Origin: Gammaproteobacteria bacterium
GTDB lineage: Bacteria > Pseudomonadota > Gammaproteobacteria > CBDBNL01 > G965229495
Direction of reading: 5' to 3'
DNA: 64,000 nucleotides
Assembly (NCBI GenBank): GCA_965229495.1
Contig: OZ245880.1
Span: 2,357,211 to 2,421,210 of the forward strand
This document shows positions 1 to 64,000 of the stretch, piece after piece. The position numbers were made by a program, and so were the translations under genes. Position 1 is the stretch's first letter; every line of letters begins with the position of its first letter. The notes beneath the pieces are model-generated. The model was not told the origin of the DNA. It made no database searches and was given only the letters and a program-made list of their open reading frames with translations.

Positions 1-2
1 AT

Positions 3-3000
3 ATGCCTATCATTAATTTTTTAGTTGGCAATCAAGCTGATGACTATAGCGATGGTAGTATTCAGGCAACTTTTCAAGCTTATCACGAGCAGAAGTCCGA
101 TGTAATAACTTTCACTGAAAGAGTTGAAGAAGGCTTTATTTTCGATGACTATGATGGTATTGAGCTATTGCCAGAAGATCTGACAGCTGCTATTGCTTGG
201 CAGGGGTATGACGTTATCGATGTTTTGCGACCTACCGAGGCTGTTGACACTACTAGTGCTGCCTTGACTGATATCAGCGCTTTTGTTGCTAATGCGGTAT
301 TAGAAGATGTATTCATTGATATCCGATTTCCTTCTTTATCCTTAGATATTTTGCAGCTTGAAGCCAATAGCGACACTAGGGATGATGCTTCGGCGAGCAA
401 TGATTACTACTACTACCTGAATAGCTACCTGATATTAGGTTTGAGTTTTGATGAGGCTGTCATAATTCCCACATCTGGCGGCGAGTATCAATCTTTCGTT
501 GAGTTTGCGTATCAGGACATAGATGGCGCCACGCAGGTGCGGAATGTGCGCTTTGATCCAATATACGCTACCAGCATTTTGGCTGATTATGGTATTGATT
601 GGGATTATGTGAGCTCAGGTTTTAGCGAAGACATCTATTTTGTTTATCAGATTGGCACTGATGATAGTACTTCGGCTGCCGATGCTACTGGTTACATTAG
701 GTTAAATGACTTTAATATTACTGGTATTGTCGACCGCTCGGGTAAAGAATTTATTGTCGAATCGAATATAGCGCTTACGCCCGACGATGCGATAATAGAT
801 TTAGATAAGACTAGCATACATTCCTATAAGCTCTTAGTTGTTGATGAGAATGGTAATCAACTTGACAATTTGTACACCGAATTAGCTACTAACATTTCTG
901 GCGCACTTACTGAGGACAAGTACATAACGTCTGGGCAGGATTTAGTGATCGAATTATCATTTGGTCGCACATTTTCTGAGGAAGACACAGAGGTAGTATT
1001 CGATTTAGGTGGCGATACTGGTTTATATCTGGATATTGCTATCGATAACGACCAAGAGCGGGAATTTCGCGCAGTTATCCAAGAAGACACTGCCGATGAC
1101 AAATCGTACTCAGATGGCACAAGCACCTTGCGCTACCTACTCGATCTTTCCAACGAGCCCTCAGTTTTGAGTGATTTAGATGGCATCGGCATAGCTTTCC
1201 CTGAAGACAGCATGAGTTCCTACCAAGATCAGTCAGGCGAAGTCAACTTAAATTTTTCTGATACCTTTGTTGAATCTTTGAATTTTATCAATGTTGATAC
1301 TCAAGGGCCCAGTATTGAATCAGTGTATATGCAGCCTAGCTCTACTGGCTTAACGTTGTACTACGGCGATGAAGATGAGTTACAAATAACTGTTCAATTT
1401 GACGAATCAGTTGAAACTGTTGTGAGTGGCGGATTTCGTAATATGTTCCTTAATTTTAATTTATATGATCCGGACAGACCCAACACCGCTGGGCTTACAT
1501 CGCGTCAAGCCGATTACTTAAACAATGATGGTAACCGTAGTTACGTATTCACTTACATAGTGGATTTTGGCAATGATGAACCCTACGAACAAATTTATTT
1601 TGATTCGGTCGTGCTCGAATCCACTTCAGATGCTGATGTCACCACCATCATCGGCGATGCTCGTGACGACCCCAACATGCTCACCAGTGCCACCTTCACT
1701 AACGCCATCAGCGATGCAGTTGTTCAATGGCATGCCCTTGAGTTCGAAGGTCCTCAGATAGATACTTTGATTATCCCTGCTGGCGACCCCAATACCGGCA
1801 CCATCAGCCTCGGTGGTGGTGATGAATTAGCCTTGACCTTGGTGACTAACCGAGAGGTTGCCTTTGCCAGCTCTTCTGAGCCGCGTCTGGGACTATTGGC
1901 GGGTAATACGGGTGTAACTTTCAATTATCTGGGTGAGTACAACTCTAGCATCTTCGGCCTTTCGCATACTTTCACCTACACTGTCGATTCTGACGTAGAA
2001 ACCAACATCTCAGGTCTTTACATACCAACTGATGCTCTACATGTTGACGGCGAAGACAGCGTTCTGGATTCTGCTAATAATAACCTGGATACCAGTCTCA
2101 ATCTGTCTTCTACAGAGCATGTTGAAACTGGCGGCACAGCTTGGAATACCAATCCTACCGAATACATCCATATCGATTCCAAGGTGCCTGAATTCGCTAA
2201 TAAATTTATCCCTGCACAAGCCCTAAGTCTTACTCCTAACGCAAACATTGCTAGCATCATCACCTTCACCTCTGATGACATCTTCACACTTGACATTCAG
2301 AACAACAGCTCTTTCAACGATGAATTCCCAGCGAGCTTTGTCAGTGGCGGAGAGTTGGCGGTAGTTGACTTCACTCGCCCCACTTACCATGCCGAAATAA
2401 ACAGTGTCGATTGGTACATATGGAGCGCCATTCAAGACGGCTACTATCGCATCAGCACAGATGATCCTTATAGTCCGTGGCTATTCACCAAAACCAGCGA
2501 TGTTGTCACCATCCAGGATTTATTTGATGATGTAAATGGCGTCGGTGAATTTACGACCACCTCAGATTCTTGGTACCTCGTTAATGATTTAGAAGCTGGT
2601 GCCATAGAAGTATTTTCAGCTACTAATTACATCACTTCACAAACAATAACTGCCACCTTCGATCAGCTCTACTTGACTGGCGAAACCATCTACACCTACC
2701 TCGTCATAAGCGAGCCCATAACAGTAGCTGATGAATTTTCCTCTGAAGGCAGTTATGGCGAATACCCTGGCTATAGCCTGAGTTATTTTGATGACTCTAA
2801 TAGTGAAGCCAATCTATCCTTAGAATTCAGCCATTGGATCGAAACTCGTCCTGATAGCACCAGTGCTTATAGCAAGCAGGTGATGGTGTTCGCTAATACG
2901 CTGGACGCCGCTACTATCAACACTAGAGGCACTTCCGTCCGCCCGGCTCGCGAGCTCCCAGATGCCGCGCGCTTAGAACTCCGCGATTTATTTGGCAATG

Positions 3001-6000
3001 ATCTATTGGTCAATGAAGATGCTAGCCTTACTGTGTACAGCACCAGTGAGTCTAACAGCATATCTGGTATCCAACTCAGTGGTTACTTGGTAGATATTAG
3101 TGGTATCAGTTTGTACTACACCGATGACGATGGCGATCCAGCCGTTGTCAGCACCAATAGAACTTACATAATTGGCAATGAATTGATACTCGACATAACC
3201 TTCAGCGAAGAACTTACTGAGAGCTCTTACGATCCAGAACAAGACCTGTTTCTCACCTTTAGGTTTAATGATGCTTCGAGCAAAGAGCACATCCTTGGCG
3301 ATAGCAGCCCAGCTACTGGAACCTCTGATGTAGACCAACGCTACTGGTACAACTCGGATGACGCACAGTATTCAGGTCAAACGGTAGGTGGTCAAACGGG
3401 TAGAGGCAATTACGAGGATAGTGCCATAAACAACCCCAGCTCAGACTTCAACGACGTTCTCCGTTATATCTTCACTATCCCCGATAGAGCTGATGGCGAC
3501 GACTACAACACAGCCGAAGACGGCGTCAGCGATCCGAACCTTACGGTAACCGGCCTCAGCCTGGGCGCCAATTTAATAGACGAATACGGTGCCCGAGTCG
3601 ATAGTGCCGCCGCGATCGAATATTTGAATAACAACCCATTATTTATCAGCATAGACTCGGTGCGCCCGCAAATGTACCTAACGCCAACCGTCGACTACAG
3701 TCAGTTAGCAGAATTTAACACTTACTCGCGCGACGATTACTTCTCTACCCTAGAGGGCAACACCGAGCCACATCCGAGTGAGATAACTTTTCAGTTGTCA
3801 TTCTCTGAGCCCATCGTCATGCCAGCCTCTGCTTCGGGTATTGATGACGATGAGAGTGATTTTAGCGCCGGTTTAACTTTCTCACTAAGCGACAGCGATG
3901 TTAATCTCACTGCTTCGTCTTCGTATGTGCCTTTCTCTGGCAGTGGCGAAGCTCCAGAATATACCGGAGCCGAGTTCACTTACGAAGTAACAGCCATAGA
4001 CGACGGCGTCATCGAGAGCGTATCCATTAATGCCACCATTTACGACTTATCTGGTAATGAGAACAACTACACCTCCAGCATCTTTGACGAAGTTCTCTAC
4101 AACGGTATTTACCTTGACGGCGTTGCTGCAACCGCCGTTATAGCGGGCTCCAGCGATATACATATGAAGGTAGTCCCACCAGGTGGCAGCTTGCAACCTG
4201 TCGGCTCATCTACCTATGGCGTTGGTTCCACGCTTTATTTTGAGATAACTTACGATCAAGCCATCTACACCAATAACTTCTCGGATGCCGCCGCAGATAT
4301 CAGCTTAAATCTGCAAGTAAACACAGCAGGTTCTCTAGTGCAGGCGCCCATAATCGCCAGCCAACTTGATTCATACGATAGCGAAATTGGCAACCGCGAG
4401 CTCACCTTCACCTACGCCATCACCGACCTTGATGTTAGCAACGACTCAGGCTATCTATTGCATTCAATCGATTACAGCGTCGACAACGCTCGCTACGGCA
4501 TACTTGATTCCTACGGCAACGGCATCGACGAAACCAACTTAACGCACGACTTCAGTGATCTAGCTATCACTACTGCCCCAATAGATACCGTGCTTCCTTC
4601 TATAGACGCTGTAAGTTTCAACCACACCAAAGATTCAAGCAACACTCTCTACGGCGGCGGTGAAAATCTAACCTTCGTTCTCACCTTCAGCGAAGCTATA
4701 AACACCGACGTCTCCAGCTTCATGGACGACGACGCTGGCCTGAGCTTCAAATTAGCCTCGGTATCCGCCGAAGATAGCCATCGTATAGCCCTATATTCTG
4801 GAGAGCACGAGACCAACACCACCTTCACCTTCACCTACGAAGTCGGCTCCACCGAGGGCGTCAGCGATAACGGCGATATCTATTTAGACGATATGATCCT
4901 GCTGGGCGCCACCTACGACACCGCGCTCAACCTCGAAACTAACCTGACTTACGATGACCCGTCCAACCCGGCTGATAGCGGCTACGACGTCGATTCCGGC
5001 CCCCCCTACATCGAATCGGTATCTATCCAGTTCCAACGTTCTGGCAGTAGTATTAGCAATGTTGATGATGACACCAATTACTACCTCGGCATCGGCACCA
5101 AGGTTACATTTACTTTGACCTTCAATGAAGATATCAGCTTCGACGTTAGCGGCGACGAGCCCATACCCTATCTGCAGCTCAAAGCAGTAGACACAGTAAA
5201 CTCCACTCCCGAGCTCATACATGCGGAGCTAACATCAGCTTCTCAGACTGCCTTAAGCAGTGGTAACGCACGCTACATATCCTTCTCCTTCACCGTTGGC
5301 GCTGCAGCAACCGCCGACAACACCAGCACCGACGACAACATAACCAGCGCCGATAACAACATCAGCCAGCAAAGCCTCTACAACCCACTAGAAATCTTTG
5401 CCCTGCAAAATGCCGATCAAATCCGCGATGTCGCCAGCAATGTCCTCTCGAGCGCTAGCGCTCACGCTCTAACTGGCGATGAATTAACCGACATCCACAG
5501 CGATGGCGTTGATCCAGAGCCCGACGCCCTCGGCGACACTAAAGTTCATATAGACTCCGTTCGTCCCGAAATAACCGCAGTTCTCTTAGATAAAGCCAAT
5601 GGCATCTATGGCAATAACGACAACTTAAAGTTAACGGTAAACTTCTCCGAGCTTCTCGATACAGTCGCCTTAAGTACAATTGACAATACTAATACTAATG
5701 CTGTCAATTTAGTTATTACTCGCATCTACCCTGACTACGACGACCCGAGCGACGAGAACAGCACTTACACGTTTATCAGACAAAATGTCGGCGTAAACAC
5801 TCTTGATAGCTCTACTCAGGTGCTTTACGTTCTCGAGGCTCTTAGTGGCGGTTTTGCTAATTATTCTTATGAAGGAACCATCCAGCCCAGTTATGAAATG
5901 ACGGGAACGGGTCTCGTACGAGACATCGCCTACAACGAAATAGTCCCGCAAGACCTTAACATCACTGCCAATGCTGATGGCAACTACGTCTCCTCTTCCG

Positions 6001-9000
6001 CCTTATCGTCCTTCGCCGTCCCCGTAGCCACAGTCGACCACTATCCTCCTCGGGCAGTATCTGTCGATGTCCGTATTCCCAGCAGCGATTCCGTCGGCAC
6101 CATCCCCGAGACTGACGAGATCTACAAATTCGGCGATACCTTCGTCTTCACTGTAAACTTCCACGAAAATGTCAACATAACTGGTCATGAAGACAACTTA
6201 GCCAATCTGGAGCTTCTGCTGGATTTTGACGATAACAGCACTGACCGCGGCATCGCCCTCAGCGCAATCCCCACCTCCAGCCGCGACCAATTGCAATTCA
6301 CTTACGTAGTTGCTACTGGCGACCAAGCCATGCTAACGCTCACAGATGTCGATGGTAGCGTTACTGGCACTCCAAATACAGAATACAATCAAAGCCTTGG
6401 CATCAATGGCTTTGATCAGTTACTAAACAGCTTAGTTTTGCAAGATGACTACAACAACAGCATAATTCCCGAGGACATTGATTTTCGCTCCTACGACGCC
6501 GACGACAACGGCACTGACGACTACTCAGACCTTGATAACGATAATTTCCCTGATCCAGGCGAAGGCAGCGAAACTAGCCAATTCTTGCAACCCGATTACC
6601 CGGTTCTCGTCGACGGCATTAGCCCTTACTGGGTCAGCATCAGCACCAGTCGCGATGATGCGGATGTCGAGGCCTTTGGTCTTAATGAGAACATAACCTT
6701 CACCCTCACAGCCTCCGAGGATTTGGCTGAGCAAAGCGGTATGCAGCTCAAGCTCTTGCTGCGCGACGAAGATGGCAACGAGCAGAACCGCTCGATTAAC
6801 GGCGAATTTTGTCGCTATGATCCTAGTAGCTACGACCACAGCACTAACGAAGGCTGCTTCACCGCAGCCGACGCCAGCGCTAATGCCACCGAAATCAACC
6901 AATCCGTCATCATCTTCCCTTATATCGTCGGCAGCGATAGCCAGGATCGGGAAAATAATGGCATAGACCATAGCCTGATACTCTCGGAATCGGCTTACGA
7001 TTCTGGCAGTTCCTTTGCCAGTCGCGACATAGCTGGCAATGAATTCGCCTCTCATTCCTTTGCCGACATCCCGCAATTCATCGCACCTGCAAACGACGCA
7101 TTGGTTTTTGATACCACACCACCTATCGTCAAAGAAGTTTTGATAGAGATCACTGGTAATGATAACCTTGCCAAAACCAACGAGGAAATTGAAATCATCT
7201 TGTCTTTTACTGATGGCGACCTCAATCTCTCAGTCGATAGTATTGCCAATAGAGGTCTCAACATAACTGCTGTTGGTTTAAGCACTGGCGATAGTAATGG
7301 CAGCGTAGTTGATGTCAATTTTGGCTTAGATAAAAGTACGAGATCCAGCCTGACCTTCTCCGGTGACTTTACCGATAATATAGACTGGTCGGGCTTACTA
7401 ACCTTGCATATATCGGATTACAATAATTCGATCATTGACGAGACCACCCCACCCAATCGCATGAGCTCTTCTCTAGTAGTCGGATCAGGCTCTGACTCTC
7501 TGATAGAGACTTACATAGTAGATACCACGGCGCCGCGCGTCGCAAATAAGAACGAAATAACTACTCTTGTCAATAGTCCGATAACTTCGCCCTCGGAAGC
7601 CTATGGCCCTGGGCGCGAGCTCACTTTCCAGCTCACTTTTAACGAGTTACTTAGTTCGATAACAGGCGTTGGTATTGACATTGCCTCTCTGGATTTTTAT
7701 GTTTACGACTCGGTTGCTAGTCCCGCTCGATTAGAGCAACGCCGAGCTTTTCAGCCCACTACCGGCACAAACACGCGCCCGCGCTTGTCAACCACTCCTA
7801 GTGGCGATAAATCTGTCGCCTATTTTTACTACGAAGTGGTCTCGGGCGGCGCTGATTCGAGCCTCGACGACAACGGCACCGTTTACTTATCTTCTCGGAA
7901 TACCGCTGGTAGTGATAATCAGTATGGCGAGATTGCCGTTGATGCAGCGGATCTTGAGACCTATGGCATCTGCAGCCCAGGTGCCCTTAATGGCACTGAG
8001 TTTGGCTGCCACATCGGCTTGAACGCCAACTTGTACGACGAAAATGGCAATCAAAATTTCTATGGGTCAGATATAGACCGGGATGAATACCTGATCTACG
8101 CCTTCAACAGATACGATGAAGATGAACTGGATCCTTATACAATCACCAATCTGGTAACCGATCCCCTCGAGATAGTCAGTTATTCTATCCGCACTACTAC
8201 TAAAGACGAAGACCAGCGCGCTTTTGGCATAGACGACGGCGCAACTAATGACTCTAACACCACCATAGCTCAAACTGAAAATCAAGGCTTCATCGGCGCC
8301 TCGGAGACGGAAACCATATTCTTCATAGTAGAGCCGGGCTTTGAAGGTTTTGAACTCAACGACACCGCGCCCGTAGATATCAACCTAACCTTCTCGTTAT
8401 TACCTCCGAACGCTCCGGCTAATCCTGACGACGACGATTATGATTACTACGTAGCTACCTATTTTGAATCTAATACTGAGGAAATAACCCTTACTTTTGC
8501 CATGGCTGATTTTGGCGATATTGACTATGAATCCAATATTAGCCTTCATAAAGTCTCGCAAGCCGCCGACATTAAGTACAGCGGCGCTGGCGCCTCAATC
8601 GAAGCCTTCACTGATATCGAATTCAGCGCCAACCTTGATACTTGGTCTGCCAATTCCGATGGCACTATTTCTGCTGAATTCGATAATGACCTTGATGGTC
8701 GCCTTGATACCGGTCTATACCTCGACCTCAAGAAACCCGCCTTAATTGGAGTTAGTTCCTATGCCCTTGCCGAAGATGGCACCGCTGCTCAGCTATCAAG
8801 TAACAATGCGGAAAACTTATACTTTGGTCGTGGCGATCAGGTAGTCTTCCAGTTTACGTTTGACGAACCCATTGGCGAAGTCGTTGGCGACGGTAGCGGC
8901 ACCATCCAGCTACCTCTCGAATTATCCACTGGTCAAACGATCGTTGCCGCGCAAGCCCCACCCAATATTCCGGTTCCTGCCACTTCCACCACCTCCGATC

Positions 9001-12000
9001 TCAACATAACTTACACCATCCTTGATAACGATGCTGGTGAAGTAGTTAATGAGGAATTTAACTTGACCGCGATCGTAACCGACACCCATAGAAATTCCGT
9101 AGCTACTGGCGAACTCGATATCAGCTTAATTGGTAGGAATATCGAATTGCCACTCTTTAATGGCGAATTCCCTAGCTTAGAGATGGTAAATATCTATCGC
9201 TCTTTCACTCCCAGCTTCTCCGACGAAGAAGTATCAGACCCAGTGCCGGATTTGAACGCCACACCCGCAGTCGATAGCTACACTTTCACTGGAGAAGGTG
9301 ACAGTATCAGTAAAAAGTTTTTCATCGCGGCCACCTTCACTTACAGCTCATCCCTGGGGGAGACCGAACTACCGCACTTCGATACTATCAATAGCGTACT
9401 CCCCGATACCAACTACAGCTTTGACTTAGGTATCAATAATAGTCCTGAGTACAACGCCACTCTCGCTGGCTTTTTCTCTGAGTCCGCTAATAATTCTAAT
9501 TATTACGGCAATCGCGCCACTGGCCAAAATGTTATGGTCTTTAGCTTTGATGTTGAGAATGCTGGCGAAAATTTGGATAGCGAAGGCAATTTTATAAATT
9601 TACTCGAATTGTTCGGCGCTAACGACCTCAGCTCGGATCTCAAAGATGCTTACGGCAATCCAATAGCTCAAATGCCCGATAATCTGCCAACCGTCGTTGC
9701 CATAGATAACGTTCCACCAGAGCTGATTGGTTTGCAAATAGAGCCGCCTGGCACCACCAGTTATGGCCCTCTGGATACCAACATAACCTTTGCTCTTACT
9801 TTCTCGGAGCCTCTCAATGAATTCGAGACTACAAATAATGACAATCTGCGTTTGCAATTCACTATTACTGGTGACCGCGATAGCTCAAATGTTACTGTCG
9901 ATTCGCCAACTATTTCCAGTAGCCGTGCTGGCACTGGCATATATATTCCTGATCTTGACGATTCGAGTAATGCCCAATCCCTGGTAACCGGTCAAGTAGT
10001 TTATATGATGTTTAATTTGTTTGACGGTGGTATTGAGGAGGGCTATATCAATGCTAGTGTTGCTAGTATTGTAGTAGTAGATGGCAGCACTATTTACGAT
10101 ACCCATAAAATCAATGTCGATACTTACGCTGATGGCAATAAGCAAGAGATTAATAAAAAAGTAACTGGCACCAGCACCGCCGATGATGTTGATTTCTTTG
10201 TCCCCGTAATAACTATCAATAGATCCGAGATCGAACCCAATTATTGGAGTATCGAATATACCGAGGGCAGCAGCATCATTAACGATGGTAACCAGGGCTT
10301 GGCATACGAAAACAATAATACCAGCTCGCCACACGACAGCGACGCCCGCGTCGGCATCGACAAAACTGTCTCCTTCATAATAGGCTACGAGGCTGTAATA
10401 GAGGATGATAGTGTCTATAACGCCGATGATACCATCTCTTCCCTGGGCGAGACTACGCTCAACATCTCTTTCAAATCCGGTGATGGCAATAACCCGGATG
10501 GCGACTTCAATGCCACCTTTTCTCAGGTCAATACTGTCGATGGTCAATCCAGGCTCACCTATACCTACGATGTCGTCGAAAACGGCCTTATATACGAGGA
10601 ACTTACTTTTGTCGAAATACTGCTGCCATATTCAGACTCGCTTATTCGCTCGAGTGAATTTAATGAAATAGTAATCTCTGGGTCTACATACTTTGAGCAA
10701 GAAACCGATACTATCATAGATGGCACCTATCCTGAATTATTAGATTTTGCTATTGACGATGACGGTACTCTGCATCAGGACGGTGGCATCTATTATTTTG
10801 GTGAGGGTGATGTCATAACTTTCGAGCTCACTTTCTCCGAAATTCTCTTAGATGATGATGATAACAGCACAGTCCGGCCCGATATGGACTTGGAATGGTA
10901 TATCTTTGATGAAATTACCGATAGCGTTCGCAGCATTGATACCATCATCAGCGATGCTACCTCTAATAAATTCCTGAGTGTAATTAGCAACTACGATCCC
11001 GATGGCTCATTTTATGAGCTCGAATTTCCTATAAATCTAATCGAAAATTCTGCCTCCCTCGAAGGCTTGCAGGGCCGCATATTCCTCAGTGGCAGCGCTG
11101 ATAATCGCACCACTGTCTATACCGATGAAAGCGGGGACTTGCGCGACTTGGCGCGTAACGAACGAGATCGAATGGAATATGTCCATACAGCCGATGAAAA
11201 TCTAACTTTTGCTGTCGACTTCATTCGTCCGCAATTGCAGTATATCGTCTCCGAGGGTGGCGAGCCTGATGTCCAATATATCCAGTATGCTAGCATAGAT
11301 GCTCTGGAGCCAACGGCAATTTACTATGGTCGCGACGCTATAACCTTCCATGTAGTCCACGACTCGCCTCTCGATCGCTTTGGTACATCCGATGCCAATC
11401 TAACTCTATACGCGCTCGATAATACTGTTCCCACGGAACTGCAATTCTCTATGGAAAACGCTATTGGCGATTGGTCAACAGCAGAAAATTCTAATTTAAT
11501 TGACAACGCCCCGCAATTCATCTGGGATCTAACTGCCAATGAATACGCCGACATCAACTACTCTGCATCCCAAGCTCTAACCTTCACTCAAATCGACGTA
11601 TCCGTTTATGGCGATAGAGTTGGTAACAAACCCTATTTTGACCTTACCGGCACCGACCGCGAAGACTATAACCCTAATAATCTCTTGCTCAGTCTTAATA
11701 ATTACATTCCTAGCACTGCCACCGAAGCCGGTCAGCAGTTCCCTCAACCCACCATCTACGTCGACACCACCCCACCCATATTCAAAGTCGACAGCACCCA
11801 AGACATAGAAGTAACCAACCTCGCCCTCGTATTTGCCATCGAGCTCGATGCGCCCTTGAGCGCCCTTGAAGCCGACGCCAGCTTTAATGATCCCGACAGC
11901 AATTCATCGTTAAACTCCGCGCCCACTTACGAGCTATCCATCACCAGCCTTAATAACTCTACCGTAAGCGGCTTGCTCTCTCCCCACGCCGAGCAACCCG

Positions 12001-15000
12001 TGGGCTCCATGGGTGAAACCCTCGGCACCATCACCACCGATGACAATCAGAGCTTTATCTTCAGCTTTTTCTCCGACCCGGTCAGCTATGGCTATTACCT
12101 CGACAATTTGGCGGACAACACAGATCATGAAATCCAGCTTAAATTAACTGACTTTGTCGGCAACAGCTTCACCCATACTTTCAATGTTCATAAAAAAACC
12201 GATAAATTCCTCGCGCTCATCTCTGGCTGGGATTCTGATGGTAAGGTAGCTTACGATACCATAAGCAATGATAATGTGCCATTAGCTAACGACGCCACAG
12301 AGGCGATCTTCCTCGTTAGTTTTGTCGCCGATATTAACGAATCTACTTTGAGTAAAGATGATTTCAATCTAAGTTATTCTGGCGGCAATGAAGATGACTT
12401 ACAAGGGTTATACATAAGCGATACCATCAGCGAAAATCGTAGCGGTGAAGCCGAGTACGATTACTTAGTAACGGTAACTGGCGGCAATCTGCCCTTAGCG
12501 AAAGGCGGTCTTAAGCTCGCCTTCAGCGCTAACCAGGACATCGCCACTGCAAGCGGCTACGTGCTCAATCTGGATGACGTTGATGACGAAAATGAGTCCT
12601 ACACCTACAGCAAGGATTTTGAATTCTTTATCGATGATATAGCCCAGCTCAACTCAGGCTCGGCTTCCGAATCGCCGAGCGTCGAGCTCAATTTCACCGC
12701 GCCCACCACTGGCGCTGATCAAAACATAACTGGTTACAAACTTTATTACGGCTTGGGTACCGCCATCCCTACCAACGACAACTCGCCTTACTTCTCTGAT
12801 TCTGAAAGCAGCACGCGCTTTGCCAGCTCTGGCGACGTCTACACCTTCACCCATAAATGCCTCCTGATCCCGGATGGCAGCAGCGAAACCTACAATTTCC
12901 GCGTCGTCGCCCAATACACCATCGCCGCCGACGATCACGCTACAACTTACGAAACCTTGCTTTCAGCAAATTCCCCGCTTTCTGGAGACAAAACGGCTAG
13001 CGTAGAACTAAGCACCACCACCCCCGAGCTCGACCTGGAGCTTAACATTGGCTTGCACGATGGCCCGGACCTTCCCGCCACTTGCTCTAGCTCCAGCATA
13101 TCGGGCTCGGATTATGGCATATTATCGAATTTAGGTCGGGCAGTCGCGCTCTCCAGCAACGCAGACGACAGTGTTGACGATTTATACATAGCTGGCGACA
13201 CTAGCAGCACTGGCGGCGCCATACGCCATTACGTCCGCTCTGGTTCTCAATTCGAGCGCAACTCAGACGATACCAATCTGGATCTCGCAACCCAAGCCCG
13301 ACAAGTGCACACCTTAGCCGCCCCAGCCGCCACTGTAGCACCCTTCGATCTCTTTGCCGCCGGCAACCCTGCTCACTTATCCAGTAGTGTCAATACTGGT
13401 CTGGCTTACCTCTTCAGCAAGTCCTCGGGCGTCACCACTTGGCCCGATGATGATGAAGGCAAGCTCGACATAACTCCCACCACCCAAGCCGCCTCTGGCT
13501 CGGCTCTCGCCATAGCAGTTGTCGACAACGGCGCCACAGACGCAATCTTCGCTCTCATCGGCGAACCTCTTAGCGGCGGCGGCTCAGTTCGTATCTATGC
13601 ATTCGACCAATTCGCTACCAGCGGCAACCCTTGGACGGAACTCGGCACTCTCTCCCTCGCCGATCTCGACAGCATCGCCTCTAATGACTTCACCCCCTCT
13701 GAAGACGACGAATTCTTCGGCAGCGCCATCGCCCTCAGCGCCGATAGCGAGACCGTCGCCATCGCCTCCTCGCGCGCCGTCTACATATTTACTCTTAACG
13801 ACGCAGGCAATCTAACTCCTCTACACGCCATCTTAGCCTCCGATTACCTCGGCGCCGGCGCCTCCTTCACCACGGACGTCGCCAGCCAAGCGCGCTCTCT
13901 CGCCATCCAGGAGACCACAATTGCCAACGACAGCCGGGAAACCTACCTGCTCGCCATCGGCCTACCCCACGATTCCAATAGCACTCGCGGCATAACTTAT
14001 GTCGGCGATAGCGGCTTTATTGACGAAGGTAGCGACAGCACCAACAACTACGGCGCCGTCTTGCTCCTCACCAACACCAGCGATACTCTTACTGGCAGCA
14101 CCAATTGGCGCCGCCTCGCCTACTTGCGCTCCAACGATAGCTCTGGCAGCCAGCAAAGTTTCTACGGCAGCGGCGTGCTCTTCACCAATCCCTCCCAGCC
14201 CACCCTCATCGTATCGCAGCCTGGCTACGCCATTAATAACATCGGCGCTACCACCACCGCCTCTGCCGGCAATGGTCGCCTACACATCTACTACCTCAAC
14301 ACCTCCGGCGTCGACGCCTACGATCAAAACCATCTCATCCTCAAAGCCAGCAATACCATATCCGGCACCCTTGGCTACGGATACAGCTTTGATTACCGCG
14401 ACCACGTCCTCGCCATCGGTCAGCCCACCGAGAGCGACGGCGGCGAAGTCTCCCTGCTCAACTTATTCCCGCAATTTGACTATCCAGCGACAGGCGCTAA
14501 CCCCGAAGTCATAGCCAGCTCGGCGCTCAGCAGCAGCAATACAGCCACAGAATTAACCTTCGCCGTCCGCTTTCCCGCCACCGTCGACCACGATACTATT
14601 GAATCTACCGACTTCGCCGTATCTTTCACTGAGCCTTCTAATGCCATCACTTTTGTCGCAGATGATTTCGACATAGCAGAACGTCTCGACAACTCCTCGC
14701 TCGATTATTGGGAAGTCCGCGTAAATATACAAAATCCAGACCAAGTCCGAGCCGCAGGCAAAAGCGGCGACGTTTACCTGCTATTCGCCAGCAACGCCGA
14801 AATCAAATCCACCTCCGGCCTCACCTTCAACCTCAGCGACTTTAACCTCAGCGCCGCAACCAACGGCGCTGCCACCCCTTACGTCCTCGATTTCAGCGTC
14901 CCCACCCTCGAGTCCATCACCAAAATCTCGCCCCTCCAAAACGAAATTAACGTCGACCTGGTAACCTTCGAATTAGTCTTCAGCGATGACCTCAATACCA

Positions 15001-18000
15001 GCGTCAACCTCACAGAAACAATCGAATTCGACTCCGCCCTTGAAGGCTACTTCTCGCTCATCGCCACCGCTGGCAACGAAACCGCAACCTTTGGTGTTGA
15101 CGACCTCAGTTTGCTCGCCAACAACAACGATGGCGTCGACGTAATTGCTAATATCGGCAGCAGCACCGCCTTCCAGGTAACCTTCCGCGGCATCGAAGAC
15201 GTCATCTATGCCGATACCAGTTTCAAAGACGTCGATAGCTTCGACATCACCCTCGAGATCGACGAAGCCATAGACCAAATTATCGGCAATCTGTCCAATA
15301 ATTCCTTAGACGCCTCCAGCCTCGACAATCCCACAGGCACCACCGGCGACGTCAACCAAACCACCTACCTCGCCGACTTCAACCCCCCGGAAATATTTAA
15401 CATAGACGTTAGTAACATCAGCCTTGGCGCCATCATCGCCCAAGATACCAACATAACATACGCCATAACCTTCACTGAAACCCTAACCTCTGAACTCACT
15501 GGCGGCGATTTTCATTTGCCCATCACCCTGTCCACTGATAGCGGTTATGCTGATGAGCAAGACTTAGTAAACGCCAGCAACCTCTCCAGCCTGTTTGAAG
15601 TCGCCGCCAGTGCAACCAGTTATTGGTCTACTAACGGCTCCGGCTTTGCAGTAGCCACTGACGACAACACCATCTTCACCCTCACCCTTGGTTTTGCTTT
15701 CGATGATTACAAAGGCTTAGTAACCGAAGCCACCGCGCTCGTCGTTCGCAAAGGTCGCTTTGAAGATACTGCTGGCAACCTCTTCGCCGACGATTACACT
15801 GACGACACCAATTTCTCCATAAGCTACAAAGAATTTACTCTTGAGAATCGCAGCCTCAGCATAACCCCTGATATAACCAGTCCGCAATTCTCCGAGCTCA
15901 ATTTCTTCGATATTATCGATACCATTCATGACAACGTAGTTGTAGAAAGTACCAATCCCACCCCCAGCCTCGGCTTTAACTATACCTTCTCCACCGTCAT
16001 CGACACAGCCACTGTCAATGATGATAAAAGCAGTACCGACTATCTCAGCGATTTCTCCATCACCATAAACGGCACATCCTACACCAAAGACGGCAACGAA
16101 GAACTCACACTCACCTACTACGATTCAGTCAACTCAACAATACAAACTCAGCAACTAACCTACAACCTCTTCGATAACGCCGCCATCGGCTACAACGACA
16201 GCTCCAGCCCCACCCAGCTCAGCCTCGTCTTCGAGCTCGATTCCCAAATGCTCGAAACCGGCTTCGACCTCCCGGGCGACTTCATCGTCTCTATCGCTAC
16301 CAATAGCGACATCGCCGCGCAGAGCGGAGAGTCCTTAGTCGGCCTGGCAGATAGCAGCACCGCAACGGACATGACCTATCGCATCAATTCGCTCATGCCC
16401 GTGCTCACGCAATTCGCCCACGTCGATTCTACCGACGGTTCGGAAGACTCCGCCGACGTCACCACCAGCGACTACCACACCTTCACCTACACTGATGCTA
16501 CCAGCACTTATGATGAGTACTACGGCTTCCGCCTGCGCTACCAGTTCAGCGAAGCCGTCCATTCAGTTCTAGCTCCAGACTTAGTCCAGGAGTACGATTC
16601 CCCCGACTACACCTACTATCTGCCATTAGCCGGCACTGTCACACTTCTGGACTATACCTTCGATAACACCCTGGGCGGCTCCTTGCCTTACACCGCCAGC
16701 GGCGACTACTACGAAGATTTTGCCATCGATGGCTCCCTGGTCCAATCCCAGCAGTCGTTAAGCAATCTCGCCGCCAGCATCACCTGGGACCACCTCGCCT
16801 ACCTCAGCTCCAGGACTTCAGACTTCGACGCTGGCACCTCCGCGCACACCTTCCAGATCATGTACGACGACGATTACCTCGACGATGAGATTTATAAAGA
16901 CTACGATGCCTACACCTTCCCCGCGCTCCTCGGCGGCTACGGCACCAGCGCTAATAATTACCAACCCGGCATCAAAGACTTCGGCTCCCTCTTCCTGGAT
17001 GCACACGGCAACCCCGCCCGCGTCGCCTCTGAATGGTTAAATAGAGTCGCCGCCGAGTCCAACACCTCGCTCACCCTCACCTACAGCCCTCCAGCCCAAG
17101 CCACTGGCGCCGAAGCCACCGACGTCGTCGGCGCCAACTACACTGGCAGCTTCGACGGCGACGTCTACGGCGACTCCACCACCTTCGCCTTCCAGCTCGG
17201 CTTTGATTCCGAAATCGCCTCAACCACCGACCTGCTCGACGCATCGTCCTGGACCATCACCTCTGATAATAGCAACGTAAACCCATTCACCACCCCCGAA
17301 GTCGTCTACGACGGCAGCGACGGCACCTCTTACTTCTACACCCTCAGCAACGCAGTCTCCGGCCTCTACGCCACCACTGGCACTTACTCCCTAACCTTCG
17401 ACACCACCGCCCAAGTCACCGACGAATTCGGCAGCCCCGTCGACTTGGAAGGAGCCAACGATTTACTCGCAACTCTCTGCAGCTCTGGCGTCTGCAGCTT
17501 CGACAACACCTCCGTTCTCGAGCTCACCAGCGTCAGCGTCAGCCCCAGCACCGCCACCGTGCCGTCGAATGGCGACAGCAGCGACTTGGACAGCTTCGAC
17601 GTCCAATTAACCTTCAGCCAACCAGTAACCTTCACCGGTAACATCAACTCTGCTAACGACCTCTACGCCGCCTTCGACCTAGCTTACACCCACGACAGCT
17701 CCGACCTCGATTCCGCCCTCGAATCCCTCCGCCCCATCACCACCAGCGAAGACGGTAGCAGCGGTTACTACACCCAATACCGGCTATCTATCGACGATAA
17801 CAGCGACTACTGGGCAAGAGCCGATTACGGCACTATCATCGGCGTCGATTCCGTAGTCAGCGTCTTCTTCGAGGATTTACAAGAGCTCAATACCCACGGC
17901 GTCTATTTCACCCCCGGCTTCGCCACCAGCACCGGCAGCCTCGCCGCCATACCCACAACCATCCAGGATAGCAGCATCACCAGCACCATCACCTACACCC

Positions 18001-20294
18001 TCGACACCGTATCCGTCATCGACACCAGCGCCAGCGACACCCTGGTCGACGAAGCCGGCACCGCCACCCTCGAAGCCAGCGCCAGCGACGACGACGGCAT
18101 CGACAGCTATATCTGGCAGCAGGTCAATAGCGACGGCAGCGCCCTAACCGGCACCGCGCTCACCATCACCAACGCCACCAGCGCTATAGCCACAGTCTCC
18201 GCTCCGGGCATAGCCGACAACAGCAGCAATAATCAAAGCTTCTATTTCGCCCTAACCGTCACCGATGGACTTGGCGACAGCACCACCAGCCCAGCGCTCA
18301 CCCTCAACGTAAGCAATACCTACAAAACCCCAGCCATAACCTCCGGCGCCAACTCCAATCTCGATGCAATCAACCTCAGTTGGACCGCCGATAGCAGCCA
18401 TAACTACTCGCTCTATCGCTCCAGCGAAATCAATTGCGATATCAACACTTACTCCTCATGCTCCGAACCAGCGCTCTACACCGACAGCAGCGGCATCACC
18501 ATCAGCGGCACTAGCGCCAGCGTAACCGATACCGGCCTCATATCTAACAGCATTTATTATTACTGGCTCGAAGCCCAGCTCAATTCCGAGGTCGTTTCCT
18601 TAAATACCAACCCCATCCAAGTCGCCACCACTCCGCCACCCGCAGTCGACGCTGGCATCCCTAACAGCCAGGCAGTAGGCACCCTTGCCAGCCTCCGCGG
18701 CTCTGCCACCGCCGACACTGGCAGAACCATAGCGTCTTACCTCTGGCAAGAAACCACCGACTTCGGCATCACCATCGACCGCGCCGACGCCGCCAACGCC
18801 AGCTTCCTGGTCCCCGACGACCTCACCACTGGCACCATCCTCAGCTTCCAGCTCACCGCCACCGACTCCGACGGCGCCAGCGCCAGCGCCACCACCAGCA
18901 TCACCATCGCCGACCCTGGCACCGAGAAATGGTATTTTGACAACGCTTCCGGCGGGGTCAGATCCTCGCCAGCTATCGGCGCCGACGGCACCGTCTACTT
19001 CGGCGCCAACGATGGCAACCTCTACGCCCTTAATCCCCAGGACGGCAGCATCCAATGGACCTTCGCCACTGGCGACGAAATCCAAACACCCCCCGCCATC
19101 GGCGCCGACGGCACCGTCTACTTCGGTAGCGAAGATGGCAACCTCTACGCCGTCTCCCCACCCACCGACGACAGCCAATCTGGAGACCAAAAGTGGTCTT
19201 ACCAGGACAATAATGGTGAGTTTGGTGAGCATACCTCGGTTTCTATCGCTGCCGACGGCACCCTCTACTTCGGCAGCCGAGACTTCTCTCTGCACGCCCT
19301 CGACCCCGCCAACGGCAGCATCCTCTGGAGCTATCTCACTGGAGACATCTTAATTAGCAAGGCGGCGATCAGCTCTACGGGCACCATATATTTCGGCAGT
19401 GGCGACAGACTAGTGTACGCCATAAACCCACCCAGCGGCAGCGCTAACGATCCATCGCTTCGCTGGAGCGAAGCTACTGGTTCTTACCTCACCTGGAGCA
19501 GCCCCGCTATCGGCGCCAACGACACCGTATACAATGGTAGCTGGAGCGGTGATCTGCACGCGTTCAACTCCGATACTGGCGCCCCCCAATGGAGCTATGC
19601 GGCTGCCGACGACATCCGAACTTCCCCAGCCATAGCCGCCGACGGCACCATCTACTTTGGCAGTAGAGACTACTCTTTGTACGCGCTCGACTCCAACGGC
19701 GACTATAAATGGAATTACCCAACTGGCTTTTGGGTACAGTCTTCCCCCGTCATCGGCGCCGACGGCACCGTGTACTTCGGCAGCGACGATGACGATGTCA
19801 GCGCGCTCAACCCTAATGGCGATCTTCAATGGGAATTCCCTACTAACGGTAATGTTGATTACTCGTCAGGCGCCCTCGCCCCCGACGGCACCTTATTCAT
19901 TGGTAGTATCACCGGTCTTTACGCCATCCACACCGCCTCCGCCGGTCTCCAAGCCAACTCGCCTTGGCCCAAATTCGGCCAGAATAATCGCCACAGCGGC
20001 CGCGTCAACCTCGAGCCCACCGCCAACGCTGGCGCCGATCAAAGCGTCATCGCTGGCGACACCGTCAACCTCGACGCCACCGCCAGCACCGATTCTGACG
20101 GCATAATCATCGACTACTACTGGCGCGAAACCAGCAGCTACGGCATCAGCATCGCCAACAACAACAGCGCCCAAGCCAGCTTCACCGCCCCCGCCCCCAT
20201 CTCCGATGACGACAACACCATCACCATCGAACTAACCGTAACCGACGACCACAGCGCCACCGCCACCACCACCCACACCATCACCCTCAACTAA
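3..20294 (+). CDS. Giant acidic multidomain surface/adhesin-like protein (6763 aa as read). It contains Ig-like modules, an FG-GAP-like propeller, PKD-like and Fn3 domains, and a PQQ/BamB-like 8-blade propeller. The 5' end may lie upstream of the window.
   Basis: It is a single uninterrupted ORF in the track. At least 16 modules open with a D-x-x-x-P boundary: VDTQGPSIESV near nt 1300, IDSVRPQ near 3650, VDSGPPYIESV near 4990, FDTTPPIVKEV near 7105, VDTTAPRV near 7520, VDTTPPIF near 11760. Each boundary is followed by an hxhxFSExh strand (FVLTFSEAIN, FALTFSEPLN, FELTFSEILL), as in Big_5/SbsA-type Ig domains. No signal peptide is visible and only 2 nt lie upstream of the ATG at 3, so the true start is uncertain. 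Confidence 0.8.
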   Translation: MPIINFLVGNQADDYSDGSIQATFQAYHEQKSDVITFTERVEEGFIFDDYDGIELLPEDLTAAIAWQGYDVIDVLRPTEAVDTTSAALTDISAFVANAVLEDVFIDIRFPSLSLDILQLEANSDTRDDASASNDYYYYLNSYLILGLSFDEAVIIPTSGGEYQSFVEFAYQDIDGATQVRNVRFDPIYATSILADYGIDWDYVSSGFSEDIYFVYQIGTDDSTSAADATGYIRLNDFNITGIVDRSGKEFIVESNIALTPDDAIIDLDKTSIHSYKLLVVDENGNQLDNLYTELATNISGALTEDKYITSGQDLVIELSFGRTFSEEDTEVVFDLGGDTGLYLDIAIDNDQEREFRAVIQEDTADDKSYSDGTSTLRYLLDLSNEPSVLSDLDGIGIAFPEDSMSSYQDQSGEVNLNFSDTFVESLNFINVDTQGPSIESVYMQPSSTGLTLYYGDEDELQITVQFDESVETVVSGGFRNMFLNFNLYDPDRPNTAGLTSRQADYLNNDGNRSYVFTYIVDFGNDEPYEQIYFDSVVLESTSDADVTTIIGDARDDPNMLTSATFTNAISDAVVQWHALEFEGPQIDTLIIPAGDPNTGTISLGGGDELALTLVTNREVAFASSSEPRLGLLAGNTGVTFNYLGEYNSSIFGLSHTFTYTVDSDVETNISGLYIPTDALHVDGEDSVLDSANNNLDTSLNLSSTEHVETGGTAWNTNPTEYIHIDSKVPEFANKFIPAQALSLTPNANIASIITFTSDDIFTLDIQNNSSFNDEFPASFVSGGELAVVDFTRPTYHAEINSVDWYIWSAIQDGYYRISTDDPYSPWLFTKTSDVVTIQDLFDDVNGVGEFTTTSDSWYLVNDLEAGAIEVFSATNYITSQTITATFDQLYLTGETIYTYLVISEPITVADEFSSEGSYGEYPGYSLSYFDDSNSEANLSLEFSHWIETRPDSTSAYSKQVMVFANTLDAATINTRGTSVRPARELPDAARLELRDLFGNDLLVNEDASLTVYSTSESNSISGIQLSGYLVDISGISLYYTDDDGDPAVVSTNRTYIIGNELILDITFSEELTESSYDPEQDLFLTFRFNDASSKEHILGDSSPATGTSDVDQRYWYNSDDAQYSGQTVGGQTGRGNYEDSAINNPSSDFNDVLRYIFTIPDRADGDDYNTAEDGVSDPNLTVTGLSLGANLIDEYGARVDSAAAIEYLNNNPLFISIDSVRPQMYLTPTVDYSQLAEFNTYSRDDYFSTLEGNTEPHPSEITFQLSFSEPIVMPASASGIDDDESDFSAGLTFSLSDSDVNLTASSSYVPFSGSGEAPEYTGAEFTYEVTAIDDGVIESVSINATIYDLSGNENNYTSSIFDEVLYNGIYLDGVAATAVIAGSSDIHMKVVPPGGSLQPVGSSTYGVGSTLYFEITYDQAIYTNNFSDAAADISLNLQVNTAGSLVQAPIIASQLDSYDSEIGNRELTFTYAITDLDVSNDSGYLLHSIDYSVDNARYGILDSYGNGIDETNLTHDFSDLAITTAPIDTVLPSIDAVSFNHTKDSSNTLYGGGENLTFVLTFSEAINTDVSSFMDDDAGLSFKLASVSAEDSHRIALYSGEHETNTTFTFTYEVGSTEGVSDNGDIYLDDMILLGATYDTALNLETNLTYDDPSNPADSGYDVDSGPPYIESVSIQFQRSGSSISNVDDDTNYYLGIGTKVTFTLTFNEDISFDVSGDEPIPYLQLKAVDTVNSTPELIHAELTSASQTALSSGNARYISFSFTVGAAATADNTSTDDNITSADNNISQQSLYNPLEIFALQNADQIRDVASNVLSSASAHALTGDELTDIHSDGVDPEPDALGDTKVHIDSVRPEITAVLLDKANGIYGNNDNLKLTVNFSELLDTVALSTIDNTNTNAVNLVITRIYPDYDDPSDENSTYTFIRQNVGVNTLDSSTQVLYVLEALSGGFANYSYEGTIQPSYEMTGTGLVRDIAYNEIVPQDLNITANADGNYVSSSALSSFAVPVATVDHYPPRAVSVDVRIPSSDSVGTIPETDEIYKFGDTFVFTVNFHENVNITGHEDNLANLELLLDFDDNSTDRGIALSAIPTSSRDQLQFTYVVATGDQAMLTLTDVDGSVTGTPNTEYNQSLGINGFDQLLNSLVLQDDYNNSIIPEDIDFRSYDADDNGTDDYSDLDNDNFPDPGEGSETSQFLQPDYPVLVDGISPYWVSISTSRDDADVEAFGLNENITFTLTASEDLAEQSGMQLKLLLRDEDGNEQNRSINGEFCRYDPSSYDHSTNEGCFTAADASANATEINQSVIIFPYIVGSDSQDRENNGIDHSLILSESAYDSGSSFASRDIAGNEFASHSFADIPQFIAPANDALVFDTTPPIVKEVLIEITGNDNLAKTNEEIEIILSFTDGDLNLSVDSIANRGLNITAVGLSTGDSNGSVVDVNFGLDKSTRSSLTFSGDFTDNIDWSGLLTLHISDYNNSIIDETTPPNRMSSSLVVGSGSDSLIETYIVDTTAPRVANKNEITTLVNSPITSPSEAYGPGRELTFQLTFNELLSSITGVGIDIASLDFYVYDSVASPARLEQRRAFQPTTGTNTRPRLSTTPSGDKSVAYFYYEVVSGGADSSLDDNGTVYLSSRNTAGSDNQYGEIAVDAADLETYGICSPGALNGTEFGCHIGLNANLYDENGNQNFYGSDIDRDEYLIYAFNRYDEDELDPYTITNLVTDPLEIVSYSIRTTTKDEDQRAFGIDDGATNDSNTTIAQTENQGFIGASETETIFFIVEPGFEGFELNDTAPVDINLTFSLLPPNAPANPDDDDYDYYVATYFESNTEEITLTFAMADFGDIDYESNISLHKVSQAADIKYSGAGASIEAFTDIEFSANLDTWSANSDGTISAEFDNDLDGRLDTGLYLDLKKPALIGVSSYALAEDGTAAQLSSNNAENLYFGRGDQVVFQFTFDEPIGEVVGDGSGTIQLPLELSTGQTIVAAQAPPNIPVPATSTTSDLNITYTILDNDAGEVVNEEFNLTAIVTDTHRNSVATGELDISLIGRNIELPLFNGEFPSLEMVNIYRSFTPSFSDEEVSDPVPDLNATPAVDSYTFTGEGDSISKKFFIAATFTYSSSLGETELPHFDTINSVLPDTNYSFDLGINNSPEYNATLAGFFSESANNSNYYGNRATGQNVMVFSFDVENAGENLDSEGNFINLLELFGANDLSSDLKDAYGNPIAQMPDNLPTVVAIDNVPPELIGLQIEPPGTTSYGPLDTNITFALTFSEPLNEFETTNNDNLRLQFTITGDRDSSNVTVDSPTISSSRAGTGIYIPDLDDSSNAQSLVTGQVVYMMFNLFDGGIEEGYINASVASIVVVDGSTIYDTHKINVDTYADGNKQEINKKVTGTSTADDVDFFVPVITINRSEIEPNYWSIEYTEGSSIINDGNQGLAYENNNTSSPHDSDARVGIDKTVSFIIGYEAVIEDDSVYNADDTISSLGETTLNISFKSGDGNNPDGDFNATFSQVNTVDGQSRLTYTYDVVENGLIYEELTFVEILLPYSDSLIRSSEFNEIVISGSTYFEQETDTIIDGTYPELLDFAIDDDGTLHQDGGIYYFGEGDVITFELTFSEILLDDDDNSTVRPDMDLEWYIFDEITDSVRSIDTIISDATSNKFLSVISNYDPDGSFYELEFPINLIENSASLEGLQGRIFLSGSADNRTTVYTDESGDLRDLARNERDRMEYVHTADENLTFAVDFIRPQLQYIVSEGGEPDVQYIQYASIDALEPTAIYYGRDAITFHVVHDSPLDRFGTSDANLTLYALDNTVPTELQFSMENAIGDWSTAENSNLIDNAPQFIWDLTANEYADINYSASQALTFTQIDVSVYGDRVGNKPYFDLTGTDREDYNPNNLLLSLNNYIPSTATEAGQQFPQPTIYVDTTPPIFKVDSTQDIEVTNLALVFAIELDAPLSALEADASFNDPDSNSSLNSAPTYELSITSLNNSTVSGLLSPHAEQPVGSMGETLGTITTDDNQSFIFSFFSDPVSYGYYLDNLADNTDHEIQLKLTDFVGNSFTHTFNVHKKTDKFLALISGWDSDGKVAYDTISNDNVPLANDATEAIFLVSFVADINESTLSKDDFNLSYSGGNEDDLQGLYISDTISENRSGEAEYDYLVTVTGGNLPLAKGGLKLAFSANQDIATASGYVLNLDDVDDENESYTYSKDFEFFIDDIAQLNSGSASESPSVELNFTAPTTGADQNITGYKLYYGLGTAIPTNDNSPYFSDSESSTRFASSGDVYTFTHKCLLIPDGSSETYNFRVVAQYTIAADDHATTYETLLSANSPLSGDKTASVELSTTTPELDLELNIGLHDGPDLPATCSSSSISGSDYGILSNLGRAVALSSNADDSVDDLYIAGDTSSTGGAIRHYVRSGSQFERNSDDTNLDLATQARQVHTLAAPAATVAPFDLFAAGNPAHLSSSVNTGLAYLFSKSSGVTTWPDDDEGKLDITPTTQAASGSALAIAVVDNGATDAIFALIGEPLSGGGSVRIYAFDQFATSGNPWTELGTLSLADLDSIASNDFTPSEDDEFFGSAIALSADSETVAIASSRAVYIFTLNDAGNLTPLHAILASDYLGAGASFTTDVASQARSLAIQETTIANDSRETYLLAIGLPHDSNSTRGITYVGDSGFIDEGSDSTNNYGAVLLLTNTSDTLTGSTNWRRLAYLRSNDSSGSQQSFYGSGVLFTNPSQPTLIVSQPGYAINNIGATTTASAGNGRLHIYYLNTSGVDAYDQNHLILKASNTISGTLGYGYSFDYRDHVLAIGQPTESDGGEVSLLNLFPQFDYPATGANPEVIASSALSSSNTATELTFAVRFPATVDHDTIESTDFAVSFTEPSNAITFVADDFDIAERLDNSSLDYWEVRVNIQNPDQVRAAGKSGDVYLLFASNAEIKSTSGLTFNLSDFNLSAATNGAATPYVLDFSVPTLESITKISPLQNEINVDLVTFELVFSDDLNTSVNLTETIEFDSALEGYFSLIATAGNETATFGVDDLSLLANNNDGVDVIANIGSSTAFQVTFRGIEDVIYADTSFKDVDSFDITLEIDEAIDQIIGNLSNNSLDASSLDNPTGTTGDVNQTTYLADFNPPEIFNIDVSNISLGAIIAQDTNITYAITFTETLTSELTGGDFHLPITLSTDSGYADEQDLVNASNLSSLFEVAASATSYWSTNGSGFAVATDDNTIFTLTLGFAFDDYKGLVTEATALVVRKGRFEDTAGNLFADDYTDDTNFSISYKEFTLENRSLSITPDITSPQFSELNFFDIIDTIHDNVVVESTNPTPSLGFNYTFSTVIDTATVNDDKSSTDYLSDFSITINGTSYTKDGNEELTLTYYDSVNSTIQTQQLTYNLFDNAAIGYNDSSSPTQLSLVFELDSQMLETGFDLPGDFIVSIATNSDIAAQSGESLVGLADSSTATDMTYRINSLMPVLTQFAHVDSTDGSEDSADVTTSDYHTFTYTDATSTYDEYYGFRLRYQFSEAVHSVLAPDLVQEYDSPDYTYYLPLAGTVTLLDYTFDNTLGGSLPYTASGDYYEDFAIDGSLVQSQQSLSNLAASITWDHLAYLSSRTSDFDAGTSAHTFQIMYDDDYLDDEIYKDYDAYTFPALLGGYGTSANNYQPGIKDFGSLFLDAHGNPARVASEWLNRVAAESNTSLTLTYSPPAQATGAEATDVVGANYTGSFDGDVYGDSTTFAFQLGFDSEIASTTDLLDASSWTITSDNSNVNPFTTPEVVYDGSDGTSYFYTLSNAVSGLYATTGTYSLTFDTTAQVTDEFGSPVDLEGANDLLATLCSSGVCSFDNTSVLELTSVSVSPSTATVPSNGDSSDLDSFDVQLTFSQPVTFTGNINSANDLYAAFDLAYTHDSSDLDSALESLRPITTSEDGSSGYYTQYRLSIDDNSDYWARADYGTIIGVDSVVSVFFEDLQELNTHGVYFTPGFATSTGSLAAIPTTIQDSSITSTITYTLDTVSVIDTSASDTLVDEAGTATLEASASDDDGIDSYIWQQVNSDGSALTGTALTITNATSAIATVSAPGIADNSSNNQSFYFALTVTDGLGDSTTSPALTLNVSNTYKTPAITSGANSNLDAINLSWTADSSHNYSLYRSSEINCDINTYSSCSEPALYTDSSGITISGTSASVTDTGLISNSIYYYWLEAQLNSEVVSLNTNPIQVATTPPPAVDAGIPNSQAVGTLASLRGSATADTGRTIASYLWQETTDFGITIDRADAANASFLVPDDLTTGTILSFQLTATDSDGASASATTSITIADPGTEKWYFDNASGGVRSSPAIGADGTVYFGANDGNLYALNPQDGSIQWTFATGDEIQTPPAIGADGTVYFGSEDGNLYAVSPPTDDSQSGDQKWSYQDNNGEFGEHTSVSIAADGTLYFGSRDFSLHALDPANGSILWSYLTGDILISKAAISSTGTIYFGSGDRLVYAINPPSGSANDPSLRWSEATGSYLTWSSPAIGANDTVYNGSWSGDLHAFNSDTGAPQWSYAAADDIRTSPAIAADGTIYFGSRDYSLYALDSNGDYKWNYPTGFWVQSSPVIGADGTVYFGSDDDDVSALNPNGDLQWEFPTNGNVDYSSGALAPDGTLFIGSITGLYAIHTASAGLQANSPWPKFGQNNRHSGRVNLEPTANAGADQSVIAGDTVNLDATASTDSDGIIIDYYWRETSSYGISIANNNSAQASFTAPAPISDDDNTITIELTVTDDHSATATTTHTITLN
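1290..11800 (+). other. Array of divergent Ig-like (Big_5/SbsA-like) modules within ORF1
   Basis: D-[TSN]-x-x-P boundaries recur every 450-1400 nt, together with the FSE/FNE/FDE strand motif. The modules are too diverged to show nucleotide-level repeats. Confidence 0.55.
13130..14470 (+). other. FG-GAP / integrin-alpha-like beta-propeller region (about 7 blades) within ORF1
   Basis: Blade-like motifs recur: GRAVALSSNADDSVDDLYIAGD..GGAIRHYV, GSALAIAVVDNGATDAIFALIGEP..GGGSVRIYAF, FFGSAIALSADSETVAIASSRAVYIFTL, FYGSGVLFTN..LIVSQPGY..GNGRLHIYYL and YGYSFDYRDHVLAIGQPTESDGGEVSLLNLF. Confidence 0.6.
18000..18915 (+). other. PKD-like domain, then a Cys-pair Fn3 domain, then a second PKD-like domain within ORF1
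   Basis: PKD-like 1: SASDDDGIDSYIWQQVNSDG...FYFALTVTDGLGDSTT. Fn3: INLSWTADSSHNYSLYRSSEINCDINTYSSCSEP...SIYYYWLEA. PKD-like 2: SATADTGRTIASYLWQETTDFG...ASFLVPDD...LSFQLTATDSDGASAS. Confidence 0.6.
18921..20006 (+). other. PQQ/BamB-like beta-propeller, 8 blades, within ORF1
   Basis: There are eight repeats of about 40 aa with the form SSPAIGADGTVYFGxxDGNLYALxxxxGxxxW. The region ends with PWPKFGQNNRHSGR, a typical capping motif of this repeat family. Confidence 0.75.
20007..20291 (+). other. C-terminal PKD-like domain of ORF1
   Basis: ANAGADQSVIAGDTVNLDATASTDSDGIIIDYYWRETSSYGISI..AQASFTAP...ITIELTVTDDHSATAT matches the A-x-AG-x-DQ..V-x-LD-x-S-x-S-x-D-x-DG-x-I-x-x-Y-x-W pattern. Confidence 0.7.
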
Positions 20295-21900
20295 CCCGGG
20301 AGCGCGAGCCCTGGGAGCGCGACCGTCTCGGTCGCCGTGTAAAAAGCGCCGCAAGGCCATCATTTAGGCAAATCCGCTCCTACCAGCAGCGCAGCTAACT
20401 TGTAGCACCCCCCTTACCCTCGACATCGCGGAGCACCGCCCAGGCGGAGCGCCGACTTGCAGTCGGCAGGAGACGAGCTTTGCTCGCCTCCCCACCACTC
20501 CCCTCACACAAGCAGCGAATAAAGCCAATAGCACACGGCCCCCTGGGACCACGCCCACCCCACCCACCGCATAAAAAGCGCCGCAGGCCATCCCTCCGCC
20601 AAATAAGCTTCTCCTAGCAGCGCAGCTAACTTGGAGCACACCCTTGCCCTCAACATCGCGGAGCGCCGCCCAGGCGGAGCGCCGACTTGCAGTCGGCAGG
20701 AGACGCCCGCATGGGCGTCTCCCAAAAAGCACGATGCCCCCTAGTAGCACGGTGCCCTGGGAGCGCGACCGTCTCGGTCGCCGCATAAAAAGCGAGCGCG
20801 CCAGCGCTCAACCTTCGGGCAAATAAGCTTCCCCTAGCAGCGCAGCTAACTTGGAGCACCAACTTGCTTGGAGCACCCCCTTGCCCTCGACATCGCGGAG
20901 CGCGCCCAGGCGGAGCGCCGAGTTGTACTCGGCAGGAGGCGAGCTTGCGAGCCTCCCCACCACTCCCCTCACACAAGCAGCGAATAAAGCCAATAGCACG
21001 GTGCCCCCTAGCACCACGACCATCCCACCCACCGCATAAAAAGCGAGCGCGCCAGCGCTCAACCTTCGGGCAAATAAGCTTCTCCTAGCAGCGCAGCTAA
21101 CTTGGAGCACACCCTTGCCCTCAACATCGCGGAGCGCCGCCCAGGCGGAGCGCCGACTTGCAGTCGGCAGGAGACGCCCGCATGGGCGTCTCCCAAAAAA
21201 GCACGATGCCCCTAGGAGCACCCCCTTGCCCTCGACATCGCGGAGCGCCGCCCAGGCGGAGCGCCGAGTTGTACTCGGCAGGAGGCGAGCTTTGCTCGCC
21301 TCCCCACCACTCCCCTCACACAAGCAGCGAATAAAGCCAATAGCACACGGCCCCCTGGGAGCGCGACCATCCCACCCACCGCATAAAAAGCCCCGCAGGC
21401 CATCCCTCCGCCAAATAAGCTTCTCCTAGCAGCGCAGCTAACTTGGATCACCAACTTGCTTGGAGCACCCCCTTGCCCTCGACATCGCGGAGCGCCGCCC
21501 AGGCGGAGCGCCGAGTTGTACTCGGCTGGAGGCGAGCTTTGCTCGCCTCCCCACCACTCCCCTCACACAAGCAGCGAATAAAGCCAATAGCACGGCCCCC
21601 TAGCACCCCACCCACCCCACCCACCGCCTAAAAAGCACAGCGCCCAACCTCCGCCCAACCAAGCACCCCTCAGCAGCGATTTCCTGGGAGCGCGAGCGTC
21701 TCGCTCGCCGCATAAAAAGCGCCGCAAGGCCATCATTTAGGCAAATTCGCTCCTACCAGCAGTATTTACAGCTATTGAGGTAAAGCCAGGTGAAATAAAC
21801 CCAAAGCACAACATACCCAAGCAGGGCAGGGCACCCCCTAGCACCACGCCCACCCCACCCACCGTATAAAAAGTGAACCCGCAGGGTTCGGATCCAGCCA
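20295..21900. repeat. REP/BIME-like modular repeat array (cluster 1) in the convergent gap between ORF1 and prmC
   Basis: There are about 8 units of variable length (roughly 90-345 nt), each delimited by the marker ATAAAAAGCG. Their modules: H1 CTGGGAGCGCGASCGTCTCGSTCGCCG; H2 GCCGASTTGYASTCGGC (6 copies here); H3 GGAGACGCCCGCATGGGCGTCTCC or GGAGGCGAGCTTTGCTCGCCTCC; the box CACACAAGCAGCGAATAAAGCCAATAGCAC; and the tract CCCACCCCACCCACC. All units have the same orientation. Confidence 0.85.
21866..21889 (-). terminator. Putative intrinsic terminator of prmC (minus strand)
   Basis: The minus strand reads GAACCC-TGC-GGGTTC followed by ACTTTTTAT, about 38 nt after the prmC stop codon. Confidence 0.6.
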
Positions 21901-21926
21901 CGACCCCACCAACTCCCATCCAACAC

Positions 21927-22973
21927 CTACCACCTATCCCCCCACCACCCCCAACTCACCCTCTCCAGCCCCGCCCAATCGAGCTCGGTCTGCACGCCAG
22001 CATAGCCACCCCTACCCAGCTCCCCCCGCACCGCCGCCCCCTGCCCGCAGCCATGCTCCAGCGCCAGCAGCCCTCCCGGTACCAGATAATCTCTGCTCTG
22101 ACAAATAATCTCACGCAAATCCCCCATCCCCTCTTCACCCATCCCCCCTTCACCCATCCCCCTAGCCACACCCCCAGCCATCGCTATCCCATCGCCACCC
22201 ACACCCCCCGCCACCCCCACACCCCCAAACAACCCCAAACCCCCAGCAACCCCCGCCACCAACGCCCCCCTTGGCTCATAACCCAGCCGCGCCAAATGCG
22301 GATCGTCAGCAGCCAGATAAGGCGGATTAGCAACAATCGCATCGTACTTTTCATACCTTCCACCCCCACAACTACCCCCAAAACCATCCCCACAACCATC
22401 TCGATCCCCACAACCATCCTCAAAACCACCACCAAAACCCACACCACCAAAACCACCATCCCTAAAACCAAACCCCCTCAACCAATCACCCTCCACCCAC
22501 CGCACCTCCAGCCCCAGCTGCCGCCCATTCGCGCGCGCCACCGCCAGCGCCGCCGGGCTAATATCAGTCGCCGTCAACTGCCAGCGCGGCCTTTCCGAAG
22601 CCAAAGCCAACGCAATCGCTCCCGACCCGCAGCCCAAATCGATAACCTTTATACCATCCTCATCCGGCAGCAAACGCAAACACAGCTCCACCAACAGCTC
22701 GCTCTCCGGCCGCGGAATCAGCACATTCTCATCCACCCGCAACTCCAGCGACCAAAACTCCTTCCGCCCCAGAATATAAGCCACCGGCTCCCCACCCAAC
22801 CGCCGCCGCCAATAACCTTGAAAAGCCTGCCATTGCTCGCTCGTCGGCGCATACTCGCAATGCGCCAGCAACCAGGCACGGCTCCGCTGCAAAACCTCGC
22901 ACCAGAGCAGCTCCCAATCCAGCAGCAAATCTCGCGGACATTGCTCCCGACTAGCTTGCAGCGTCAGCATCAT
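21927..22973 (-). CDS. prmC: Peptide chain release factor N5-glutamine methyltransferase (PrmC/HemK), carrying two atypical Gly-rich insertions
   Basis: The SAM-binding motif VIDLGCGSGAIALALA is present. The NPPY catalytic motif (IVANPPYL) lies at nt 22317-22328. PrmC-like flanking sequence includes GEPVAYILGRKEFWSLEL, ENVLIPRPESE and YEPRGAL. At 348 aa the protein is long for this family because of the insertions at 22356-22478 and 22122-22253. Confidence 0.85.
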   Translation of the reverse strand: MMLTLQASREQCPRDLLLDWELLWCEVLQRSRAWLLAHCEYAPTSEQWQAFQGYWRRRLGGEPVAYILGRKEFWSLELRVDENVLIPRPESELLVELCLRLLPDEDGIKVIDLGCGSGAIALALASERPRWQLTATDISPAALAVARANGRQLGLEVRWVEGDWLRGFGFRDGGFGGVGFGGGFEDGCGDRDGCGDGFGGSCGGGRYEKYDAIVANPPYLAADDPHLARLGYEPRGALVAGVAGGLGLFGGVGVAGGVGGDGIAMAGGVARGMGEGGMGEEGMGDLREIICQSRDYLVPGGLLALEHGCGQGAAVRGELGRGGYAGVQTELDWAGLERVSWGWWGDRW

Positions 22974-23290
22974 CTAATTTCCCAAACTTCTTGACGGTCC
23001 AAAACACAAGCCACCAGCTCCCCAGCCAACGACCCCCCTCATCCAACATCTCCCCAGCCAACCGCCGCCGCCAATACCCCTGAAAAGCCTGCCATTGCTC
23101 GCTCGTCGGCGCATACTCGCAATGCGCCAGCAACCAGGCACGGCTCCGCTGCAAAACCTCGCACCAGAGCAGCTCCCAATCCAGCAGCAAATCTCGCGGG
23201 CATTGCTCCCGACTAGCTTGCAGCGTCAGCATCATCTAATTTCCCAAACTTCTTCCGGCCCAAAACACAAGCCACCGGTTCCCCATCCAA
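22770..23290. repeat. Direct tandem repeat with a 262-nt period covering the prmC 5' end
   Basis: CCCAAACTTCTT ends at 22992 and again at 23254. CTAGCTTGCAGCGTCAGCATCATCTAATTTCCC occurs at 22951 and 23213. A partial third copy (CCAAAACACAAGCCACCGGTTCCCCA) follows at about 23255-23290. Confidence 0.85.
22951..23235 (-). pseudogene. Duplicated 5' fragment of prmC: start codon plus about 58 identical codons, then divergent sequence
   Basis: The 94-aa ORF begins MMLTLQASREQCPRDLLLDWELLWCEVLQRSRAWLLAHCEYAPTSEQWQAFQGYWRRRL, identical to the PrmC N-terminus. It then diverges and ends overlapping the real prmC start. Confidence 0.7.
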
Positions 23291-23462
23291 AGGCTCTCCA
23301 TCCAAAGGTTCTCCATCCAACGACCCCACCCACCATCTCTCCACAACCACCACAACCACTGAACCCCCAGCCAACCACAACCACCCACCACAACCACCAC
23401 ACCACCACCAAACCACTAAACCCCCAGCCATCCAAACCATCCAAACCATCCAAAAACCATTC
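23262..23462. repeat. G-depleted C/A-rich low-complexity tract with short tandem repeats
   Basis: TCCATCCAAAGGYTC occurs about 2.5 times and CCATCCAAA 3 times, alongside CCACAACCACCAC-type runs. There is almost no G on the + strand. Confidence 0.8.
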
Positions 23463-23504
23463 ATAGCATTCACCAGCTTTTAGAGCTGCAACGCCCCTAG
23501 TCTA

Positions 23505-23513
23505 TGTTAGAAT
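23505..23513 (+). promoter_or_regulatory. Candidate extended -10 promoter (TGtTAGAAT) for the aapJ-like gene
   Basis: TGTTAGAAT matches the extended -10 pattern TGnTATAAT and lies 64 nt upstream of the ATG. A CTACCC-GCGA-GGGTAG hairpin at 23522-23537 lies in the presumed leader. A GGAG Shine-Dalgarno sequence is at 23567-23570. Confidence 0.35.
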
Positions 23514-23576
23514 TTAATAAGCTACCCGCGAGGGTAGTAATTTAATCCACAATTAACAATTTCACTGGAGAAAACC

Positions 23577-24593
23577 ATGAAAAAAATAATAGCTTTATGC
23601 TCGTCCGCGAGCGTATTGTTCTTCGCCTCGCTGCTTTCCGCGGCCACTCTTGACGACGTCAAATCCCGCGACCAGCTAATTTGCCTCGTCAATGTCGGCG
23701 TACCCGCTTGGGCGTTCACCGATTCCAGCGGCAAATGGCAAGGCTTCGACGTCGACTTCTGCCGCGCCACCGCCGCTGCCGTACTGGGCGACCCTGACAA
23801 AGTCAAATTCGTCACCACCACTGGTAAGACCCGCTTCACCCAGCTAGCCTCCGCTGAGGGCGACGTACTTTATCGCAACACCACTTGGACCATGACTCGC
23901 GACGTCGACCTCGGTCTCAACTTCGCTGGCGTCAACTACTATGACGGCCAAGGCTTCATGGTACCCAAGAGCTTAGGCGTCTCCTCCGCGCACGAACTCG
24001 ACGGCGCCTCGGTCTGCATCCAAACCGGCACCACCACCGAGCTCAACCTGGCTGACTTCTTCCGCAATAACAGCATGAGCTACGAGCCCATCACCGTAGA
24101 GAGCGAAGACGAATCCACAGCCAACTACAACGCTGGCCGCTGCGACGTCTACACCACTGACGCCTCCGCGCTCGCCGCCGTGCGCTCCAAGCTCCCCGAT
24201 CCCAAAGCGCACATCATCCTGCCCGAAATCGTCTCCAAAGAGCCCCTCGGCCCAGCCGTGCGCCAAGGCGACGACCAATGGATGGACATCGTGCGTTGGG
24301 TACTCAATGGCCTATTGCTAGCCGAAGAATATGGCGTAACTCAAGCTAACGTCGCCGCCCTTGCCCGTGGTGATAACAATCCCGACATCAACCGCCTGCT
24401 CGGCATCGAAGGCAACTTCGGCGAGCAGCTTGGTCTCGATAGCCAATGGATGGTACGCGCCATTTCCGCCCGTGGTAACTACGGCGAAATCTTCGATAGA
24501 AATATCGGCCCCAATACCCCAGTCGGCCTCGAGCGTGGCTTGAACGCGCTGTACACCGACGGTGGCATCCAATACGCACCGCCCATTCGCTAA
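23577..24593 (+). CDS. aapJ: General L-amino-acid ABC transporter periplasmic substrate-binding protein (AapJ/BztA family)
   Basis: It has a signal peptide (MKKIIALCSSASVLFFASLLSA). Family-typical blocks are present: GFDVDFCRA, NTTWT..RD, GVNYYDGQGFMV, CIQTGTTTELNLADFF, GRCDVYTTD, ILPEIVSKEPLGPAVRQGDDQW, and the C-terminal GGIQYAPPIR, recalled from Rhizobium AapJ. A GGAG RBS lies 6 nt upstream. Confidence 0.85.
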   Translation: MKKIIALCSSASVLFFASLLSAATLDDVKSRDQLICLVNVGVPAWAFTDSSGKWQGFDVDFCRATAAAVLGDPDKVKFVTTTGKTRFTQLASAEGDVLYRNTTWTMTRDVDLGLNFAGVNYYDGQGFMVPKSLGVSSAHELDGASVCIQTGTTTELNLADFFRNNSMSYEPITVESEDESTANYNAGRCDVYTTDASALAAVRSKLPDPKAHIILPEIVSKEPLGPAVRQGDDQWMDIVRWVLNGLLLAEEYGVTQANVAALARGDNNPDINRLLGIEGNFGEQLGLDSQWMVRAISARGNYGEIFDRNIGPNTPVGLERGLNALYTDGGIQYAPPIR

Positions 24594-24666
24594 GCCCGAA
24601 TTGGCACATCCTGCGACCTTAGGAGCTCGGCATCAGCTAAGCACCTAATCTCAGGACAAACGCAAA

Positions 24667-24698
24667 GGCGGGCGCCCTCCAAGACGCCCGCCTTTTTT
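24667..24698 (+). terminator. Rho-independent terminator after aapJ
   Basis: The stem is GGCGGGCG (24667-24674) paired with CGCCCGCC (24685-24692), followed by TTTTTT (24693-24698). Confidence 0.8.
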
Positions 24699-24744
24699 AT
24701 TGCCCATCCCAACCCAGCCTCGCACAACCACAAAAGCCCACGCC

Positions 24745-26034
24745 ATGACCACCGCCGACACCTCAGCCGACACCACCGCCGAACTCGACGAGCAAATCAG
24801 CGCCCTAAGCACACGCGCGAGATTGGCGGCGCAGCAAACATCCGCGCTCACCGGCTACGATAAATCCGTAATCCTCGCCAACATCGCCTCCTCGCTGGAG
24901 CGCAACAAAAGCGCCATCATCGCCGCCAATGCCCAGGACGTCGAAGCCGCCCAAGCCCAGGGCATGTCCAGCGCCCTGATCGACCGCCTACAAGTCAACG
25001 ACAGCACCATCAAAGGCATCGTCAACTCCATCAACGCCGTACGCGCGCTCCCCGACCCCATCGGCGTCATCAGCGATCTGAAATATATGCCGAGCTCGAT
25101 CCAGGTCGGCAAAATGCGCGTACCCATCGGCGTCGTCGGCGTCATCTACGAATCGCGCCCCAACGTCACCGTCGACAGCGCCGTCCTCAACATCAAAGCC
25201 GGCAACGCTGCCATCCTCCGCGGCGGCCGCGACGCCGCGCACAGCAACGCTCTCCTGCTCGAACTACTCCGCACCGAGCTGCAGAATTACGGCGTCGACC
25301 CCAATTGCCTGCAAGCGCCACCGTCCATGGAGCACGACTTCATCTGGCGCATGTTAGCGCAGCCCGCCAACCTCGACCTCGTCATCCCGCGCGGCGGCCG
25401 CGCCCTAATCGAATCCGTACTCGAGCATTCGCGCGTCCCCGTACTCAAGCACCTCGACGGCAATTGCCACATCTACGTCGACGCCCACGCCGACCCCTAC
25501 AAAGCCAGCGCCATAGTCATCAACGCCAAAACCCGCCGCTACGGCGTCTGCAATGCCATGGAAAGCCTGCTGATACACGCCGACGTCGTCGAGCAACTCT
25601 TTGAATTAATAATCGAACCCTTGCAACTTCAAGGCGTCGAACTCCGCGGTTGCCCGCGCACCTGCCGCTACCACGACAGCATCGTCGCCGCCAGCGAAGA
25701 CGACTACTACAGCGAATACCTCGCGCCCATCCTCTCCATAAAAATCGTCAATAGCGCCGACGAAGCCATTGAGCACATCAACCACTACGGCTCGCACCAC
25801 ACCGACGCCATCGTCACCGAAAGCTACAGCAACGGCCGCAACTTCCTGCGCTTCGTCGACTCCAGCTCCGTGCTTTGGAACGCCTCCACCGCCTTCGCCG
25901 ACGGCGCCGAATTCGGGCTCGGCGCCGAGATCGGCATATCTACCGACAAACTCCACGCCCGCGGCCCCGTAGGCCTGGACGGCTTGACCTCGGAGAAATA
26001 CGTCGTCCTCGGCAACGGCGAAATTCGCTCCTAG
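24745..26034 (+). CDS. proA: Gamma-glutamyl phosphate reductase (glutamate-5-semialdehyde dehydrogenase)
   Basis: ProA-typical blocks are present: RVPIGVVGVIYESRPNVTVD, GNAAILRGG, LVIPRGG, CNAMESLL, HTDAIVT, ASTAFADGAEFGLGAEIGISTDKLHARGP. The ATG at 24745 is preferred over the track's TTG at 24700, which overlaps the aapJ terminator. Confidence 0.9.
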   Translation: MTTADTSADTTAELDEQISALSTRARLAAQQTSALTGYDKSVILANIASSLERNKSAIIAANAQDVEAAQAQGMSSALIDRLQVNDSTIKGIVNSINAVRALPDPIGVISDLKYMPSSIQVGKMRVPIGVVGVIYESRPNVTVDSAVLNIKAGNAAILRGGRDAAHSNALLLELLRTELQNYGVDPNCLQAPPSMEHDFIWRMLAQPANLDLVIPRGGRALIESVLEHSRVPVLKHLDGNCHIYVDAHADPYKASAIVINAKTRRYGVCNAMESLLIHADVVEQLFELIIEPLQLQGVELRGCPRTCRYHDSIVAASEDDYYSEYLAPILSIKIVNSADEAIEHINHYGSHHTDAIVTESYSNGRNFLRFVDSSSVLWNASTAFADGAEFGLGAEIGISTDKLHARGPVGLDGLTSEKYVVLGNGEIRS

Positions 26035-26052
26035 CATTCTAAACTCGGATAT

Positions 26053-26685
26053 TTGCAAGATTCCCTGGTAATCTTCGGCGGCAGCTTCGACCCCCCGCAC
26101 ACAGGCCACCTGCGGCTAGCGCTAGAGCTGCACGCCCGCCAGCCGCGCTGCCGCATCGCCTTCGTGCCCTGCGCGCAGAATGCCTGCAAAGCCAGCGCCC
26201 CCAGCAGCGCCGAACACCGCCTCCACCTTCTGCGTCTGCTCCTGCAGCCGTACCCGCAATTCAGCCTGCTCGACCACGAACTCCGCTTGGGCGGCATCAG
26301 CTCCACCGTGCGCAGCCTCCAAGCCTTGCGCCGCCAGCACGGCGCCGAACTCCCCATCCTGCTGCTCATGGGCGTCGACAGCTACAACTCCTTACCCCAA
26401 TGGCGCCGCGTCCAAGAACTACCCCAGCTCTGCAGCCTGCTCGTCGCCAACCGCCCGGGGCATCAGCGCGCCTCATTGCCCGCCGCAATCGCTAGCTGGC
26501 AAACCGCCGAACTCGCCACCGCCCTCAGCGCTAGCAGCGGTTATATTTGTTGGCTACAATTACCCGAAGTCGACATCTCGTCGAGCGCGCTACGCCACCT
26601 ACTCGCCCAAGGCCTCGACACCAGCGCCTGGCTCGCGCCAGCACTACAAGCATACATTAAGGAGCAAGGTCTTTATGGCCAATGA
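26053..26685 (+). CDS. nadD: Nicotinate-nucleotide adenylyltransferase
   Basis: The N-terminal motif IFGGSFDPPHTGHL is present, together with ISSS..R and the C-terminal YIKEQGLY, which resembles E. coli NadD. The start is a TTG 6 codons before IFGG and is less certain. Confidence 0.85.
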   Translation: MQDSLVIFGGSFDPPHTGHLRLALELHARQPRCRIAFVPCAQNACKASAPSSAEHRLHLLRLLLQPYPQFSLLDHELRLGGISSTVRSLQALRRQHGAELPILLLMGVDSYNSLPQWRRVQELPQLCSLLVANRPGHQRASLPAAIASWQTAELATALSASSGYICWLQLPEVDISSSALRHLLAQGLDTSAWLAPALQAYIKEQGLYGQ

Positions 26686-27103
26686 AGCCGAAGCACTCTT
26701 GAGCAGCATCACCCAGGTCTTAACCGACCTCAAAGCCCAAAACATCAGCACCTACCGCGTCGAGCGCATCACCAGTTGGTTCGACGCCATGATCATCGTC
26801 GGCGCCAGCTCCAAAAGGCAAGCCCAAGCCCTGGCAGAAAACACCATAGCCCGCCTGCGCGACCAAGGCGTGCGCGTTTACAGCGTCGAAGGCCTGGATA
26901 GCGGCGAATGGATACTGCTCGACTTCGCCAGCGTCATCGTCCACATCATGCAGCCCGAAGCCCGCGAACTCTACCGCCTCGAGCAACTCTGGCTGCCGCA
27001 ATTCGGCAGCAGCCCCAGCGAATTCGCCGAAGCCGAAGCCACCGACCCCGCGCTCGCCTCGGCAAATAATCAGAGCCAGGGCAGAGCAGGGCGGATAAGC
27101 TAA
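26675..27103 (+). CDS. rsfS: Ribosomal silencing factor RsfS (iojap family)
   Basis: It starts at the ATG at 26675, inside the track's ORF 26180..27103, preceded by AAGGAG at 26659-26664. The sequence ..FDAMIIVGASSKRQAQALAENT...VEGLDSGEWILLDFASVIVHIMQPEARELYRLEQLW is typical of RsfS. It overlaps the nadD 3' end by 11 nt. Confidence 0.85.
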   Translation: MANEAEALLSSITQVLTDLKAQNISTYRVERITSWFDAMIIVGASSKRQAQALAENTIARLRDQGVRVYSVEGLDSGEWILLDFASVIVHIMQPEARELYRLEQLWLPQFGSSPSEFAEAEATDPALASANNQSQGRAGRIS

Positions 27104-27570
27104 TGCAAATCAAACTAATCAGCGTCGGCGCCCGTAATCCCGAGTGGTTAGAAACTGGCATTAGCGAGTATTGCCAGCGCATCAAAGGCAACTGGCAATT
27201 CCAGCACCTGCGCCTGGCGCAAGTACGGCGCTCGCGCAACACCACCGCCGTCCAATGCCGCCTGCGCGAAGGCCGCAGCATCATCCAGGAACTCAGCACC
27301 GACGACTATCCCATACTGCTCGACGAACGCGGCACAATGCTCACCACCAACAAATGGTGCACCCAACTACAGAAAATCGCCAACAGCAGCAAACACCCAG
27401 CCTTCATCATCGGCGGCACCGACGGCGTCTCCGAAGACGTCCGCAAAAGCGCCGCCGCCACCTGGTCGCTATCCGGCCTCACCCTCGCGCACGGCCTCGC
27501 CCAACTCGTATTCGTAGAGCAACTCTACCGCACCTACACCCTCACCACCAACCACCCCTACCACCGCTAA
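27103..27570 (+). CDS. rlmH: 23S rRNA (pseudouridine1915-N3)-methyltransferase RlmH (SPOUT family)
   Basis: The protein is 155 aa, with MQIKLISVG...EY..RI and the C-terminal IIGGTDGVSEDV...WSLSGLTLAHGLAQLVFVEQLYRTYTLTTNHPYHR. Its ATG overlaps the rsfS TAA stop (TAATG). Confidence 0.9.
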   Translation: MQIKLISVGARNPEWLETGISEYCQRIKGNWQFQHLRLAQVRRSRNTTAVQCRLREGRSIIQELSTDDYPILLDERGTMLTTNKWCTQLQKIANSSKHPAFIIGGTDGVSEDVRKSAAATWSLSGLTLAHGLAQLVFVEQLYRTYTLTTNHPYHR

Positions 27571-28590
27571 CCCCACCCCCTTGCCCTCAGCACGGGCGGA
27601 GCGCCGCCCAGGTGGAGCGCCGAGTTGTACTCGGCAGGAGACGCCCGCATGGGCGTCTCCCCAAAAGCACGGTGCCCTGGGAGCGCCGAGTTGTACTCGG
27701 CAGGAGGCGAGCTTGCGAGCCTCCCCACCACTCCCCGCACACAAGCAGCGAATAAAGCCAATAGCACGGTGCCCTGGGAGCGCGCCCATCTCGCTCGCCG
27801 CATAAAAAGCGCCGCAGGCCATCCATCCGCCAAATAAGCTTCTCTTAGCAGCGGAGCTAACTTGGAGCACCGACTTGCCCTCGACATCGTGGAGCGCCGC
27901 CCAGGCGGAGCGCCGAGTTGTACTCGGCAGGAGGCGAGCTTGCGAGCCTCCCCACCACTCCCCTCACACAAGCAGCGAATAAAGCCAATAGCACGGTGCC
28001 CTGGGAGCGCGCCCATCTCGCTCGCCGTATAAAAAATGAACCCGAAGGGTTCGACATTTCGGCAAATTCGCTCCTACCAGCAGCATCTACAGGTACTGAG
28101 GTAAAGCTAGGTTAAATAAACTCAAAGCACAACATACCCAAGCAGGGCAGGGCACCCCTAGCACCACGCCCACCCCACCCACCATATAAAAACCCAGCCC
28201 ACCAGCGCTCAATCCTCAAGCAAATCAGCCGACTACCAGCAGCGATTTCCTGGGAGCGCGAGCGTCTCGCCCGCTGTATAAAAGCCAGCCACCAGCGCCC
28301 AACCTCCCGCCAACCAAGCCACCTCAGCAGCGAAGCTCGCCCACGGCGGAGCGCCGAGTTGTACTCGGCAGGAGGCGAGCTTGCGAGCCTCCCCACCACT
28401 CCCCTCACACAAGCAGCGAATAAAGCCAATAGCACGGCGCCCCCTGGGAGCGCGCCCGTCTCGCTCGCCGTATAAAAAATGAACCCGAAGGGTTCGACAT
28501 CTGGGCAAATAAGCTGCTCTTAGCAGTTAATCTTGGGATTGGTGGTATCGCCAAGCCGCCCTCGCCAAGACGCAAGCCCGCTCGCCTCCC
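27571..28590. repeat. REP/BIME-like modular repeat array (cluster 2) between rlmH and the giant lipoprotein gene
   Basis: It uses the same module set as cluster 1. H2 copies lie at 27619, 27685, 27912 and 28353. The CACACAAGCAGCGAATAAAGCCAATAGCAC box occurs 3 times. GAACCC-GAA-GGGTTC hairpins lie at 28038-28052 and 28481-28495. A module of about 130 nt (28060-28190) is shared with 21730-21860. Confidence 0.85.
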
Positions 28591-28720
28591 CATCACTTAA
28601 CAAACCACAGATACCCACATACAAGCTCAGCGCGTCAATAAACCACCTTCTGCCAAACCACCTCTCCACTCTCCACTATCAACTATCAACTATCCATTAT
28701 CAATTAACAACCCCACCGCC

Positions 28721-28996
28721 CAACCCCACAAAATTACGCTATACTCACAAAACTAAAAAATTAGTTACTCAGCAACCAGGAATAAATAATAAGGCATTAT
28801 TAAATAGGCATATATCTTATCCTGTTAAGATTTTGAAAAACCTAACAATAATAAGTTTAAGCTATATTCCTTAGCCCAAAATAAAAACTCATAGATAATT
28901 AAAGCGCCACCATCACAAATAATATAAAGCTTACATATGATCAGCCACACCAGCGGCGCACTATTAACCAAAGTCAACGCCATATCAGCAGCGACC
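28721..28996 (+). promoter_or_regulatory. Conserved AT-rich non-coding leader upstream of giant lipoprotein gene 1; its paralogous copy is at 47661-47924
   Basis: The two copies of about 270 nt align with many identities and small indels, including a 2-nt indel that rules out a shared reading frame. The region is far more AT-rich than its surroundings and contains a conserved TATACT and a TTGAAAAACCTAA box. Confidence 0.5.
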
Positions 28997-29035
28997 ATCA
29001 AATCCCCGTAGTAAAACCAAGAATAAACCACACGG

Positions 29036-29112
29036 CATCGTGGAGCGCCGACTTGTAGTCGGCATCGTGGAGCGCCGACTTGCAGTCGGCAGGAGGCGAG
29101 TTCACGAGCCTC
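29036..29112. repeat. REP doublet (H2 twice plus an H3-like hairpin) in the leader of giant lipoprotein gene 1
   Basis: CATCGTGGAGCGCCGACTTGTAGTCGGC is directly followed by CATCGTGGAGCGCCGACTTGCAGTCGGC AGGAGGCGAGTTCACGAGCCTCC. The doublet is absent from the equivalent position upstream of the paralog. Confidence 0.8.
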
Positions 29113-29206
29113 CCCACCACTCCCGTCCACCCAAGCACCTCAACTTAAACCACACAACCTCATCCCCCAAAACACCAACAACTACCAGCGCCGTCCCCCA
29201 CAATCC

Positions 29207-29254
29207 ATGCCCAAACCACTCCTCCTAGCCCTCACCCTCGCCCTCGCCGCCTGC
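29207..29254 (+). other. Lipoprotein signal peptide with lipobox L-A-A-C (Cys16) and Asp at +2
   Basis: MPKPLLLALTLALAAC|DFSSG; the TGC codon is at 29252-29254 and is followed by GAC. Confidence 0.75.
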
Positions 29255-32200
29255 GACTTCTCCAGCGGAGACAGCGACACCTCGCTCTCCAGCGACGCAC
29301 CGCAGCCCAACTCAGTCAGCATCACCGAAACGTCGATCACCGACAACCAAGCCACAGTCAGTTGGAGCGCCAGCGGTCCCGAACCCGCCGAGTATTGGCG
29401 CCTGTATCAAAATAACCTCCTGGTCTGCTCGGCAAATCTCGACATCGACCTCAGCTCCTCCGACGCCAACGGCGACTACCAACAAAGCGCCACCTGCACA
29501 CTAACCCTCGAAGAAGGCGAGAACAGCGTCTACGTCCAGCTCTGCAATTTCTCCGCCAGCGGCTCCAGCACTTGCTCGGCGTCGTCGGTCAAACAAATCT
29601 TCTACGAAGCCGCCGACCCCACTCCCGGTGCCGTCTCTTGGCAAGACCTCCCCAGCAGCACCAGCGCCACCAGCATCAACGTAACCTGGCTGAAAGAGGC
29701 GGGCGGCAACGGCGACTATTGGTTCGTCTACCACAACGAAGCTGAAGCCTGCACTGGCGACCTAAGCTACACCGAAGACTACGTTGCCCAAAGCGCCGAT
29801 TGCATCGTCAATCTTGACGAAGGCGTCAACCAGCTCCAAGCCGAGCTCTGCTACGACCAACCCGCCGGCATCCAAGACCTGTGCACGCAATCCGAAGTCG
29901 CCAGCGTAACCCTGGTCCTTGACCCCGCCAAAGAATTGGCAACGCCCGTGCTCGACGCCCTCGACGATTCCGACCACTACGCCGAAGTCGACATCAACAT
30001 CAATTGGCACAAAGACACCAGCGTCGGCAGCGCCGGCGAAGATTGGTCGCTGTACCGCAACGGCGCCATCGTCTGCGAAGACCTGCTCGCCGCCGACGCC
30101 ACCAGCGCCAGTTGCACAATCCAATTAACCACAGGCGACAACACCCTGCAAATCGAGCTCTGCACCGACGTCGCCACCTATTCCGGCGCCAGTTGCACGC
30201 AATCGAACACGCTCACCGTCGCCGCCCTCGACCCCAACCCCCTCGACCCGGGAACCCCACAAATCACCAACGTCCTCCCCGCCGAAACCTTCGACAGCAC
30301 CCTGGCGTTGAATTGGTCGATCGCCAGCGGCAACGGCGTCCAGCATTGGAGCGTCGACCTGAACGGCGCCGAGCATTGCATCACCAGCAGCCCTAGCGAA
30401 TACTACGAATCCGGCTCCTGCCAACTCAACCTCGCCGTCGGTCTCAACACCATCAGCGTCAGCGGTTGCAATTATGGCTACGCCGACCGCAGCGCCTGCA
30501 GCACCAGCACCGACCTGATCCTCGAGCGCGTCTCGCTCCCGGGCAGCGCCGAGCTCACCTCCAGCTTACCCGCCACCACCTACGAAGCCGAGCACAGCCT
30601 CAGCTGGGTACGTAGCACCGGCGCCAGCGCCGAATACTGGTTCGCCAGCGTTCTAAGCGATTTTCACGACAACCAGTGTAATACCGAGCTCAGCGCGCAA
30701 ACCCCGCAGAGCGATTCCTGCACTATTGAACTCAGCAGCGGTCATAACGAAGTCTACGTCCAAACCTGCGTTTACAACCACAACCGCAGCTCCTCGTACT
30801 GCGCCGAATCCGACAGCCTATTCGCCGAGCTGCTAGCGCCGATCCCCGCCACCCCCGAGCTCAGCACCGAATCGCAAAGCATAGCCGACGACAGCATCGA
30901 GATTAGATGGAGCAAAAGCTCGGGCGCCAACGGCAGCTATTGGGGCGCTATTAACAACGGCGCCGCCACCACTTGCTCCGATCAGCCGGTGATCACCGCT
31001 GGCGACGGCCAATCGGGCTTTTGCGACCTGCCGTTGGTCGTAGGTGAGAACCTGGTCAGCGTTCGCCTCTGCGCTGATAACGTCGCCGGCACCGCCTCCT
31101 GCGCCGAATCCAGCACCATCAGCATCACCCGCCTGGTCGCGTCGCCCGAATTCACCAGCTTATCGTCGGTTGCCGCCGAAGAGAGCAGCACAGCGGTCTT
31201 CTACACCGCAGTCGTCGAAGACAACGACAGCAGCGCCGAGCAAATCAGCTTCGCCCTCAGCGGCGGCGATGATGTCGACTTCTTTCGCCTCGACAGCGCC
31301 AGCGGCGCGCTCGCCTTCCAAGCAGCAGTCGACTACGAAGCACCGCAAGACAGCGACGCCAACAACGTCTACCAACTCGACATCACAGCCACCGACGAAC
31401 TCGGTAACTCGGCGCAACTCGAGCTCGCGGTCAGCCTCAGCAATATCAACGACAACCCCCCAAGCCTCACCACCCCACCGCCAACCCTCGCCACCGCCGA
31501 GAACGACAGCAGCATCATCTACACCTTCACTGCCAGCGACCTCGACGGCGACGCTCTCAGCTACAGCCTCGACGGCGCCGACGCCCAGCACTTCACCCTC
31601 GGCGCCACCAGCGGCGCGCTGCAATTTAATAACGCCCCCGATTACGAAACACCGCTCGACGCCAACCAGGACAACGTCTACGAACTCGCCATCAGCGTCG
31701 CCGACGGCGACTATCAAAGTACCGAACAGCTCAGTATCAGCGTTAGCGATAGCAACGACGAAACCCCCCAAGCCACCAGCGCCTCCTCGATAGCGCTGGC
31801 GCTCGATAGCCTGGTCGTCGGCGCCACCGTCTACACCGTAACCGCCATTGATACCGACGCCGACGATCAAATCACCTACACCCTCGGCGGCGTTGACCAG
31901 CAACACTTCGTCCTCGGCGCCAGCAGCGGCGAACTCGCCTTCAGCCAACTACCGTCGAGCATCGACAATCCGCAGGACGCCGACGGCGACAATATCTACG
32001 AAATCCTAATAACCCTCACCGACCTCGGCGCCAACTCCAGCGATCTCAACCTCAGCGTCAGCGTCGTCGCCATTATCGGCAATGCCCCCGAATTTGCCCA
32101 AGCCACAGCCAGCGTCGACTTCGACGAAAACGCCGTCGGCACCGTCTACACCGCCGTCGCCACCGACGCCGACGGCGACGCCCTCACCTACAGCATCAGC

Positions 32201-35200
32201 GGCGACGACGCCGAGCACTTCGCCATCGACGCCACCAGCGGCGTCCTCGAATTCAACTCAGCCCCCGACCACGAGCAACCCACCGACAGCGGCTTCGACA
32301 ACGTCTACAACCTCATCATCGCCGCCGAAGACCCCCTCGGCAACCAGGCGCAGCAAAGCCTAACAGTATCGGTCAACGATCTCAACGACAACCCCCCACA
32401 ATTCGCTTCCAGCACAGCAGCACTCGACGCCAGCGAAAACACCACCACCATCACCACCATCACCGCCACCGACGCCGACAGCGCCGCCGAACACTCCACC
32501 CTCACTTACAGCCTCAACAGCGGCAGCGACCTCAGCCTCTTCACCATCGACCCCACCAGCGGCGCCCTCAGCTTCAATCAAGCCCCCGACTACGAATCCC
32601 CCCAAGACGCCAACACCGATAACACCTACGAACTCAGCATTACAGCCACCGACAGCCTCTACACCGCCAGCCAAGAACTCACCGTCACAATAACCGACGT
32701 CAACGAAGCCCCCAGCTTCACCGAGACCAGCGTCGCCCTCGCTACCGCCGAAAACAATAGCAGCTTCATTTACACAGTCGACGCCGCCATCGACCCCGAC
32801 CAAGACCAAACACTCTCCTACCAACTCAGCGGCGACGACCAATCAGCCTTCACCCTCGACCCCGCCACCCGCGCCCTCGCCTTCATCACCACCCCCAACT
32901 ACGAAAGCGCCAAAGACCAGGACACCGACAACACCTACCAAATCACCATCACCGCCACCGATGGCGAATACAGCGCCAGCCAAAGCATCGTCATCGCCGT
33001 TAGCGACTACAACGACGAAGCCCCGCAATTCACCAGCTCCAATGTGCAGGCAGTCGACTACACCACAGTCCAAGTCGGCGACATCATCTACACCGCGCAA
33101 GCCACCGACGCCGACGCTGGCGACCAAATCACCTACGCCCTCGGCGGCGCCGATGGCGGCTACTTCACCTTCGATAGCAGCAGCGGCGCGCTCGCCTTCT
33201 ATTACTTGCCGGCATTAGAGGATTTCCCCGAGGGCGGCGGCATCGCTTACGACCTCGCCATCACTGCCACCGACCTCGCCGACAATAAAACCACACTCGA
33301 CCTGGTCGTCAATTTGCTCGACGACACTGGCAGCCCCCCCGAATTCGCCTCAGCCAGCGTCAGCATTGATGTCGACGAAAACAGCCCTGACACTATCTAC
33401 ACCGCGCAAGCCACCGACGTCGACGCGGGCGATACCCTCAGCTACAGCATCTCTGGCACCGATCGCCAACTGTTCAGCATCGACTCCACCAGCGGCGCGC
33501 TCGCCTTCGTCACCCCACCCAATTTCGAGCAACCCACCGACGCCGACGCTGACAACGAGTACCACCTGATCATCACTGCCACCGATTCCCCAGTCGGCAA
33601 CCAAGCCCAGCAAAGCCTCGCCATCACCGTTAACAACATCAACGACAACTCACCGCAATTCGCCCTCAGCAGCACTACCTTCGCCATCCCCGAAAACAGC
33701 ACCGCCATCACCACCATCGCCGCCACTGACGCCGACGCCGACGACCTCACATTCTCCCTAACAAACAGCACCGACTCCTCCCTCTTCACCCTCGACCCCA
33801 CCAACGGCACCCTAAGCTTCACCCAAGCCCCCGACTTTGAGACCCCTCAAGACGCCAACACCGACAACACCTACGAGCTCGAACTCAGCGTCTTCGACGG
33901 CGCCAACACCATCAGCCAAGCCATCACCATCACAGTAAGCAATATCGACGAAGCCCCGAGCTTCGCCGTCACCAGCCAAGACCTATCGATCAACGAAAAC
34001 AGCAACGGCAGCGTCTACCAGGCGCAAGCCACTGACCCCGAGGACGCCCCGCTCGCCTACAGCGCCAGCGGCACCGACGCCGCGCTCTTCACCTTAGATA
34101 GCACCAGCGGCGACCTCGCCTTCATCATCCCACCCAACTTCGAGCAACCAACCGACCAAAACACCGACAACATCTACAACCTCACCCTCACCGCCTCCGA
34201 CGGCGTCAACCAAACCAGCCAAGACCTCGCCATAACAGTCGCCGACGTCAACGAAGCCCCCACCTTCGCCAGCGCCAGCGTCGAGACCAGCAGCGTCGAG
34301 AACAACGCCAACTTTGCCTATAGCGTCGCCGCCGCCAGCGATGTCGACCAGGACCCGCTGACCTACTACCTCGATGGCGCCGATAGCACCGCCTTCGACT
34401 TCGACGCCGGCACTCGCGTCCTGCGCTTCGCCGCCAATCCCGACTATGAAAACCCCGCCGACCAGGACGGCGATAACCTTTACCAATTCAGCGTCGTCGC
34501 TTCCGATGGTGCTCTCGAAGCCAGCCAAGCCATCACCATCACCGTCGTCGACCTCAACGACGAAGCCCCGCAATTCACCAGCCCGAACTCGCAGACAGTC
34601 AACTACACCAGCGCCCAAGTCGGCGCCGTCATCTACACCGCCACCGCCACCGACGCTGATGCCAACGACCAAATCGCCTACGCCCTCAGCGGCGCCGACG
34701 CCAGCGCCTTCAGCTTTAGCACCACCAGCGGCGCGCTCGCCTTCGCCCAATTACCCAGCCTCACCGAGTTGCAAAGCGCTGGCGGCAGCATCGTTTACCA
34801 GTTGACCATCGTCGCCACCGACCTCGGCGCCAACAGCAGCGAGCTCGCCCTCAGCGTCAGCCTGCTCGACGACACTGGCAGCCCCCCCGAATTCGCCCAA
34901 GCCAGCGCCAGCATCGCCGTCGACGAGAACATTGACACCACCATTTACACAGCGCAAGCCACCGACGCCGACGGCGACGCCCTCAGCTACAGCCTCGCCG
35001 GCACCGACGCCCAGCACTTCACCCTCGACGCCACCAGTGGCGCGCTCGCCTTCGTCACCCCACCCAATTTCGAGCAACCAACAGACGCCGACGCTGACAA
35101 CGAGTACCACCTGATCATCACTGCCACCGATTCCCCAGTCGGCAACCAAGCGCAGCAAAGCCTCGCAGTTAGCGTCAACAATCTCAACGACAACGCACCG

Positions 35201-38200
35201 CAATTCAACCTGGCGTCCGATGCCTTCAGCGTTAATGAAAACAGCACCGCCGTCGCCACCATCGCAGCCAGCGACCCTGATGGCGACGATCTGACTCTTG
35301 CCTTGATAGCCAGCACCGATTCCAACTACTTCACCCTCGACCCCACCAGCGGCGCGCTCGCCTTCACCTCTGCCCCCGACTTCGAAAACCCCGCTGACGA
35401 CAACACCGACAACACCTACGAACTCACCCTCAGCGTCTTCGACGGCGTCACCACCATCAGCCAAGCCATCACCGTCGCCGTCGCCAATATCAACGAAGCC
35501 CCGAGCTTCGCCGCCGCCAGCCAAGACCTATCGCTCAGCGAAAACAGCATCGGCAGCATCTACCAGGCGCAAGCCACCGACCCCGAGGGCGCCAGCCTCA
35601 CCTACAGCGCCAGCGGCACCGACGCCAGCTTGTTCACCTTAGATAGCAGCAGCGGCGACCTCGCCTTCAAGACCGAACCCAACTTCGAGAACCCGCTCGA
35701 CCAAGACAGCAACAACGTCTACGAACTCAGCATCACCGCCGCCGACGGCGCCAACCAGACCAGCCAAGGCATCACCGTAACAGTCGCCGACATCAACGAA
35801 GCTCCGATCTTTACCAACACCAGCGTCAACCTCGACACCGCCGAAAACGATAGCAGCTTCACCCACGTAGTCGACGCCGCCGACGACCCGGACCAAGGCG
35901 AAACACTCACCTACCAACTCGGCGGCGACGACGCAGCCGCTTTCGACTTCGACGCTGCCACCCGCGCCCTCAGCTTCAAGGCAACCCCCGACTACGAATC
36001 GCCCCAAGACCAAAACTCCGACAACACCTACCGACTAACCATCACCGCCGCCGATAGCCAATATTCCACCGCCCAAACCATCACCATCGCCGTCGCCGAC
36101 CTCAACGACGAAGCCCCGCAATTCACCAGCCTGAGCTCACAATCAGTCAGCTACACCACAGCCAAAGTCGGCGACATCATCTACACCGCCCAAGCCACCG
36201 ATTCGGACGCTGGCGACCAAGTAAGCTACACTCTCGGCGGCACCGACTCCAGCGACTTTACTTTCAACGCTACCAGCGGCGAACTCGCCTTCGCCCAATT
36301 ACCCGACCTGACCGAGTTCCAAAGCGCTGGCGCTGGCGGCATAGCCTACGCTCTGACCATCACCGCCACCGACCTCGCCAACAATAGCAGTGCCCTCGAT
36401 CTCACCATCAACCTGGTCGACGACACTGGCAGCGCCCCCGAATTTACCCAGGCCAGCGCCAATATCAGCGTTGACGAAAACGTTGTTGGCGTTATCTATC
36501 AAGCCGTAGCCAGCGATGCCGACAGCGATCCAGTGGCCTATAGCCTCGAAGGCAGCGATGCTGCTGCCTTCACCATCGACTCCAGCAGCGGCGAGCTCAG
36601 CTTCGGCTCACCCCCAGACCACGAACTACCAGCAGACGCTGGCGCTAACAACGTCTACGAATTAACCATCGTCGCCACCGATTCCCCAGTCGGCAACCAG
36701 GCGCAGCAAAGCCTCGCGGTTACCGTCAACAACCTCAACGACAACGAGCCGCAATTCGCCCTCGCCAGCAGCGCCTTTGATGTCCTTGAGAACAGCACCG
36801 CCGTTGCCACCATCGCCGCCGCCGACGCCGATGGCGACGACCTCACTTTCGCTCTAACAAACAGCACTGACGCCAGCTTCTTCAGCCTCGACCCCACCAG
36901 CGGCGTCCTCGCCTTCACCTCTGCCCCCGACTTCGAGAACCCCCAGGACAGCAACGCCGACAATACCTACGAGCTCGAGCTCAGCGTCTTCGACGGCGCC
37001 CACAGCACCAACCAAGCCATCACCGTCGCCGTCGCCAATATCGACGAAGCCCCGAGCTTCGCCGCTGCCACTCAAGACTTGTCGGTCAACGAAAACACCA
37101 GCGGCAGCATCTATACCGCCCAAGCCAGCGACCCCGAGCAAGCCGCGCTCGCCTACAGCGCCAGCGGCGCCGACGCAGGACTATTTACTATTAATAATAC
37201 CAACGGCGACCTTAGCTTCAACAGCTCACCCAACTTTGAAACCCCGCTCGACAGCGACACCAACAACGTCTACCAACTCACCATCACCGCCACCGACGGC
37301 ACCAACCAAGCCAGCCAAGCTGTAACCGTAACAGTCGCCGACGTCAACGAAGCCCCGATCTTCGCCAGCGCCAGCGTCAACCTTGATACCGACGAAAACG
37401 CCGCCAGCTTCGCGCACATAGTCGACGCCGCCGACGACGAGGATCAGGGCGAGCAGCTCACCTACCAACTCGGCGGCGACGACCAATCAGCCTTCGACTT
37501 CGACGCCACCACCCGCGCCCTAAGCTTCAAGCAAAGCCCCGACTACGAATCGCCCGCTGACCAAGACAGCAACAACGTCTACCAAATAAACATCGTAGCC
37601 TCTGATAGCGAATACGATGCCACCCAAGCCATCACTATCGCAGTCGTCGACCTCAACGACGAAGCCCCGCAATTCACCAGCGCCAGCTCCTTGGCGCTTG
37701 ACTACACCAGCGTCGCCGTCGGCACCACCGTCTACACCGCGCAAGCCACCGATGCCGACGCCAACGACCAAATTACCTACGCCCTCAGCGGCGCCGACGC
37801 CAGCGCCTTCAGCCTTGATAATGGCAGCGGCGCGCTCGCCTTCACCCAAGCGCCGAGCTTGGATTCTCCCCAAGACGCCGACGGCGATAACTTCTACCAA
37901 ATCACCATCACTGCCACCGACCTCAACGCCAATAGCACCGACCTGGCCCTAAGCGTCAACGTCGTCGACGACACTGGCAGCGCGCCGACATTCGACCAAG
38001 CCAGCGCCAGCATCGCCGTCGACGAAAACGTCGTCGGCGCTATCTACACCGCGCAAGCCACCGACGTCGACCCAGGAGACATCCTCACCTACAGCATCGC
38101 AGGCGCCGACTCCAGCCTGTTCACCATCGGCTCCTCCAATGGCGAGCTCACATTCAACACCGCCCCCGACTACGAGAACCCCGCCGACAGCGGCGCCAAT

Positions 38201-41200
38201 AACACCTACGAACTGAGCATCGCTGCCACCGACGCCATCGGCAAGCAAGCCAGCCAAAGCCTGACTATCACCGTCAACAATCTCAACGACAACCCTCCGC
38301 AATTCGCCCTCAGCGCTAACTCCTTCGACGTCGCCGAGAACAGCACCGCCGTCGCCGCCATCGCTGCCGCCGACGCCGATGGCGACGACCTTACTTTCTC
38401 TCTAACAAACAGCGCCGACGCCAGCTTCTTCACCCTCGACCCCACCAGCGGCGCCCTAAGCTTCACCCAAGCCCCCGACTTCGAGAACCCCGCTGATGAC
38501 AACACCGACAACATCTACGAACTCGAACTCAGCGTCGCCGACGGCAGCCACACCACCACCCAGGAAATTACCATCACAGTCACCAACGTCGACGAAGCCC
38601 CCGCCTTCGCCGCTACCACTCAAGATTTACCCATCAACGAAAACACCAGCGGCAGCTTCTACCAGGCCCAAGCCACAGACCCCGAACAAGCCACTCTGAC
38701 CTACAGCGCCAGCGGCGCCGACGCCAGCTTGTTCACCTTAGATAGCAGCAGCGGCGACCTCGGCTTCATCACCCCACCCAACTACGAGCAACCAACCGAC
38801 CAAGGCACCGACAACGTCTACCAACTCGACATCAGCGCCAGCGACGGCGCCAACCAAACCAGCCAAGCTGTAACCATCACCGTCGCCGACGTCAACGAAG
38901 CTCCGAGCTTCGCCAGCGCCAGCGTCAATATTGATACCGACGAAAACGCCGCCAGCTTCGTCCACATAGTCGACGCCGCCGACGACCCGGATCAAGGCGA
39001 AACACTTACCTACCAACTCGGCGGCGACGACGCAGCCGCCTTCGACTTCGACGCCGCCACCCGCGCCCTCAGCTTCAAACAAAGCCCCGACTACGAGCAA
39101 CCAACCGACCAAGACAGCAACAACGTCTACCAAATCGACATCATCGCCTCTGATGGCGAATACGATACCACCCAAAGCATCGCCATCGCCGTAACAGACC
39201 TTAACGACGAAGCCCCGCAATTCACCAGCGCCAGCTCCTTGGCGCTCGACTACACCGGCGTCGTCGTTGGCGCCATCGTCTACACCGCGCAAGCCACCGA
39301 CGCCGATGCTGGCGATAGCGTTGTCTACACCCTCGGCGGCGCCGACTCCAGCGCCTTCGGCTTCGACTCCAGCAGCGGCGCGCTCGCCTTCGTCCAGGCG
39401 CCGAGCTTAGAGACTCCCAAAGACGCCGACGCCAATAACATCTACCAACTCAGCATCAGCGCCACCGACCTCGCCAACAACAGAAGCGACCTGGATTTGA
39501 GCATTAGCGTCGTCGACGACACTGGCAGCGCGCCGACATTCGCACAAGCCAGCGCCAGCATCGCCGTCGACGAAAACACTATCAGCACCATCTACACCGC
39601 GCAAGCCACCGACGTTGACCCAGGCGACATCCTCACCTACAGCATCGACGGCACCGACTCCACACTTTTCACCATCGATCCCAGCAGCGGCGACCTCGCC
39701 TTCAACCAAGCCCCCGACTACGAGAACCCCGCCGACAGCGGTCAAAACAACACCTACGACCTCAGCATCACAGCCACCGACGCCATCGGCAAGCAAGCAA
39801 GCCAAAGCCTGACTATCACCGTCAAAAACCTCAACGACAACCCGCCACAATTCGCCCTCAGCGCTAACTCCTTCGATGTCCCCGAAAACACCACCACCAT
39901 CACCACCATCACCGCCACCGACCCTGATGGCGACGATCTAACTTTCTCTCTCACAAACAGCACCGACTCTAACCTCTTAACCATCGACCCCACCAGCGGC
40001 GCCCTAAGCTTCAACCAAGCCCCCGACTTCGAGAGCCCCGCTGATGACAACGACGACAACACCTACGAGCTCGAACTCAGCGTCGCCGACGGCACCCACA
40101 CCACCACCCAAGCCATCACCGTCAGCGTAACCAACGTCAACGACGTCGCCCCCAGCTTCGCCGCCGCCACCGACTCGGCCAGCGCCCCCGAAAACACCAG
40201 CGGCGTCGTCTACACCGCCAGCGCCACCGACATCGAAGGCGACACTCTAACTTACAGCCTCGCAGGCACCGACTCCAGCTACTTCACCATCGACCCCAGC
40301 AGCGGCGCCCTCAGCCTCGCCAGCGCTCTCGACTTTGAAAACCCCCAAGACCAAAACAGCAACAACGACTACGAACTCAGCATCACCGCCTCCGACGGCG
40401 CCAACAGCGCCAGCCTCGCGCTCACCGTTCTAATCCAAGACCTCAACGACAACAGCCCCGCCTTCGGCTCAGCCTCAGAGACAATCCAAGTCCCGGAAAA
40501 CACCAGCGGCAGCATCTACACCGCCAGCGCCACCGACCTTGACGCCACCGACACCATCACCTACAGCCTCTCCGGCACCGACTCCGCCCTCCTGCAAATC
40601 GACCCCACCAGCGGCGCCCTCAGCTTCCAGCAAGCACCCGACTACGAAAACCCCCAAGACCAAAACAGCAACAACGTCTACGAACTCACCATCACCGCCA
40701 CCGACACGGGCAACAACAGCAACCAACTCGCCCTAACCATCGAAATCCTCAATACCAGCGAGCAACCACCAGAGATCACCCAGCTAATCGGTGGCGACCA
40801 AGCCATCGACTTCACCTTTGACGACTTCGGCACCTCCAAGCAGCTCAGCATCTACCGCTTCACCGACGACGCTTGCAGCACCGCCGACCTCGCCTCCGAC
40901 CACACGCAGTGCTACGCCAGCGACGACACCAGCGGCGACACCGCCAGGCTCGACTTCAGCGGCGCCCTCAGCTCCGCCGATTACCAGGTCAGCGATTCCG
41001 GCCTGCGCGCCGGCCAGCGTTATTACTACCAGATATGGGCAGCCGAATCCAGCTCGGCATCTGATATCGGCGTCTGGTCGCAGCGCTACAGCGCCATGAC
41101 CTGGCCGGCCGCCGACGTCGGCACCACCCTCGGCTACGATGCCAGCTCCACCGGCGGCACGCAAATAGTCCTCAGCTTCGTAGCCCCCAGCTCCGGCGAC

Positions 41201-44200
41201 GACGATTACTATCACTTCCTGCGCCATAGCGACCCCGATTGCGCCAGTTATGCCGCAGGCACCGCGCTCAACCGCGCCGATTACAGCGATTGGAGCGCCC
41301 TGGTCGACCCCATAAACGGCGGCACCTGCTCCGGCCTCACCGAGCTCAGCCTCAGCGGCACCAACCTGCACGCCCCCAGCGGCGGCGCCAGCGATAGCCA
41401 CACCGACAGCGGCCTCGCCGAAGGCACTACTTATTATTACCTGCTGCGCACGGTCAACTATTCCGGCGCCAACGGCGTCGACTTCACCACCCGCTCCGGC
41501 GCCTCGGCGACCTCGAATCAATTGCAGTGGACCACCGTGCCGCCCGCGCCTGCAGCCGACGACCTGCAAATCCTCAGCAGCCCTGCCGTAGCCGCCGACC
41601 AAATCAGCATCGCCTTCGCCTCCGTAGCTGGCGCCAGCAGCTATAAGCTCGTGCGTTACATCCCGGCCAATTGCAGCGTAGCCGACCAGCAAATCAGCAG
41701 CGTCGAGGGCTGCTCGGCAAGCGCTGGTTACGCCGAGCAAGACTTCAGCGCCGCGCAATCGTCTTACACCGACAGCGGCCTGCAAGCCGGCACCACTTAC
41801 GCTTACCAGTATCGCGCGCTCAACGCCGCCGGCAGCTCGCAATATTCACCCGCCGTCAGCGCCAGCACCACCTTCGATAAGCCGACCATCAGCCTCGCCA
41901 GCTCGGTCAGCCTGGCAGATGCCAACGTCATCAGCGTCAGTTGGTCAGCCAGCAGCGGCATCGATAGCTACAGCATCCTCGGCTCCAGCAATGAGTCCTG
42001 CCTAATCAGCGCCACCGCCAGCGCCGACCCCCAAGCCTCAGCCGCCGCTTGCGAACACAGCATAAACCGCACCGCTACCAGCTCGGCGACTTCCATAGAC
42101 ATCGACCAGCTCGACGACGGCAGCGCGCTCGCCTCGGGCAGCTATTACTACTTCGCTGCCGCCGCCGTCTCCTCCAGCGGCTCCAGCGACTATTCCGATG
42201 TCGCCAGCGCCATCACCGCCCCCGCCAGCCCCAACGTCATCAGCCTCAGCCCTGGCTATCGGCAAGTCGAAGTCGCCTGGGATGTCCCCGCAGGTAGTGC
42301 GGAAAACGTCCTCTATCGCTACACCGATAGCACCTGCTCGCTGTCAAGCTTCCCCAGCAATTGCGGGCTCGATACCGGCAGCTACACCTTCACTAGCTCT
42401 ATACCCAACGATGCCTACATAGACGACAACTCTGGCAACGGCTTGGTCGACAACCAGATGTACTACTACGCGCTCCAAGCCAGCAACGCTGGCGGCGCCC
42501 GCTACACCGAATCGGCGTCGGTGCCCGTCGTGCTCACCGCGCCCAAAACCCCCGATAGCCTCATCGCCAGCGGCGAGCGCCTGGCTGTGCAATTGCGCTG
42601 GGGCTCGTCGCCCACTGATGCTGACGACGGCGTCGCCGGTTACGAAATCCTGCGCTCCAGCTCCAGCACTTGCTACGGCGGCAGCATCAGCGCCTACGCC
42701 GATTACGCCAGTTGCCCCGATGCTGCCCTGTTCCTTTTTGACTACGGCAGCGGCGAGGGTCAGAACGAATACCAATTCAGCGATAGTGATCTCGACCCCA
42801 GCAGCGGCAGTGAGCCACTCGCAGGCGGCAGCACCTATTACTACTGGATACGCTCCTTCTACGGCAGCCCCAGCGCTAACGATGCTATCTACAGCGCCTC
42901 CACCAGCGCCCCGACATCCGCCACGCCTATACTACCCGCGCCCGCCAATCTCGCCGTAGACGCCGAGCAAAGCGCCAGCGGCACCAGCACCGACATCAGC
43001 ATCGCATGGGACGAGGTCGAAACTGCCAGCGGCTACGTGCTCTATCGCACCACCAGCGCCGACTGCCTAACCATCGTCAACCGCAACACTAGCGAGGCGC
43101 AAAATGACTGCGCCGATTACCAGCGCGAAGAGCTATCCGGCAGCAGCACCACCGCAACCACCCATAGCGACCTCCCCAGCGATACCATCTATTACTACTA
43201 CGTCGCCGCCGCCAATAGCGCCGTCGAGGGCGAACTGAGCTCGGCGCTCTCTACCCGCAGCGCCACCGTCGCCCCCACCATCACCAGCACCCAAACCTAT
43301 AGCAATACCGTCGTCAGAGTCGAATGGGACGCCAGCTCGGATTACGACGCCACTTACCACCTCTACGCTTACAGCGGTGATTCCAGTTGTAACCCTTTCA
43401 CCGCCGAGTGTCCGCACGAAAGCCTAACTACCTTCACTGCCGATGGCAGCAGCGATTATTACAACTACGCCCAGCAATTAGAGCCCGGAACGCATTACAA
43501 CTTCAAAATGCTCGCCATCACCGAGTACGAGCAAGAAGACGGGACTGAGGATTTTGTCCACGGCGCCATTTCCAGCGCCGCCGCCACTGCCACCACTGCC
43601 GCCAACCATCCCACCATAACTGGCCACGAGTATGTCGACTACGATTATTTCGATCTTTTCGTCTCCATAGAGGGCGGTCTCGATTCAGTTCTTTACTGGG
43701 TGCTGTATACGCTCGATCCCAATTGCAGCGTAAACGACGTGATAGCCGGCCAATGCGCCTTGGGTGGTCAATTGGGCACTGCCGAGCCAGCTAGCAGCAT
43801 TCGCCTGGCTAACTACGATTTTGGTGTTTATTACTACGTCCTTAGCCTGAACTCCGAGGATTACTCCCTCTTAACTCCAGACGAAGACACCCCTCCATAT
43901 CTAGTGCCAGGGCGCCCGGCGCAGGTGGAATTAAGCGTCAACGCCACGAAAAACTCCAGCGGCAACGGCAGCGACGTCAAAATCGAATGGCAGCAATCCA
44001 GCGGCGTCGATGGCTACGTCTTGTACCGCACCACCAGCTCCGGCTGCATAACTGATTCTGACCGCAGTGGCACCAACTGCGAAGATTATCAGCGCCAGGA
44101 AATCTCCGGTTCATCAACCACCAGCATCACCCACAGCAACCTGCCCAACGATACTATCTACCATTACTCGGTAGCCACCATCAGCAATGGCTCCGAGGGC

Positions 44201-47200
44201 GCCCTCAGCGAGAGCATCGGCACCCACACCGCCACCAGCGCGCCGCCCATAGTCGATGTGATCACTTATAACGAAAGCCAGATCGAAGTTACTTGGTGGG
44301 CAACCTCAGCCTTTGAGACCGATTACTACATTTATGCCTATAGCGGCGACGCCAGTTGCGACCCTCATGCCGAAGTTTGTCCAGGTGAGAAATTAGTTTC
44401 GGTAGCTTTCGATTTCAGCGCCGAATACACCACTGTTTTCACAGGCCTGACCCCAGGCACGCGCTATAACTTCAAGGCTTATTCTAATGTCGCATACAAT
44501 CAGGAAAATGGCGGAACCGACTATATCGTCGGCTACATATCAGAAACCGCCAAAACTAACTACACCTTCGCTAACCACCCCACCATCACCGGCCACCAGG
44601 AAAACGACGACGGCGACATCTTGCTCGAATTTGCCATAGACGGCGGCACCGATGATTTAACCTACTACATATTTAGAACCACTAACGGCGATTGCACCAT
44701 AAGCGAAGTTGTCAATTCCGAGAGCAAATGCACCGATCTCGGCACTGCCACTGCCACTCCGGAGCAAAACATAATCTTTCATAAAGTCGACGATAACGAT
44801 TACTACTACCATGTCATCAGCGCTAATCCATTAGGACCCTTGGCGTGGGACGATAGCGTCGCGCCCTACTACATAGCTTCCTATGTAGTAGTAAAAGATA
44901 TCGATGTTGAAATGACTCACCTTGTGGCTCATTCCAATTCTGATTTCATTACCATTGATTTTGTTGCAGCAGAGCCCATACCTGCCGACAACAAGTGGAC
45001 TATGCGTATGTACCCGCCTTTGATAGAAAATTCTGAAGTAGAAGAATTTGTACTTACTGATGAGCAGATTAACGGTGACTCGGCGTTGGCGTTCCAGATA
45101 AAACCCCAATATTATTTCCAACCGCATGCATTTGAGCTCTACGCTTCTCGGCTTGATGACACCGACTACATTCTCCTCGCGAGCTTTATTGTTTGGGATA
45201 TTCAGCCACCACCTCTGGTAGCGGTAGAGAAAAATGCCGATAGTAATAAATATAGTGAAGAAAAAGACTTTGATATCTATATTCTACACTATCACGACGA
45301 TTTCGATGTCAGTTCCGTAGTCGGTATTGAGACTCTCAAGGCTGATATAACTATGATTTTTACTGATGCTGATGCTGTGTTTTGCCGCCCTCCATATGTT
45401 CCAATAGTTGATATGATTTATGGCAATTGCCCACTTGTCCGTTCTTACTCCGAGTTTGATGGTTCTGAGCTGCTTTTTAACCGAGTAGCGGGAGATACTG
45501 GTAATCAACTCCTCCACGATGTTGTAGTTAGTAGTAATGAAACCTTTCAAGCTTCCCAAGGTCTCTTTCAAGTATACGATATTACTTTCGCTGGCACCAC
45601 ACCTATATACGACGACCAGGATGACCCCTGGAGTTTTTTTATGGGTCCCTACATAAGTAGCTTTACCATCGATACCGATTTTGGCAAGTATAGCCTCGAT
45701 TATGAAGAGGCTTTCTCATACCTGTCTATAGAACTGGCGTTTGGAGATGATGAGATGGCTGAATTCCAAGTCTATGGCAGCAGCTCTTCAAATGCACTGC
45801 TCCCCACTCCCACTCTGGTGCTTAGCCCAGCGCTGCTATCCCAAGGCTTGAGCGCTGGCAGCGCTTACAACTCCTGGGATCTGCACCTGCTCTGGGAAGC
45901 CATCAACGGCATCAACTCCTACGCCATCCACGAATACAGCGATTCCGATTGCGCCTACCTGCTCTCAGCCCCCGAGCTCTGCGGCAATTACAACCTGCAC
46001 AGCAGCCTCAGCCCCGATTTCAGCCATGCCTTCGCCGCCGCCGACATGGGCAGCTACTTCTACTATCGCCTACAAGCCTACGACGCCGCCGGCAATTCCA
46101 GCGAGCTCGGCGAGCAGATCGCCGTGCACATCCCCCAAGCGCTCAACGATAGCGGCGTCGATATTTGCGTCGTTTCTGATGCCCTCAGCGGCGCCCAGGA
46201 TTGCGCCAGCGGCCGCGATGCCAATGTCGCCGCCAGCGCCAAAGTCGGCTCCGGCTCCGCTGGCTTTGACTTCAGCCTGCTCGAAACCGAAGCCGACGCC
46301 AGCGCCAGCTCCGACTCGCACTGCGTCCACGACAACACCACTGGCCTCAGCTGGTCGTCCTGGTCAGTGCCCGCCGACGAACTGGCTTCCGCCGCCGATC
46401 CCGAAACTAATGCCACCCGCAGCAGCGCCACCTTCGCCGAGCTCGCCACCATCACCCTTGACGCTTGCGGGTATAGCGATTGGAGCCTGCCCAGCATCCA
46501 CGAGCTGCTATCCATCGCCGATTACAACCAATCCGAGGCTAAGATCGATAGCAGCTTCTTCACCGACTTCAACAGCAGCCAACCCAGCTACTGGAGCGCC
46601 AGCGGCCACATCCTCGATTTCAGCAGCGGCGACATCAGCCTCGAAGCCAACGCCAGCGCCGCCCACAGCGTCCTCCTCGTGCGCGGTGATCGGCGTTGGG
46701 GGCATGACTTTGGCGCCGAGCGCTTCCAATTAGTCGAGCACATCGATGATGGCAACACCAGCATCCACCTGGTCTACGACAACCACAGCCAACTGCACTA
46801 CGCCCCCTGCCTCGCCGGCCAAAGCTACGACCCGGTCAACCATAGCTGCCTGGGCGCGCCCACCGAACTCGACTACATCGACAGCCTCAACGCCTACGAC
46901 AGCAACTCCACCTGGCGCCAACCCAACATCAAAGAACTAATCGCCATCCTCGACCCCACCCACAACCTCCTCCCCAACCCCACCTACTTCCCCAACCCAA
47001 CCTCCACTTCTGATCCCAACTCTTCCTCTGATTCCAACTCCACCTCTGATTCTTCAAACGATTTTTCCTCTGATACAGTTTCCGCTTCCACCACCAGCTC
47101 CCCATACCCAGCACCAATCTTCATCCTCACCCCCAGCTCCCAAAGCTCAGACCACATCACCGGCCGCCAACTCAACCCCAACAACCAATCCACCACCCCC

Positions 47201-47272
47201 ACCACATCCTTCACCACCCTCACCTCCCACCTAATCTACCAACCCCGAAACAACACCTCAACCTCTGAGTAA
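29207..47272 (+). CDS. Giant lipoprotein (6021 aa): ChiN-like x6, cadherin-like x31, Cys-pair Fn3 x about 13, an orphan module, DUF1566/Lcl-C-like domains and a low-complexity tail
   Basis: It is a single ORF in the track with an N-terminal MPKPLLLALTLALAAC lipobox. See the domain sub-features for motif evidence. No Shine-Dalgarno sequence is visible upstream (CCCCCACAATCC ATG). Confidence 0.85.
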   Translation: MPKPLLLALTLALAACDFSSGDSDTSLSSDAPQPNSVSITETSITDNQATVSWSASGPEPAEYWRLYQNNLLVCSANLDIDLSSSDANGDYQQSATCTLTLEEGENSVYVQLCNFSASGSSTCSASSVKQIFYEAADPTPGAVSWQDLPSSTSATSINVTWLKEAGGNGDYWFVYHNEAEACTGDLSYTEDYVAQSADCIVNLDEGVNQLQAELCYDQPAGIQDLCTQSEVASVTLVLDPAKELATPVLDALDDSDHYAEVDININWHKDTSVGSAGEDWSLYRNGAIVCEDLLAADATSASCTIQLTTGDNTLQIELCTDVATYSGASCTQSNTLTVAALDPNPLDPGTPQITNVLPAETFDSTLALNWSIASGNGVQHWSVDLNGAEHCITSSPSEYYESGSCQLNLAVGLNTISVSGCNYGYADRSACSTSTDLILERVSLPGSAELTSSLPATTYEAEHSLSWVRSTGASAEYWFASVLSDFHDNQCNTELSAQTPQSDSCTIELSSGHNEVYVQTCVYNHNRSSSYCAESDSLFAELLAPIPATPELSTESQSIADDSIEIRWSKSSGANGSYWGAINNGAATTCSDQPVITAGDGQSGFCDLPLVVGENLVSVRLCADNVAGTASCAESSTISITRLVASPEFTSLSSVAAEESSTAVFYTAVVEDNDSSAEQISFALSGGDDVDFFRLDSASGALAFQAAVDYEAPQDSDANNVYQLDITATDELGNSAQLELAVSLSNINDNPPSLTTPPPTLATAENDSSIIYTFTASDLDGDALSYSLDGADAQHFTLGATSGALQFNNAPDYETPLDANQDNVYELAISVADGDYQSTEQLSISVSDSNDETPQATSASSIALALDSLVVGATVYTVTAIDTDADDQITYTLGGVDQQHFVLGASSGELAFSQLPSSIDNPQDADGDNIYEILITLTDLGANSSDLNLSVSVVAIIGNAPEFAQATASVDFDENAVGTVYTAVATDADGDALTYSISGDDAEHFAIDATSGVLEFNSAPDHEQPTDSGFDNVYNLIIAAEDPLGNQAQQSLTVSVNDLNDNPPQFASSTAALDASENTTTITTITATDADSAAEHSTLTYSLNSGSDLSLFTIDPTSGALSFNQAPDYESPQDANTDNTYELSITATDSLYTASQELTVTITDVNEAPSFTETSVALATAENNSSFIYTVDAAIDPDQDQTLSYQLSGDDQSAFTLDPATRALAFITTPNYESAKDQDTDNTYQITITATDGEYSASQSIVIAVSDYNDEAPQFTSSNVQAVDYTTVQVGDIIYTAQATDADAGDQITYALGGADGGYFTFDSSSGALAFYYLPALEDFPEGGGIAYDLAITATDLADNKTTLDLVVNLLDDTGSPPEFASASVSIDVDENSPDTIYTAQATDVDAGDTLSYSISGTDRQLFSIDSTSGALAFVTPPNFEQPTDADADNEYHLIITATDSPVGNQAQQSLAITVNNINDNSPQFALSSTTFAIPENSTAITTIAATDADADDLTFSLTNSTDSSLFTLDPTNGTLSFTQAPDFETPQDANTDNTYELELSVFDGANTISQAITITVSNIDEAPSFAVTSQDLSINENSNGSVYQAQATDPEDAPLAYSASGTDAALFTLDSTSGDLAFIIPPNFEQPTDQNTDNIYNLTLTASDGVNQTSQDLAITVADVNEAPTFASASVETSSVENNANFAYSVAAASDVDQDPLTYYLDGADSTAFDFDAGTRVLRFAANPDYENPADQDGDNLYQFSVVASDGALEASQAITITVVDLNDEAPQFTSPNSQTVNYTSAQVGAVIYTATATDADANDQIAYALSGADASAFSFSTTSGALAFAQLPSLTELQSAGGSIVYQLTIVATDLGANSSELALSVSLLDDTGSPPEFAQASASIAVDENIDTTIYTAQATDADGDALSYSLAGTDAQHFTLDATSGALAFVTPPNFEQPTDADADNEYHLIITATDSPVGNQAQQSLAVSVNNLNDNAPQFNLASDAFSVNENSTAVATIAASDPDGDDLTLALIASTDSNYFTLDPTSGALAFTSAPDFENPADDNTDNTYELTLSVFDGVTTISQAITVAVANINEAPSFAAASQDLSLSENSIGSIYQAQATDPEGASLTYSASGTDASLFTLDSSSGDLAFKTEPNFENPLDQDSNNVYELSITAADGANQTSQGITVTVADINEAPIFTNTSVNLDTAENDSSFTHVVDAADDPDQGETLTYQLGGDDAAAFDFDAATRALSFKATPDYESPQDQNSDNTYRLTITAADSQYSTAQTITIAVADLNDEAPQFTSLSSQSVSYTTAKVGDIIYTAQATDSDAGDQVSYTLGGTDSSDFTFNATSGELAFAQLPDLTEFQSAGAGGIAYALTITATDLANNSSALDLTINLVDDTGSAPEFTQASANISVDENVVGVIYQAVASDADSDPVAYSLEGSDAAAFTIDSSSGELSFGSPPDHELPADAGANNVYELTIVATDSPVGNQAQQSLAVTVNNLNDNEPQFALASSAFDVLENSTAVATIAAADADGDDLTFALTNSTDASFFSLDPTSGVLAFTSAPDFENPQDSNADNTYELELSVFDGAHSTNQAITVAVANIDEAPSFAAATQDLSVNENTSGSIYTAQASDPEQAALAYSASGADAGLFTINNTNGDLSFNSSPNFETPLDSDTNNVYQLTITATDGTNQASQAVTVTVADVNEAPIFASASVNLDTDENAASFAHIVDAADDEDQGEQLTYQLGGDDQSAFDFDATTRALSFKQSPDYESPADQDSNNVYQINIVASDSEYDATQAITIAVVDLNDEAPQFTSASSLALDYTSVAVGTTVYTAQATDADANDQITYALSGADASAFSLDNGSGALAFTQAPSLDSPQDADGDNFYQITITATDLNANSTDLALSVNVVDDTGSAPTFDQASASIAVDENVVGAIYTAQATDVDPGDILTYSIAGADSSLFTIGSSNGELTFNTAPDYENPADSGANNTYELSIAATDAIGKQASQSLTITVNNLNDNPPQFALSANSFDVAENSTAVAAIAAADADGDDLTFSLTNSADASFFTLDPTSGALSFTQAPDFENPADDNTDNIYELELSVADGSHTTTQEITITVTNVDEAPAFAATTQDLPINENTSGSFYQAQATDPEQATLTYSASGADASLFTLDSSSGDLGFITPPNYEQPTDQGTDNVYQLDISASDGANQTSQAVTITVADVNEAPSFASASVNIDTDENAASFVHIVDAADDPDQGETLTYQLGGDDAAAFDFDAATRALSFKQSPDYEQPTDQDSNNVYQIDIIASDGEYDTTQSIAIAVTDLNDEAPQFTSASSLALDYTGVVVGAIVYTAQATDADAGDSVVYTLGGADSSAFGFDSSSGALAFVQAPSLETPKDADANNIYQLSISATDLANNRSDLDLSISVVDDTGSAPTFAQASASIAVDENTISTIYTAQATDVDPGDILTYSIDGTDSTLFTIDPSSGDLAFNQAPDYENPADSGQNNTYDLSITATDAIGKQASQSLTITVKNLNDNPPQFALSANSFDVPENTTTITTITATDPDGDDLTFSLTNSTDSNLLTIDPTSGALSFNQAPDFESPADDNDDNTYELELSVADGTHTTTQAITVSVTNVNDVAPSFAAATDSASAPENTSGVVYTASATDIEGDTLTYSLAGTDSSYFTIDPSSGALSLASALDFENPQDQNSNNDYELSITASDGANSASLALTVLIQDLNDNSPAFGSASETIQVPENTSGSIYTASATDLDATDTITYSLSGTDSALLQIDPTSGALSFQQAPDYENPQDQNSNNVYELTITATDTGNNSNQLALTIEILNTSEQPPEITQLIGGDQAIDFTFDDFGTSKQLSIYRFTDDACSTADLASDHTQCYASDDTSGDTARLDFSGALSSADYQVSDSGLRAGQRYYYQIWAAESSSASDIGVWSQRYSAMTWPAADVGTTLGYDASSTGGTQIVLSFVAPSSGDDDYYHFLRHSDPDCASYAAGTALNRADYSDWSALVDPINGGTCSGLTELSLSGTNLHAPSGGASDSHTDSGLAEGTTYYYLLRTVNYSGANGVDFTTRSGASATSNQLQWTTVPPAPAADDLQILSSPAVAADQISIAFASVAGASSYKLVRYIPANCSVADQQISSVEGCSASAGYAEQDFSAAQSSYTDSGLQAGTTYAYQYRALNAAGSSQYSPAVSASTTFDKPTISLASSVSLADANVISVSWSASSGIDSYSILGSSNESCLISATASADPQASAAACEHSINRTATSSATSIDIDQLDDGSALASGSYYYFAAAAVSSSGSSDYSDVASAITAPASPNVISLSPGYRQVEVAWDVPAGSAENVLYRYTDSTCSLSSFPSNCGLDTGSYTFTSSIPNDAYIDDNSGNGLVDNQMYYYALQASNAGGARYTESASVPVVLTAPKTPDSLIASGERLAVQLRWGSSPTDADDGVAGYEILRSSSSTCYGGSISAYADYASCPDAALFLFDYGSGEGQNEYQFSDSDLDPSSGSEPLAGGSTYYYWIRSFYGSPSANDAIYSASTSAPTSATPILPAPANLAVDAEQSASGTSTDISIAWDEVETASGYVLYRTTSADCLTIVNRNTSEAQNDCADYQREELSGSSTTATTHSDLPSDTIYYYYVAAANSAVEGELSSALSTRSATVAPTITSTQTYSNTVVRVEWDASSDYDATYHLYAYSGDSSCNPFTAECPHESLTTFTADGSSDYYNYAQQLEPGTHYNFKMLAITEYEQEDGTEDFVHGAISSAAATATTAANHPTITGHEYVDYDYFDLFVSIEGGLDSVLYWVLYTLDPNCSVNDVIAGQCALGGQLGTAEPASSIRLANYDFGVYYYVLSLNSEDYSLLTPDEDTPPYLVPGRPAQVELSVNATKNSSGNGSDVKIEWQQSSGVDGYVLYRTTSSGCITDSDRSGTNCEDYQRQEISGSSTTSITHSNLPNDTIYHYSVATISNGSEGALSESIGTHTATSAPPIVDVITYNESQIEVTWWATSAFETDYYIYAYSGDASCDPHAEVCPGEKLVSVAFDFSAEYTTVFTGLTPGTRYNFKAYSNVAYNQENGGTDYIVGYISETAKTNYTFANHPTITGHQENDDGDILLEFAIDGGTDDLTYYIFRTTNGDCTISEVVNSESKCTDLGTATATPEQNIIFHKVDDNDYYYHVISANPLGPLAWDDSVAPYYIASYVVVKDIDVEMTHLVAHSNSDFITIDFVAAEPIPADNKWTMRMYPPLIENSEVEEFVLTDEQINGDSALAFQIKPQYYFQPHAFELYASRLDDTDYILLASFIVWDIQPPPLVAVEKNADSNKYSEEKDFDIYILHYHDDFDVSSVVGIETLKADITMIFTDADAVFCRPPYVPIVDMIYGNCPLVRSYSEFDGSELLFNRVAGDTGNQLLHDVVVSSNETFQASQGLFQVYDITFAGTTPIYDDQDDPWSFFMGPYISSFTIDTDFGKYSLDYEEAFSYLSIELAFGDDEMAEFQVYGSSSSNALLPTPTLVLSPALLSQGLSAGSAYNSWDLHLLWEAINGINSYAIHEYSDSDCAYLLSAPELCGNYNLHSSLSPDFSHAFAAADMGSYFYYRLQAYDAAGNSSELGEQIAVHIPQALNDSGVDICVVSDALSGAQDCASGRDANVAASAKVGSGSAGFDFSLLETEADASASSDSHCVHDNTTGLSWSSWSVPADELASAADPETNATRSSATFAELATITLDACGYSDWSLPSIHELLSIADYNQSEAKIDSSFFTDFNSSQPSYWSASGHILDFSSGDISLEANASAAHSVLLVRGDRRWGHDFGAERFQLVEHIDDGNTSIHLVYDNHSQLHYAPCLAGQSYDPVNHSCLGAPTELDYIDSLNAYDSNSTWRQPNIKELIAILDPTHNLLPNPTYFPNPTSTSDPNSSSDSNSTSDSSNDFSSDTVSASTTSSPYPAPIFILTPSSQSSDHITGRQLNPNNQSTTPTTSFTTLTSHLIYQPRNNTSTSE
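29306..31136 (+). other. Six modules of about 95-100 aa, each with four conserved Cys, resembling the chitinase A N-terminal (ChiN, Ig/Fn3-like) domain
   Basis: The recurrent pattern is hxhxW...G....(Y)W.hY.N(G)...C......C.h.L..G.N.h.V.LC.......C..S. Examples: VSWSASGPEPAEYWRLYQNNLLVC...CTLTLEEGENSVYVQLCNFSASGSSTCSAS and ININWHKDTSVGSAGEDWSLYRNGAIVC...CTIQLTTGDNTLQIELC...CTQS. The pattern is compared from memory with Serratia ChiA (VSWNLWNGDTG..VLLNG...GRYQMQVALCNADGCTAS). Confidence 0.5.
31140..40770 (+). repeat. 31 tandem cadherin-like repeats of about 103 aa, organised from about 33320 in a five-repeat super-unit of about 1550 nt
   Basis: Boundary motifs follow the cadherin DxNDNxPxF type: VNDLNDNPPQF, ADVNEAPSF, VDLNDEAPQF, LLDDTGSPPEF. 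Internal motifs include ENxxxxxxIYTAQATDxDxxDxLTYSLxGxDxxxFxLDxxSGxLxF and PDYExPxDxxxDNxYxLxIxAxD. Confidence 0.85.
40780..44870 (+). other. Twelve Fn3-like modules, each carrying a conserved Cys pair in an insertion loop
   Basis: The repeated pattern is hxhxW......(Y)xhYR.....C...(5-25 aa)...C......D.GL..GT.YYY. Examples: YRFTDDACSTADLASDHTQC, VRYIPANCSVADQQISSVEGC, YRTTSADCLTIVNRNTSEAQNDC. Confidence 0.65.
44870..45800 (+). other. AT-rich orphan module of about 310 aa with no motif I recognise
   Basis: The sequence runs ASYVVVKDIDVEMTHLVAHSNSDFITIDF...YDITFAGTTPIYDDQDDPWSFFMGPYISSFTIDTDFGKYSLDYEEAF. Hand-counted 60-nt lines give 27-37% GC here, against about 70% at 46201. Confidence 0.5.
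46136..46955 (+). other. DUF1566 / Lcl C-terminal-like domain plus a second, apparently truncated copy
   Basis: Family-typical motifs: LNDSGVDICV...DCASGRDA, CVHDNTTGLSWS, GYSDWSLPSIHELLSI and YWSAS. The second copy has C..G......C.G.. and STWRQPNIKELIAILDP, then runs directly into low-complexity sequence. Confidence 0.6.
46956..47269 (+). repeat. G-depleted low-complexity tail (Pro/Ser/Thr/Asn-rich) of giant lipoprotein 1
   Basis: THNLLPNPTYFPNPTSTSDPNSSSDSNSTSDSSNDFSSD...TTPTTSFTTLTSHLIYQPRNNTSTSE. The + strand has very few G bases over about 315 nt. Confidence 0.8.
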
Positions 47273-47282
47273 AGCCTCTGAT

Positions 47283-47490
47283 AGCACGCTATCCTGGGAG
47301 CGGCCTGGGAGCGCGAGCGTCTCGCTCGCCGCATAAAAAGTGAGCGCGCCAGCGCTCGACCTTCAGGCAAATAAGCTGCTCTTAGCAGCGGATCCTAGGG
47401 TTGGCTGGTATCGCCGACTTGCACTCGGCATGGGGGCGGCTTGGAGCGCCGACTTGTAGTCGGCAGGAGGCGAGCTTGCGAGCCTCCCCA
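47283..47490. repeat. REP/BIME-like repeat cluster 4, at the junction between the two giant lipoprotein paralogs
   Basis: It contains an H1 hairpin GCGAGCG-TCT-CGCTCGC at 47313-47329, then ATAAAAAG and a GAGCGC-GCCA-GCGCTC hairpin at 47342-47357. H2 copies lie at 47413-47429 (hybrid arms) and 47448-47464, followed by GGAGGCGAGCTTGCGAGCCTCC. Confidence 0.85.
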
Positions 47491-47660
47491 CCACCCAACC
47501 CACCACCTCTTCCTCGCCCTGCCAGGAGCCAAGCCCACCCGCCTCCCCACCACTTCATAAAACCACAGACACACAGATACACACAAATTAACTTATCAAC
47601 ACCACAGACCCTCTGCCAAATCACCTCTCCAACCACCAATTATCCACCCTACACACCCCC

Positions 47661-47924
47661 CAACCGCACAAAATTACGCTATACTCACAAAACTAAAAAA
47701 TTAGTTTCTCAGCAACCAGGAATAAATAAAGGCATTATTAAACAGGCATATATCTTATCCTGCTAAGATTTTGAAAAACCTAATAATAATCTGTTTAAGC
47801 AATATTCCTTATGCCCAAAATAAAAAGCTCAGAAATAATTTAAGCGCCGCCAACACAAACAATATAAAGCTCAGGCACCAGCGGCGCGCCATTAACTAAA
47901 GTCAACGCCATTTCAGCAGCGACC
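47661..47924 (+). promoter_or_regulatory. Paralogous copy of the conserved AT-rich leader, upstream of giant lipoprotein gene 2
   Basis: It aligns with 28721-28996 (CAACCGCACAAAATTACGCTATACTCACAAAACTAAAAAATTAGTT...). Confidence 0.5.
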
Positions 47925-48068
47925 GACACACCTCCACAGTACAACCAACGTGGTGCCGTGTGCGTTTCGCCCGCCGTATAAGCCGTATAAAAAGTAAACC
48001 CAACAGATTCAACATCATTCCCTAAAACACCAACAACCCATCGCTGTTATCCAACACCCCACAATCCC

Positions 48069-48116
48069 ATGCCCAAATTACTCCTGCTTCTCCTCACGCT
48101 CGCTCTCGTCGCCTGC
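48069..48116 (+). other. Lipoprotein signal peptide with lipobox L-V-A-C (Cys16) and Asp at +2
   Basis: The TGC codon at 48114-48116 is followed by GAC. Confidence 0.75.
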
Positions 48117-51100
48117 GACTCCTCCAGCGTAGATACCCCAGTCTCCAGCGACGCACCGCAGCCCAACCCAGTCAGCATCACCGAAACGTCGATCACCGAT
48201 AACCAAGCCACAGTCAGTTGGAGCGCCAGCGGCCCCGAACCCGCCGAATACTGGCGCCTATATCAAAATAACCTCCTGGTCTGCTCGGCAAATCTCGACA
48301 TCGACCTCAGCGCCTCCGACACCAACGGCGACTACCAACAAAGCGACGCCTGCACACTAACCCTCGAAGAAGGCGAGAACAGCGTCTACGTCCAGCTCTG
48401 CAATTTTTTCGCCAGCGGCTCCAGCACCTGCTCGTCGTCGTCGACTGAACAAATCTTCTACGAAGCCGCCGACCCCACTCCCGGTGCCGTCTCTTGGCAA
48501 GACCTCCCCAGCAGCACCAGCGCCACCAGCATCAACGTAACCTGGCTAAAAGAAGCGGGCGGCAACGGCGACTATTGGTTTGTTTACCACAACGACGCCC
48601 AAGCCTGCACTGGCGACCTAAGCTACACCGAAGACTACGTCGCCCAAAGCGCCGATTGCGTCGTCAATCTCGACGAAGGCGTCAACCAGCTCCAAGCCGA
48701 GCTCTGCTACGACCAACCAGCCGGCATCCAAGACCTGTGCACGCAATCCGAAGTCGCCAGCGTAACCCTGGTCCTCGACCCCGCCAAAGAGCTGGCAACC
48801 CCCGTGCTCGACGCCCTCGACGAGTCCGACCACTACGCTGCAGTCGACATCAACATCAATTGGCACAAAGACACCAGCGTCGGCAGCGCCGGCGAAGATT
48901 GGTCGTTGTACAGCAACGGCGCCATCGTCTGCGAAGACCAGCTCGCCGCCGACGCCACCAGCGCCAGTTGCACAATCCAATTAACCACAGGCGACAACAC
49001 CCTACAAATCGTGCTCTGCACCGACGTCGCCACCTATTCCGGCGCCAGTTGTGCGCAATCGAACACGCTCACCGTCGCCGCCCTCGACCCCGACCCCCTC
49101 GACCCAGGAACCCCACAAATCACCAACGTCCTCCCCGCCGAAACCTTCGACAGCACCCTGGCGTTGAATTGGTCGATTGCCAGCGGCAACGGCGTCCAGC
49201 ATTGGAGCGTCGACCTGAACGGCGCCGAGCATTGCATCACCAGCAGCCCCAGCGAATACTACGAATCCGGCTCCTGCCAGCTCAACCTCGCCGTCGGCCT
49301 CAACACCATCAGCGTCAGCGGTTGCAATTATGGCTACGCCGACCGCAGCGCCTGCAGCACCAGCAATGACCTGATACTCGAGCGCATCTCGCTCCCGGGC
49401 AGCGCCGAGCTCACCTCCAGCTTACCGACCACCACCTACGATGCCGAGCACAGCCTCAGCTGGGTGCGTAGCACCGGCGCCAGCGCCGAGTACTGGTTCG
49501 CCAGCGTGCTAAGCGATTTTCACGACAACCAGTGCAATACCGAGCTCAGCGCGCAAACCCCGCAAAGCGATTCCTGCACGATCGAACTCAGCAGCGGTCA
49601 TAACGAAGTCTACGTCCAAACCTGCGTTTACAACCACAACCGCAGCTCCTCGTACTGCGCCGAATCCGACAGCCTATTCGCCGAGCTGCTAGCGCCGATC
49701 CCCACCACCCCCGAGCTCAGCACCGAATCGCAGAGCATAGCCGACGACAGCATCGAGATTAGATGGAGCAAAAGCTCGGGCGCCAACGGCAGCTATTGGG
49801 GCGCTATTAACAACGGCGGCGCCACCACTTGCTCCGATCAGCCAGTGATCACCGCTGGCGACGGCCAATCGGGCTTTTGCGACCTACCGTTGACCGTAGG
49901 CGAGAACCTGGTCAGCGTTCGCCTTTGCGCCGATAACGTCGCCGGCACCGCCTCCTGCGCCGAATCCAGCACCATCAGCATCACCCGCCTGGTCGCCTCT
50001 CCCGAATTCACCAGCTTATCGTCGGTTGCCGCCGAAGAAAACAGCACAGCGGTCTTCTACACCGCAGTTGTCGAAGACAACGACAGCAGCGCCGAGCAAA
50101 TCAGCTTCGCCCTCAGCGGCGGCGAAGATGTCGACTTCTTTCGCCTCGACAGCGCCAGCGGCGCGCTCGCCTTCCAAGCAGCAGTCGACTACGAAGCACC
50201 GCAAGACAGCGACGCCAACAACGTCTACCAACTCGACATCACAGCCACCGACGAACTCGGCAACTCGGCGCAACTCGAGCTCGCGGTCAGCCTCAACAAT
50301 ATCAACGATAACCCACCAGCCCTCACCACCCCACTGCCAACCCTCACCACCGCCGAGAACGACAGCAGCATCATCTACACCTTCACTGCCAGCGACCTCG
50401 ACGGCGACGCTCTCAGCTACAGCCTCGACGGCGCCGACGCCCAGCACTTCACCCTCGGCACCACCAGCGGCGCGCTGCAATTCGACCACGCCCCCGATTA
50501 CGAAACCCCGCTCGACGCCAACCAGGACAACGTCTACGAACTCGCCATCAGCGTCGCCGACGGCGACTATCAAAGTACCGAACAGCTCAGTATCAGCGTT
50601 AGCGATAGCAACGACGAAACCCCGCAAGCCACCAGCGCCTCCTCCATAGCGCTCGCGCTCGATAGCTTAGTCGTCGGCGCCACCGTCTACACCGTAACCG
50701 CCATTGATACCGACGCCGACGACCAAATCACCTACACCCTCGGCGGCGTCGACCAGCAACACTTCGTCCTCGGCGCCAGCAGCGGCGAACTCGCCTTCAG
50801 CCAATTACCGTCGAGCATCGACAATCCCCAGGACGCCGACGGCGACAACATCTATGAAGTAATCATCACCCTCACCGACCTCGGCGCCAATTCCAGCGAT
50901 CTCAACCTCAGCGTCAGCGTCGTCGCCATTATCGGCAATGCCCCCGAATTTGCCCAAGCCACAGCCAGCGTCGACTTCGACGAAAACGCCGTCGGCACCG
51001 TCTACACCGCCAGCGCCACCGACGCCGACGGCGACGCCCTCACCTACAGCATCGCTGGCGACGACGCCGAGCACTTCGCCATCGATGCCGCCAGCGGCGT

Positions 51101-54100
51101 CCTCGCCTTCAACTCAGCCCCCGACCACGAGCAACCCACCGACAGCGGCTTCGACAACGTCTACAACCTCATCATCGCCGCCGAAGACCCCCTCGGCAAC
51201 CAGGCGCAGCAAAGCCTAACAGTATCGGTCAACGACCTCAACGACAACCCCCCACAATTCGCCGCCAGTACAGCGGCACTCGACGCCAGCGAAAACACCA
51301 CCACCATCACCACCATCACCGCCACCGACGCCGACAGCGCCGCCGAACACGCCACCCTAACTTACAGCCTCGACAGCGGCAGCGACCTCAGCCTCTTCAC
51401 CATCGACGCTGCTAACGGCGCCCTAAGCTTCAACTCAGCCCCCGACTACGAACACCCGCACGATAGCGACCTCGACAACATCTATAACGTCAGCATCGTC
51501 GCCACCGACGGCGAGTACAGCGCCAGCCTTGGCGTCAGCGTCGTCGTCGAAGATAGCAACGACGAAGCCCCACAATTCACCAGCGCCGCCCTGGTACCGC
51601 TCGATTACAGCACCATCACCCTCGACGCCACCATCTACACCGCGACCACCAGCGACGCCGACCGCAACGACCTCATCAGCTACAGCCTCGCCACCAGCAG
51701 CGATACCGAGCACTTCAGCCTCAGCGCCAGCGGCGCGCTCGCCTTCGTCCAGCAGCCCAGCCTCGATAACCCGCAAGACGCCGACGCCGACAACGAATAC
51801 CAAATCACCATCGTCGCCACCGACCTCGGCGACAACAACAGCAGCCTCGAGCTCGCCGTCCGAGTAGTCGACGACCTCGGCAACGCCCCCGAATTCGCCA
51901 GCGCCAGCGCCAGCCTCAGCGTCGACGAAAACAACGCCAGCAGCATCTACTTCGCTCAAGCCACCGACGCCGACGGCGATACCCTGACTTACAGCATCAA
52001 CGGCGTCGATTCACACCTCTTCACCCTCGACCCCGCCAGCGGCGCCCTGAGCTTTAACCAAGCACCCGACTACGAGCAACCCACCGACAGCGGCGCCGAT
52101 AACACCTACGACCTCACCATCGCCGCCGAAGACCCCCTCGGCAACCGAGCCCAACAAAGCCTCGCCATCACAGTCAACAACCTCAACGACAACGACCCGC
52201 AATTCACCCTCAGCTCCAGCACCTTCGCCATCCCCGAAAACACCACCGCCATCACCACCATCACCGCCACCGACGCCGACCACGCCACCGAAGCCACCGA
52301 AGCCCTCACCTACACCCTCACCACCACCACCGACTCCCCCCTCTTCACCCTCGACCCCGCCAGCGGCGCCCTAAGCTTCATCTCAGCCCCCGATCACGAA
52401 GCCCCCCAAGACGCAGACACCGACAACACCTACGACCTCACCCTCAGCGTCTCCGACGGCGCCAACGCCACCAGCCAAGCCATCAGCGTAGCAGTTACCA
52501 ACGTCAACGAAGCCCCGACCTTCGCCGCCGCCAGCATCGATCTGGAGATTGACGAGAGCAGCAGCGGCGTCATCTATAGCTTCGCCGCCAGCGACCTCGA
52601 CGGCGACAGCCTCAGCTACAGCCTCGACGGCGCCGACGCCCAGCACTTCGCCATCGACTCCGCCAGCGGCGCCCTAAGCTTCCAGCAAGCCGCCGACTTC
52701 GAGTCCCCGCGCGACGCCGACGGCGACAGCGTCTACACCTTCAGCGTCGTCGCCGCCGATAGCGATTACAGCGCCAGCCAGGAAGTCAACCTCAGCGTCG
52801 CCGATAGCAACGACGAGGCGCCGCAAATCACCAGCGGCACCAGCGTCGCCGTCGATTACAGCGTCATCGTCCTCGGCGCCACCATTTACGCCGCCACTGC
52901 CACCGACGCCGATGCCAACGACCAAATCGCCTACAGCCTCGACGGCGTCGACGCCGAGCATTTCTCTATCAATATCAGCAATGGCGGCCTCAGCTTCGCG
53001 CAGCAGCCGAGCTTGGATGCGCCCGTAGACGCCGACGGCGACAATCAATACCAAATCGCCATCGTCGCCACCGACCTCGCCGCCAACAGCAGCAGCCTTG
53101 AGCTAACGGTCAACGTAATCGACGACATCGGCAGCCCGCCGCAATTCGCCACCGATACCGCCGCTGCCAGCTTCGCCGAGAACGGCGTCGGCATCGTCTA
53201 CACCGCGCAAGCCACCGACGTCGATGGCGACGTCCTCACCTACAGCATCGCCGGCACCGACGCCGCGCACTTCGCCATCAACGCCGCCAGCGGCGTAATC
53301 ACCTTCAACATAGCCCCCAACTTTGAGGCCCCGCTCGATAGCGGCTTCGATAATAACTACGAGCTCATCGTCGGCGCCCAGGATCCGGTCGGCAACCAGG
53401 GCCAGCAAAGCCTCACGGTCGCGGTGAGCAATGTCAACGACAACGACCCAGCCTTCGCCGAGGCCACCATTAGCACCACGGTCGCCGAGAACTCCCTCGC
53501 CGTCGCCAGCACCAGCGCCAGCGACGCCGACGGCGACGACCTCACTTACGCCCTCGCCACCAGTGCCGACGCCGCGCACTTCACCATCGACCCCAGCAGC
53601 GGCGTTATCGTCTTCAATTCAGAGCCCGACTACGAAGAGCCCCAGGATAGCGACGGCAACAATGTCTACGAGTTCAGCGTCATAGCCAGCGACGGCACTT
53701 ACAGCGGCGCCCAGGATTTCGCCGTTGCCATTGGCGATCTTAACGACGAAGCCCCGCAATTCACCAGCGCCACGTCCATCGCCGTCGAATACGATAGCGT
53801 CATCGTCGGCTTCTCCAGCGTCATCCTCGGCGCCGCCGTCTACACCGCGCAGACCGCCGACGCCGACGCCGGCGACCAAGTCGCCTACAGCCTCGCCGGC
53901 GCCGACGCCGGGCATTTCAATATAGACGCGACTAGCGGCGCGCTCGCCTTCAGCGCATCGCCCAGTTTAGAGAGCCCGCAAGACGCCGACGGCGACAACG
54001 AATACCAGGTCAGCATCGTTGCTACCGACCTCGCCGCCAACAGCAGCAGCTTGGATTTGAGCGTCCACGTCGCCGACGACATCGGCAGCCCGCCGGCCTT

Positions 54101-57100
54101 CGCCGCGCCCAGCGCCAGCCTTAGCATCGCCGAAAACCATAGCAGCGTCGTCTACACCGCGCTCGCCGTTGACCCCGATGCCGACGACAGCATCAGCTAT
54201 GGCGTCGAAGGCACCGACTCCGCGCTCTTCACCATCGACGCCGACAGCGGCGAACTCAATTTCCGCAACCCGCCCGACTACGAAACCCCGCTCGACGACG
54301 GCGGCGACAACACCTATGACCTCACCATCACCGCCCAAGACCTGGTCGGCAACCAGGGCCAGCAAAGTCTCACCATCACCATAACCAACCTCAACGACAC
54401 CTCGCCGCAATTCAACCTCAGCTCCAGCACTTTCACCGTCCCCGAAAACACCACCGCCGTTACCACCATCAGCGCCAGCGACGCCGACGGCGACGACTTG
54501 ACTTTAGCCTTGGTCGATAGCGGCGATTACGGTCTCTTTAGCTTCGACCCTGCCAGCGGCGCTCTCGCCTTCCAACAAGCCCCCGACCACGAGACCCCCC
54601 AGGATAGCGACGGCGACAATGCCTACGAGCTCGAACTCAGCGCCTTCGATGGCGCTCTCAGCAGCAGCCAAAGCATCACCGTAAGCGTTGCCGATGTCAA
54701 CGAAGCCCCCAGCTTCGCCGAAGCCACGATGAGCGTGGCGGTCGATGAGAACAACGACTCAATAGTCTACACTGCCACCGCCAGCGACCCCGAGCAAGCC
54801 ACGCTCATTTACAGCGCCAGCGGCGCCGACGCCGACTTATTCACCATCGGCAGCAGCGGCGCGCTCGCCTTCAACACCCCACCCGACTACGAGCAAGCGC
54901 TCGATAGCGACACCGACAACACTTACCAACTCAGCATCGCCGCCAGCGACGGCGAGTACAGCACCAGCCAGGACCTGAGCATCGCCGTCGCCGACGTCAA
55001 CGAGCCACCCAGCTTCGCCGCAGCCAGCGTCAGCCTCACAACTGCAGAAAACAATTTAAGCTTCGCCTACACCGTCGCCGCTGCCACCGACCCTGATGCC
55101 GGCGAGCAACTCAGCTACCAACTCAGCGGCGACGACCAATCGGCGTTTAGCTTTGATGCCAGCACCCTCAGGCTCGTCTTCGCTGCCACCCCCGATTACG
55201 AAAACCCCGCCGACCAAAACAGCAACAATGCCTACCAAGTCGCCATCGTCGCCAGCGATAGCGAATACAGCGCCAGCCACAGCATCGCCATCGCCGTCGC
55301 CGACCTCAACGACGAAGCCCCGCAATTCACCAGCGCCACCTCCGAGGCTATCAACTATAGCGACGTCGTCCTCGGCGCCGCCGTCTACAGCGCGCAAGCC
55401 ACCGACGCCGACGCTGATGACCAAATCACCTACGCCCTCGGCGGCGCCGACCAGCAGCACTTCGCCCTCGACGCCGCCAGCGGCGCGCTCGCCTTCGCCC
55501 AATCGCCCAGCCTGGACGACCCCCAGGACGCCGACGGCGACAATAGCTACGAGCTCATCATCACTGCCAGCGATCAAGCCAACAACAGCAGCGAGCTCGA
55601 CCTCAGCATCATCGTCGTCGACGACATCGGCAGCGCGCCGCAATTCGCCTCGGATAGCATGAGCGTCGGCTTCGACGAAGAGACCGTCGGCAATGTCTAC
55701 AACGCGCTCGCCATCGACGCCGACGTCGGCGACAGCGTCGCCTACAGCCTCTCGGGTGTTGACGCCGAGCACTTCGGCATCGACGCCACCAGCGGCGCGC
55801 TCACCTTCAACAACCCACCCGACTTCGAGCAACCAACCGACGCCGACAGCAACAACGTCTACGAGCTCGTCATCACTGCCACCGATTCCCCAGTCGGCAA
55901 CCAAAGCCAGCAAAGTCTCAGGGTTACAGTCAATAACGTCAACGACAATCTGCCAGCCTTCGACCTCTCGGCAGATGCCTTCACCGTCCTGGAGAACGCC
56001 ACCGCCGTCACCACCGTCGCCGCCACCGACGTCGACGGCGACACCCTGACCTTCGCTCTAATAACCAGCACCGACGCCGCCGCCTTCACCCTCGACCCCG
56101 CCAGCGGCGTGCTCGTCTTCACCTCGGCCCCCGACTTCGAGAACCCGCTCGATAGCAACACCGACAATACCTACGAGCTCGAGCTCAGCGTCTTCGACGG
56201 CGCCCACAGCACCAGCCAAGCCATCACCGTCGCCGTCGCCAATATCGACGAAGCCCCGAGCTTCGCCGCTGCCACTCAAGACTTGTCGGTCAATGAAAAC
56301 ACCAGCGGCAGCATCTATACCGCCCAAGCCAGCGACCCCGAGGGCGCCGCGCTCGCCTACAGCGCCAGCGGCGCCGACGCTGGACTATTTACTATTAATA
56401 ATACCAACGGCGAGCTTAGCTTCAACAGCTCACCCAACTTTGAAACCCCGCTCGACAGCGACACCAACAACGTCTACCAACTCACCATCACCGCCAGCGA
56501 CGGCGCCAACCAAGCCAGCCAAAGCATCGCCGTAACAGTGATCGACGTCAACGAGCCGCCCGCCTTCGCCAGCGCCAGCGTCGAGACCAGCAGCGTCGAG
56601 AACAACGCCAACTTTGCCTATAGCGTCGCCGCTGCCAGCGACGAAGACATCGGCGAGCAGCTCACTTACCAACTCAGCGGCGATGATAGCGCCGACTTCG
56701 ACCTCGACGCCGCCACCCACGTCCTGCGCTTCGCTGCCAACCCCGACTATGAAAGGCCCGCCGACGCCGACGGCGATAACCTCTACCAATTCAGCGTCGT
56801 CGCCTCCGATGGCGAATATCAAGCCAGCCAGGAATTCAATATCAGCGTCGGCGATATTAACGACGAAGCCCCGCAATTCACCAGCCTGAGCTCGCAGACG
56901 GTCAACTACACCACCGCCCAAGTCGGCGCCGTCATCTACACCGCCAGCGCCACCGACGCTGATTTAGGCGACCAGCTAAGCTACGCCCTCAGCGGCGCCG
57001 ACGCCGTATTATTTACTATTAATAGTACCAGCGGCGAGCTCGCCTTCGCCCAATTACCCAGCCTCACTGAATTCCAAAGCGCCGGCGGCGACATCACTTA

Positions 57101-60100
57101 TCAGTTGGTCGTCGTCGCCACCGACCTCGGCGCCAACAGCAGCGAGCTCGACCTGAGCGTCAGCCTGCTCGACGACACTGGCAACATACCCGAATTCGCC
57201 GCCGCTAGCGCCAGCGTCGATTTCGACGAAAACGCCGTCGGCGTCGTCTACAGCGCGCAGGCCACCGACGCCGACGGCGACGTCCTCGCCTACAGCCTCA
57301 GCGGCGCCGACGCCGAACACTTCGCCATCGACGCCACCAGCGGCGCGCTCGAATTCATCTCATCACCCGACCACGAGCAGCCAGCCGACAGCAACGGCGA
57401 CAACGTCTACGACCTCGCCATCGTCGTAACCGATTCCCCGGTCGGCAACCAGGCGCAGCAAAGCCTCGCGGTTACCGTCAAAAACCTCAACGACAACGAG
57501 CCGCAATTCGAGCTCAGCACCAGCTCCTTCGATGTCGCCGAGAATAGCAGAAGCGTCGCCACCATCACCGCCAGCGATGCTGATAACGATAGCCTTACTT
57601 TCGCCCTGGTCGCCAGCGCCGACTCCGGCCTCTTCACTATCGGCTCCGCCAGCGGCGCGCTCGTCTTCAACTTAAGCCCCGACTTTGAGAACGCCCAGGA
57701 TAGCGACGGCGACAACGTCTACCAACTCGAGCTCAGCGTCTACGACAACGCCTACAGCACTAAAGCCAATATAAGCGTCGCAGTAACTAACGTCGACGAA
57801 GCCCCCGCCTTCACCGTTACCAGCCAGGATTTACCCATCAATGAAAACATCAGCGGCAGCTTCTACCAGGCCCAAGCCAGCGACCCCGAAGGCGCCACGC
57901 TAACTTACAGCGCCAGCGGCGCCGACGCCAGCCTGTTCACCTTAGATAGCGCCAGCGGCGACCTCGCCTTCAACAGCTCGCCCAACTTTGAGACCCCGCT
58001 CGATAGCGACGCCGACAACGTCTACAACCTCGACATCACAGCCACCGACGGCGCCAACCAGGCGAGCCAAGCCCTCGCCATAACTATCGCCGACGTCAAC
58101 GAAGCCCCGAGCTTTACCAACACCAGCGTCAACCTCGATACCACCGAAAACGATAGTAGCTTCACCCACATAGTCGACGCCGCCACCGACCCGGATCAAG
58201 ACGAGCAGCTCACCTACGCCCTCGGCGGCGACGACGCAGCCGCTTTCGACTTCGACGCCGCCACCCGCGCCCTCGCCTTCAAGGCAACCCCCGACTACGA
58301 ATCGCCCCAAGACCAAGACAGCAACAACGTCTACCAAATAAACATCGTAGCCTCTGATAGCGAATACGATGCCGCCCAAGCCATCACCATCGCAGTCGCC
58401 GACCTCAACGACGAAGCCCCGCAATTCACCAGCGCCAGCTCCTTGGCGCTCGACTACACCGGCGTCGTCGTTGGCGCCATCGTCTACACCGCGCAAGCCA
58501 CCGACGCCGATGCTGGCGATAGCGTTGTCTACACCCTCGGCGGCGCCGACTCCAGCGCCTTCGGCTTCGACTCCAGCAGCGGCGCGCTCGCCTTCGTCCA
58601 GGCGCCGAGCTTAGAGACTCCCCAGGACGCCGACGCCAATAACATCTACCAACTCAGCATCAGCGCCACCGACCTCGCCAACAACAGCAGCGACCTGGAT
58701 TTGAGCATTAGCGTCGTCGACGACACTGGCAGCGCGCCGACATTCGACCAAGCCAGCGTTAGCATCGATGTCGACGAAAACGTCGTTGGCGCCGTCTACA
58801 CCGCGCAAGCCACCGACGTCGACCCAGGCGACAGCCTCAGCTACAGCATCGACGGCGCCGACTCCACACTTTTCACCATCGACCCCAGCAGCGGCGAGCT
58901 CGCCTTCAACCAAGCCCCCGACTACGAGAACCCCAGCGACAACGGCCAAAACAACACCTACGACCTCAGCATCACTGCCACCGACGCCATCGGCAAGCAA
59001 GCAAGCCAAAGCCTCGCCATCGCAATCAACAACCTCAACGACAACCCTCCGCAATTCGCCCTCGCCAGCAGCGCCTTCGACGTCCTTGAGAACAGCACCG
59101 CCGTCGCCACCATCGCCGCCACCGACCCTGATGGCGACGATCTCACTTTCTCTCTAACAACCACCACCGACTCTAACCTCATCACCATCGACCCCACCAG
59201 CGGCGCCCTAAGCTTCAACCAAGCCCCAGACTTCGAGACCCCCCAAGACGCCAACGCCGACAACACCTACGAGCTCGAACTCAGCGTCGCCGACGGCAGC
59301 CACACCACCACCCAGCAAATTACCATCACAGTCGCCAACGTCGACGAAGCCCCTACCTTCACCAGCGCCAACGAAAGTGTATCGGTCAACGAAAACAACG
59401 CCGCGGCGATCTACCAGGCGCAAGCCACCGACCCCGAGGACGCCACGCTCGCCTACAGCGTCAGCGGCGCCGACGCTGGACTATTTACTATTAATAATAT
59501 CAGCGGCGACCTCGCTTTCAAAAACCCACCCAGCTTTGAAAGCCCGCTCGACCAGGACGCCAACAACGTCTATGAACTTAGCATCACTGCCACCGACGGC
59601 GCCAACCAAGCCAGCCAAGCTGTAGCCGTAACCGTCGACGACGTCAACGAAGCCCCCACCTTCGCCAGCGCCAGCGTCAACCTTGATACCGACGAAAACG
59701 CCGCCAGCTTCGCCCACATAGTCGATGCCGCCGACGACGAAGACTCGGGCGATCAGCTCACCTACCAACTCGGCGGCGACGACGCAGCCGCCTTCGACTT
59801 CGACGCCAACACCCGCAGCTTAACTTTCCAACAAAGCCCCGACTTTGAAAACCCCGCCGACGACGACGCTAACAACTATTACCGCGTCAGAATCACCGCC
59901 GCTGACGCCGAGTACAGCACCACCCAAGACATCACCATCACCGTCGCCGACCTTAACGACGAAGCTCCGCAATTCACCAGCGCCACCTCCTTGACGCTCG
60001 ACTACACCGCCATCGTCGTCGGCACCAACATTTACACCGCTGCAGCCACCGACGCCGACGCCAACGACCAGGTAAGCTTCACCCTCGGCGGCGCCGACGC

Positions 60101-63100
60101 CAGCCACTTCGTCTTCGACGGCAGCAGCGGCGCGCTCGCCTTCGTCCAAGCGCCGAGCCTGGAGACTCCCCAAGACGCCGACGGCGATAACAGCTACGAA
60201 CTCGTCATCACTGCCACCGACCTCGGCGGCAACAGCACCGACCTTGCCCTCAGCATTAGCGTCGTCGACGACACTGGCAGCGCGCCGACATTCGACCAAG
60301 CCAGCGTCAGCATCGATGTCGACGAAAACAGCCCTGGCACTATCTACACCGCGCAAGCCACCGACGCCGACCCGGGCGATACCTTGTCGTACAGCATCAG
60401 CGGCGTCGACGCCGATCTATTAATCATCGGAGACAACGGCGATATTACCTTCATATATCCCCCCGACTACGAGACCCCACGCGACAGCGGCGCCGACAAC
60501 ACCTACGAAATAACCATCACTGCCACCGACAGCATCGGCAAGCAAGCCGACCAAGATCTTAGGATCACAATCCTGAACCTCAACGACAACGACCCGCAAT
60601 TCGCCCTCGCCAGCAGCGCCTTCGACGTCGCCGAGAACACCACTGCCATAACCACCGTCGCCGCCACCGACGCTGACGGCGACAGCTTTAGCTTCGCCCT
60701 GCTAAGCACAGCCGATTCCAGCCTGTTCACCCTCGACCCCAGCAGCGGCGTCCTAAGCTTCAACCAAGCCCCCGACTTCGAGAACCCCGCCGATGACAAC
60801 AGCGACAACACCTACGAACTCGAACTCAGCGTCGACGACGGCGCCAACACCAGCAGCCAAGCCATCGCCGTAACAGTAACAGACGTCGACGAAGCCCCCA
60901 CCTTCACCAGCGCCAGCGAAAGTGTCTCGGTCAACGAAAACGCCAGCGGCGCCGTCTACCAGGCGCAAGCCACCGACCCCGAGGACGCCACGCTAACCTA
61001 CAGCGCCAGCGGCACCGACGCTGGACTATTTACTATTAATAATACCAGCGGCGAGCTATCCTTTAAGCAAAGCCCCAACTTCGAGCAACCAACCGACCAA
61101 GGCGCCAACAACACCTACGAACTCACTATCACCGCCGCCGACGCCACCAACCAGGCCAGCCAAAGCCTCACCCTCACCATCGCCGACGTCAACGAAGCTC
61201 CCACCTTCGCCAGCGCCAGCGTCGACCTCAACGCCGCCGAAAACGATAGCAGCTTTACCCACGTAGTCGACGCCGCCGACGACGAAGATCAAGGCGATCA
61301 GCTCACTTACCAACTCGGCGGCGACGACGCAGCCGCCTTCGACTTCGACACTGCCACCCGCAGCCTAAGCTTCAAGCAAGCCCCCGACTTTGAAACCCCC
61401 GAAGACCAAAACACCGACAACGCCTACCAAATCACCATCACCGCCTCCGACGGCGATCTCCAAGCCACCCAAGCCATCACCGTAACAGTAACAGACGTCG
61501 ACGAAGCCCCGAGCTTCACCAGCGCCAGCGAAAGTGTCTCGGTCAACGAAAACGCCAGCGGCGCCGTCTACCAAGCGCAAGCCACCGACCCCGAAGGCGC
61601 CACGCTAACCTACAGCGCTAGCGGCACCGACGCCAGCCTGTTCACCTTAGATAGCACCAGCGGCGAGCTATCCTTTAAGCAAAGCCCCAACTTCGAGCAA
61701 CCAACCGACCAAGGCGCCAACAACACCTACGAACTCACAATCACCGCCGCCGACGCCAGCAACCAGACCAGCCAAGCACTAACCATCACCATCGCCGACG
61801 TCAACGAAGCCCCCAGCTTCGCCAGCGCCAGCGTCGACCTCAACGCCGCCGAAAACGATAGCAGCTTCGCCCACACAGTCGACGCCGCCGACGACGAAGA
61901 CTCAGGGCAAACACTCGCCTACTCACTCAGCGGTAACGACGCCAGCGACTTTAACTTCGACACTGCCACCCGCAGCCTAAGCTTCAAGCAAGCCCCCGAC
62001 TTTGAAAACCCCATCGACACAGACGCTAACAACGAATACTTGGTCACCATCACCGCCTCCGACGGCGAGCTTCAAGACACCCAAGCCATCACTATCACAG
62101 TCACCAACGTCGAAGAGGATCCGTATTTCCACAGCACCGACGACTACGTCGACAGCATCGCCGAAGACCCAGCGACCGAAGGCACGGCGTCGCCAGTGCT
62201 GGTGCTCCACATCCAAGCCGCCGACGACGAAGACGACGCTGCTGTCAAAATTCTGTACTTCACCATCAGCGGCGGCGTCGACTCCGATAAATTCATCTTG
62301 AATGCAGTCGACAGGAATTCCGCCAACCTCTCCTTCGACATCTCACCCGATTTCGACAACCCGCACGATTCCAACCTCGATAACAACTACAGCCTGACCA
62401 TCCAAGTCGAAGACAGCGACGGCGACACCGCGCAGCACGACCTCATCGTCGCAGTGCAAGCCGTCAACGACGAAGCCCCGCAACTCACCAGCGCCAGCTC
62501 TGCCGACGTCAACGAAAACGACACCGCGGTCTTCTACGTAGCCACAGCCGAAGACGCCGACCGCAGCGATTGGTCGGACCCGGACTCCAGCAAGCACTAC
62601 CAGCTCAACCTTGATACCCTAACCTTCAGCCTCGACTCCAGCAACTACCCCGACTCCAGCTTCTTCGCCATCGACGCCAGCAGCGGCGAGCTCCAAGCCG
62701 CCAGCGGCCTCGACTACGAAAACCCCCAAAGCAGCGCGCAGAGCAACAACTACACCGTCGGCATCAAAGTCGCCGACCAGGCTGGCAACAGCAGCACCAG
62801 CGCCATAACCATCACCGTAATCGACGACCCCGACGAAAGCGAGGTCATAGAAATAGCCGAATCCGGCCCGCAAATACCCTGGTTCTATAGCGATGTCGCC
62901 GTCGGCGAGTCCATCGATATACCCTGGGTCATCTATTCTGGCGATGGCGCTATTGCTTGGACCCTTTACGTCAATGGCAATCCAGTCTGCAGCGAAAGCG
63001 CCAGCATCAGCGACCCAGCCACCAGCGGCGTCTGCAGCGTCTCCAGCAGCAACCTCACCTCTGGCAGCATTCTCAACAATACCGCCGTCTCGGTAACCTA

Positions 63101-64000
63101 CAGCGATAACAGCTCCGAGCTCTCCGACGAAGTTAGCTTCGCCTACGCTGCCAGCAGCGCCATCAGCTACCCATCGCCCAGCAGCAGCCAGGCCGCCACC
63201 GCTTGCTCAGGCGTCGACACTGGCGACCCAGTCAACGCCAATGAAAACTCAGCTTGCTACGACTACCTGCTCGGCGACGACGACTTCGGCGGTCCCCACG
63301 ATCAGGTGCCCTCGTATCTAGACCCGGCTAACGGTCGCGACTTTGAAGTAATCGCCTACTTCATCGAGTGGGGCATCTACGAACGCGATTTTCAGCCTGC
63401 CGATTTACCCGCCAACCTATTGAGTACGGCGTTGTTCTCCTTCGTTAAATTCAAAGGCGACGACGCCGCCGATCCGAATTGCGAGACTTGTAGTTTTACT
63501 GGTGAAGTCGACCTGGCTGATGGTTGGGCTTCCCTTAGCAAAAGCTACGCTACCGATGCCTGGTGCGATATAAATTATGAGGACTGGACTGTTGATAGTG
63601 CTTGCAAAGCTAACGGCATATTCAAACAATTCTGGCTGCTCAAGCAAAAATTCCCCCACCTGAAAACCTGCGTCTCGGTCGGCGGCTGGAGCTTCTCGCG
63701 TCCCTTCCCGCTAGTAGCAGAAGACGCCACCAAACGCGCGACTTTCGCTAAGTCCGTAGTCGATATGGTGGAGAAATACCACTTCGATTGCATCGATATC
63801 GACTGGGAGTTTCACGTCATCGGCGGCGGCGACTACGTAGTTACCGATGCTTCTGGCAACCCCAGCTACGACTACGACCTCGACGGCAATACCCCCTTCC
63901 TCGCGCCTTCGGCGAACGACGCGCAATACTTCGCCGATTTAATCCAGAAATTGAAAACAGAGATCGACGAACGCGGCCTCAGCATTGACATCAACTCGGC
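48069..64000 (+). CDS. Giant lipoprotein paralog, 3'-partial (>5310 aa): ChiN-like x6, cadherin-like x about 41, one ChiN-like module and a GH18 chitinase catalytic domain
   Basis: The ORF is not listed in the ORF track. The ATG at 48069 is followed by MPKLLLLLLTLALVAC|DSSS. The first 3.3 kb is nearly identical to 29207-32550. The track lists no ORF of 60 aa or more in this frame (start coordinate divisible by 3) anywhere in 48069-64000, which is expected only if the frame stays open to the window edge. I translated 62820-63998 by hand and found no stop codon. Confidence 0.85.
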   Translation, partial: MPKLLLLLLTLALVACDSSSVDTPVSSDAPQPNPVSITETSITDNQATVSWSASGPEPAEYWRLYQNNLLVCSANLDIDLSASDTNGDYQQSDACTLTLEEGENSVYVQLCNFFASGSSTCSSSSTEQIFYEAADPTPGAVSWQDLPSSTSATSINVTWLKEAGGNGDYWFVYHNDAQACTGDLSYTEDYVAQSADCVVNLDEGVNQLQAELCYDQPAGIQDLCTQSEVASVTLVLDPAKELATPVLDALDESDHYAAVDININWHKDTSVGSAGEDWSLYSNGAIVCEDQLAADATSASCTIQLTTGDNTLQIVLCTDVATYSGASCAQSNTLTVAALDPDPLDPGTPQITNVLPAETFDSTLALNWSIASGNGVQHWSVDLNGAEHCITSSPSEYYESGSCQLNLAVGLNTISVSGCNYGYADRSACSTSNDLILERISLPGSAELTSSLPTTTYDAEHSLSWVRSTGASAEYWFASVLSDFHDNQCNTELSAQTPQSDSCTIELSSGHNEVYVQTCVYNHNRSSSYCAESDSLFAELLAPIPTTPELSTESQSIADDSIEIRWSKSSGANGSYWGAINNGGATTCSDQPVITAGDGQSGFCDLPLTVGENLVSVRLCADNVAGTASCAESSTISITRLVASPEFTSLSSVAAEENSTAVFYTAVVEDNDSSAEQISFALSGGEDVDFFRLDSASGALAFQAAVDYEAPQDSDANNVYQLDITATDELGNSAQLELAVSLNNINDNPPALTTPLPTLTTAENDSSIIYTFTASDLDGDALSYSLDGADAQHFTLGTTSGALQFDHAPDYETPLDANQDNVYELAISVADGDYQSTEQLSISVSDSNDETPQATSASSIALALDSLVVGATVYTVTAIDTDADDQITYTLGGVDQQHFVLGASSGELAFSQLPSSIDNPQDADGDNIYEVIITLTDLGANSSDLNLSVSVVAIIGNAPEFAQATASVDFDENAVGTVYTASATDADGDALTYSIAGDDAEHFAIDAASGVLAFNSAPDHEQPTDSGFDNVYNLIIAAEDPLGNQAQQSLTVSVNDLNDNPPQFAASTAALDASENTTTITTITATDADSAAEHATLTYSLDSGSDLSLFTIDAANGALSFNSAPDYEHPHDSDLDNIYNVSIVATDGEYSASLGVSVVVEDSNDEAPQFTSAALVPLDYSTITLDATIYTATTSDADRNDLISYSLATSSDTEHFSLSASGALAFVQQPSLDNPQDADADNEYQITIVATDLGDNNSSLELAVRVVDDLGNAPEFASASASLSVDENNASSIYFAQATDADGDTLTYSINGVDSHLFTLDPASGALSFNQAPDYEQPTDSGADNTYDLTIAAEDPLGNRAQQSLAITVNNLNDNDPQFTLSSSTFAIPENTTAITTITATDADHATEATEALTYTLTTTTDSPLFTLDPASGALSFISAPDHEAPQDADTDNTYDLTLSVSDGANATSQAISVAVTNVNEAPTFAAASIDLEIDESSSGVIYSFAASDLDGDSLSYSLDGADAQHFAIDSASGALSFQQAADFESPRDADGDSVYTFSVVAADSDYSASQEVNLSVADSNDEAPQITSGTSVAVDYSVIVLGATIYAATATDADANDQIAYSLDGVDAEHFSINISNGGLSFAQQPSLDAPVDADGDNQYQIAIVATDLAANSSSLELTVNVIDDIGSPPQFATDTAAASFAENGVGIVYTAQATDVDGDVLTYSIAGTDAAHFAINAASGVITFNIAPNFEAPLDSGFDNNYELIVGAQDPVGNQGQQSLTVAVSNVNDNDPAFAEATISTTVAENSLAVASTSASDADGDDLTYALATSADAAHFTIDPSSGVIVFNSEPDYEEPQDSDGNNVYEFSVIASDGTYSGAQDFAVAIGDLNDEAPQFTSATSIAVEYDSVIVGFSSVILGAAVYTAQTADADAGDQVAYSLAGADAGHFNIDATSGALAFSASPSLESPQDADGDNEYQVSIVATDLAANSSSLDLSVHVADDIGSPPAFAAPSASLSIAENHSSVVYTALAVDPDADDSISYGVEGTDSALFTIDADSGELNFRNPPDYETPLDDGGDNTYDLTITAQDLVGNQGQQSLTITITNLNDTSPQFNLSSSTFTVPENTTAVTTISASDADGDDLTLALVDSGDYGLFSFDPASGALAFQQAPDHETPQDSDGDNAYELELSAFDGALSSSQSITVSVADVNEAPSFAEATMSVAVDENNDSIVYTATASDPEQATLIYSASGADADLFTIGSSGALAFNTPPDYEQALDSDTDNTYQLSIAASDGEYSTSQDLSIAVADVNEPPSFAAASVSLTTAENNLSFAYTVAAATDPDAGEQLSYQLSGDDQSAFSFDASTLRLVFAATPDYENPADQNSNNAYQVAIVASDSEYSASHSIAIAVADLNDEAPQFTSATSEAINYSDVVLGAAVYSAQATDADADDQITYALGGADQQHFALDAASGALAFAQSPSLDDPQDADGDNSYELIITASDQANNSSELDLSIIVVDDIGSAPQFASDSMSVGFDEETVGNVYNALAIDADVGDSVAYSLSGVDAEHFGIDATSGALTFNNPPDFEQPTDADSNNVYELVITATDSPVGNQSQQSLRVTVNNVNDNLPAFDLSADAFTVLENATAVTTVAATDVDGDTLTFALITSTDAAAFTLDPASGVLVFTSAPDFENPLDSNTDNTYELELSVFDGAHSTSQAITVAVANIDEAPSFAAATQDLSVNENTSGSIYTAQASDPEGAALAYSASGADAGLFTINNTNGELSFNSSPNFETPLDSDTNNVYQLTITASDGANQASQSIAVTVIDVNEPPAFASASVETSSVENNANFAYSVAAASDEDIGEQLTYQLSGDDSADFDLDAATHVLRFAANPDYERPADADGDNLYQFSVVASDGEYQASQEFNISVGDINDEAPQFTSLSSQTVNYTTAQVGAVIYTASATDADLGDQLSYALSGADAVLFTINSTSGELAFAQLPSLTEFQSAGGDITYQLVVVATDLGANSSELDLSVSLLDDTGNIPEFAAASASVDFDENAVGVVYSAQATDADGDVLAYSLSGADAEHFAIDATSGALEFISSPDHEQPADSNGDNVYDLAIVVTDSPVGNQAQQSLAVTVKNLNDNEPQFELSTSSFDVAENSRSVATITASDADNDSLTFALVASADSGLFTIGSASGALVFNLSPDFENAQDSDGDNVYQLELSVYDNAYSTKANISVAVTNVDEAPAFTVTSQDLPINENISGSFYQAQASDPEGATLTYSASGADASLFTLDSASGDLAFNSSPNFETPLDSDADNVYNLDITATDGANQASQALAITIADVNEAPSFTNTSVNLDTTENDSSFTHIVDAATDPDQDEQLTYALGGDDAAAFDFDAATRALAFKATPDYESPQDQDSNNVYQINIVASDSEYDAAQAITIAVADLNDEAPQFTSASSLALDYTGVVVGAIVYTAQATDADAGDSVVYTLGGADSSAFGFDSSSGALAFVQAPSLETPQDADANNIYQLSISATDLANNSSDLDLSISVVDDTGSAPTFDQASVSIDVDENVVGAVYTAQATDVDPGDSLSYSIDGADSTLFTIDPSSGELAFNQAPDYENPSDNGQNNTYDLSITATDAIGKQASQSLAIAINNLNDNPPQFALASSAFDVLENSTAVATIAATDPDGDDLTFSLTTTTDSNLITIDPTSGALSFNQAPDFETPQDANADNTYELELSVADGSHTTTQQITITVANVDEAPTFTSANESVSVNENNAAAIYQAQATDPEDATLAYSVSGADAGLFTINNISGDLAFKNPPSFESPLDQDANNVYELSITATDGANQASQAVAVTVDDVNEAPTFASASVNLDTDENAASFAHIVDAADDEDSGDQLTYQLGGDDAAAFDFDANTRSLTFQQSPDFENPADDDANNYYRVRITAADAEYSTTQDITITVADLNDEAPQFTSATSLTLDYTAIVVGTNIYTAAATDADANDQVSFTLGGADASHFVFDGSSGALAFVQAPSLETPQDADGDNSYELVITATDLGGNSTDLALSISVVDDTGSAPTFDQASVSIDVDENSPGTIYTAQATDADPGDTLSYSISGVDADLLIIGDNGDITFIYPPDYETPRDSGADNTYEITITATDSIGKQADQDLRITILNLNDNDPQFALASSAFDVAENTTAITTVAATDADGDSFSFALLSTADSSLFTLDPSSGVLSFNQAPDFENPADDNSDNTYELELSVDDGANTSSQAIAVTVTDVDEAPTFTSASESVSVNENASGAVYQAQATDPEDATLTYSASGTDAGLFTINNTSGELSFKQSPNFEQPTDQGANNTYELTITAADATNQASQSLTLTIADVNEAPTFASASVDLNAAENDSSFTHVVDAADDEDQGDQLTYQLGGDDAAAFDFDTATRSLSFKQAPDFETPEDQNTDNAYQITITASDGDLQATQAITVTVTDVDEAPSFTSASESVSVNENASGAVYQAQATDPEGATLTYSASGTDASLFTLDSTSGELSFKQSPNFEQPTDQGANNTYELTITAADASNQTSQALTITIADVNEAPSFASASVDLNAAENDSSFAHTVDAADDEDSGQTLAYSLSGNDASDFNFDTATRSLSFKQAPDFENPIDTDANNEYLVTITASDGELQDTQAITITVTNVEEDPYFHSTDDYVDSIAEDPATEGTASPVLVLHIQAADDEDDAAVKILYFTISGGVDSDKFILNAVDRNSANLSFDISPDFDNPHDSNLDNNYSLTIQVEDSDGDTAQHDLIVAVQAVNDEAPQLTSASSADVNENDTAVFYVATAEDADRSDWSDPDSSKHYQLNLDTLTFSLDSSNYPDSSFFAIDASSGELQAASGLDYENPQSSAQSNNYTVGIKVADQAGNSSTSAITITVIDDPDESEVIEIAESGPQIPWFYSDVAVGESIDIPWVIYSGDGAIAWTLYVNGNPVCSESASISDPATSGVCSVSSSNLTSGSILNNTAVSVTYSDNSSELSDEVSFAYAASSAISYPSPSSSQAATACSGVDTGDPVNANENSACYDYLLGDDDFGGPHDQVPSYLDPANGRDFEVIAYFIEWGIYERDFQPADLPANLLSTALFSFVKFKGDDAADPNCETCSFTGEVDLADGWASLSKSYATDAWCDINYEDWTVDSACKANGIFKQFWLLKQKFPHLKTCVSVGGWSFSRPFPLVAEDATKRATFAKSVVDMVEKYHFDCIDIDWEFHVIGGGDYVVTDASGNPSYDYDLDGNTPFLAPSANDAQYFADLIQKLKTEIDERGLSIDINS
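48165..49990 (+). other. Six ChiN-like four-Cys modules (near-identical copy of 29306-31136)
   Basis: Nucleotide alignment with the paralog shows only scattered substitutions. Confidence 0.5.
49995..62835 (+). repeat. About 41 tandem cadherin-like repeats
   Basis: I counted 41 boundary motifs, running from NNINDNPPAL (near 50300) through VVDDTGSAPTF (near 58725 and 60275) to QAVNDEAPQL (near 62470) and VIDDPDESE (near 62825). Confidence 0.8.
62870..63140 (+). other. ChiN-like module immediately upstream of the GH18 domain
   Basis: Hand translation gives IPWFYSDVAVGESIDIPWVIYSGDGAIAWTLYVNGNPVCSESASISDPATSGVCSVSSSNLTSGSILNNTAVSVTYSDNSSELSDEVSFAY. Confidence 0.45.
63342..64000 (+). other. Glycoside hydrolase family 18 (chitinase) catalytic domain; N-terminal part only, as it continues past the window
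   Basis: Hand translation gives FEVIAYFIEWGIYERDF...ALFSFVKF...KTCVSVGGWSFS (SxGG motif at 63675-63692)...VEKYHFDCIDIDWEF. The DxxDxDxE motif spans 63786-63809, with the catalytic Glu codon at 63807-63809. Confidence 0.8.

Follow-up and report, generated by a model that had tools for sequence, protein, structure and literature searches.

The question raised by this locus is what kind of DNA makes up the roughly 3 kb of puzzling intergenic sequence around the giant genes of the window, the whole 64-kb stretch that was analysed. The analysis places it in a known class, the REP/RAYT repeats. The arrays are probably clusters of repetitive extragenic palindromes (REPs) in a BIME-like, higher-order arrangement. 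The initial annotation had called them REP-like, and this reading stands: two hairpin classes, H1 and H2, recur in many bacteria with the same tag and geometry. Since H1 and H2 flank RAYT genes in four loci elsewhere and their stems vary by compensated changes across genomes, they are, judged by their sequences, true REPs. The assignment covers H1 and H2 only, and H3 and H1b are other hairpins of the composite unit.

Arrangement of the arrays around the giant genes

The arrays are located at the borders of the giant genes, as had been proposed.

20295..21900, + strand: array 1, about seven composite units (230-250 nt), between the stop of giant gene 1 (20294) and that of prmC (21927, - strand)
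27571..28590, + strand: array 2, from the rlmH stop codon, about four units plus a 190-nt non-REP block
29036..29125, + strand: array 3, head-to-tail H2 doublet, H3 and a CCCCACCAC tail
47283..47494, + strand: array 4, H1, H1b, hybrid H2, H2 and H3
47950..48010, + strand: degenerate H1/H1b module upstream of giant gene 3 (ATG 48069), read directly

Arrays 1, 3 and 4 adjoin the ends of genes 1 and 2, and the degenerate H1 module precedes gene 3. Array 1 starts 1 nt past the stop of giant gene 1, array 3 lies about 95 nt upstream of the ATG of giant gene 2, and array 4 lies about 20 nt past the stop of that gene (47272). One point of context is corrected here: because 21927-22973 on the - strand is prmC, this array lies between convergent genes. 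Giant genes 2 and 3 are paralogous, promoter regions included, and the giant genes are labelled here as surface-protein or lipoprotein adhesin-type genes.

The arrays are built from shared modules that point in one direction, as had been claimed. With the arrays as BLAST queries, every match lies in another array and on the same strand, and the genes give none. Blocks of 190-530 nt are common to different arrays, and the non-REP block of array 2 (28000-28192) resembles 21683-21872 of array 1 (87%). The composite unit contains H1, H2, H0, H3, H1b and linkers. H2 follows H1 at 130-152 nt and the next H1 slot follows H2 at about 95-100 nt, with a unit of 230-250 nt; the H2 doublet of array 3 has a 27-nt period and the 5-nt linker ATCGT. 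No inverted H1 or H2 is present in the 64 kb, and all close pairs are head-to-tail. The basic unit of BIMEs and REPINs, two inverted REPs, is absent (0 inverted pairs in the window). In Pseudomonas the inverted pair (REPIN) is believed to be what moves, and its absence from the window counts against the REP reading. The pattern found is that of the SBW25 type, with two alternating classes, regular spacing, one orientation and a tandem unit. A CRISPR array (or integron attC) was rejected, as the "spacers" are themselves repeated modules. No cas genes were found among the ORFs scanned against Pfam, which included the giant genes in part.

The H2 and H1 repeats

The H2 pattern GCCGASTTGYASTCGGC has exactly 14 matches in the 64-kb window, all on the + strand, against a chance expectation of 0.01. 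The scan returned the same 14 positions as the initial annotation and the same division into six GCCGACT/AGTCGGC copies, seven GCCGAGT/ACTCGGC copies and a hybrid with a C.C mismatch at 47413. The consensus is GGAGC followed by GCCGANT-TGY-ANTCGGC (22 nt).

20451..20467, + strand: H2, C:G type, loop TGC, GGAGC tag at 20446
20681..20697, + strand: H2, C:G type, loop TGC
20917..20933, + strand: H2, G:C type, loop TGT
21152..21168, + strand: H2, C:G type, loop TGC
21263..21279, + strand: H2, G:C type, loop TGT
21510..21526, + strand: H2, G:C type, loop TGT
27619..27635, + strand: H2, G:C type, loop TGT; joined to the H3b version and hence part of a recombinant unit
27685..27701, + strand: H2, G:C type, loop TGT
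27912..27928, + strand: H2, G:C type, loop TGT
28353..28369, + strand: H2, G:C type, loop TGT
29047..29063, + strand: H2, C:G type, loop TGT
29074..29090, + strand: H2, C:G type, loop TGC
47413..47429, + strand: H2 hybrid GCCGACT/ACTCGGC, C.C mismatch, without the GGAGC tag
47448..47464, + strand: H2, C:G type, loop TGT

The H2 hairpin is 97% paired in the window and relatives, and the whole structure lies above all 500 shuffles. Nineteen of the 22 positions of the tag and H2 block are identical in 12 window copies, whereas the linkers of the same units are 67-83% identical. This invariance reflects either selection or REP-specific homogenisation.

The H1 pattern GGAGCGCGASCGTCTCGSTCGC, with up to 3 mismatches, has 8 matches in the window, all on the + strand, where none is expected by chance. 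Its consensus is GGAGC followed by GCGNNCG-TCT-CGNNCGC (22 nt). The four perfect stems reported earlier, at 20319 and 20765 (GCGACCG/CGGTCGC) and at 21692 and 47313 (GCGAGCG/CGCTCGC), were recovered. Further copies were added, four with broken stems (27777, 28004, 28253, 28447) and about six that are eroded and lack a hairpin.

20314..20335, + strand: H1, tag GGAGC and GCGACCG-TCT-CGGTCGC, perfect stem
20760..20781, + strand: H1, GCGACCG/CGGTCGC, perfect stem
21687..21708, + strand: H1, GCGAGCG/CGCTCGC, perfect stem
47308..47329, + strand: H1, GCGAGCG/CGCTCGC, perfect stem
27777..27798, + strand: H1, broken stem GCGCCCA/CGCTCGC
28004..28025, + strand: H1, broken stem GCGCCCA/CGCTCGC
28253..28274, + strand: H1, one mismatch, GCGAGCG/CGCCCGC
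28447..28468, + strand: H1, two mismatches, GCGCCCG/CGCTCGC
20541..20570, + strand: eroded H1 slot, C-rich, without hairpin
21006..21035, + strand: eroded H1 slot
21354..21382, + strand: half-eroded H1 slot, 5' arm intact, 3' arm C-rich
21598..21627, + strand: eroded H1 slot
21836..21865, + strand: eroded H1 slot
28155..28185, + strand: eroded H1 slot

H1 in the window is only 60% paired, and the stem is lost in about half of the copies, so that many copies may be relics; this counts against the REP reading. Derived states are common to the eroded copies, which keep their register within the units.

In both H1 and H2, a GGAGC tag on the 5' side precedes a perfect stem of 7 bp that closes a loop of 3 nt. 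An unbiased scan for GGANC plus a perfect hairpin gives 17 hits on the + strand and 2 on the - strand, compared to 0.76 in shuffled sequence, and the two - strand hits are different 6-bp hairpins. Like the guide motif of REPs, GGAGC lies 5' of every intact H1 and H2 in the window. Both hairpins are 22-nt perfect stem-loops, within the REP range of about 20-40 nt, and the 22 recognisable H1/H2 copies in the window are all intergenic, as expected of multi-copy extragenic elements. The tags across genomes are GGAGC, GGATC, GGAAC and GGACC. Assignment to the GTAG-tagged REP superfamily (Di Nocera 2013) was rejected, as the tag GGAG/GGAN matches GTAG at positions 1, 3 and 4 only.

The stems covary at the family level. 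The compensatory arm swaps noted earlier are real, but the six-to-seven split of H2 in the window represents two amplified unit subfamilies, that is, one or two events rather than 13. Among H2 family copies that were located by their 5' half alone, the pair at stem position 6 is G:C, C:G or T:A, and that at position 5 is A:T, G:C or C:G. For H1 elsewhere, 112 of the 137 copies among the matches listed form Watson-Crick pairs at the two free positions, where at least 10 combinations occur.

Additional hairpins of the composite unit

Three further kinds of hairpin accompany the REPs. H0 lies just upstream of H2, H3 and its versions H3b, H3c and H3d occur on the + strand, and H1b is on the - strand.

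20436..20447, + strand: H0, CCGC-CCAG-GCGG, just upstream of H2
20666, 21137, 21248, 21495, 27604 and 27897, + strand: further H0 copies
20469..20491, + strand: H3, GGAGACGAGC-TTT-GCTCGCCTCC, one A.C mismatch
20699..20722, + strand: H3b, GGAGACGCCC-GCAT-GGGCGTCTCC, 10 bp
20935..20956, + strand: H3c, GGAGGC..GCCTCC, only the outer 6 bp pair
21170..21193, + strand: H3b, 10 bp
21281..21303, + strand: H3d, GGAGGCGAGC-TTT-GCTCGCCTCC, 10 bp
21528..21550, + strand: H3d, 10 bp
27637..27660, + strand: H3b, 10 bp
27703..27724, + strand: H3c
27930..27951, + strand: H3c
28371..28392, + strand: H3c
29092..29113, + strand: H3 variant GGAGGCGAGTTCACGAGCCTCC
47466..47487, + strand: H3c
20794..20809, - strand: H1b, GAGCGC/GCGCTC, then GCTTTTTATGC, terminator-like
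21045..21060, - strand: H1b, GAGCGC/GCGCTC and T-run
21875..21889, - strand: H1b, GAACCC/GGGTTC and T-run, 38 nt past the prmC stop, likely the prmC terminator
28038..28052, - strand: H1b, GAACCC/GGGTTC and ATTTTTTATA
28481..28495, - strand: H1b, GAACCC/GGGTTC and ATTTTTTATA
47342..47357, - strand: H1b, GAGCGC/GCGCTC and T-run
20348..20357, - strand: H1b, short version GCC-GCAA-GGC
20580..20588, - strand: H1b, short version GCC-GCA-GGC
21721..21730, - strand: H1b, short version
27811..27819, - strand: H1b, short version

The arrays do not resemble known structural RNAs. Rfam gives no match in the whole window at gathering thresholds and none at E <= 1 on 20200-29300, and no tRNA or tmRNA was found. 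A large structured RNA was rejected: whole-unit folding is no better than that of shuffles, so only the local hairpins count. Genes for sRNAs on the - strand were rejected as well, as promoter-like sites are absent inside the arrays.

Occurrence in other genomes and association with RAYT genes

Other genomes were scanned with exact patterns for both classes. At least 107 genome stretches from different phyla contain H2, with 133 copies among the matches listed; the hosts include Verrucomicrobiota, Planctomycetota, Binatia and Chromatiales, and H2 occurs in dozens of contigs of single MAGs. At least 120 metagenome stretches contain H1, frequently in inverted pairs. The initial annotation had allowed that the modules might be confined to this locus and show no wider covariation; they are widespread elsewhere, and their stems covary. 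Close pairs of these REP classes in other phyla are mostly inverted (51 of 56), and other Gammaproteobacteria often carry this REP class in head-to-tail pairs. The analysis thereby defines two widespread REP classes with a GGAGC tag. A literature search for the H2 core sequence in six forms, restricted to H2, found no paper with the exact core.

Genes for RAYTs, the REP-associated tyrosine transposases (Y1 HUH enzymes), are associated with both classes. They have H2 REPs on both sides in three loci (L049, L020 and L083), and a RAYT adjoins an H1 REPIN in a fourth (L139). The RAYT call is based on NCBIfam NF047646 (93.9 bits, cut-off 80) and Pfam Y1_Tnp, and the sole PDB relative of the H2-flanked RAYTs is E. 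coli TnpAREP (4ER8). The search for a RAYT gene suggested in the initial annotation was thus successful in these four other loci, while tblastn found none in the 64-kb window or in seven related loci (L108-L114), which counts against the REP reading.

Relatives carry the modules in other arrangements. In those from the same ENA sample, H2+H3 and H1 occur as single modules, one of which is inverted. Relative L113 has a lone H2+H3 past the stop codon of a large, homologous gene of the adhesin type. The best ProA relative is 97% identical; its ENA long-read contig differs in synteny and carries a single, degenerate H2+H3. The RlmH of the window has no exact match on record. No arrays were found in relatives at 75% identity, and the lineage-specific pattern of the H2+H3 junction has 0 matches in JGI metagenomes, which also counts against the REP reading. 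Across 98 loci, REP strand shows a weak trend towards the G-rich strand (60 vs 36), opposite to the window; this comparison with local GC skew is uninformative because most copies elsewhere are inverted pairs.

Origin, function and alternative explanations

The arrays may have arisen by seeding, amplification and decay. A RAYT acting on single-stranded hairpins would seed REPs of both classes at gene 3' ends; it would require the 5' tag, the loop and an intact stem, and would tolerate complementary stem swaps. The composite unit would then grow head-to-tail via unequal recombination or slippage. Block duplication or gene conversion would carry it to other loci, as would the duplication of the giant-gene cassette. 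Growth and spread of whole units would explain the one-way copies and the amplification of hairpin-less eroded H1 and plain linkers. The co-amplification of eroded H1 copies without hairpins suggests that the arrays grew by whole-unit duplication, not by REP transposition. The region's strong G>A / T>C bias, which is strand-specific, would afterwards erode the copies.

The window is a clean natural experiment, in which this bias erodes linkers and some hairpins and one REP is invariant. Comparing the two offers a possible way of gauging selection or homogenisation acting on REPs. Duplication of the giant adhesin-type genes may also have proceeded by recombination between the arrays. A host function is possible, with the hairpins as candidate barriers at mRNA 3' ends or as terminators against antisense read-in. 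A more specific proposal, put forward with little confidence, is that strand-specific RAYT action tied to replication keeps the active REP strand on the C/A-rich strand of an extremely asymmetric region, and that the one-way arrays were co-opted as 3'-end barriers and antisense insulators for the giant lipoprotein adhesin genes. If so, the absolute conservation of the tag and H2 amid eroding linkers would represent ongoing selection, and two 22-nt REP classes that are nearly unchanged across phyla, with RAYTs only about 40% identical, would point to a very old, fixed protein-DNA recognition code.

The REPs could instead be dead passengers in a relic satellite, a locally amplified 230-250 nt tandem or segmental repeat with no current transposase or function. 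The joint amplification of linkers, hairpin-less modules and REPs fits this idea, as do the single orientation of all copies within 28 kb, the decay of about half of the H1 copies, the lack of a nearby RAYT (window and L108-L114) and the ordinary folding of the whole unit (z = -1.5 for DNA on the + strand, +0.6 for RNA on the - strand). However, the tag and H2 are 100% conserved at 19/22 positions while the linkers have diverged by 17-33% under a strong G/T-eroding bias, and in related genomes single copies are scattered in either orientation. This explanation is unlikely.

The arrays might also be a host regulatory module, in which hairpins protect the 3' ends of giant-gene mRNAs and H1b with its T-run terminates antisense or convergent transcription, apparently for prmC. 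They begin 1-25 nt past stop codons, the single H2+H3 of L113 has an equivalent position, and H1b has compensated stem variants (GAGCGC, GAACCC and GCC). The intrinsic-terminator pattern of hairpin and T-run is found on the - strand at 20810, 21061, 21889, 28052 and 28495, one of these 38 nt past the prmC stop. The - strand is G/T-rich, however, and its terminator-like matches are inflated for that reason (23 found vs 13.3 expected). The + strand of the arrays is free of T-runs of 4 or more, which leaves the giant genes with no intrinsic terminator, and neither promoter-like sites inside the arrays nor an Rfam match even at E <= 1 was found. This explanation, which is quite improbable as an alternative, is compatible with the REP explanation. 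An assembly artefact, by repeat expansion or mis-joining in a metagenome assembly, is extremely unlikely: the source is apparently uncultured and its nearest relatives all come from a single long-read ENA assembly, but the copies are mosaic and 70-95% identical rather than identical, the same modules are found in independent contigs, and a cultured species (T. sibirica) carries a similar array.

Comparison with known systems

The REP clusters resemble the tandem arrays described in Pseudomonas fluorescens SBW25. Clusters of REPs "reiterated in tandem along with flanking DNA" have been described (PMC3733652). In SBW25, tandem GI-GIII REP arrays have two classes, spacings of 112 and 72 bp, and up to 12 REPs (Bertels & Rainey 2011, PMC3116915). 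Arrays of this type are mirrored in orientation about the replication origin. The window is similar in its alternating classes at fixed spacings (about 130 and 100 nt), head-to-tail composite unit, one orientation per array, and near-identical arrays at separate loci. It differs in that its unit is longer, with three extra hairpins, and many copies are eroded. The likeness to Pseudomonas-type REPs suggested in the initial annotation thus holds for the architecture but not for the REP sequences or the tag, which is GGAGC in the window versus a GTGGGAGC-type head in Pseudomonas.

E. coli BIMEs and REPINs also consist of short extragenic hairpins with a 5' guide motif and linker motifs, in clusters just past stop codons and between convergent genes, and the transposase is related (4ER8 vs the RAYTs beside H2 elsewhere). 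Their alternating or inverted orientation is absent from the window, where the stems are perfect and lack a bulge. The Group 3 REPtron of Stenotrophomonas maltophilia has a 23-nt REP with GTAG, an 8-bp perfect palindrome and a 3-nt loop, and its enzyme binds one strand only, requires an intact stem and tolerates complement swaps (PMC8266576). The architecture is nearly the same in both, with a tetranucleotide tag, a perfect stem of 7-8 bp, a 3-nt loop and a length of 22-23 nt. The tag is GGAG(C) in the window rather than GTAG. By analogy, the biochemistry of this enzyme could explain why the stems covary while the tag and loop are fixed.

An array in Thiorhodospira sibirica ATCC 700588 (NZ_MU255057.1, L035 6430-7320) has H2 in G:C, C:G and hybrid versions, mostly head-to-tail, with some doublets joined by a linker of 5 nt, which is ATCAT where the window has ATCGT, and it lies in an intergenic gap past co-oriented genes. 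Its unit is about 115 nt, without H1 or H3, and has a few inverted copies. Overall, one-way tandem arrays of two alternating REP classes are not new, with a precedent in SBW25 and a similar array in T. sibirica. The finding is real and fairly ordinary, a kind of repeat already known in bacteria.

Two widespread REP classes

H1 and H2 are two widespread REP classes of one shared design. Each consists of GGAGC followed by a perfect 7-bp stem that starts with GC and is closed by a pyrimidine-rich loop of 3 nt (TCT or TGY), and this common geometry, their wide recurrence, and the adjoining REP-associated tyrosine transposases (RAYTs) support the REP reading of the initial annotation. The exact H2 pattern GGAGCGCCGANTTGNANTCGGC, scanned in one genome per species, was found in at least 107 stretches elsewhere, and the H1 pattern GGAGCGCGNNCGTCTCGNNCGC in at least 120 metagenome stretches, often as inverted pairs. 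The H2 matches listed include Verrucomicrobiia, Planctomycetota, Binatia, Chthonomonas, Acidobacteriota, Lentisphaerae, and several Gammaproteobacteria (Thiorhodospira sibirica, Thiohalocapsa, Thiocystis, and MAGs), and in most of the matched genomes listed the copies form REPIN-like inverted pairs about 26 nt apart.

RAYTs of the kind that the initial annotation proposed to search for are present beside both classes in other genomes, while the window itself has none. Clustering of all ORFs of the H2 loci gave one family common to three genomes. The NCBIfam model "REP-associated tyrosine transposase" recognizes it at 93.9 bits (cut-off 80), it also matches Pfam Y1_Tnp, and E. coli TnpAREP is its sole solved relative. 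H2-type REPs lie on both sides of each of the three genes. A RAYT adjoins an H1 inverted pair in metagenome stretch L139. The window arrays have the properties expected of REPs, except that a strict GTAG tag is absent.

H2 occurs almost unchanged outside the window lineage in at least seven bacterial phyla (L001-L107), as does H1 in at least 120 taxonomically unassigned metagenome contigs (L115-L234). The H2-associated transposases are 40-54% identical to one another, and the near constancy of the 22-nt H1 and H2 beside this divergence is at odds with the view of lineage-specific REPIN-RAYT systems. In a gammaproteobacterial MAG, an inverted REP pair (1792, 1825) lies inside the RAYT reading frame (L020, 1240-2059), apparently an in-frame insertion of about 26 codons relative to the RAYT of stretch L049.

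Arrays and composite unit

The arrays border three giant genes of an uncultured gammaproteobacterium:

3-20294, + strand, giant gene 1
20295-21900, array 1
21927-22973, - strand, prmC
23577-27570, conserved block SBP-proA-nadD-rsfS-rlmH
27571-28590, array 2
29036-29125, array 3
29207-47272, + strand, giant gene 2
47283-47494, array 4
48069 to window end, + strand, giant gene 3

A pattern scan recovered exactly the 14 H2 copies first reported (chance expectation 0.01), with the same split into six of the C:G version (GCCGACT/AGTCGGC), seven of the G:C version (GCCGAGT/ACTCGGC), and one mismatched hybrid. Eight H1 copies were found (chance expectation 0); the four with perfect stems are those already recognized, in two versions, and the other four have broken stems. 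Six additional H1 slots are worn to C-rich sequence without a hairpin. All 8 H1 and all 14 H2 copies are on the + strand, confirming the single orientation of the units. A blind scan for GGANC plus a perfect hairpin gave 17 hits on the + strand and two unrelated ones on the - strand (0.76 in shuffles). Within the window, array-like sequence was found only in the other arrays, and none was inverted or inside genes.

H1 and H2 alternate in a composite unit of 230-250 nt, which has these parts in order:

CCTGGGAGC-H1
CGYATAAAAAG-H1b
CAAATAAGCT..TAGCAGC linker
GGAGCAC..CTCGACATCGC linker
H0
GGAGC-H2
A-H3
CCCCACCACTCCCCTCACACAAGCAGCGAATAAAGCCAATAGCAC

Two of the several H3 versions are perfect 10-bp hairpins that are four compensated pairs apart (GGAGGCGAGC/GCTCGCCTCC and GGAGACGCCC/GGGCGTCTCC), while the most frequent version pairs in its outer 6 bp only. 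The H1b stems occur in three compensated versions (GAGCGC, GAACCC, and GCC). On the - strand H1b reads as a hairpin plus T-run, and one copy, 38 nt past the prmC stop, is probably the prmC terminator. The + strand has no T-runs of four or more in any array, and an Rfam search gave no match. Whole units fold no better than shuffled sequence, which leaves only the local hairpins as relevant.

Covariation and constraint

Compensated pairing of the stems is seen across wider samples, while the window copies add less than was originally claimed. In the window the H2 swap mostly follows the H3 version, C:G with the GGAGAC type and G:C with the GGAGGC type. Copy 27619 departs from this most clearly; the C:G copies 29074, 47448, and 29047 of arrays 3 and 4 (29047 without its own H3) also occur with GGAGGC-type H3. 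Given this linkage, the 6:7 split reflects two amplified unit subfamilies and not many independent events. The case for covariation rests mainly on the wider samples. For H2, copies were collected with just the tag and the first four bases of the stem as anchor, leaving out those used for fishing. This sample contains 80 copies with all seven pairs; position 6 is T:A in 38, G:C in 35, C:G in 13, and unpaired in about six, and position 5 is A:T, G:C, or C:G. Both free positions of H1 are Watson-Crick paired in 112 of 137 copies, in at least ten combinations.

Relatives of the window have a further H1 version (GCGGGCG/CGCCCGC) and an H2 with a G:C to A:T change. In the window and relatives together, pairing reaches 97% in H2, and the H0/H2/H3 structure exceeds 500 of 500 shuffles; in H1, pairing is only 60% on account of the many decayed copies. 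The tag plus H2 is identical at 19 of 22 positions in 12 window copies, while the linkers of the same units are 67-83% identical, a further sign of constraint.

Genomic setting and strand bias

The giant genes encode PKD, cadherin, beta-propeller, and Lcl_C domains, with lipoprotein signal peptides in genes 2 and 3, which are paralogs (4.8 kb at 86% identity). The AT-rich stretches upstream of these two (28557-29020 and 47515-47948, about 60% A+T) are 78% identical, and no + strand promoter-like sites other than those in these stretches lie near the two genes. Since prmC is on the - strand, array 1 lies between convergent genes. PrmC has long Gly-rich low-complexity insertions, seen on the + strand as short C-rich tandem repeats (22123-22470), and a 262-nt tandem duplication copies the 5' end of its gene (22781-22992 and 23043-23254, 97%).

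An ENA long-read metagenome contig (sample ERZ25074195) encodes a protein 97% identical to the ProA of the window, whose identity to named Oceanospirillales is only 53-56%. The closest relative, L108, is 96.9% identical to window 23468-26023 across SBP-proA; past proA, NusG-like and succinyl-CoA ligase genes replace nadD-rsfS-rlmH, a recent rearrangement located exactly at the proA 3' end. L108 also has a 1.5-kb stretch without a called gene, with a group II intron domain V/VI at its edge (13696-13767, - strand; Rfam RF00029, 57.6 bits). Related loci (L109 12820-12975, L112 9746-9901, also L108, L113, and L114) carry a MITE of some 147 nt whose terminal inverted repeats are GAGACC...GGTCTC; it has no copies in the window. 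Near-identical contigs from a single sample either have or lack it at the same site, and both orientations occur.

The + strand has a GC skew of -0.1 to -0.45 and an AT skew of up to +0.36 over nearly the whole window, far stronger than usual bacterial skews and stronger than in the flanking genes of the closest relative. C occupies 63-68% of third codon positions in + strand genes but 7% in prmC, where G takes 57% and T 31%, so the bias is strand-specific and not a codon preference. H1 erosion has the same direction as this bias: from intact to eroded copies the changes are G>A in 32 cells, T>C in 17, G>C in 12, and A>C in 8, with two in reverse directions.

Growth of the arrays

The arrays probably grew by duplication of whole units rather than by REP-by-REP transposition. 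Eroded H1 copies have common derived states in register within units, and arrays 1 and 2 share both a non-REP block of 190 nt and plain linkers, all pointing to whole-unit duplication. Array 4 and the tail end of array 2 are homologous, each together with its promoter region, beside the paralogous giant genes, and spread between loci probably occurred by block duplication or gene conversion. Such duplications would produce a single orientation without further cause.

Comparison with known systems

In design, H1 and H2 very closely resemble a 23-nt "perfect palindrome" REP known from S. maltophilia, whose transposase binds one strand only and requires the tag, loop, and intact stem but tolerates complementary stem swaps (PMC8266576). 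One-way tandem arrays of two REP classes are an arrangement that has already been described. In P. fluorescens SBW25, GI and GIII REPs alternate in one-way tandem arrays of up to 12 REPs with 112 and 72 bp spacing, and their orientation is mirrored across the origin (PMC3116915). The window arrays match this pattern and lack the inverted pairs of BIMEs and REPINs, so the initial contrast with BIMEs is right for the window, but the arrangement is not new.

Head-to-tail REP dimers are rare in most genomes (Di Nocera et al.). Among close pairs of the window's REP class, 11 of 20 are head-to-tail in T. sibirica, 7 of 18 in other Gammaproteobacteria, and 3 of 56 in other phyla. Single H2+H3 and H1 modules occur in relatives from the same ENA sample; one is inverted, and one directly follows a homologous large gene's stop. 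The T. sibirica array (L035 6430-7320, NZ_MU255057.1) has a unit of about 115 nt and is mostly head-to-tail, with four tandem inverted copies at its end (AAGCCGAGTACAACTCGGCGATCC). Over its 900 nt it mixes G:C, C:G, and hybrid H2 versions as the window does, and it has doublets with a 5-nt linker like the one at window 29042-29090.

Follow-up and report, generated by a model that had tools for sequence, protein, structure and literature searches.

Concerted Evolution, Probably by Interlocus Gene Conversion, between Two Tandem Genes for Predicted Giant Lipoproteins of a Gammaproteobacterium

Results

Organization of the Gene Pair

The window analyzed in this study (i.e., the whole stretch of 64,000 nucleotides) contains two very large genes that are arranged head-to-tail on the same strand and are 796 bp apart. 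Gene 2 (29207-47272, + strand), delimited and parsed with the ORF list, Pfam and a cadherin HMM, encodes p2, a protein of 6,021 aa, while gene 3 (48069-64000, + strand), parsed with Pfam and the cadherin HMM, encodes p3 of >5,310 aa and is cut by the end of the window. All the domains described below are thus encoded on the + strand. In p2, six ChiN-like modules (29306-31222) are followed by 31 cadherin domains in the HMM parse (31235-40834), an Fn3-like array (40835-44881), an unassigned low-GC module (44882-46135), two Lcl_C/DUF1566 domains (46322-46996) and a Ser/Thr/Pro-rich tail. A Pfam scan of the C-terminal third of p2 returned no RTX (HemolysinCabind) match. The order in p3 is a lipoprotein signal, six ChiN-like modules, a cadherin stalk with 41 domains in the HMM parse (50091-62882), a distal ChiN-like module (62859-63158) and, from ~63342, a GH18 domain that is cut by the window end (Pfam Glyco_hydro_18, E = 3.4e-27). 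The catalytic motif DxxDxDxE of this GH18 domain is intact (DCIDIDWEF at 63786-63812), and in P0124, a p3 ortholog of 5,952 aa, the GH18 domain is complete and continues into GH19.

Common to p2 and p3 are the leader, the lipid anchor signal, the six ChiN-like modules and 4.2 cadherins. Their stalks are built of 5-cadherin super-repeats, and their distal ends are unrelated. An earlier note on this DNA had described the leader, start codon, signal peptide and six ChiN-like modules as repeated, and the distal ends as different (i.e., an Fn3 array, an orphan module and DUF1566 in p2; extra cadherins and ChiN-GH18 in p3), both of which the domain parse bears out. Of the 4.5 cadherin repeats that the note counted as shared, domains 1-4 and the start of domain 5 stand, and the measured value is 4.2.

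Both N-termini match the lipobox pattern [LVI][ASTVI][GAS]C (MPKPLLLALTLALAAC in p2 and MPKLLLLLLTLALVAC in p3, each followed by D), and Cys16 and Asp17 are invariant in all five aligned heads. Lipid modification of p2 and p3 and their location at the membrane or cell surface are predicted from this lipobox. The six tandem head modules are ~100 aa each and have four conserved cysteines. Pfam ChitinaseA_N (PF08329) matched module 2 only and did so below the cut-off (E = 0.002; 18.2 bits vs. a cut-off of 21.2), and a profile of seven modules did not find ChiA among the PDB sequences. The predicted head-module structure (AlphaFold, pLDDT 89.5) had its best PDB matches among ChiA entries (E = 4e-4, TM 0.62-0.64), with Serratia marcescens ChiA in first place.

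The Near-identical 5' Block

The homogenized block lies at 29286-32552 in gene 2 and at 48142-51408 in gene 3 (both + strand) and comprises the end of the anchor region, the six ChiN-like modules, cadherins C1-C4 and the first ~18 codons of C5. Its two copies are 96.1% identical without gaps (128 mismatches in 3,267 bp), and BLAST aligned 29196-32672 with 48057-51528 at 94.9% identity over 3,482 bp. The coordinates given earlier (29207-32550 and 48069-51406) hold, while their description as matching almost base for base is slightly generous because of the 128 mismatches. The offset between the copies is 18,861-18,862 at the start codon and 18,856 past a 6-bp (2-codon) indel just 3' of the lipobox, in agreement with the shrinking offset that had been reported. 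At the 3' edge, identity falls from ~96% to 88%, 69% and 50% across 32486-32700; this collapse takes ~150 bp and occurs inside cadherin 5, ~18 codons into the domain. The values of dS, dN and omega for 29288-32485 are 0.113, 0.019 and 0.17, respectively, i.e., the block is under purifying selection. Along the block dS varies little (0.06-0.18), and a single event would be compatible with this too.

Outside the block, the p2 and p3 stalks are mostly 75-85% identical at shifted registers, with dS of 0.3-0.45, the same as that between super-repeats inside one gene. Because the stalks consist of 5-cadherin super-repeats, the best downstream diagonals are shifted (offsets 19,204, 20,752 and 22,300), and the downstream parts are not simply collinear but diverged as had been proposed. 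These values bear on the origin suggested in the earlier note, a recent tandem duplication of 18.9 kb by unequal crossing-over between REP arrays, which would have been followed by rapid divergence or reshuffling of the stalks and replacement of one distal end. Two adjacent genes on the same strand are what such an event would leave. The divergence, however, is non-uniform, with a dS of 0.11 in the block and of 0.3-0.45 over most of the stalk, and a low-dS partner in p3 exists for only ~3-5 of the 27 p2 cadherins that lie outside the block.

REP Elements and Leaders

A REP array of REP-A hairpins and composite REP-B units (27571-28560, + strand), whose internal repeats are 98-100% identical, follows rlmH and precedes gene 2. 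The REP-A hairpin consists of GGAGCGCCGAsTTGyAsTCGGCA plus GGAGGCGAGCTTGCGAGCCTCC. The REP-B unit at 28444-28526 (+ strand) carries the 23-mer of its 3' hairpin at 28504-28526. The junction between the genes, which had been called a REP cluster at 47283-47490, is indeed one (47283-47495, + strand), with REP-B at 47305-47388 and REP-A at 47408-47494. Pattern searches of the 64-kb window identified 14 REP-A and 9 REP-B copies, all intergenic and all on the + strand; with 23 of 23 copies in one orientation, they lack the both-orientation feature of BIME-type clusters. The hairpins are predicted by folding, with modest z-scores, and diverged REP copies are present in related contigs.

In the gene 2 leader (28560-29206, + strand), a conserved AT-rich core (28720-28990, GC 0.33) is accompanied by two REP-A units (29035-29120, + strand). 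The gene 3 leader (47496-48068, + strand) contains a conserved AT-rich core as well (47660-47920, GC 0.36), together with a degenerate remnant that is REP-B-like (~47950-48015). The two cores are 87% identical. The gene 2 leader is also 80% identical over 476 bp to the p2-type leader of the related locus L055, in which REP-A is found at the matching place.

Within the window, exact copies of the 23-mer GGCAAATAAGCTGCTCTTAGCAG are restricted to 28504 and 47366, and five near-copies with 2-3 mismatches are also found; shuffles expect 0. An alignment of all ten REP-B units showed that this variant of the 3' hairpin, along with the tail next to it, is confined to the units at 28444 and 47305. The middle hairpins of these two units differ. 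The locus-specific homology therefore starts inside a REP unit, as had been noticed for ~28503 and ~47365. From 28503 to 28720 this homology is ~75-80% with indels. An upstream homology that reaches the REP unit at the offset of the start codon is consistent with a REP start of the original duplication unit. The pair may, in a more distant past, have arisen by unequal crossing-over between REP arrays; the left edge and the junction lie in the window, the right-hand flank of gene 3 beyond it.

Several of these features are in line with a recent tandem duplication, including the beginning of locus-specific homology in a REP-B unit, an offset that stays at 18,862 whether measured at the start codon or at the REP 23-mer, and the REP clusters at both the left edge and the junction. 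The syntenic loci after rlmH in relatives, which are without the gene pair, agree with it as well. Against it are the 5' half of the junction REP (47304-47377), which is 93% identical to 20756-20829 vs. 81% to 28443-28552, and the order of REP-A and REP-B, which is inverted between the gene 2 and gene 3 loci.

Orthologs and the Wider Family

Both proteins have orthologs that come from an independent metagenome assembly and lie on different contigs. P0125 is collinear with p2 over its full length (85% aa identity over 6,021 aa), and P0124 is collinear with p3 (87% over 5,310 aa). Another p2-type gene consists of P0126 and the next ORF in L055, and L058B is another p3-type gene. Immediately after the block (aa 1116-1250), p2, P0125 and P0126 are 76-87% identical and p3, P0124 and L058B are 85-90% identical, while the identity between these two groups is only 41-48%. 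The separate orthologs and the deep groups indicate that both types are far older than the 4% divergence of the block. This contradicts a recent duplication of 18.9 kb: the relatives carry both types (i.e., P0125 and P0126/L055; P0124 and L058B) rather than a single ancestral copy, the types pre-date the split from the relatives, and only ~3.3 kb is near-identical. We therefore consider that duplication improbable.

The same comparison bears on whether the near-identical copies could be an assembly artefact, in which one gene, or two alleles or strains, had been mis-joined as tandem copies. Assembly is difficult where near-identical repeats are long or where repeats form arrays. The copies, however, differ at 128 of 3,267 positions, by a 2-codon indel, and in their leaders, stalks and tips; the independent assembly has separate full-length orthologs with matching type-specific N-terminal residues; and tandem clusters of the family recur on other contigs. 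An artefact is thus highly improbable.

Family members with a like N-terminal part (i.e., lipobox, six ChiN-like modules and cadherin stalk) but varied ends, such as GH18-GH19, PKD-Fn3-Lcl_C and PKD-beta-propeller, often occur in tandem clusters. Pairing of the same N-terminal part with differing ends in relatives supports the earlier idea of a modular family with exchangeable tips. The head nucleotide identity of tandem neighbors is 76% in L058, 87% in L057 and 96% for p2/p3, which shows that tandem members can be old and that the degree of homogenization varies. Among 1.84 billion representative proteins searched, ~ten clusters had the six-module head in full, and every one of them was ENA-only; the family contigs that were looked up all came from one ENA assembly. 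The protein family is apparently undescribed and rare.

Switch of the Phylogenetic Signal along the Genes

The first 100 aa group by type (p2/P0125, 99%; p3/P0124, 98%; p2/p3, 88%). Over the head and C1-C4, p2, p3, P0124 and P0125 are mutually 88-96% identical, and P0126 and L058B are each equidistant to both types (P0126: head 78-79%, C1-C4 84-85%; L058B: head 74-75%, C1-C4 83%). At the protein level, the four-taxon sites of aa 1-180 comprise 13 that support orthology and 0 that are concerted, compared to 2 and 16, respectively, for aa 183-1095 (Fisher p = 5e-7). The concerted sites pair paralogs by genome, a grouping that treats P0124 and P0125, which lie on different contigs, as belonging to one genome. 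The signal thus switches abruptly: orthology prevails in aa 1-180 and after aa 1116, with concerted evolution between them. Three-way DNA comparison with L055 gave 0.88-0.95 for p2/L055 vs. 0.70-0.88 for p2/p3 in the leader and first ~150 nt, symmetric informative sites (43 vs. 49) in 29751-32550, and 0.94 for p2/L055 vs. 0.60 for p2/p3 past 32550. Given that grouping by type is found after the block and lost inside it, the pattern is a signature of gene conversion and not of a young duplication.

The P0124/P0125 pair has the 3' edge of the block at the same place (identity falls from 0.89 to 0.67 and 0.34 over aa ~1090-1200), so that this edge is old. Such an edge, together with the fairly even dS and the low omega along the block, is consistent with a single old chimeric graft of the head and 4.2 cadherins that pre-dated the split of the p2/p3 and P0124/P0125 genomes and was followed by purifying selection only. 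A graft of this kind, however, does not account for the 16 sites that pair paralogs by genome vs. 2 for orthology in aa 183-1095, nor for C1-C4, in which p2 is nearer to p3 (96%) and P0124 (93%) than to its own ortholog P0125 (88%).

Also against it are the two main patches in the stalks (all + strand), both at offset 19,204, which stand out from the 75-85% stalk background with 98-99.4% identity. Patch 1 (36950-37318 in p2) is ~98% identical to 56154-56522 in p3, and both its copies are like P0125 (83-84%) and unlike P0124 (72-74%), which suggests transfer from p2 to p3. Patch 2 (39197-39542 in p2) is 99.4% identical to 58401-58746 in p3, and both its copies are like P0124 (90-92%) and unlike P0125 (75-76%), which points to transfer from p3 to p2. 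Being younger than the block and distinct from the orthologs, the patches show that exchange went on after the split, and a single graft is an unlikely explanation.

Discussion

Interlocus Gene Conversion between Old Paralogs

Judged from the sequence comparisons, the gene pair is probably best explained as two old tandem paralogs that have evolved in concert through interlocus gene conversion. Genes 2 and 3 would be old paralogs in one giant-lipoprotein family, whose members would start with a lipid anchor at the N-terminus, continue through six ChiN-like Ig-type modules and a long stalk of cadherins, and finish in a working end at the C-terminus. Repeated non-reciprocal homologous recombination between the tandem copies would have overwritten ~3.3 kb of coding sequence, from shortly past the signal peptide to ~18 codons into cadherin 5, and patches of 150-370 bp would have been copied among stalk repeats in a shifted register, with transfer both from p2 to p3 and from p3 to p2. 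The direct repeats probably recombined in a RecA-type process. Both complete genes may persist because one stalk and its tip would be lost if a crossover took place between the blocks. Four features seen in the alignments point to conversion: paralogs that are closer than orthologs in the block, sharp edges, orthology that is restored after them, and patches that appear to be bidirectional.

Likely Functions and Implications

The domain composition suggests that both proteins are tethered to the cell, p3 as a chitinase and p2 as an adhesin or lectin. At the textbook value of ~4.5 nm per cadherin domain, the stalks would be roughly 140-185 nm long. The shared module may have a common role in anchoring, export or regulation. 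Somewhat doubtfully, the leader, lipobox, six ChiN-like modules and first four cadherins might be read as a portable anchor-and-regulation cassette that the genome actively keeps identical in several giant genes, with REP units at its edge and with in-frame recombination among cadherins swapping stalk lengths and ends (GH18-GH19, Lcl_C or beta-propeller). If true, nature would here have a system for the combinatorial display of enzymes and binders that are tethered to the cell.

Gene conversion, the reading preferred here, would involve an ordinary mechanism (i.e., copy-and-paste recombination) acting on a family that appears to be previously undescribed. The pair offers a clean and well-delimited bacterial case of concerted evolution between two 18-kb genes, in which the sequence reveals tract edges and probable donor directions. 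A further lesson, for annotation, is that near-identical gene starts can mask old, functionally different paralogs and can break assemblies. In this family, as many as 41 cadherins separate a double chitinase or a lectin-like domain from a predicted N-terminal lipid anchor. Such proteins suggest how chitin-degrading enzymes may be kept distant from the cell in uncultured gammaproteobacteria of marine type and how one anchoring module may be re-used for different tasks.

Comparison with Known Systems

Interlocus gene conversion of adhesin paralogs produces the babA/babB/babC chimeras of Helicobacter pylori (PMC4552749), and ectopic recombination acts on the paralogous FLO adhesins of yeast (PMC3512402). 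As in those systems, non-reciprocal recombination between paralogs for surface proteins would here homogenize a 5' segment and make chimeras, the ligand-specific functional part stays different, and intragenic repeats would serve as recombination substrate. In contrast to bab and FLO, the genes in this study are 18 kb long and directly tandem, the exchanged sequences are a tract of ~3.3 kb and out-of-register cadherin patches, and no phase-variable repeat is transferred. The REP elements resemble REP/BIME in being short, GC-rich extragenic palindromes that are clustered after genes, one of them at the edge of the shared segment. They differ from REP/BIME in that all 23 window copies have one orientation and that their units are composite mosaics.

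Surface-anchored lipobox enzymes of marine polysaccharide degraders, among them those of Saccharophagus degradans such as Lam81A (LPB/CAD/GH81/FN3/FN3) and a lipobox chitinase (PMC2386152), likewise combine a lipobox, cadherin-like domains and a glycoside hydrolase in one polypeptide for which surface tethering is proposed. Those proteins are ~1,000-1,300 aa with one or few cadherin-like modules, compared to 31-41 cadherins here; the present family also has six ChiN-like modules at the anchored end, a double chitinase (GH18+GH19) at the far end, and sister genes with non-enzymatic ends. The end of p3, a ChiN-like module and then GH18, is like chitinase A of S. marcescens and Vibrio harveyi; unlike in chitinase A, the head modules of p2 and p3 are six in tandem and far from the catalytic domain. 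Finally, the ice-binding adhesin of Marinomonas primoryensis is a giant repetitive RTX adhesin secreted by a type I system (PMC3492233). Like RTX adhesins, p2 and p3 combine megadalton size, an extender of Ca2+-type Ig-like repeats and distal ligand-binding modules, but they start with a lipoprotein signal peptide, and their polarity is the opposite one: the predicted anchor is N-terminal, and the working end is C-terminal.

Organization of the Window and the Giant ORFs

Three very long ORFs lie on the + strand: p1 (3-20294), whose start is lost at the window edge, p2 (29207-47272; 6,021 aa) and p3 (from 48069 to beyond the window end; >5,310 aa). Between p1 and p2 are a prmC-like gene on the minus strand and then the genes for a solute-binding protein, proA, nadD, rsfS and rlmH. 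A 262-bp unit, repeated 1.9 times with 95% identity (22788-23290), extends into the prmC-like gene (21927-22973) at its 5' end, and the DNA around it (22123-23454) is rich in C-rich short tandem repeats. The longest ORF containing rsfS (26180-27103) encodes 307 aa, of which residues 176-271 account for the entire RsfS match; the relatives are 129-143 aa long, and the long N-terminal extension, which overlaps nadD, is probably not translated.

The p1 protein (>6,763 aa, start missing) showed neither a Pfam match nor, by BLASTP, internal repeats over its first ~5,500 aa, and its GC content is lower (43-50%) across the first 12 kb. Its C-terminal end consists of a PQQ-type beta-propeller and PKD domains and aligns over 764 aa, at 42.5% identity, with the end of the protein P0128, which has a ChiN-like head and a cadherin stalk. 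Thus, p1 carries a third tip type that is common to different stalks. Strand asymmetry of the whole window is extreme and uniform, with a GC skew of -0.25 and an AT skew of +0.16 on the + strand. From ~12 kb on, 2-kb windows had GC skews of about -0.14 to -0.45 and AT skews of near 0 to +0.36, and this stretch takes in non-coding DNA and housekeeping genes. The skew in related metagenome contigs is far weaker (-0.10 to +0.03).

Domain Architecture of p2 and p3

Both N-termini contain a lipoprotein signal (LAAC/D in p2 and LVAC/D in p3), which is followed by six modules of ~100 aa with four conserved cysteines each. The Pfam family ChitinaseA_N matched module 2 only, and under the cut-off. A sequence profile of seven ChiN-like modules had no significant match in the PDB (a chitin-active LPMO-associated domain came closest, E 0.05). 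The best PDB matches of a confident AlphaFold model made from these seven modules (pLDDT 89.5) were the chitinases A of Serratia and Vibrio. The stalks comprise 31 cadherin domains in p2 and 41 in p3. At the C-terminus, p2 carries Fn3-like modules, then a low-GC module that matches no family, then two Lcl_C (DUF1566) domains. The corresponding part of p3 is a ChiN-like module plus GH18, whose catalytic motif reads DCIDIDWEF. The domain content given for both genes in the earlier note was confirmed by Pfam, cadherin parsing and the sequence itself. An RTX-type adhesin was rejected, as a signal peptide is present and a Pfam scan over the C-terminal third of p2 gave no RTX hit.

The low-GC module of p2 (aa 5226-5643; 44882-46135) has a GC content of 0.47, compared to ~0.61 around it; it is 90% conserved in P0125, the orthologue of p2, and none of the other proteins retrieved has it. 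Residue 17 of p2 and p3, directly after the lipidated Cys, is Asp in every aligned family member. In E. coli, Asp at this position retains lipoproteins in the inner membrane (the Lol-avoidance signal); pullulanase, a lipoprotein secreted by a type II system, also has it. Asp17 may bear on the routing of proteins of this family.

The Shared 5' Block and Its Leaders

The near-identical 5' parts of p2 and p3 include the six ChiN-like modules (the head), cadherins 1-4 and the start of cadherin 5. BLAST aligned 29196-32672 with 48057-51528 at 94.9% identity. Without gaps, 29286-32552 and 48142-51408 differ at 128 positions (96.1% identity). The extent and make-up of this block are as previously described. 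A 2-codon indel just past the lipobox shifts the offset from 18,861-18,862 to 18,856. At the 3' edge, ~18 codons into the fifth cadherin domain, identity drops within ~150 bp. Upstream, an AT-rich leader core (28720-28990, GC 0.33) is 87% identical to 47660-47920 and is flanked by different REP (repetitive extragenic palindromic) insertions in the two leaders. A promoter scan found no convincing promoter in either leader.

Probable Concerted Evolution of Two Old Paralogues

The earlier note had ascribed this pair to a tandem duplication of ~18.9 kb. Had the unit been duplicated in one event, silent divergence should be similar over its whole length, but dS was 0.11 throughout the block (omega 0.17) and 0.3-0.45 for most best-matching p2/p3 cadherin pairs in the stalks. 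These stalk values are not below those that separate super-repeats of one gene. The stalks are built of 5-domain super-repeats, and the best p2/p3 diagonals are shifted (offsets 19,204, 20,752, and 22,300). Each gene also has orthologues of its own. That of p2 is P0125 (6,049 aa; 85% identity) and that of p3 is P0124 (5,952 aa; 87%), which runs on into GH19; both are collinear with their counterparts. Another p2-type gene, P0126 with the next ORF in contig L055, stands alone in another genomic context, and L058B is another p3-type gene. The six proteins split into two deep groups just past the block (p2 aa 1116-1250): members of one type are 76-90% identical, and those of different types 41-48%. 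The gene types thus long predate the 4% divergence of the block, and a recent 18.9-kb duplication does not account for them.

Within the block, the orthology signal is lost: P0126 is 78-79% and L058B 74-75% identical to each of p2, p3, P0124, and P0125. In cadherins 1-4, p2 is 96% identical to p3, 93% to P0124 and 88% to its own orthologue P0125. Four-taxon site patterns revealed 13 orthology sites and 0 sites grouping by genome in aa 1-180, and 2 and 16 such sites, respectively, in aa 183-1095 (Fisher p = 5e-7 for the switch). The three-way DNA comparison with L055 agrees with this switch. In the leader and first ~150 nt, p2 is nearer to L055 than to p3; in 29751-32550 informative sites are symmetric (43 vs. 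49); and past 32550 the identity is 94% for p2/L055 and 60% for p2/p3. P0124 and P0125 share the position of the block's 3' edge, which is thus old. An assembly artefact, and one ancient graft without later conversion, were weighed as rival explanations of the shared block and rejected.

Exchange between the stalks is patchy and went in both directions. The patches 36950-37318 (vs. 56154-56522, about 98% identity) and 39197-39542 (vs. 58401-58746, 99.4%) are far above their surroundings, and further short patches of high identity exist. Both copies of the first resemble P0125, indicating transfer from p2 to p3, and both copies of the second resemble P0124, indicating transfer from p3 to p2. 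p2 and p3 are two old paralogues with a homogenized 5' module under purifying selection. In place of a recent 18.9-kb duplication, these sequence comparisons favour concerted evolution, by gene conversion, of old paralogues in tandem, and later exchanges, as read from the alignments, are confined to the sole long, uniquely alignable homology.

REP Elements and the Origin of the Pair

Two kinds of GC-rich hairpin repeats, named REP-A (14 copies) and REP-B (9 copies) here, occur in the window, all in the + direction. They fill the intergenic regions 20295-21840, 27571-28560 and 47283-47495 and part of the p2 leader (29035-29120). A search of the whole window against Rfam returned no family match; the REP units and the AT-rich leader thus match no curated RNA. 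REP-B units have a mosaic structure, with interchangeable hairpin sub-modules, and are terminator-like on the minus strand only, where a T run follows the hairpin. Diverged REP copies are also found in related contigs L001, L003, L050, L055, and L056.

The earlier note's 23-mer is exact at 28504 and 47366 only, with five other copies carrying 2-3 mismatches. The REP-B units at 28444 and 47305 differ in their middle hairpins, and these two alone share a 3' hairpin variant and the tail that follows. Locus-specific homology therefore begins inside a REP unit, as had been proposed. REP clusters are present at the left edge and at the p2/p3 junction, and unequal crossing-over between them is a possible origin of the ancestral pair. 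It is rated no higher because REP clusters follow every long gene of the window, in its 5' half the junction REP resembles the REP at 20756-20829 (93% identity) more than that upstream of p2 (81%), the REP-A/REP-B order is inverted between the two loci, and the right end of p3 lies outside the window. A REP-B with the GCTGCTCTTAGCAG variant on the right flank of p3, if present, would support a REP-bounded ancestral unit.

Distribution and Diversity of the Protein Family

A word-indexed protein search with the head returned 3 fragments only, and an exhaustive profile/HMM search was needed for the full set of ten proteins with a complete head, all recorded from ENA only. The relatives' contigs that were looked up all belong to one ENA assembly. 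P0124 lies on a contig of 635,861 bp and P0125 on one of 290,820 bp, both in ERZ25074195; a literature search for the ENA assembly returned no paper. Scans of genome and metagenome contig collections with the head alignment found no relatives, the back-translated patterns being too specific. The window's RlmH had no record in an exact look-up, and rlmH had only chance-level relatives (25-45% identity) in the genome-contig collection, which thus holds no close species representative. The best named ProA relatives, from Thalassolituus and Venatoribacter, are only 53-56% identical; the organism is an uncultured gammaproteobacterium.

Relatives have the same anchor and six modules, with stalks of 3 to >41 cadherins and varied ends, which supports the idea of a common base with an exchangeable tip. 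GH18-GH19 is the commonest end (P0124, P0129-P0133, and L001); P0127 and L003 end in PKD-Fn3-Lcl_C, and P0128 in a PKD array plus beta-propeller. Head sequences group by lineage and not by tip. Tandem clusters occur on L057 (GH type, Lcl type and a 6,445-aa GH type, in this order), L058 (two GH types) and L003 (a GH type, then an IS-disrupted Lcl type). The head identity between neighbors is 76% in L058, 87% in L057 and 96% in p2/p3. The p2/p3 pair is absent after rlmH in close relatives (RlmH 97%, ProA 76-97%), so the position of these genes is not conserved.

Family members on related metagenome contigs are often broken, by an in-frame stop (L001, 13360-13823), an IS (DDE transposase) between head modules 4 and 5 (L003, 8199-10046) or a frameshift (L055, 17884-18811). 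The contigs are rich in IS and PDDEXK/AAA-ATPase genes, and L058 has a group II intron reverse transcriptase. Another repeat of ~150 bp (…AGAGTTTTGCATAACTTGAGACCGCTTGCAAAAAA…CAGCAAAGCGCAGTTTATTCAATAG…) is found upstream of family genes at L001 9700-9990 and L002 9300-10050, with three copies in L002.

Proposed Function and Comparison with Known Systems

The shared module and leader would give p2 and p3 the same regulation, export and lipid anchoring. The cadherin array would be a long spacer, with the work left to the C-terminal ends: predicted chitin hydrolysis in p3 and predicted binding in p2. Recombination between the direct repeats is probably resolved mostly as non-crossover conversion; a crossover would lose 18.9 kb and join the p2 head to the p3 stalk. 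The mechanism is ordinary, and the protein family, which appears undescribed, is of moderate interest. The nearest described design is that of the lipobox-cadherin-glycoside hydrolase enzymes of Saccharophagus degradans (PMC2386152), and the nearest described genetics are the gene conversion of the bab adhesin genes of H. pylori (PMC4552749) and that of the yeast FLO genes (PMC3512402).

Follow-up and report, generated by a model that had tools for sequence, protein, structure and literature searches.

The window, that is, the whole 64,000-nucleotide stretch of DNA that was analysed, contains two giant genes in tandem. Gene B (29207-47272, + strand) encodes 6021 amino acids, and gene C (48069 to >64000, + strand) encodes more than 5310 amino acids and has its 3′ end outside the window; the first 500 residues of C are 94% identical to B. 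The ATG of either gene is the earliest ATG, GTG or TTG downstream of an in-frame stop codon, and no further in-frame start occurs before codon 244 in B or codon 246 in C, both within the region conserved as protein. None of the alternative starts would shorten or lengthen either signal peptide, and a check for translation starts elsewhere left both N termini unchanged. A conserved leader or promoter region (28640-29206, + strand) precedes gene B and is common to gene C (about 47500-48068) and the orthologous loci; there is no Shine-Dalgarno sequence before the gene B ATG. The whole window gave no Rfam match, and the first 600 residues of gene A gave no homologues.

The predicted N termini are MPKPLLLALTLALAAC/DFSSGDSD for gene B and MPKLLLLLLTLALVAC/DSSSVDTP for gene C, with the slash placed directly before Asp +2. 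The gene B signal peptide (MPKPLLLALTLALAA, residues 1-15; 29207-29251, + strand) combines an n-region containing Lys with a hydrophobic core of 12 residues and has L-A-A before the Cys, and it is followed by the lipobox Cys (+1, TGC codon; 29252-29254, + strand), which is the predicted lipidation site. The gene C signal peptide (MPKLLLLLLTLALVA; 48069-48113, + strand) is followed by the lipobox Cys (48114-48116) and Asp +2 (48117-48119), both on the + strand. The lipoprotein assignment was made with a rule-based script in the style of PROSITE PS51257 rather than with a trained predictor (SignalP/LipoP). The rule specifies a positive n-region, an uncharged hydrophobic core and a lipobox of the form [LVI][ASTVI][GAS]C with the Cys at precursor positions 15-35, and it was matched by gene B with K3, the core PLLLALTLAL, LAAC and Cys16, and by gene C with K3, an uncharged 12-residue core, LVAC and Cys16.

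Homologues were collected by exhaustive HMM search; a word-indexed protein search gave only three truncated homologues. It was found that the lipobox is kept in all 11 homologue clusters with a full N terminus, down to about 40% identity, and that its Ala-Cys shows no variation in any of the 10 divergent homologues that were aligned (41-92% identity) and occurs in every intact N terminus among about 40 cluster members. The residues flanking the lipobox Cys vary across homologues, whereas the Cys itself is invariant. Furthermore, an even number of Cys follows the lipobox Cys in each of the full-length relatives (13 of 13), which leaves it as the sole unpaired one; in gene B there are 58 others, equivalent to 29 pairs. 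Because the lipobox is invariant in the family and its Cys is the one unpaired Cys, B and C are, as judged from their sequences, very probably lipoproteins. A lone unpaired lipobox Cys would also fit disulfide folding in the periplasm, as for type II secretion system (T2SS) substrates. It could be argued instead that the proteins are not lipoproteins and that signal peptidase I cuts at ALA/AC, resulting in soluble release or some other form of anchoring, since A12-L13-A14 of gene B makes an AXA-like site right before A15-C16 and the lipobox was called by rule. We regard this as very improbable, given a Cys that is invariant straight after the short hydrophobic core while its neighbours vary, and that alone is unpaired in all 13 proteins.

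The first folded region of gene B consists of six tandem ChiN-like FnIII/Ig β-sandwich modules with four conserved Cys each (29312-31126, + strand), a block retained throughout the family, however long the stalk is and whichever distal domain it bears. There was a faint PF08329 (ChitinaseA_N) match on homologue P0001; a fold search with the N-terminal modules yielded generic FnIII/Ig tandems only, with SiiE among the matches, and not specifically chitinase A, and the N-terminal profile matched no PDB sequence. Next comes the stalk (31127-40873, + strand), free of Cys and made up of about 31 cadherin-type repeats that recur roughly every 104 residues; it is supported by its periodicity and by Pfam matches (Cadherin at 1e-127 and at 2e-52, as well as Cadherin_4 and Big_9). 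An earlier reading of the sequence alone (the sequence-only reading) had estimated 31-41 cadherin repeats in the two proteins, which is plausible from the length of the Cys-free zones (B, residues 633-3889; C, residues 631-4973) and their period of about 102-106 residues. In the distal region (40874-47272, + strand), Ig/fn3/Pur_ac_phosph_N-like modules with paired Cys are accompanied by two Lcl_C (DUF1566) domains, the best stretch of which is at about 46322-46684, and the region ends in a Ser/Thr/Asp/Asn-rich tail. Neither a membrane (hydrophobic) segment nor an RTX signal was present at the gene B C terminus, and sorting by a C-terminal anchor was ruled out for lack of a hydrophobic C terminus.

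Gene C (48069-64000, the window end, + strand) has the six N-terminal modules, about 41 cadherin-type repeats and a GH18 domain (PF00704, 9.7e-27; about 63348-63971) whose match is cut by the window end and in which the catalytic motif DxxDxDxE is present as FDCIDIDWE. The orthologue P0004 (87% identical, 5952 residues) ends in GH18 plus GH19 and so, by homology, gene C probably also carries a GH19 domain beyond the window. Members of the family range from 1300 to more than 6000 residues and share a common N terminus on stalks of a few repeats to 41. Relatives were found only in the ENA assemblies ERZ25074195 and ERZ25074189; scans of genome_contigs and JGI metagenome_contigs with the N-terminal profile gave none.

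The ChiN-like modules, the cadherin stalk of more than 100 nm, the GH18/GH19 or Lcl_C ends and the paired Cys indicate that B and C almost certainly act outside the outer membrane, and this extracellular type of domain content agrees with the earlier proposal that both proteins must cross it. Like SiiE, LapA and MpIBP, they have thousands of residues, with a rod of Ig/cadherin-like repeats, thought of as calcium-stiffened, and a distal binding region. Such type I secretion system (T1SS) adhesins lack a Sec signal, use an RTX-type signal at the C terminus, exit the cytoplasm in unfolded form and contain few Cys. In contrast, a lipoprotein signal is present at the N terminus of B and C, neither of which gave an RTX match, and the 29 Cys pairs of B are a further difference. 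Export as a giant RTX adhesin of the T1SS was ruled out on the presence of a Sec/SPII signal and the absence of RTX or haemolysin-type Pfam matches.

A precedent for the combination of lipobox, cadherin-like modules and glycoside hydrolase is found in surface enzymes of the marine gammaproteobacterial polysaccharide degrader Saccharophagus degradans. In strain 2-40, Lam81A has the order lipobox/cadherin/GH81/FN3/FN3, and the genome encodes 31 carbohydrases with a lipobox (one of them a chitinase) and a gspC-N operon (PMC2386152). Cadherin domains of S. degradans were reported as carbohydrate-binding modules (Fraiberg 2011, cited in PMC3124978). These enzymes have about 700-1300 residues and one cadherin module, compared to 6000 residues and 31-41 repeats in B and C.

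Asp +2 of gene B (GAC, 29255-29257) begins a D/S/G-rich disordered tether (DFSSGDSDTSLSSDAPQPN; 29255-29311, + strand), a putative Lol-avoidance/surface-sorting motif; residues 1-29 have pLDDT values below 50. The mature N termini C-D-F-S-S-G (from 29252) and C-D-S-S-S-V (from 48114), with Asp at +2 in both, can be read directly from the DNA, as the sequence-only reading had stated. We compared them with a background set of 87 predicted lipoproteins from 80 loci of diverse other Gammaproteobacteria, this genome not being among them, which was gathered with our own regular expression. Asp was at +2 in 2 of the 87, the commonest residues being Gly (25) and Ser (21), and at least five G/S/D/N residues in positions +2 to +8 were likewise found in 2 of 87. 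In the B/C family, Asp occupies +2 in 7 of 11 clusters, and G/S/D/N residues make up 6 of 7 positions in gene B, 5 of 7 in gene C and 4-6 of 7 in family members. The other clades have Glu (P0009, 12 variants), Gly (P0008), Ser (P0012/13) or Thr (P0014), and mature starts of orthologues include CESSS (12 strain variants), CGSST, CSGGG and CTGGGGGG.

Therefore, although B and C have the Asp of the E. coli-type +2 signal, it is not kept across orthologues, and its replacement by Glu, Gly, Ser or Thr means that the strict +2 rule fails. On this comparison, the conserved feature is the G/S/D-rich stretch at +2 to +8, not Asp +2 itself. The E. coli +2 rule holds largely for enterobacteria, other bacteria having different sorting signals for lipoproteins (PMC6469965). 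Among the matches listed, ProA shares 50-56% identity with that of diverse non-enteric Gammaproteobacteria (such as Endozoicomonas, Cellvibrionales, Thiothrix and SUP05), which weakly suggests a non-enteric gammaproteobacterial host outside the Enterobacteriaceae, the lineage of the +2 rule; ProA is a weak guide to the exact placement.

In Acinetobacter, surface lipoproteins of the T2SS/GspN route have been shown experimentally to carry a G/S-rich or N/D-rich motif at P2′-P8′, in "GGG" or N/D-rich forms such as CGGGSSTI and CGDDSSSD, and in Pseudomonas GGG and GDD are reported as Lol-avoidance or T2SS signals (PMC12802150). B and C likewise have a lipobox followed by more than four G/S or N/D residues at P2′-P8′, in tethers of a mixed D/S type (CDFSSGDS and CDSSSVDT) rather than pure GGG or ND(N/D). 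GGG-type tethers occur elsewhere in the family (CSGGGSSTS and CTGGGGGGS) and correspond to the other branch of the motif. The tether resembles the sorting motif of T2SS-surfaced lipoproteins, although a Ser/Gly/Asp-rich tether could be merely a flexible linker. Of the claimed Lol-avoidance, pullulanase-like signature, what stands is the likeness of the +2 to +8 stretch to this motif; Asp as the conserved determinant does not, and the +2 rule is a feature of enterobacteria, to which the host probably does not belong.

One such lipoprotein is InvL of Acinetobacter baumannii, a GspN-dependent adhesin with Ig-like domains and a distal binding domain; the motifs CGGGSSTI and CGGGSSSG are close to the family tethers CSGGGSSTS and CTGGGGGGS (PMC12802150, PMC9245377). 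InvL has 492 residues and three Ig-like domains versus more than 50 domains in B and C.

The sequence-only reading had compared both N termini with that of Klebsiella pullulanase, PulA, the mature start of which it gave as C-D-N-S-S-S. PulA (about 1100 residues) resembles B and C in having a lipobox Cys followed by Asp and a Ser-rich stretch, and it is a surface-displayed polysaccharide-degrading enzyme; unlike B and C (about 6000 residues and rod-like), it is compact, lacks sequence homology to them and belongs to an enterobacterial host. The PulA gene adjoins the pul operon, whereas in the B/C family the gsp genes seen are limited to gspG and a gspH-like one, several kb away. Of the PulA start, an Asp at P2′ and a Ser-rich stretch are confirmed; replacement of this Asp leads to the Lol pathway, and PulA requires PulD and PulN (PMC12802150).

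We propose, as a reading that is about evenly balanced against all others, that B and C are lipoprotein precursors in which Asp and the tether avoid Lol and mark the protein for the surface, with the T2SS as the likeliest carrier. In the pathway that we infer, with its lipidation, Lol avoidance, surface location, T2SS use and chitin target, the chain would be exported by Sec, the lipobox Cys lipidated, and the precursor cleaved before this Cys by signal peptidase II. The mature Asp and the Ser/Gly/Asp-rich disordered tether would then keep the protein off the Lol pathway, and these same residues would also direct it to the exterior side of the outer membrane, most likely by a T2SS, the carrier of PulA, InvL and the other lipoproteins that depend on T2SS/GspN. 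The products are most likely lipid-anchored surface fibrils, in which the six disulfide-bonded ChiN-like modules would be membrane-proximal and carry a stalk, stiffened by calcium, with about 31 cadherin repeats in B and about 41 in C. The distal working end would consist of Lcl_C/DUF1566 binding domains in B and of GH18 plus GH19 chitinases in C, and the likely role would be to hold and digest chitin-containing particles away from the cell.

A search for T2SS loci, as the sequence-only reading had suggested, gave a divided result: the window contains no gsp genes, nor does it include lgt or lspA, whereas sister genomes have a gspG (GspG equivalog TIGR01710, 170.6 bits; cut-off, 88.85) about 7.5 kb from gene C orthologues on contigs carrying family members, adjoined by a weak GspH-like gene. 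No gspD, gspE, gspF or gspN was seen in the window or within 10 kb at eight related loci. The bona fide gspG near gene C orthologues suggests that a T2SS probably exists. That only two T2SS genes were seen would favour a Lol-dependent route, in which a Slam-like, BAM-assisted or other machine exposes the protein, Asp +2 has no sorting role and the tether is a spacer. The variation of +2 among D, E, G, S and T within the family, the differing signals beyond the enterobacteria (PMC6469965) and a non-enteric host would suit this route. However, all tether variants fit the Lol-avoidance/T2SS motifs reported in Pseudomonas and Acinetobacter (PMC12802150), both Asp +2 and the G/S/D-rich tether are rare among background lipoproteins, and no Slam-like or other translocator gene was found in the window or within 10 kb at the eight related loci. 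We consider the Lol-dependent route rather unlikely.

The size of the proteins bears on the T2SS as carrier. To our knowledge, T2SS lipoprotein substrates reach about 1500 residues at most (SslE), so that B and C are about 4 times larger than any substrate of the T2SS surface-lipoprotein route that we know of. The T2SS is thought to push out compact folded proteins in the manner of a piston, and for this reading the accommodation of a 150-250 nm folded rod within a periplasm about 25 nm wide is a difficulty still to be solved. As a tentative suggestion, the rod could be threaded through the secretin one domain at a time and the lipid anchor handed across, or there could be a new export route for giant lipoproteins. 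Alternatively, the lipid might stay in the inner membrane by avoiding Lol, the six modules spanning the periplasm and the remainder leaving via a secretin or other pore, much as T1SS adhesins remain plugged in their own channel. The six-module block is conserved in every member regardless of stalk or distal domain and, at an inferred 6 x 4 nm, would be roughly as long as the periplasm is wide. The ChiN-like modules of chitinase A bind chitin, which speaks for a position outside the cell; no lipoprotein is known to be held across the envelope in this way, and a permanently occupied secretin would be costly for the cell. The secretion of exopolymeric slime in cyanobacteria and myxobacteria is reported to require GspD/PilQ-family secretins (PMC12475490), which lends some support to exit by such a pore, but we regard an inner-membrane anchor as quite improbable compared to delivery of the lipid-anchored protein to the cell surface.

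Lipoprotein transport to the bacterial surface is not yet a settled subject, and a giant family with a T2SS-type motif bears on it. Both the T2SS/GspN route and the sorting motif that goes with it have been defined only lately, on proteins of about 50-170 kDa; surface lipoproteins with such a motif are a kind already known, and what is new in B and C is their giant size. By any route, the family would stretch the supposed capacity of the T2SS or of surface lipoprotein export, and domain-by-domain threading, if true, would amount to processive type II secretion, which the compact-substrate piston model does not foresee. With the same N terminus on stalks of a few repeats to 41, the family offers a natural series for the size limit. 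These results suggest that an uncultured gammaproteobacterial lineage displays chitinases on long, lipid-anchored stalks.

Three giant reading frames lie in the window, all on the + strand: gene A (3-20294, 6763 codons, with its start probably upstream of the window) and the tandem cadherin-repeat genes B (29207-47272, 6021 aa) and C (starting at 48069 and running off the window after 5310 codons). The N-terminus of B is MPKPLLLALTLALAAC followed by DFSSGDSD (Cys codon 29252-29254; Asp codon GAC, 29255-29257), and that of C is MPKLLLLLLTLALVAC followed by DSSSVDTP (Cys 48114-48116; Asp 48117-48119); direct reading showed that the Cys-Asp N-termini given by the sequence-only reading were correct to the base. 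The ATG of each gene is the first ATG, GTG or TTG after the in-frame stop, and the next in-frame start is at codon 244 (B) or 246 (C), within sequence conserved as protein in homologues; no other start would remove or extend the signal. Within the signal peptide, B and C are separated by synonymous changes. No Shine-Dalgarno sequence precedes the ATG of B or C, and the start context cacaatcc(c)ATG is retained in orthologous loci.

The approximately 500-600 nt upstream of B (28640-29206) and of C (47500-48068) closely resemble one another and the upstream regions of orthologous loci L083 and L084, and contain an AT-rich block and the invariant stretch AGCGGCG...TCAACGCCAT.TCAGCAGCGACC. These two features suggest that a promoter and a long leader are shared; no Rfam match was obtained in these regions. 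Heptanucleotide runs (CCATTAT or CAATTAT), which could be phase-variation-like or regulatory repeats, were found directly 5′ of the start codon in several of the family genes of related loci (L087, ~9960-10000; L002, ~6834-6873; L085, ~9960-10000). REP/MITE-like palindromic units, GGAGCGCCGA[CG]TTG.A.TCGGCAGGAG..., crowd the intergenic segments 20295-21926, 27571-29130 and 47273-47500, with 13 copies of the core, all on the + strand, and on the minus strand terminator-like hairpins, GAACCCTTCGGGTTC, recur at positions 28052 and 28495.

Strand asymmetry is extreme at 20000-64000 (+ strand GC skew -0.2 to -0.54, AT skew +0.2 to +0.3, and GC skew -0.64 to -0.76 at third codon positions of + strand genes), and it persists in intergenic DNA and across a minus-strand prmC/HemK-like methyltransferase gene (21927-22973, skew -0.54); flanking genes on related contigs are far less skewed. 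A 373-aa + strand ORF (21873-22994) was rejected as an antisense shadow of this methyltransferase gene, the 5′ end of which is duplicated in a 212-nt direct repeat (22781-22992 and 23043-23254, 97% identical). Gene A has a lower GC content (43-50%), only 10 Cys, and C-terminal PQQ beta-propeller and PKD domains; no Pfam domain was found in its first 4400 aa, and no homologue of its first 600 aa in 5.8 billion proteins.

The N-termini of B and C satisfy the PROSITE PS51257-type lipoprotein rule, and family conservation and Cys pairing are stronger evidence than this rule. When 1.84 billion representatives were searched exhaustively with the profile, 11 clusters matched the entire N-terminal region, and a lipobox is present in every intact N-terminus of these clusters and their members; 10 aligned sequences (41-92% identity) all share Ala-Cys, while the neighbouring residues vary. 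B contains 59 Cys: the lipobox Cys, 24 in the N-terminal region (six modules of four), none in the cadherin zone (aa 633-3889) and 34 in the distal domains. The Cys count after the lipobox Cys is even (24-58) in 13 of 13 full-length relatives, and therefore the +1 Cys is the sole one without a partner, as lipidation of this residue and disulfide bonding of the remainder in an oxidising compartment would predict. B and C are very likely to be lipoproteins, and their cleavage by signal peptidase I is highly improbable. The distant matches of the profile are signal-peptidase-I proteins bearing a W..WW.G..G..W.L..N module.

The B stalk consists of about 31 cadherin-type repeats in Pfam (Cadherin, 1e-127 and 2e-52, plus Cadherin_4 and Big_9), followed by fn3 and Pur_ac_phosph_N-like modules and two Lcl_C (DUF1566) domains. 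C shares the N-terminus of B (first 500 aa 94% identical) and continues with about 41 repeats, in keeping with the 31-41 counted earlier, and a distal GH18 domain, truncated at the window end, that carries a DIDWE motif. P0004 (5952 aa), which terminates in GH18 and GH19, shares 87% identity with C, and P0005 (6049 aa) shares 85% with B. In their N-terminal modules the proteins resemble the chitinase A N-terminal domain, and homologue P0001 has a faint PF08329 match. In an AlphaFold model (mean pLDDT 79), residues 1-29 are disordered and precede tandem beta-sandwiches, for which the Foldseek matches were FnIII/Ig tandems of a generic kind, the giant adhesin SiiE among them. The tandem pair of an Lcl_C-ended gene and then a GH18/GH19-ended gene is kept in related loci, and a genome often has several copies of it. 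Two ENA assemblies are the source of all relatives; searches of GTDB species representatives and of JGI metagenomes with the N-terminal profile found none. Small Lcl_C/DUF1566 proteins (169-199 aa) with ordinary signal peptides adjoin family genes in related genomes (L002, 12511-13023; L087, 13993-14502; L084, 29645-30244), and no such gene is present in the window. Relatives also encode LptE (C-GFSLRG) and BamE (C-ALPGQ), periplasm-facing lipoproteins without an acidic tether, and the cell therefore possesses an outer membrane. That B and C act outside this membrane, as had been proposed, is likely in view of their chitinase and chitin-binding-type domains, their disulfide pairing and a stalk far exceeding the width of the periplasm.

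Asp at +2 was compared with a background of 87 lipoproteins predicted by the same rule in 80 loci (~1.4 Mb) of diverse Gammaproteobacteria, in which +2 was Gly in 25, Ser in 21 and Asp in 2, both followed by Lys. In the family, Asp occupies +2 in seven clusters (<50% identity; B/P0005/P0007, C/P0004, P0006/P0001, P0002, P0010, P0011 and a 6445-aa protein in L087). Despite this strong enrichment Asp+2 is not invariant: the P0009 clade (CESSSLDSP; 12 strain variants) has Glu instead, P0008 (CGSSTPDSS) has Gly, P0012/13 (CSGGGSSTS) have Ser and P0014 (CTGGGGGGS) has Thr. Gly, Ser, Asp or Asn fill 4-6 of the seven positions +2 to +8 in every family member and at least five in 8 of 11, a level reached by only 2 of the 87 background lipoproteins. 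The tethers are acidic/Ser (CD[SF]SS, CDDST, CESSS) or Gly-rich (CSGGG, CTGGGGGG), and the invariant feature and conserved determinant is this G/S/D-rich composition, not Asp+2 as such.

Asp+2 is the Lol-avoidance signal in Enterobacteriaceae and is uncommon elsewhere, where other signals act (PMC6469965). The window's housekeeping genes (prmC-like, SBP_bac_3, proA, rsfS and rlmH), with ProA 50-56% identical to many non-enteric Gammaproteobacteria among the matches listed, indicate that the host is a gammaproteobacterium and not an enterobacterium. The E. coli rule on which the sequence-only reading relied should not be carried over to this host. A lipid anchor kept in the inner membrane, from which the six N-terminal modules would cross the periplasm, is unlikely. 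In A. baumannii, surface display of lipoproteins that depend on the T2SS (type II secretion system) requires a motif at P2′-P8′ that is rich in G/S ('GGG') or in N/D (CGGGSSTI, CGGGSSSG, CGDDSSSD, CNDDNSSV) and needs GspN; PulA is PulN-dependent with a Ser-rich motif, and replacement of its P2′ Asp diverts it to Lol; in Pseudomonas, GGG or GDD are Lol-avoidance signals (PMC12802150). The family tethers span both branches of the A. baumannii motif. The 'PulA-like' label holds in spirit, for a T2SS-type surface lipoprotein signal, but not for Asp+2 itself.

No gsp gene lies within the 64-kb window. About 7.5 kb downstream of P0004, the C orthologue, a 151-aa protein scores 170.6 bits against the GspG equivalog TIGR01710 (cut-off 88.85), also matches Pfam T2SSG (3e-41), has the prepilin motif G-VTLIE, and is followed by a weak GspH-like gene. 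The same gspG is found ~7.6 kb from the C-like gene on ctg51812, a contig that also holds the B orthologue, and on the P0011 contig, and GspG-cluster contigs of 4,347,421, 290,820 and 3,620,478 bp have the exact sizes of family-member contigs, including the SGGG clade. The gspG/gspH-like genes form an isolated pair beside moeA, yidD and yidC, and their synteny with the giant gene ending in GH18/GH19 is conserved (L088, 34550-35833, minus strand; L089, 10001-11284, + strand; L090 and L091), and by synteny the pair may lie ~8-10 kb beyond the right window end. Neither the secretin and ATPase of a T2SS nor GspN turned up in the window or in the loci examined around family genes, where gspG and the gspH-like gene, in sister genomes, were the only gsp genes found. 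With gspG on contigs that carry family members, a T2SS is probably present in the lineage. A less likely explanation is that the proteins first take a Lol-dependent route and are then moved by another translocator.

A T2SS/GspN-type route is the best supported, given the presence of gspG and a tether that fits the only experimentally defined gammaproteobacterial surface-lipoprotein motif, and we infer it with evenly balanced confidence for the chain as a whole. The chief objection is size and shape, as a folded rod of 150-250 nm would have to be loaded and pushed through the system; to our knowledge, the largest known T2SS substrate, SslE, has ~1500 aa.

A direct small-scale precedent is InvL, a 492-aa lipoprotein adhesin with three Ig-like domains (PMC9245377). 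S. degradans has 31 lipobox-anchored carbohydrases, including a lipobox/cadherin/GH81 enzyme, and a gspC-N operon (PMC2386152). B and C are a giant form of an already known kind of protein, and their main interest lies in the demands that they place on export.

Follow-up and report, generated by a model that had tools for sequence, protein, structure and literature searches.

What kind of protein opens with a lipoprotein signal and enters a chitinase domain only some thousands of residues later, and what would a bacterium do with it? This question is raised by the end of a 64,000-nucleotide stretch of DNA (hereafter the window), where the plus strand from 48069 to 64000 translates as one frame of 5310 codons with zero stops that is ended by the window edge. 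A preliminary description of this DNA had pointed at the gene and at its absence from the list of open reading frames; both statements hold, and the sole reason for the absence is that the frame runs off the window end. We combined profile searches, structure prediction and the comparison with metagenomic relatives in order to characterize the encoded protein, its missing end and its possible mode of action.

A giant open reading frame starts with a lipoprotein signal

Past the in-frame stop ending at 47990, the earliest start codon is the ATG at 48069, and the product begins with MPKLLLLLLTLALVAC. The 5310 residues encoded in the window account for 553.6 kDa, scaling to ~620 kDa at full length, and are highly acidic, with 867 Asp and Glu compared with 66 Lys and Arg. 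The gene probably encodes, in this stretch, the first 5310 residues of an extracytoplasmic lipoprotein of roughly 5950–5970 residues, which can be divided as follows.

48069..48116, plus strand: signal peptide and lipobox L-V-A-C16 with Asp at position +2, read from the translation
48153..49994, plus strand: base of six tandem four-Cys beta-sandwich modules of ~100 residues, aa 29–642, distantly ChiN-like (Cys count, HMM, AF2 and Foldseek)
49995..62771, plus strand: stalk of 41 contiguous cadherin-like repeats, aa ~626/643–4901, with a five-repeat super-period (HMM built from the protein itself, PF00028)
62847..63152, plus strand: seventh module, aa 4927–5028, with two Cys, lying directly before GH18 as ChiN does in ChiA (module HMM)
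63153..63335, plus strand: linker, aa 5029–5089, with two conserved Cys (5046 and 5063), both invariant when the family tails are aligned
63336..63998, plus strand: N-terminal ~45% of a GH18 domain, aa ~5090–5310, cut by the window end (PF00704, PDB matches and motifs)

The N-terminal sequence MPKLLLLLLTLALVAC16 contains Lys3, an 11-residue hydrophobic core and then L-V-A-C, agreeing with the bacterial lipoprotein pattern of a basic N-terminal residue, a hydrophobic core and a [LVI][ASTVI][GAS]C lipobox, as had been supposed at first reading. The lipobox is kept in a paralog encoded upstream and in five full-length relatives (P0003, P0004, P0005, P0006 and P0008; see below), with D, E or S at position +2 across the family. 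Under the E. coli rule, Asp at +2 directs inner-membrane retention, and it is the classical Lol-avoidance signal in Enterobacteriaceae; on these grounds the protein might not get past the inner membrane or the periplasm, or might be cleaved off as a free enzyme, rather than being tethered at the surface. We regard this as very improbable: a periplasm ~25 nm wide has no room for 41 repeats and seven more domains in extended form, the +2 residue is variable in the family, and Klebsiella PulA, a surface lipoprotein glycosidase, carries Asp +2 yet is displayed at the surface by type II secretion. By analogy with PulA, the Asp suggests inner-membrane retention followed by type II secretion for the window protein as well. 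PulA differs in being a stalkless GH13 enzyme of ~1100 residues, and the window gene has no type II secretion genes near it.

Six four-cysteine modules form the base

Past the lipobox Cys, exactly 24 Cys follow in six groups of four between residues 72 and 630, and the next one is residue 4974; apart from the lipobox, Cys in this protein are thus confined to the modules and the head, which, like the acidic composition, speaks for an extracytoplasmic location. The modules of the base are read as carrying disulfides. A single module HMM recovers the six N-terminal copies (E 1e-32 to 1e-35) together with the seventh copy at aa 4927–5028 (E 9e-26), and also matches the seventh-module equivalents of the relatives, which were left out of model building, at E 1e-12 to 1e-14.

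The preliminary description had named these modules ChiN-like. Their number and their 24 Cys stand, whereas the name is imprecise as far as the modules of this protein are concerned, the best of which scores 18.1 bits against PF08329 (ChitinaseA_N; cutoff 21.2), the other six giving no match. Support for the likeness comes from the family and from the fold. A homologous module in P0008 reaches 24.0 bits, above the cutoff, and six of 35 family modules match PF08329 at E <= 0.01, this being the only family matched. A profile built from the seven modules found no ChiA in the PDB; with a profile of 35 modules, the top 15 PDB matches are all ChiA N-domains, at marginal E-values of 0.02–0.04 and with a shared SW...NG...LCN...C...S pattern in the alignment. 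The AlphaFold (AF2) model of module 1 (pLDDT 93.6) is all-beta with eight strands, and a Foldseek search of the PDB with this model places Vibrio and Serratia ChiA on top (E 6e-3, TM 0.5–0.63), generic FN3/Ig folds following close behind. Profiles and predicted fold together point to distant relatives of ChiN, the relationship being remote but consistent. Because the same base occurs in the paralog, which is not a chitinase, its six modules more likely have a structural role than serve as an array for chitin binding.

The stalk consists of 41 cadherin-like repeats

About 41 cadherin-like repeats had been counted by inspection. An HMM built from the protein itself sets the number at exactly 41 abutting repeats of ~100 residues, spanning aa 626–4901 with gaps of 2–4 residues, and a 1000-residue sample of the stalk matches PF00028 (cadherin) in eight stretches with E 5.9e-68. 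Acidic motifs of the types ExN, DxD, PDYE and DxNDxxPxF recur throughout the alignment of the 41 repeats, and the composition of the stalk is extreme (721 Asp and Glu vs 36 Lys and Arg). Repeat-to-repeat identity is ~50% at lags of 5, 10 and 15 compared with ~40% at other lags, revealing a super-unit of five repeats.

Recent amplification and faulty assembly were considered as origins of the stalk, and we rejected both: the units are only ~40–50% identical at the protein level, and TRF reports a single short 303-nt array of 3.4 copies. An assembly artefact is further disfavoured by P0004, which derives from a separate ENA contig and has the same 41 repeats. Judged by the divergence of its units, the stalk is old and without recent amplification.

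The head enters a GH18 chitinase domain and very probably continues into GH19

Directly behind the seventh module and the linker, the translation matches PF00704 (GH18) with E 2.2e-27 and 97 bits against a cutoff of 29.6, covering profile positions 2–139 of 317, and this part of ~220 residues matches PDB chitinases at E 1e-22. The motif YFIEWGIYERDF lies at nt 63357, SVGGWS at nt 63675 (aa 5203–5208; SxGG span 63675–63692) and FDCIDIDWE at nt 63783 (aa 5239–5247; DxxDxDxE span 63786–63809); the catalytic motifs SxGG and DxxDxDxE are invariant in the family alignment. The ChiA-like cassette described earlier, a ChiN-like module before a GH18 with these three motifs, is confirmed, and so is the GH18 match expected from an HMM search of the translation from 63342 onwards. 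The NCBIfam library yielded a weak ChiD match only, contigs of GTDB genomes and JGI metagenomes contained only ordinary chitinases of ~600 residues with at most 36% identity (34–36% for the planctomycete ones), and a megablast search of the window against plasmids gave no match. The source contig was absent from the genome, metagenome and protein collections searched, and an exact look-up of the RlmH encoded in the window also gave no match.

Relatives, which a word-indexed protein search had missed, were identified by an exhaustive HMMER search of 1.84 billion representative proteins. Seven giants match the whole cassette at 46–55% identity.

P0003, 3085 aa
P0004, 5952 aa
P0005, 4282 aa
P0006, 3665 aa
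P0007, 1566 aa, a fragment
P0008, 2779 aa
P0009, 2064 aa, with truncated tail

All six relatives with an intact N-terminus share the lipobox, the six modules with 24 Cys in total and the cadherin-like repeats. The repeat number ranges from 9 to 41 by HMM, protein length suggesting about 10–25 for the shorter members, and the layout of P0004 equals that of the window protein. The tails, in turn, are constant in length, with 1048–1070 residues in six of the seven giants, the exception being the truncated P0009. Nine related tails for which a Pfam scan or precomputed Pfam annotation is at hand all hold a complete GH18 followed by GH19 (PF00182); these include P0003, P0007 and P0008, scanned here with GH18 covering profile positions 2–317, as well as P0187, P0188 and P0189 from the precomputed set. 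In P0004, GH19 motifs are recognizable by eye in the tail. Against the PDB, the profile of the family tail finds GH18 at E 1.7e-54, with Paenibacillus ChiW as the best match, and GH19 at E 1e-44, with plant-type chitinases as the best matches. An AlphaFold model of the complete homologous head of P0188, computed from a five-sequence alignment, had a mean pLDDT of 41.

These tails bear on the statement that GH18 sits at the distal end of the protein, which is probably incorrect: GH18 would not be the tip, because the related tails continue through a full GH18 into GH19. Since the tail length of the relatives is constant, ~650 residues are expected past the window. We consider it very probable, by homology with these tails, that the gene runs ~640–660 codons further and ends in GH18 plus GH19, at a full length of ~5950–5970 residues. 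The tails of the relatives stop about 50 residues past GH19, and contain neither a terminal hydrophobic segment nor an RTX, HemolysinCabind or sorting domain detectable by Pfam. By their sequence, the relatives are without a C-terminal anchor, with the distal end free.

A tandem of GH18 and GH19 could also serve as a contact weapon or host-remodelling tool, acting at a distance on the cell walls of chitin-bearing organisms such as fungi and diatoms, or on a chitinous host matrix. GH19 is present in all relatives examined, the GH19 family also includes lysozyme-like enzymes, a predatory role has been proposed for giant hydrolase-bearing proteins of Omnitrophota, and the lineage, which is uncultured, is recorded from a single type of metagenome assembly. 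Toxin, immunity or secretion-system genes are not adjacent, however, the GH19 domains match plant-type chitinases best, and in one lineage the catalytic Glu of GH19 seems to be missing. We therefore hold a role as weapon or remodelling tool to be improbable.

An unannotated family of giants in metagenomes

In the collection searched, the giant family occurs only in ENA metagenome assemblies, with no entry annotated, and was not found among NCBI- or UniRef-sourced entries; because of this absence it is currently invisible to annotation. Intact open reading frames of ~2775 and ~3665 residues recur in 15–16 members of two clusters, on contigs of up to 4.3 Mb, those of 3.6 and 4.3 Mb representing complete genomes, and the chitinase gene and its paralog show a dN/dS of 0.22 over 1140 codons. 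Both the recurrence of intact frames and the low dN/dS indicate that the gene family is real and under selection. The cassettes of different lineages are 54–67% identical, that of the window representing one more lineage.

The preliminary description knew of no described enzyme with such a layout. The protein is not unique, since it belongs to this unannotated family and shares its 41 repeats with P0004, and its novelty is further tempered by smaller published precedents (PMC2386152, PMC5132251). Our literature search found no description of giants combining cadherin repeats with a chitinase, or GH18 and GH19 with cadherin repeats. What we found no description of is the scale of 41 repeats and ~6000 residues, a stalk of this kind topped by GH18 plus GH19, and a base of ChiN-like modules.

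Single members of the family deviate from the common layout. P0003 carries a YHYH domain (PF14240) inserted in the stalk at residues 1443–1648. The GH19 domain of the P0008 lineage reads AHTTA where other members have SHETT or SQETH, and may have lost the catalytic Glu. On contigs of two relatives (L086, 2–13414; L087, 6179–14701), gene calling splits the homologous giant gene into two or three fragments separated by short gaps, which could be errors of long-read assembly or real decay.

A paralog combines this base and type of stalk with a different head

Upstream of the chitinase gene, the window contains a second giant gene of the same type, and both genes are preceded by a similar AT-rich block.

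29207..47272, plus strand: paralog of 6021 aa with the same lipobox and base, 31 cadherin-like repeats and another head (alignment, HMM, Pfam)
47654..47948 (approximate), plus strand: ~300-nt AT-rich block preceding the chitinase gene, >90% identical to the block of the paralog by pairwise alignment
~28715–29020: matching AT-rich block upstream of the paralog, >90% identical

Paralog and chitinase protein are 94% identical across the first 1147 residues. The paralog has 31 repeats by the same self-built HMM, and its tail consists of Cys-containing FN3-like repeats (PF00041) and an Lcl_C/DUF1566 domain (PF07603). A related break is seen in P0004. Its identity to the window protein is 85–97% throughout most of base and stalk, some 200-residue segments being lower at 73–79%, and drops to ~50–55% from residue ~4940, where the cassette starts. 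This mosaic suggests that the head was replaced by recombination. The same base and stalk bear different heads, which appear to be exchanged by recombination, and the arrangement looks like a modular platform of a conserved base and stalk with exchangeable heads. The shared AT-rich block is a candidate for regulating both genes in common; the sequence preceding the chitinase gene showed no sigma-70 consensus. In the paralog, REP-like units are inserted between the AT-rich block and the start codon.

The suggestion that the paralog and the first open reading frame of the window (ORF1) belong to the same surface apparatus holds for the paralog, which has the base, the type of stalk and the upstream block in common with the chitinase gene. 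For ORF1 it lacks supporting evidence, the protein being without such repeats and almost without recognizable domains.

3–20294, plus strand: ORF1, a third giant of 6763 aa, whose N-terminus may be cut by the window start

In ORF1, the first ~4660 residues gave no Pfam match, and no cadherin-like repeats were found; the C-terminus contains a PQQ-like beta-propeller and K319L-like PKD domains.

The head of the paralog is of the adhesin type, which raises the possibility that the chitinase protein, too, is mainly an adhesin or matrix fibre, attaching the cell to chitin, to a host or to sister cells via Ca2+ contacts, with hydrolysis being secondary or aiding penetration by the head. The layout resembles that of giant repeat adhesins, the genomes of relatives encode other giants with eukaryote-like domains, and a survey for chitin-uptake, GlcNAc-catabolism and secretion genes adjoining the gene in the window or those of its relatives found none. 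Against a mainly adhesive role speak the GH18 motifs, which are strictly invariant across lineages only ~55% identical, and the retention of two different chitinase families in tandem. As both features argue for selection on catalysis and not on binding alone, we judge a mainly adhesive role to be rather unlikely, if better founded than that of a weapon.

Comparison with known chitinases, surface glycosidases and adhesins

By its sequence, the head is ChiA-like, a ChiN-type module being followed by a ChiA-type GH18. ChiA of S. marcescens and V. harveyi likewise has a beta-sandwich module directly before a GH18 with SxGG and DxxDxDxE motifs; its N-domains are the top fold and profile matches for the module, and ChiA catalytic domains match this protein at E 1e-15 and the family profile at E 1e-36. 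Identity to ChiA is low, nevertheless, and the modules described here carry four Cys. ChiA is a free secreted enzyme of ~560 residues, whereas the window protein exceeds this length roughly tenfold and adds a lipobox, six further modules at the other end, 41 cadherin repeats and, by analogy with its relatives, GH19. The nearest named relatives in a word-indexed search are Flavobacterium ChiA proteins (28–29% identity), which are large multi-domain chitinases; F. johnsoniae ChiA (~1578 aa) is secreted by the T9SS and released, and is without lipobox, cadherin array and GH19.

With respect to the stalk, the closest parallels are MpIBP, SiiE and LapA, type I-secreted rods of hundreds of nm made from ~100-residue Ig- or cadherin-like repeats that are stiffened by Ca2+. 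As in the window protein, functional domains are distal and the other end is held at the cell. These adhesins have no Sec signal, carry C-terminal RTX/T1SS signals and bear binding domains at the tip but no enzymes; the window protein, by contrast, combines a Sec/lipobox signal with enzymes at the tip, and the tails of its relatives lack RTX, which sets it apart from T1SS RTX adhesins.

ChiW, the best PDB match of the family tail profile (5gzt/5gzu), is anchored by SLH domains. It is a cell-surface multi-modular chitinase of Paenibacillus sp. FPU-7 with two catalytic domains, kept on the cell so that chitin is degraded there (PMC5132251), and differs from the window protein in its Gram-positive host, in having two GH18 domains instead of GH18 plus GH19, in its size (solved chain of 1136 residues) and in the absence of a cadherin array. 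In the marine gammaproteobacterium Saccharophagus degradans, glycoside hydrolases are fixed to the outer membrane through a lipobox, and some have a cadherin-like domain between lipobox and enzyme, as in Lam81A (LPB/CAD/GH81/FN3/FN3, 1238 aa); one lipobox chitinase is also reported (PMC2386152). These enzymes have one cadherin-like domain compared with 41, are five times shorter and are without the ChiN-like base and the GH18 plus GH19 head, and S. degradans is not a close relative of the source organism. The giants of Omnitrophota have quite different architectures. Surface-anchored glycosidases and giant repeat adhesins are thus already known kinds of protein, of which the window protein is a variant and not a categorically new type.

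Proposed function: a chitinase held at the end of a long tether

Taken together, we interpret the protein as a tethered, long-reach chitinase. We regard this as the best reading, with a probability of roughly 60%, where both surface tethering and chitin degradation are predicted from domain content and homology. After Sec export, Cys16 would be acylated, holding the protein by its N-terminus, and the surface would be reached either via type II secretion, as for PulA, or via Lol and a further surface-exposure step. In calcium-rich water, the acidic stalk would bind Ca2+ and stiffen. A value of ~4.5 nm per repeat is established for classical EC domains, and at this spacing 41 repeats would extend over ~185 nm, or about 200 nm including the base. 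The head, which, judging from the relatives, would continue with the remainder of GH18, then a linker rich in Ser and Gly, and GH19, could bind and cleave chitin on particles or on other chitinous surfaces with its distal end free. The enzyme would not be lost by diffusion, and the cell would probably be tethered to its substrate as well. Capture of the products near the cell, a benefit proposed earlier, does not follow if the head is ~200 nm away; keeping the enzyme and reaching further are easier to defend as benefits.

A wider interpretation is that an uncultured gammaproteobacterial lineage uses such proteins as an "enzyme on a pole" platform, in which a lipid-anchored base and a Ca2+-stiffened stalk of ~10–41 repeats would hold swapped heads up to ~200 nm out; we put this forward tentatively, at somewhat less than even odds. 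Of similarly provisional standing is the corresponding view of the heads, of which there would be two so far, a dual GH18 plus GH19 chitinase and an FN3/Lcl_C adhesin, swapped by recombination on a nearly identical base and stalk.

Microbial ecology has long divided the enzymes of particle degradation into those held at the cell and those set free in the water. Placed on a stiff tether ~200 nm from the cell, a chitinase would take an intermediate position, reaching into a porous particle or across a capsule or host matrix while the enzyme is kept. If the platform interpretation is true, it would amount to a third extracellular-enzyme strategy between surface-bound and freely released enzymes. 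The idea is testable through the variation in stalk length (about 10–41 repeats), the two-family head and the exchange of heads on a conserved stalk. The two families are mechanistically different, GH18 chitinases being retaining and GH19 chitinases inverting. With ~620 kDa and roughly 50 domains, the protein would, moreover, be exceptional in size among Sec/lipoprotein substrates of Gram-negative cells, posing the question of its export and display.

Source organism and genomic surroundings

A housekeeping block in the window comprises prmC, an amino-acid-binding protein gene, proA, nadD, rsfS and rlmH, in an order that we take to be gammaproteobacterial; the source is read as an uncultured gammaproteobacterium of marine type. 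The ENA proteins closest to ProA are 97%, 77% and 62% identical, and its nearest named relatives, at ~53–55%, are from Thalassolituus, Venatoribacter, Amphritea and "Gammaproteobacteria bacterium" MAGs. In the relative with 97% ProA identity, synteny with the window is lost after proA. The genomic contexts retrieved for the giant family are all from one ENA long-read assembly, ERZ25074195, an accession mentioned in no paper that we found. The lineage seems to be rich in giants with eukaryote-like domains. Contigs of related organisms from this assembly further encode a Roco-type LRR-Roc-COR protein (L088, 19944–21293) and a protein of >3800 residues with FN3, TSP3, pentaxin and LamG domains (L089, 7280–16981).

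Rfam gave no match at gathering score anywhere in the window. REP-like GC-rich palindromes, e.g. GGAGCGCCGAGTTGTACTCGGCAGGAGGCGAGCTTGCGAGCCTCC, are packed in the intergenic regions 20295–21926, 27571–29206 and 47273–47560, with 6–7 copies per region arranged in composite repeats of ~230–250 nt that give rise to many spurious open reading frames on both strands. The prmC gene (21927–23235, minus strand) contains a Gly-rich low-complexity insertion, and its first ~59 codons are duplicated immediately upstream, where an open reading frame at 22951–23235 opens with the same peptide, MMLTLQASREQCPRDLLLDW...
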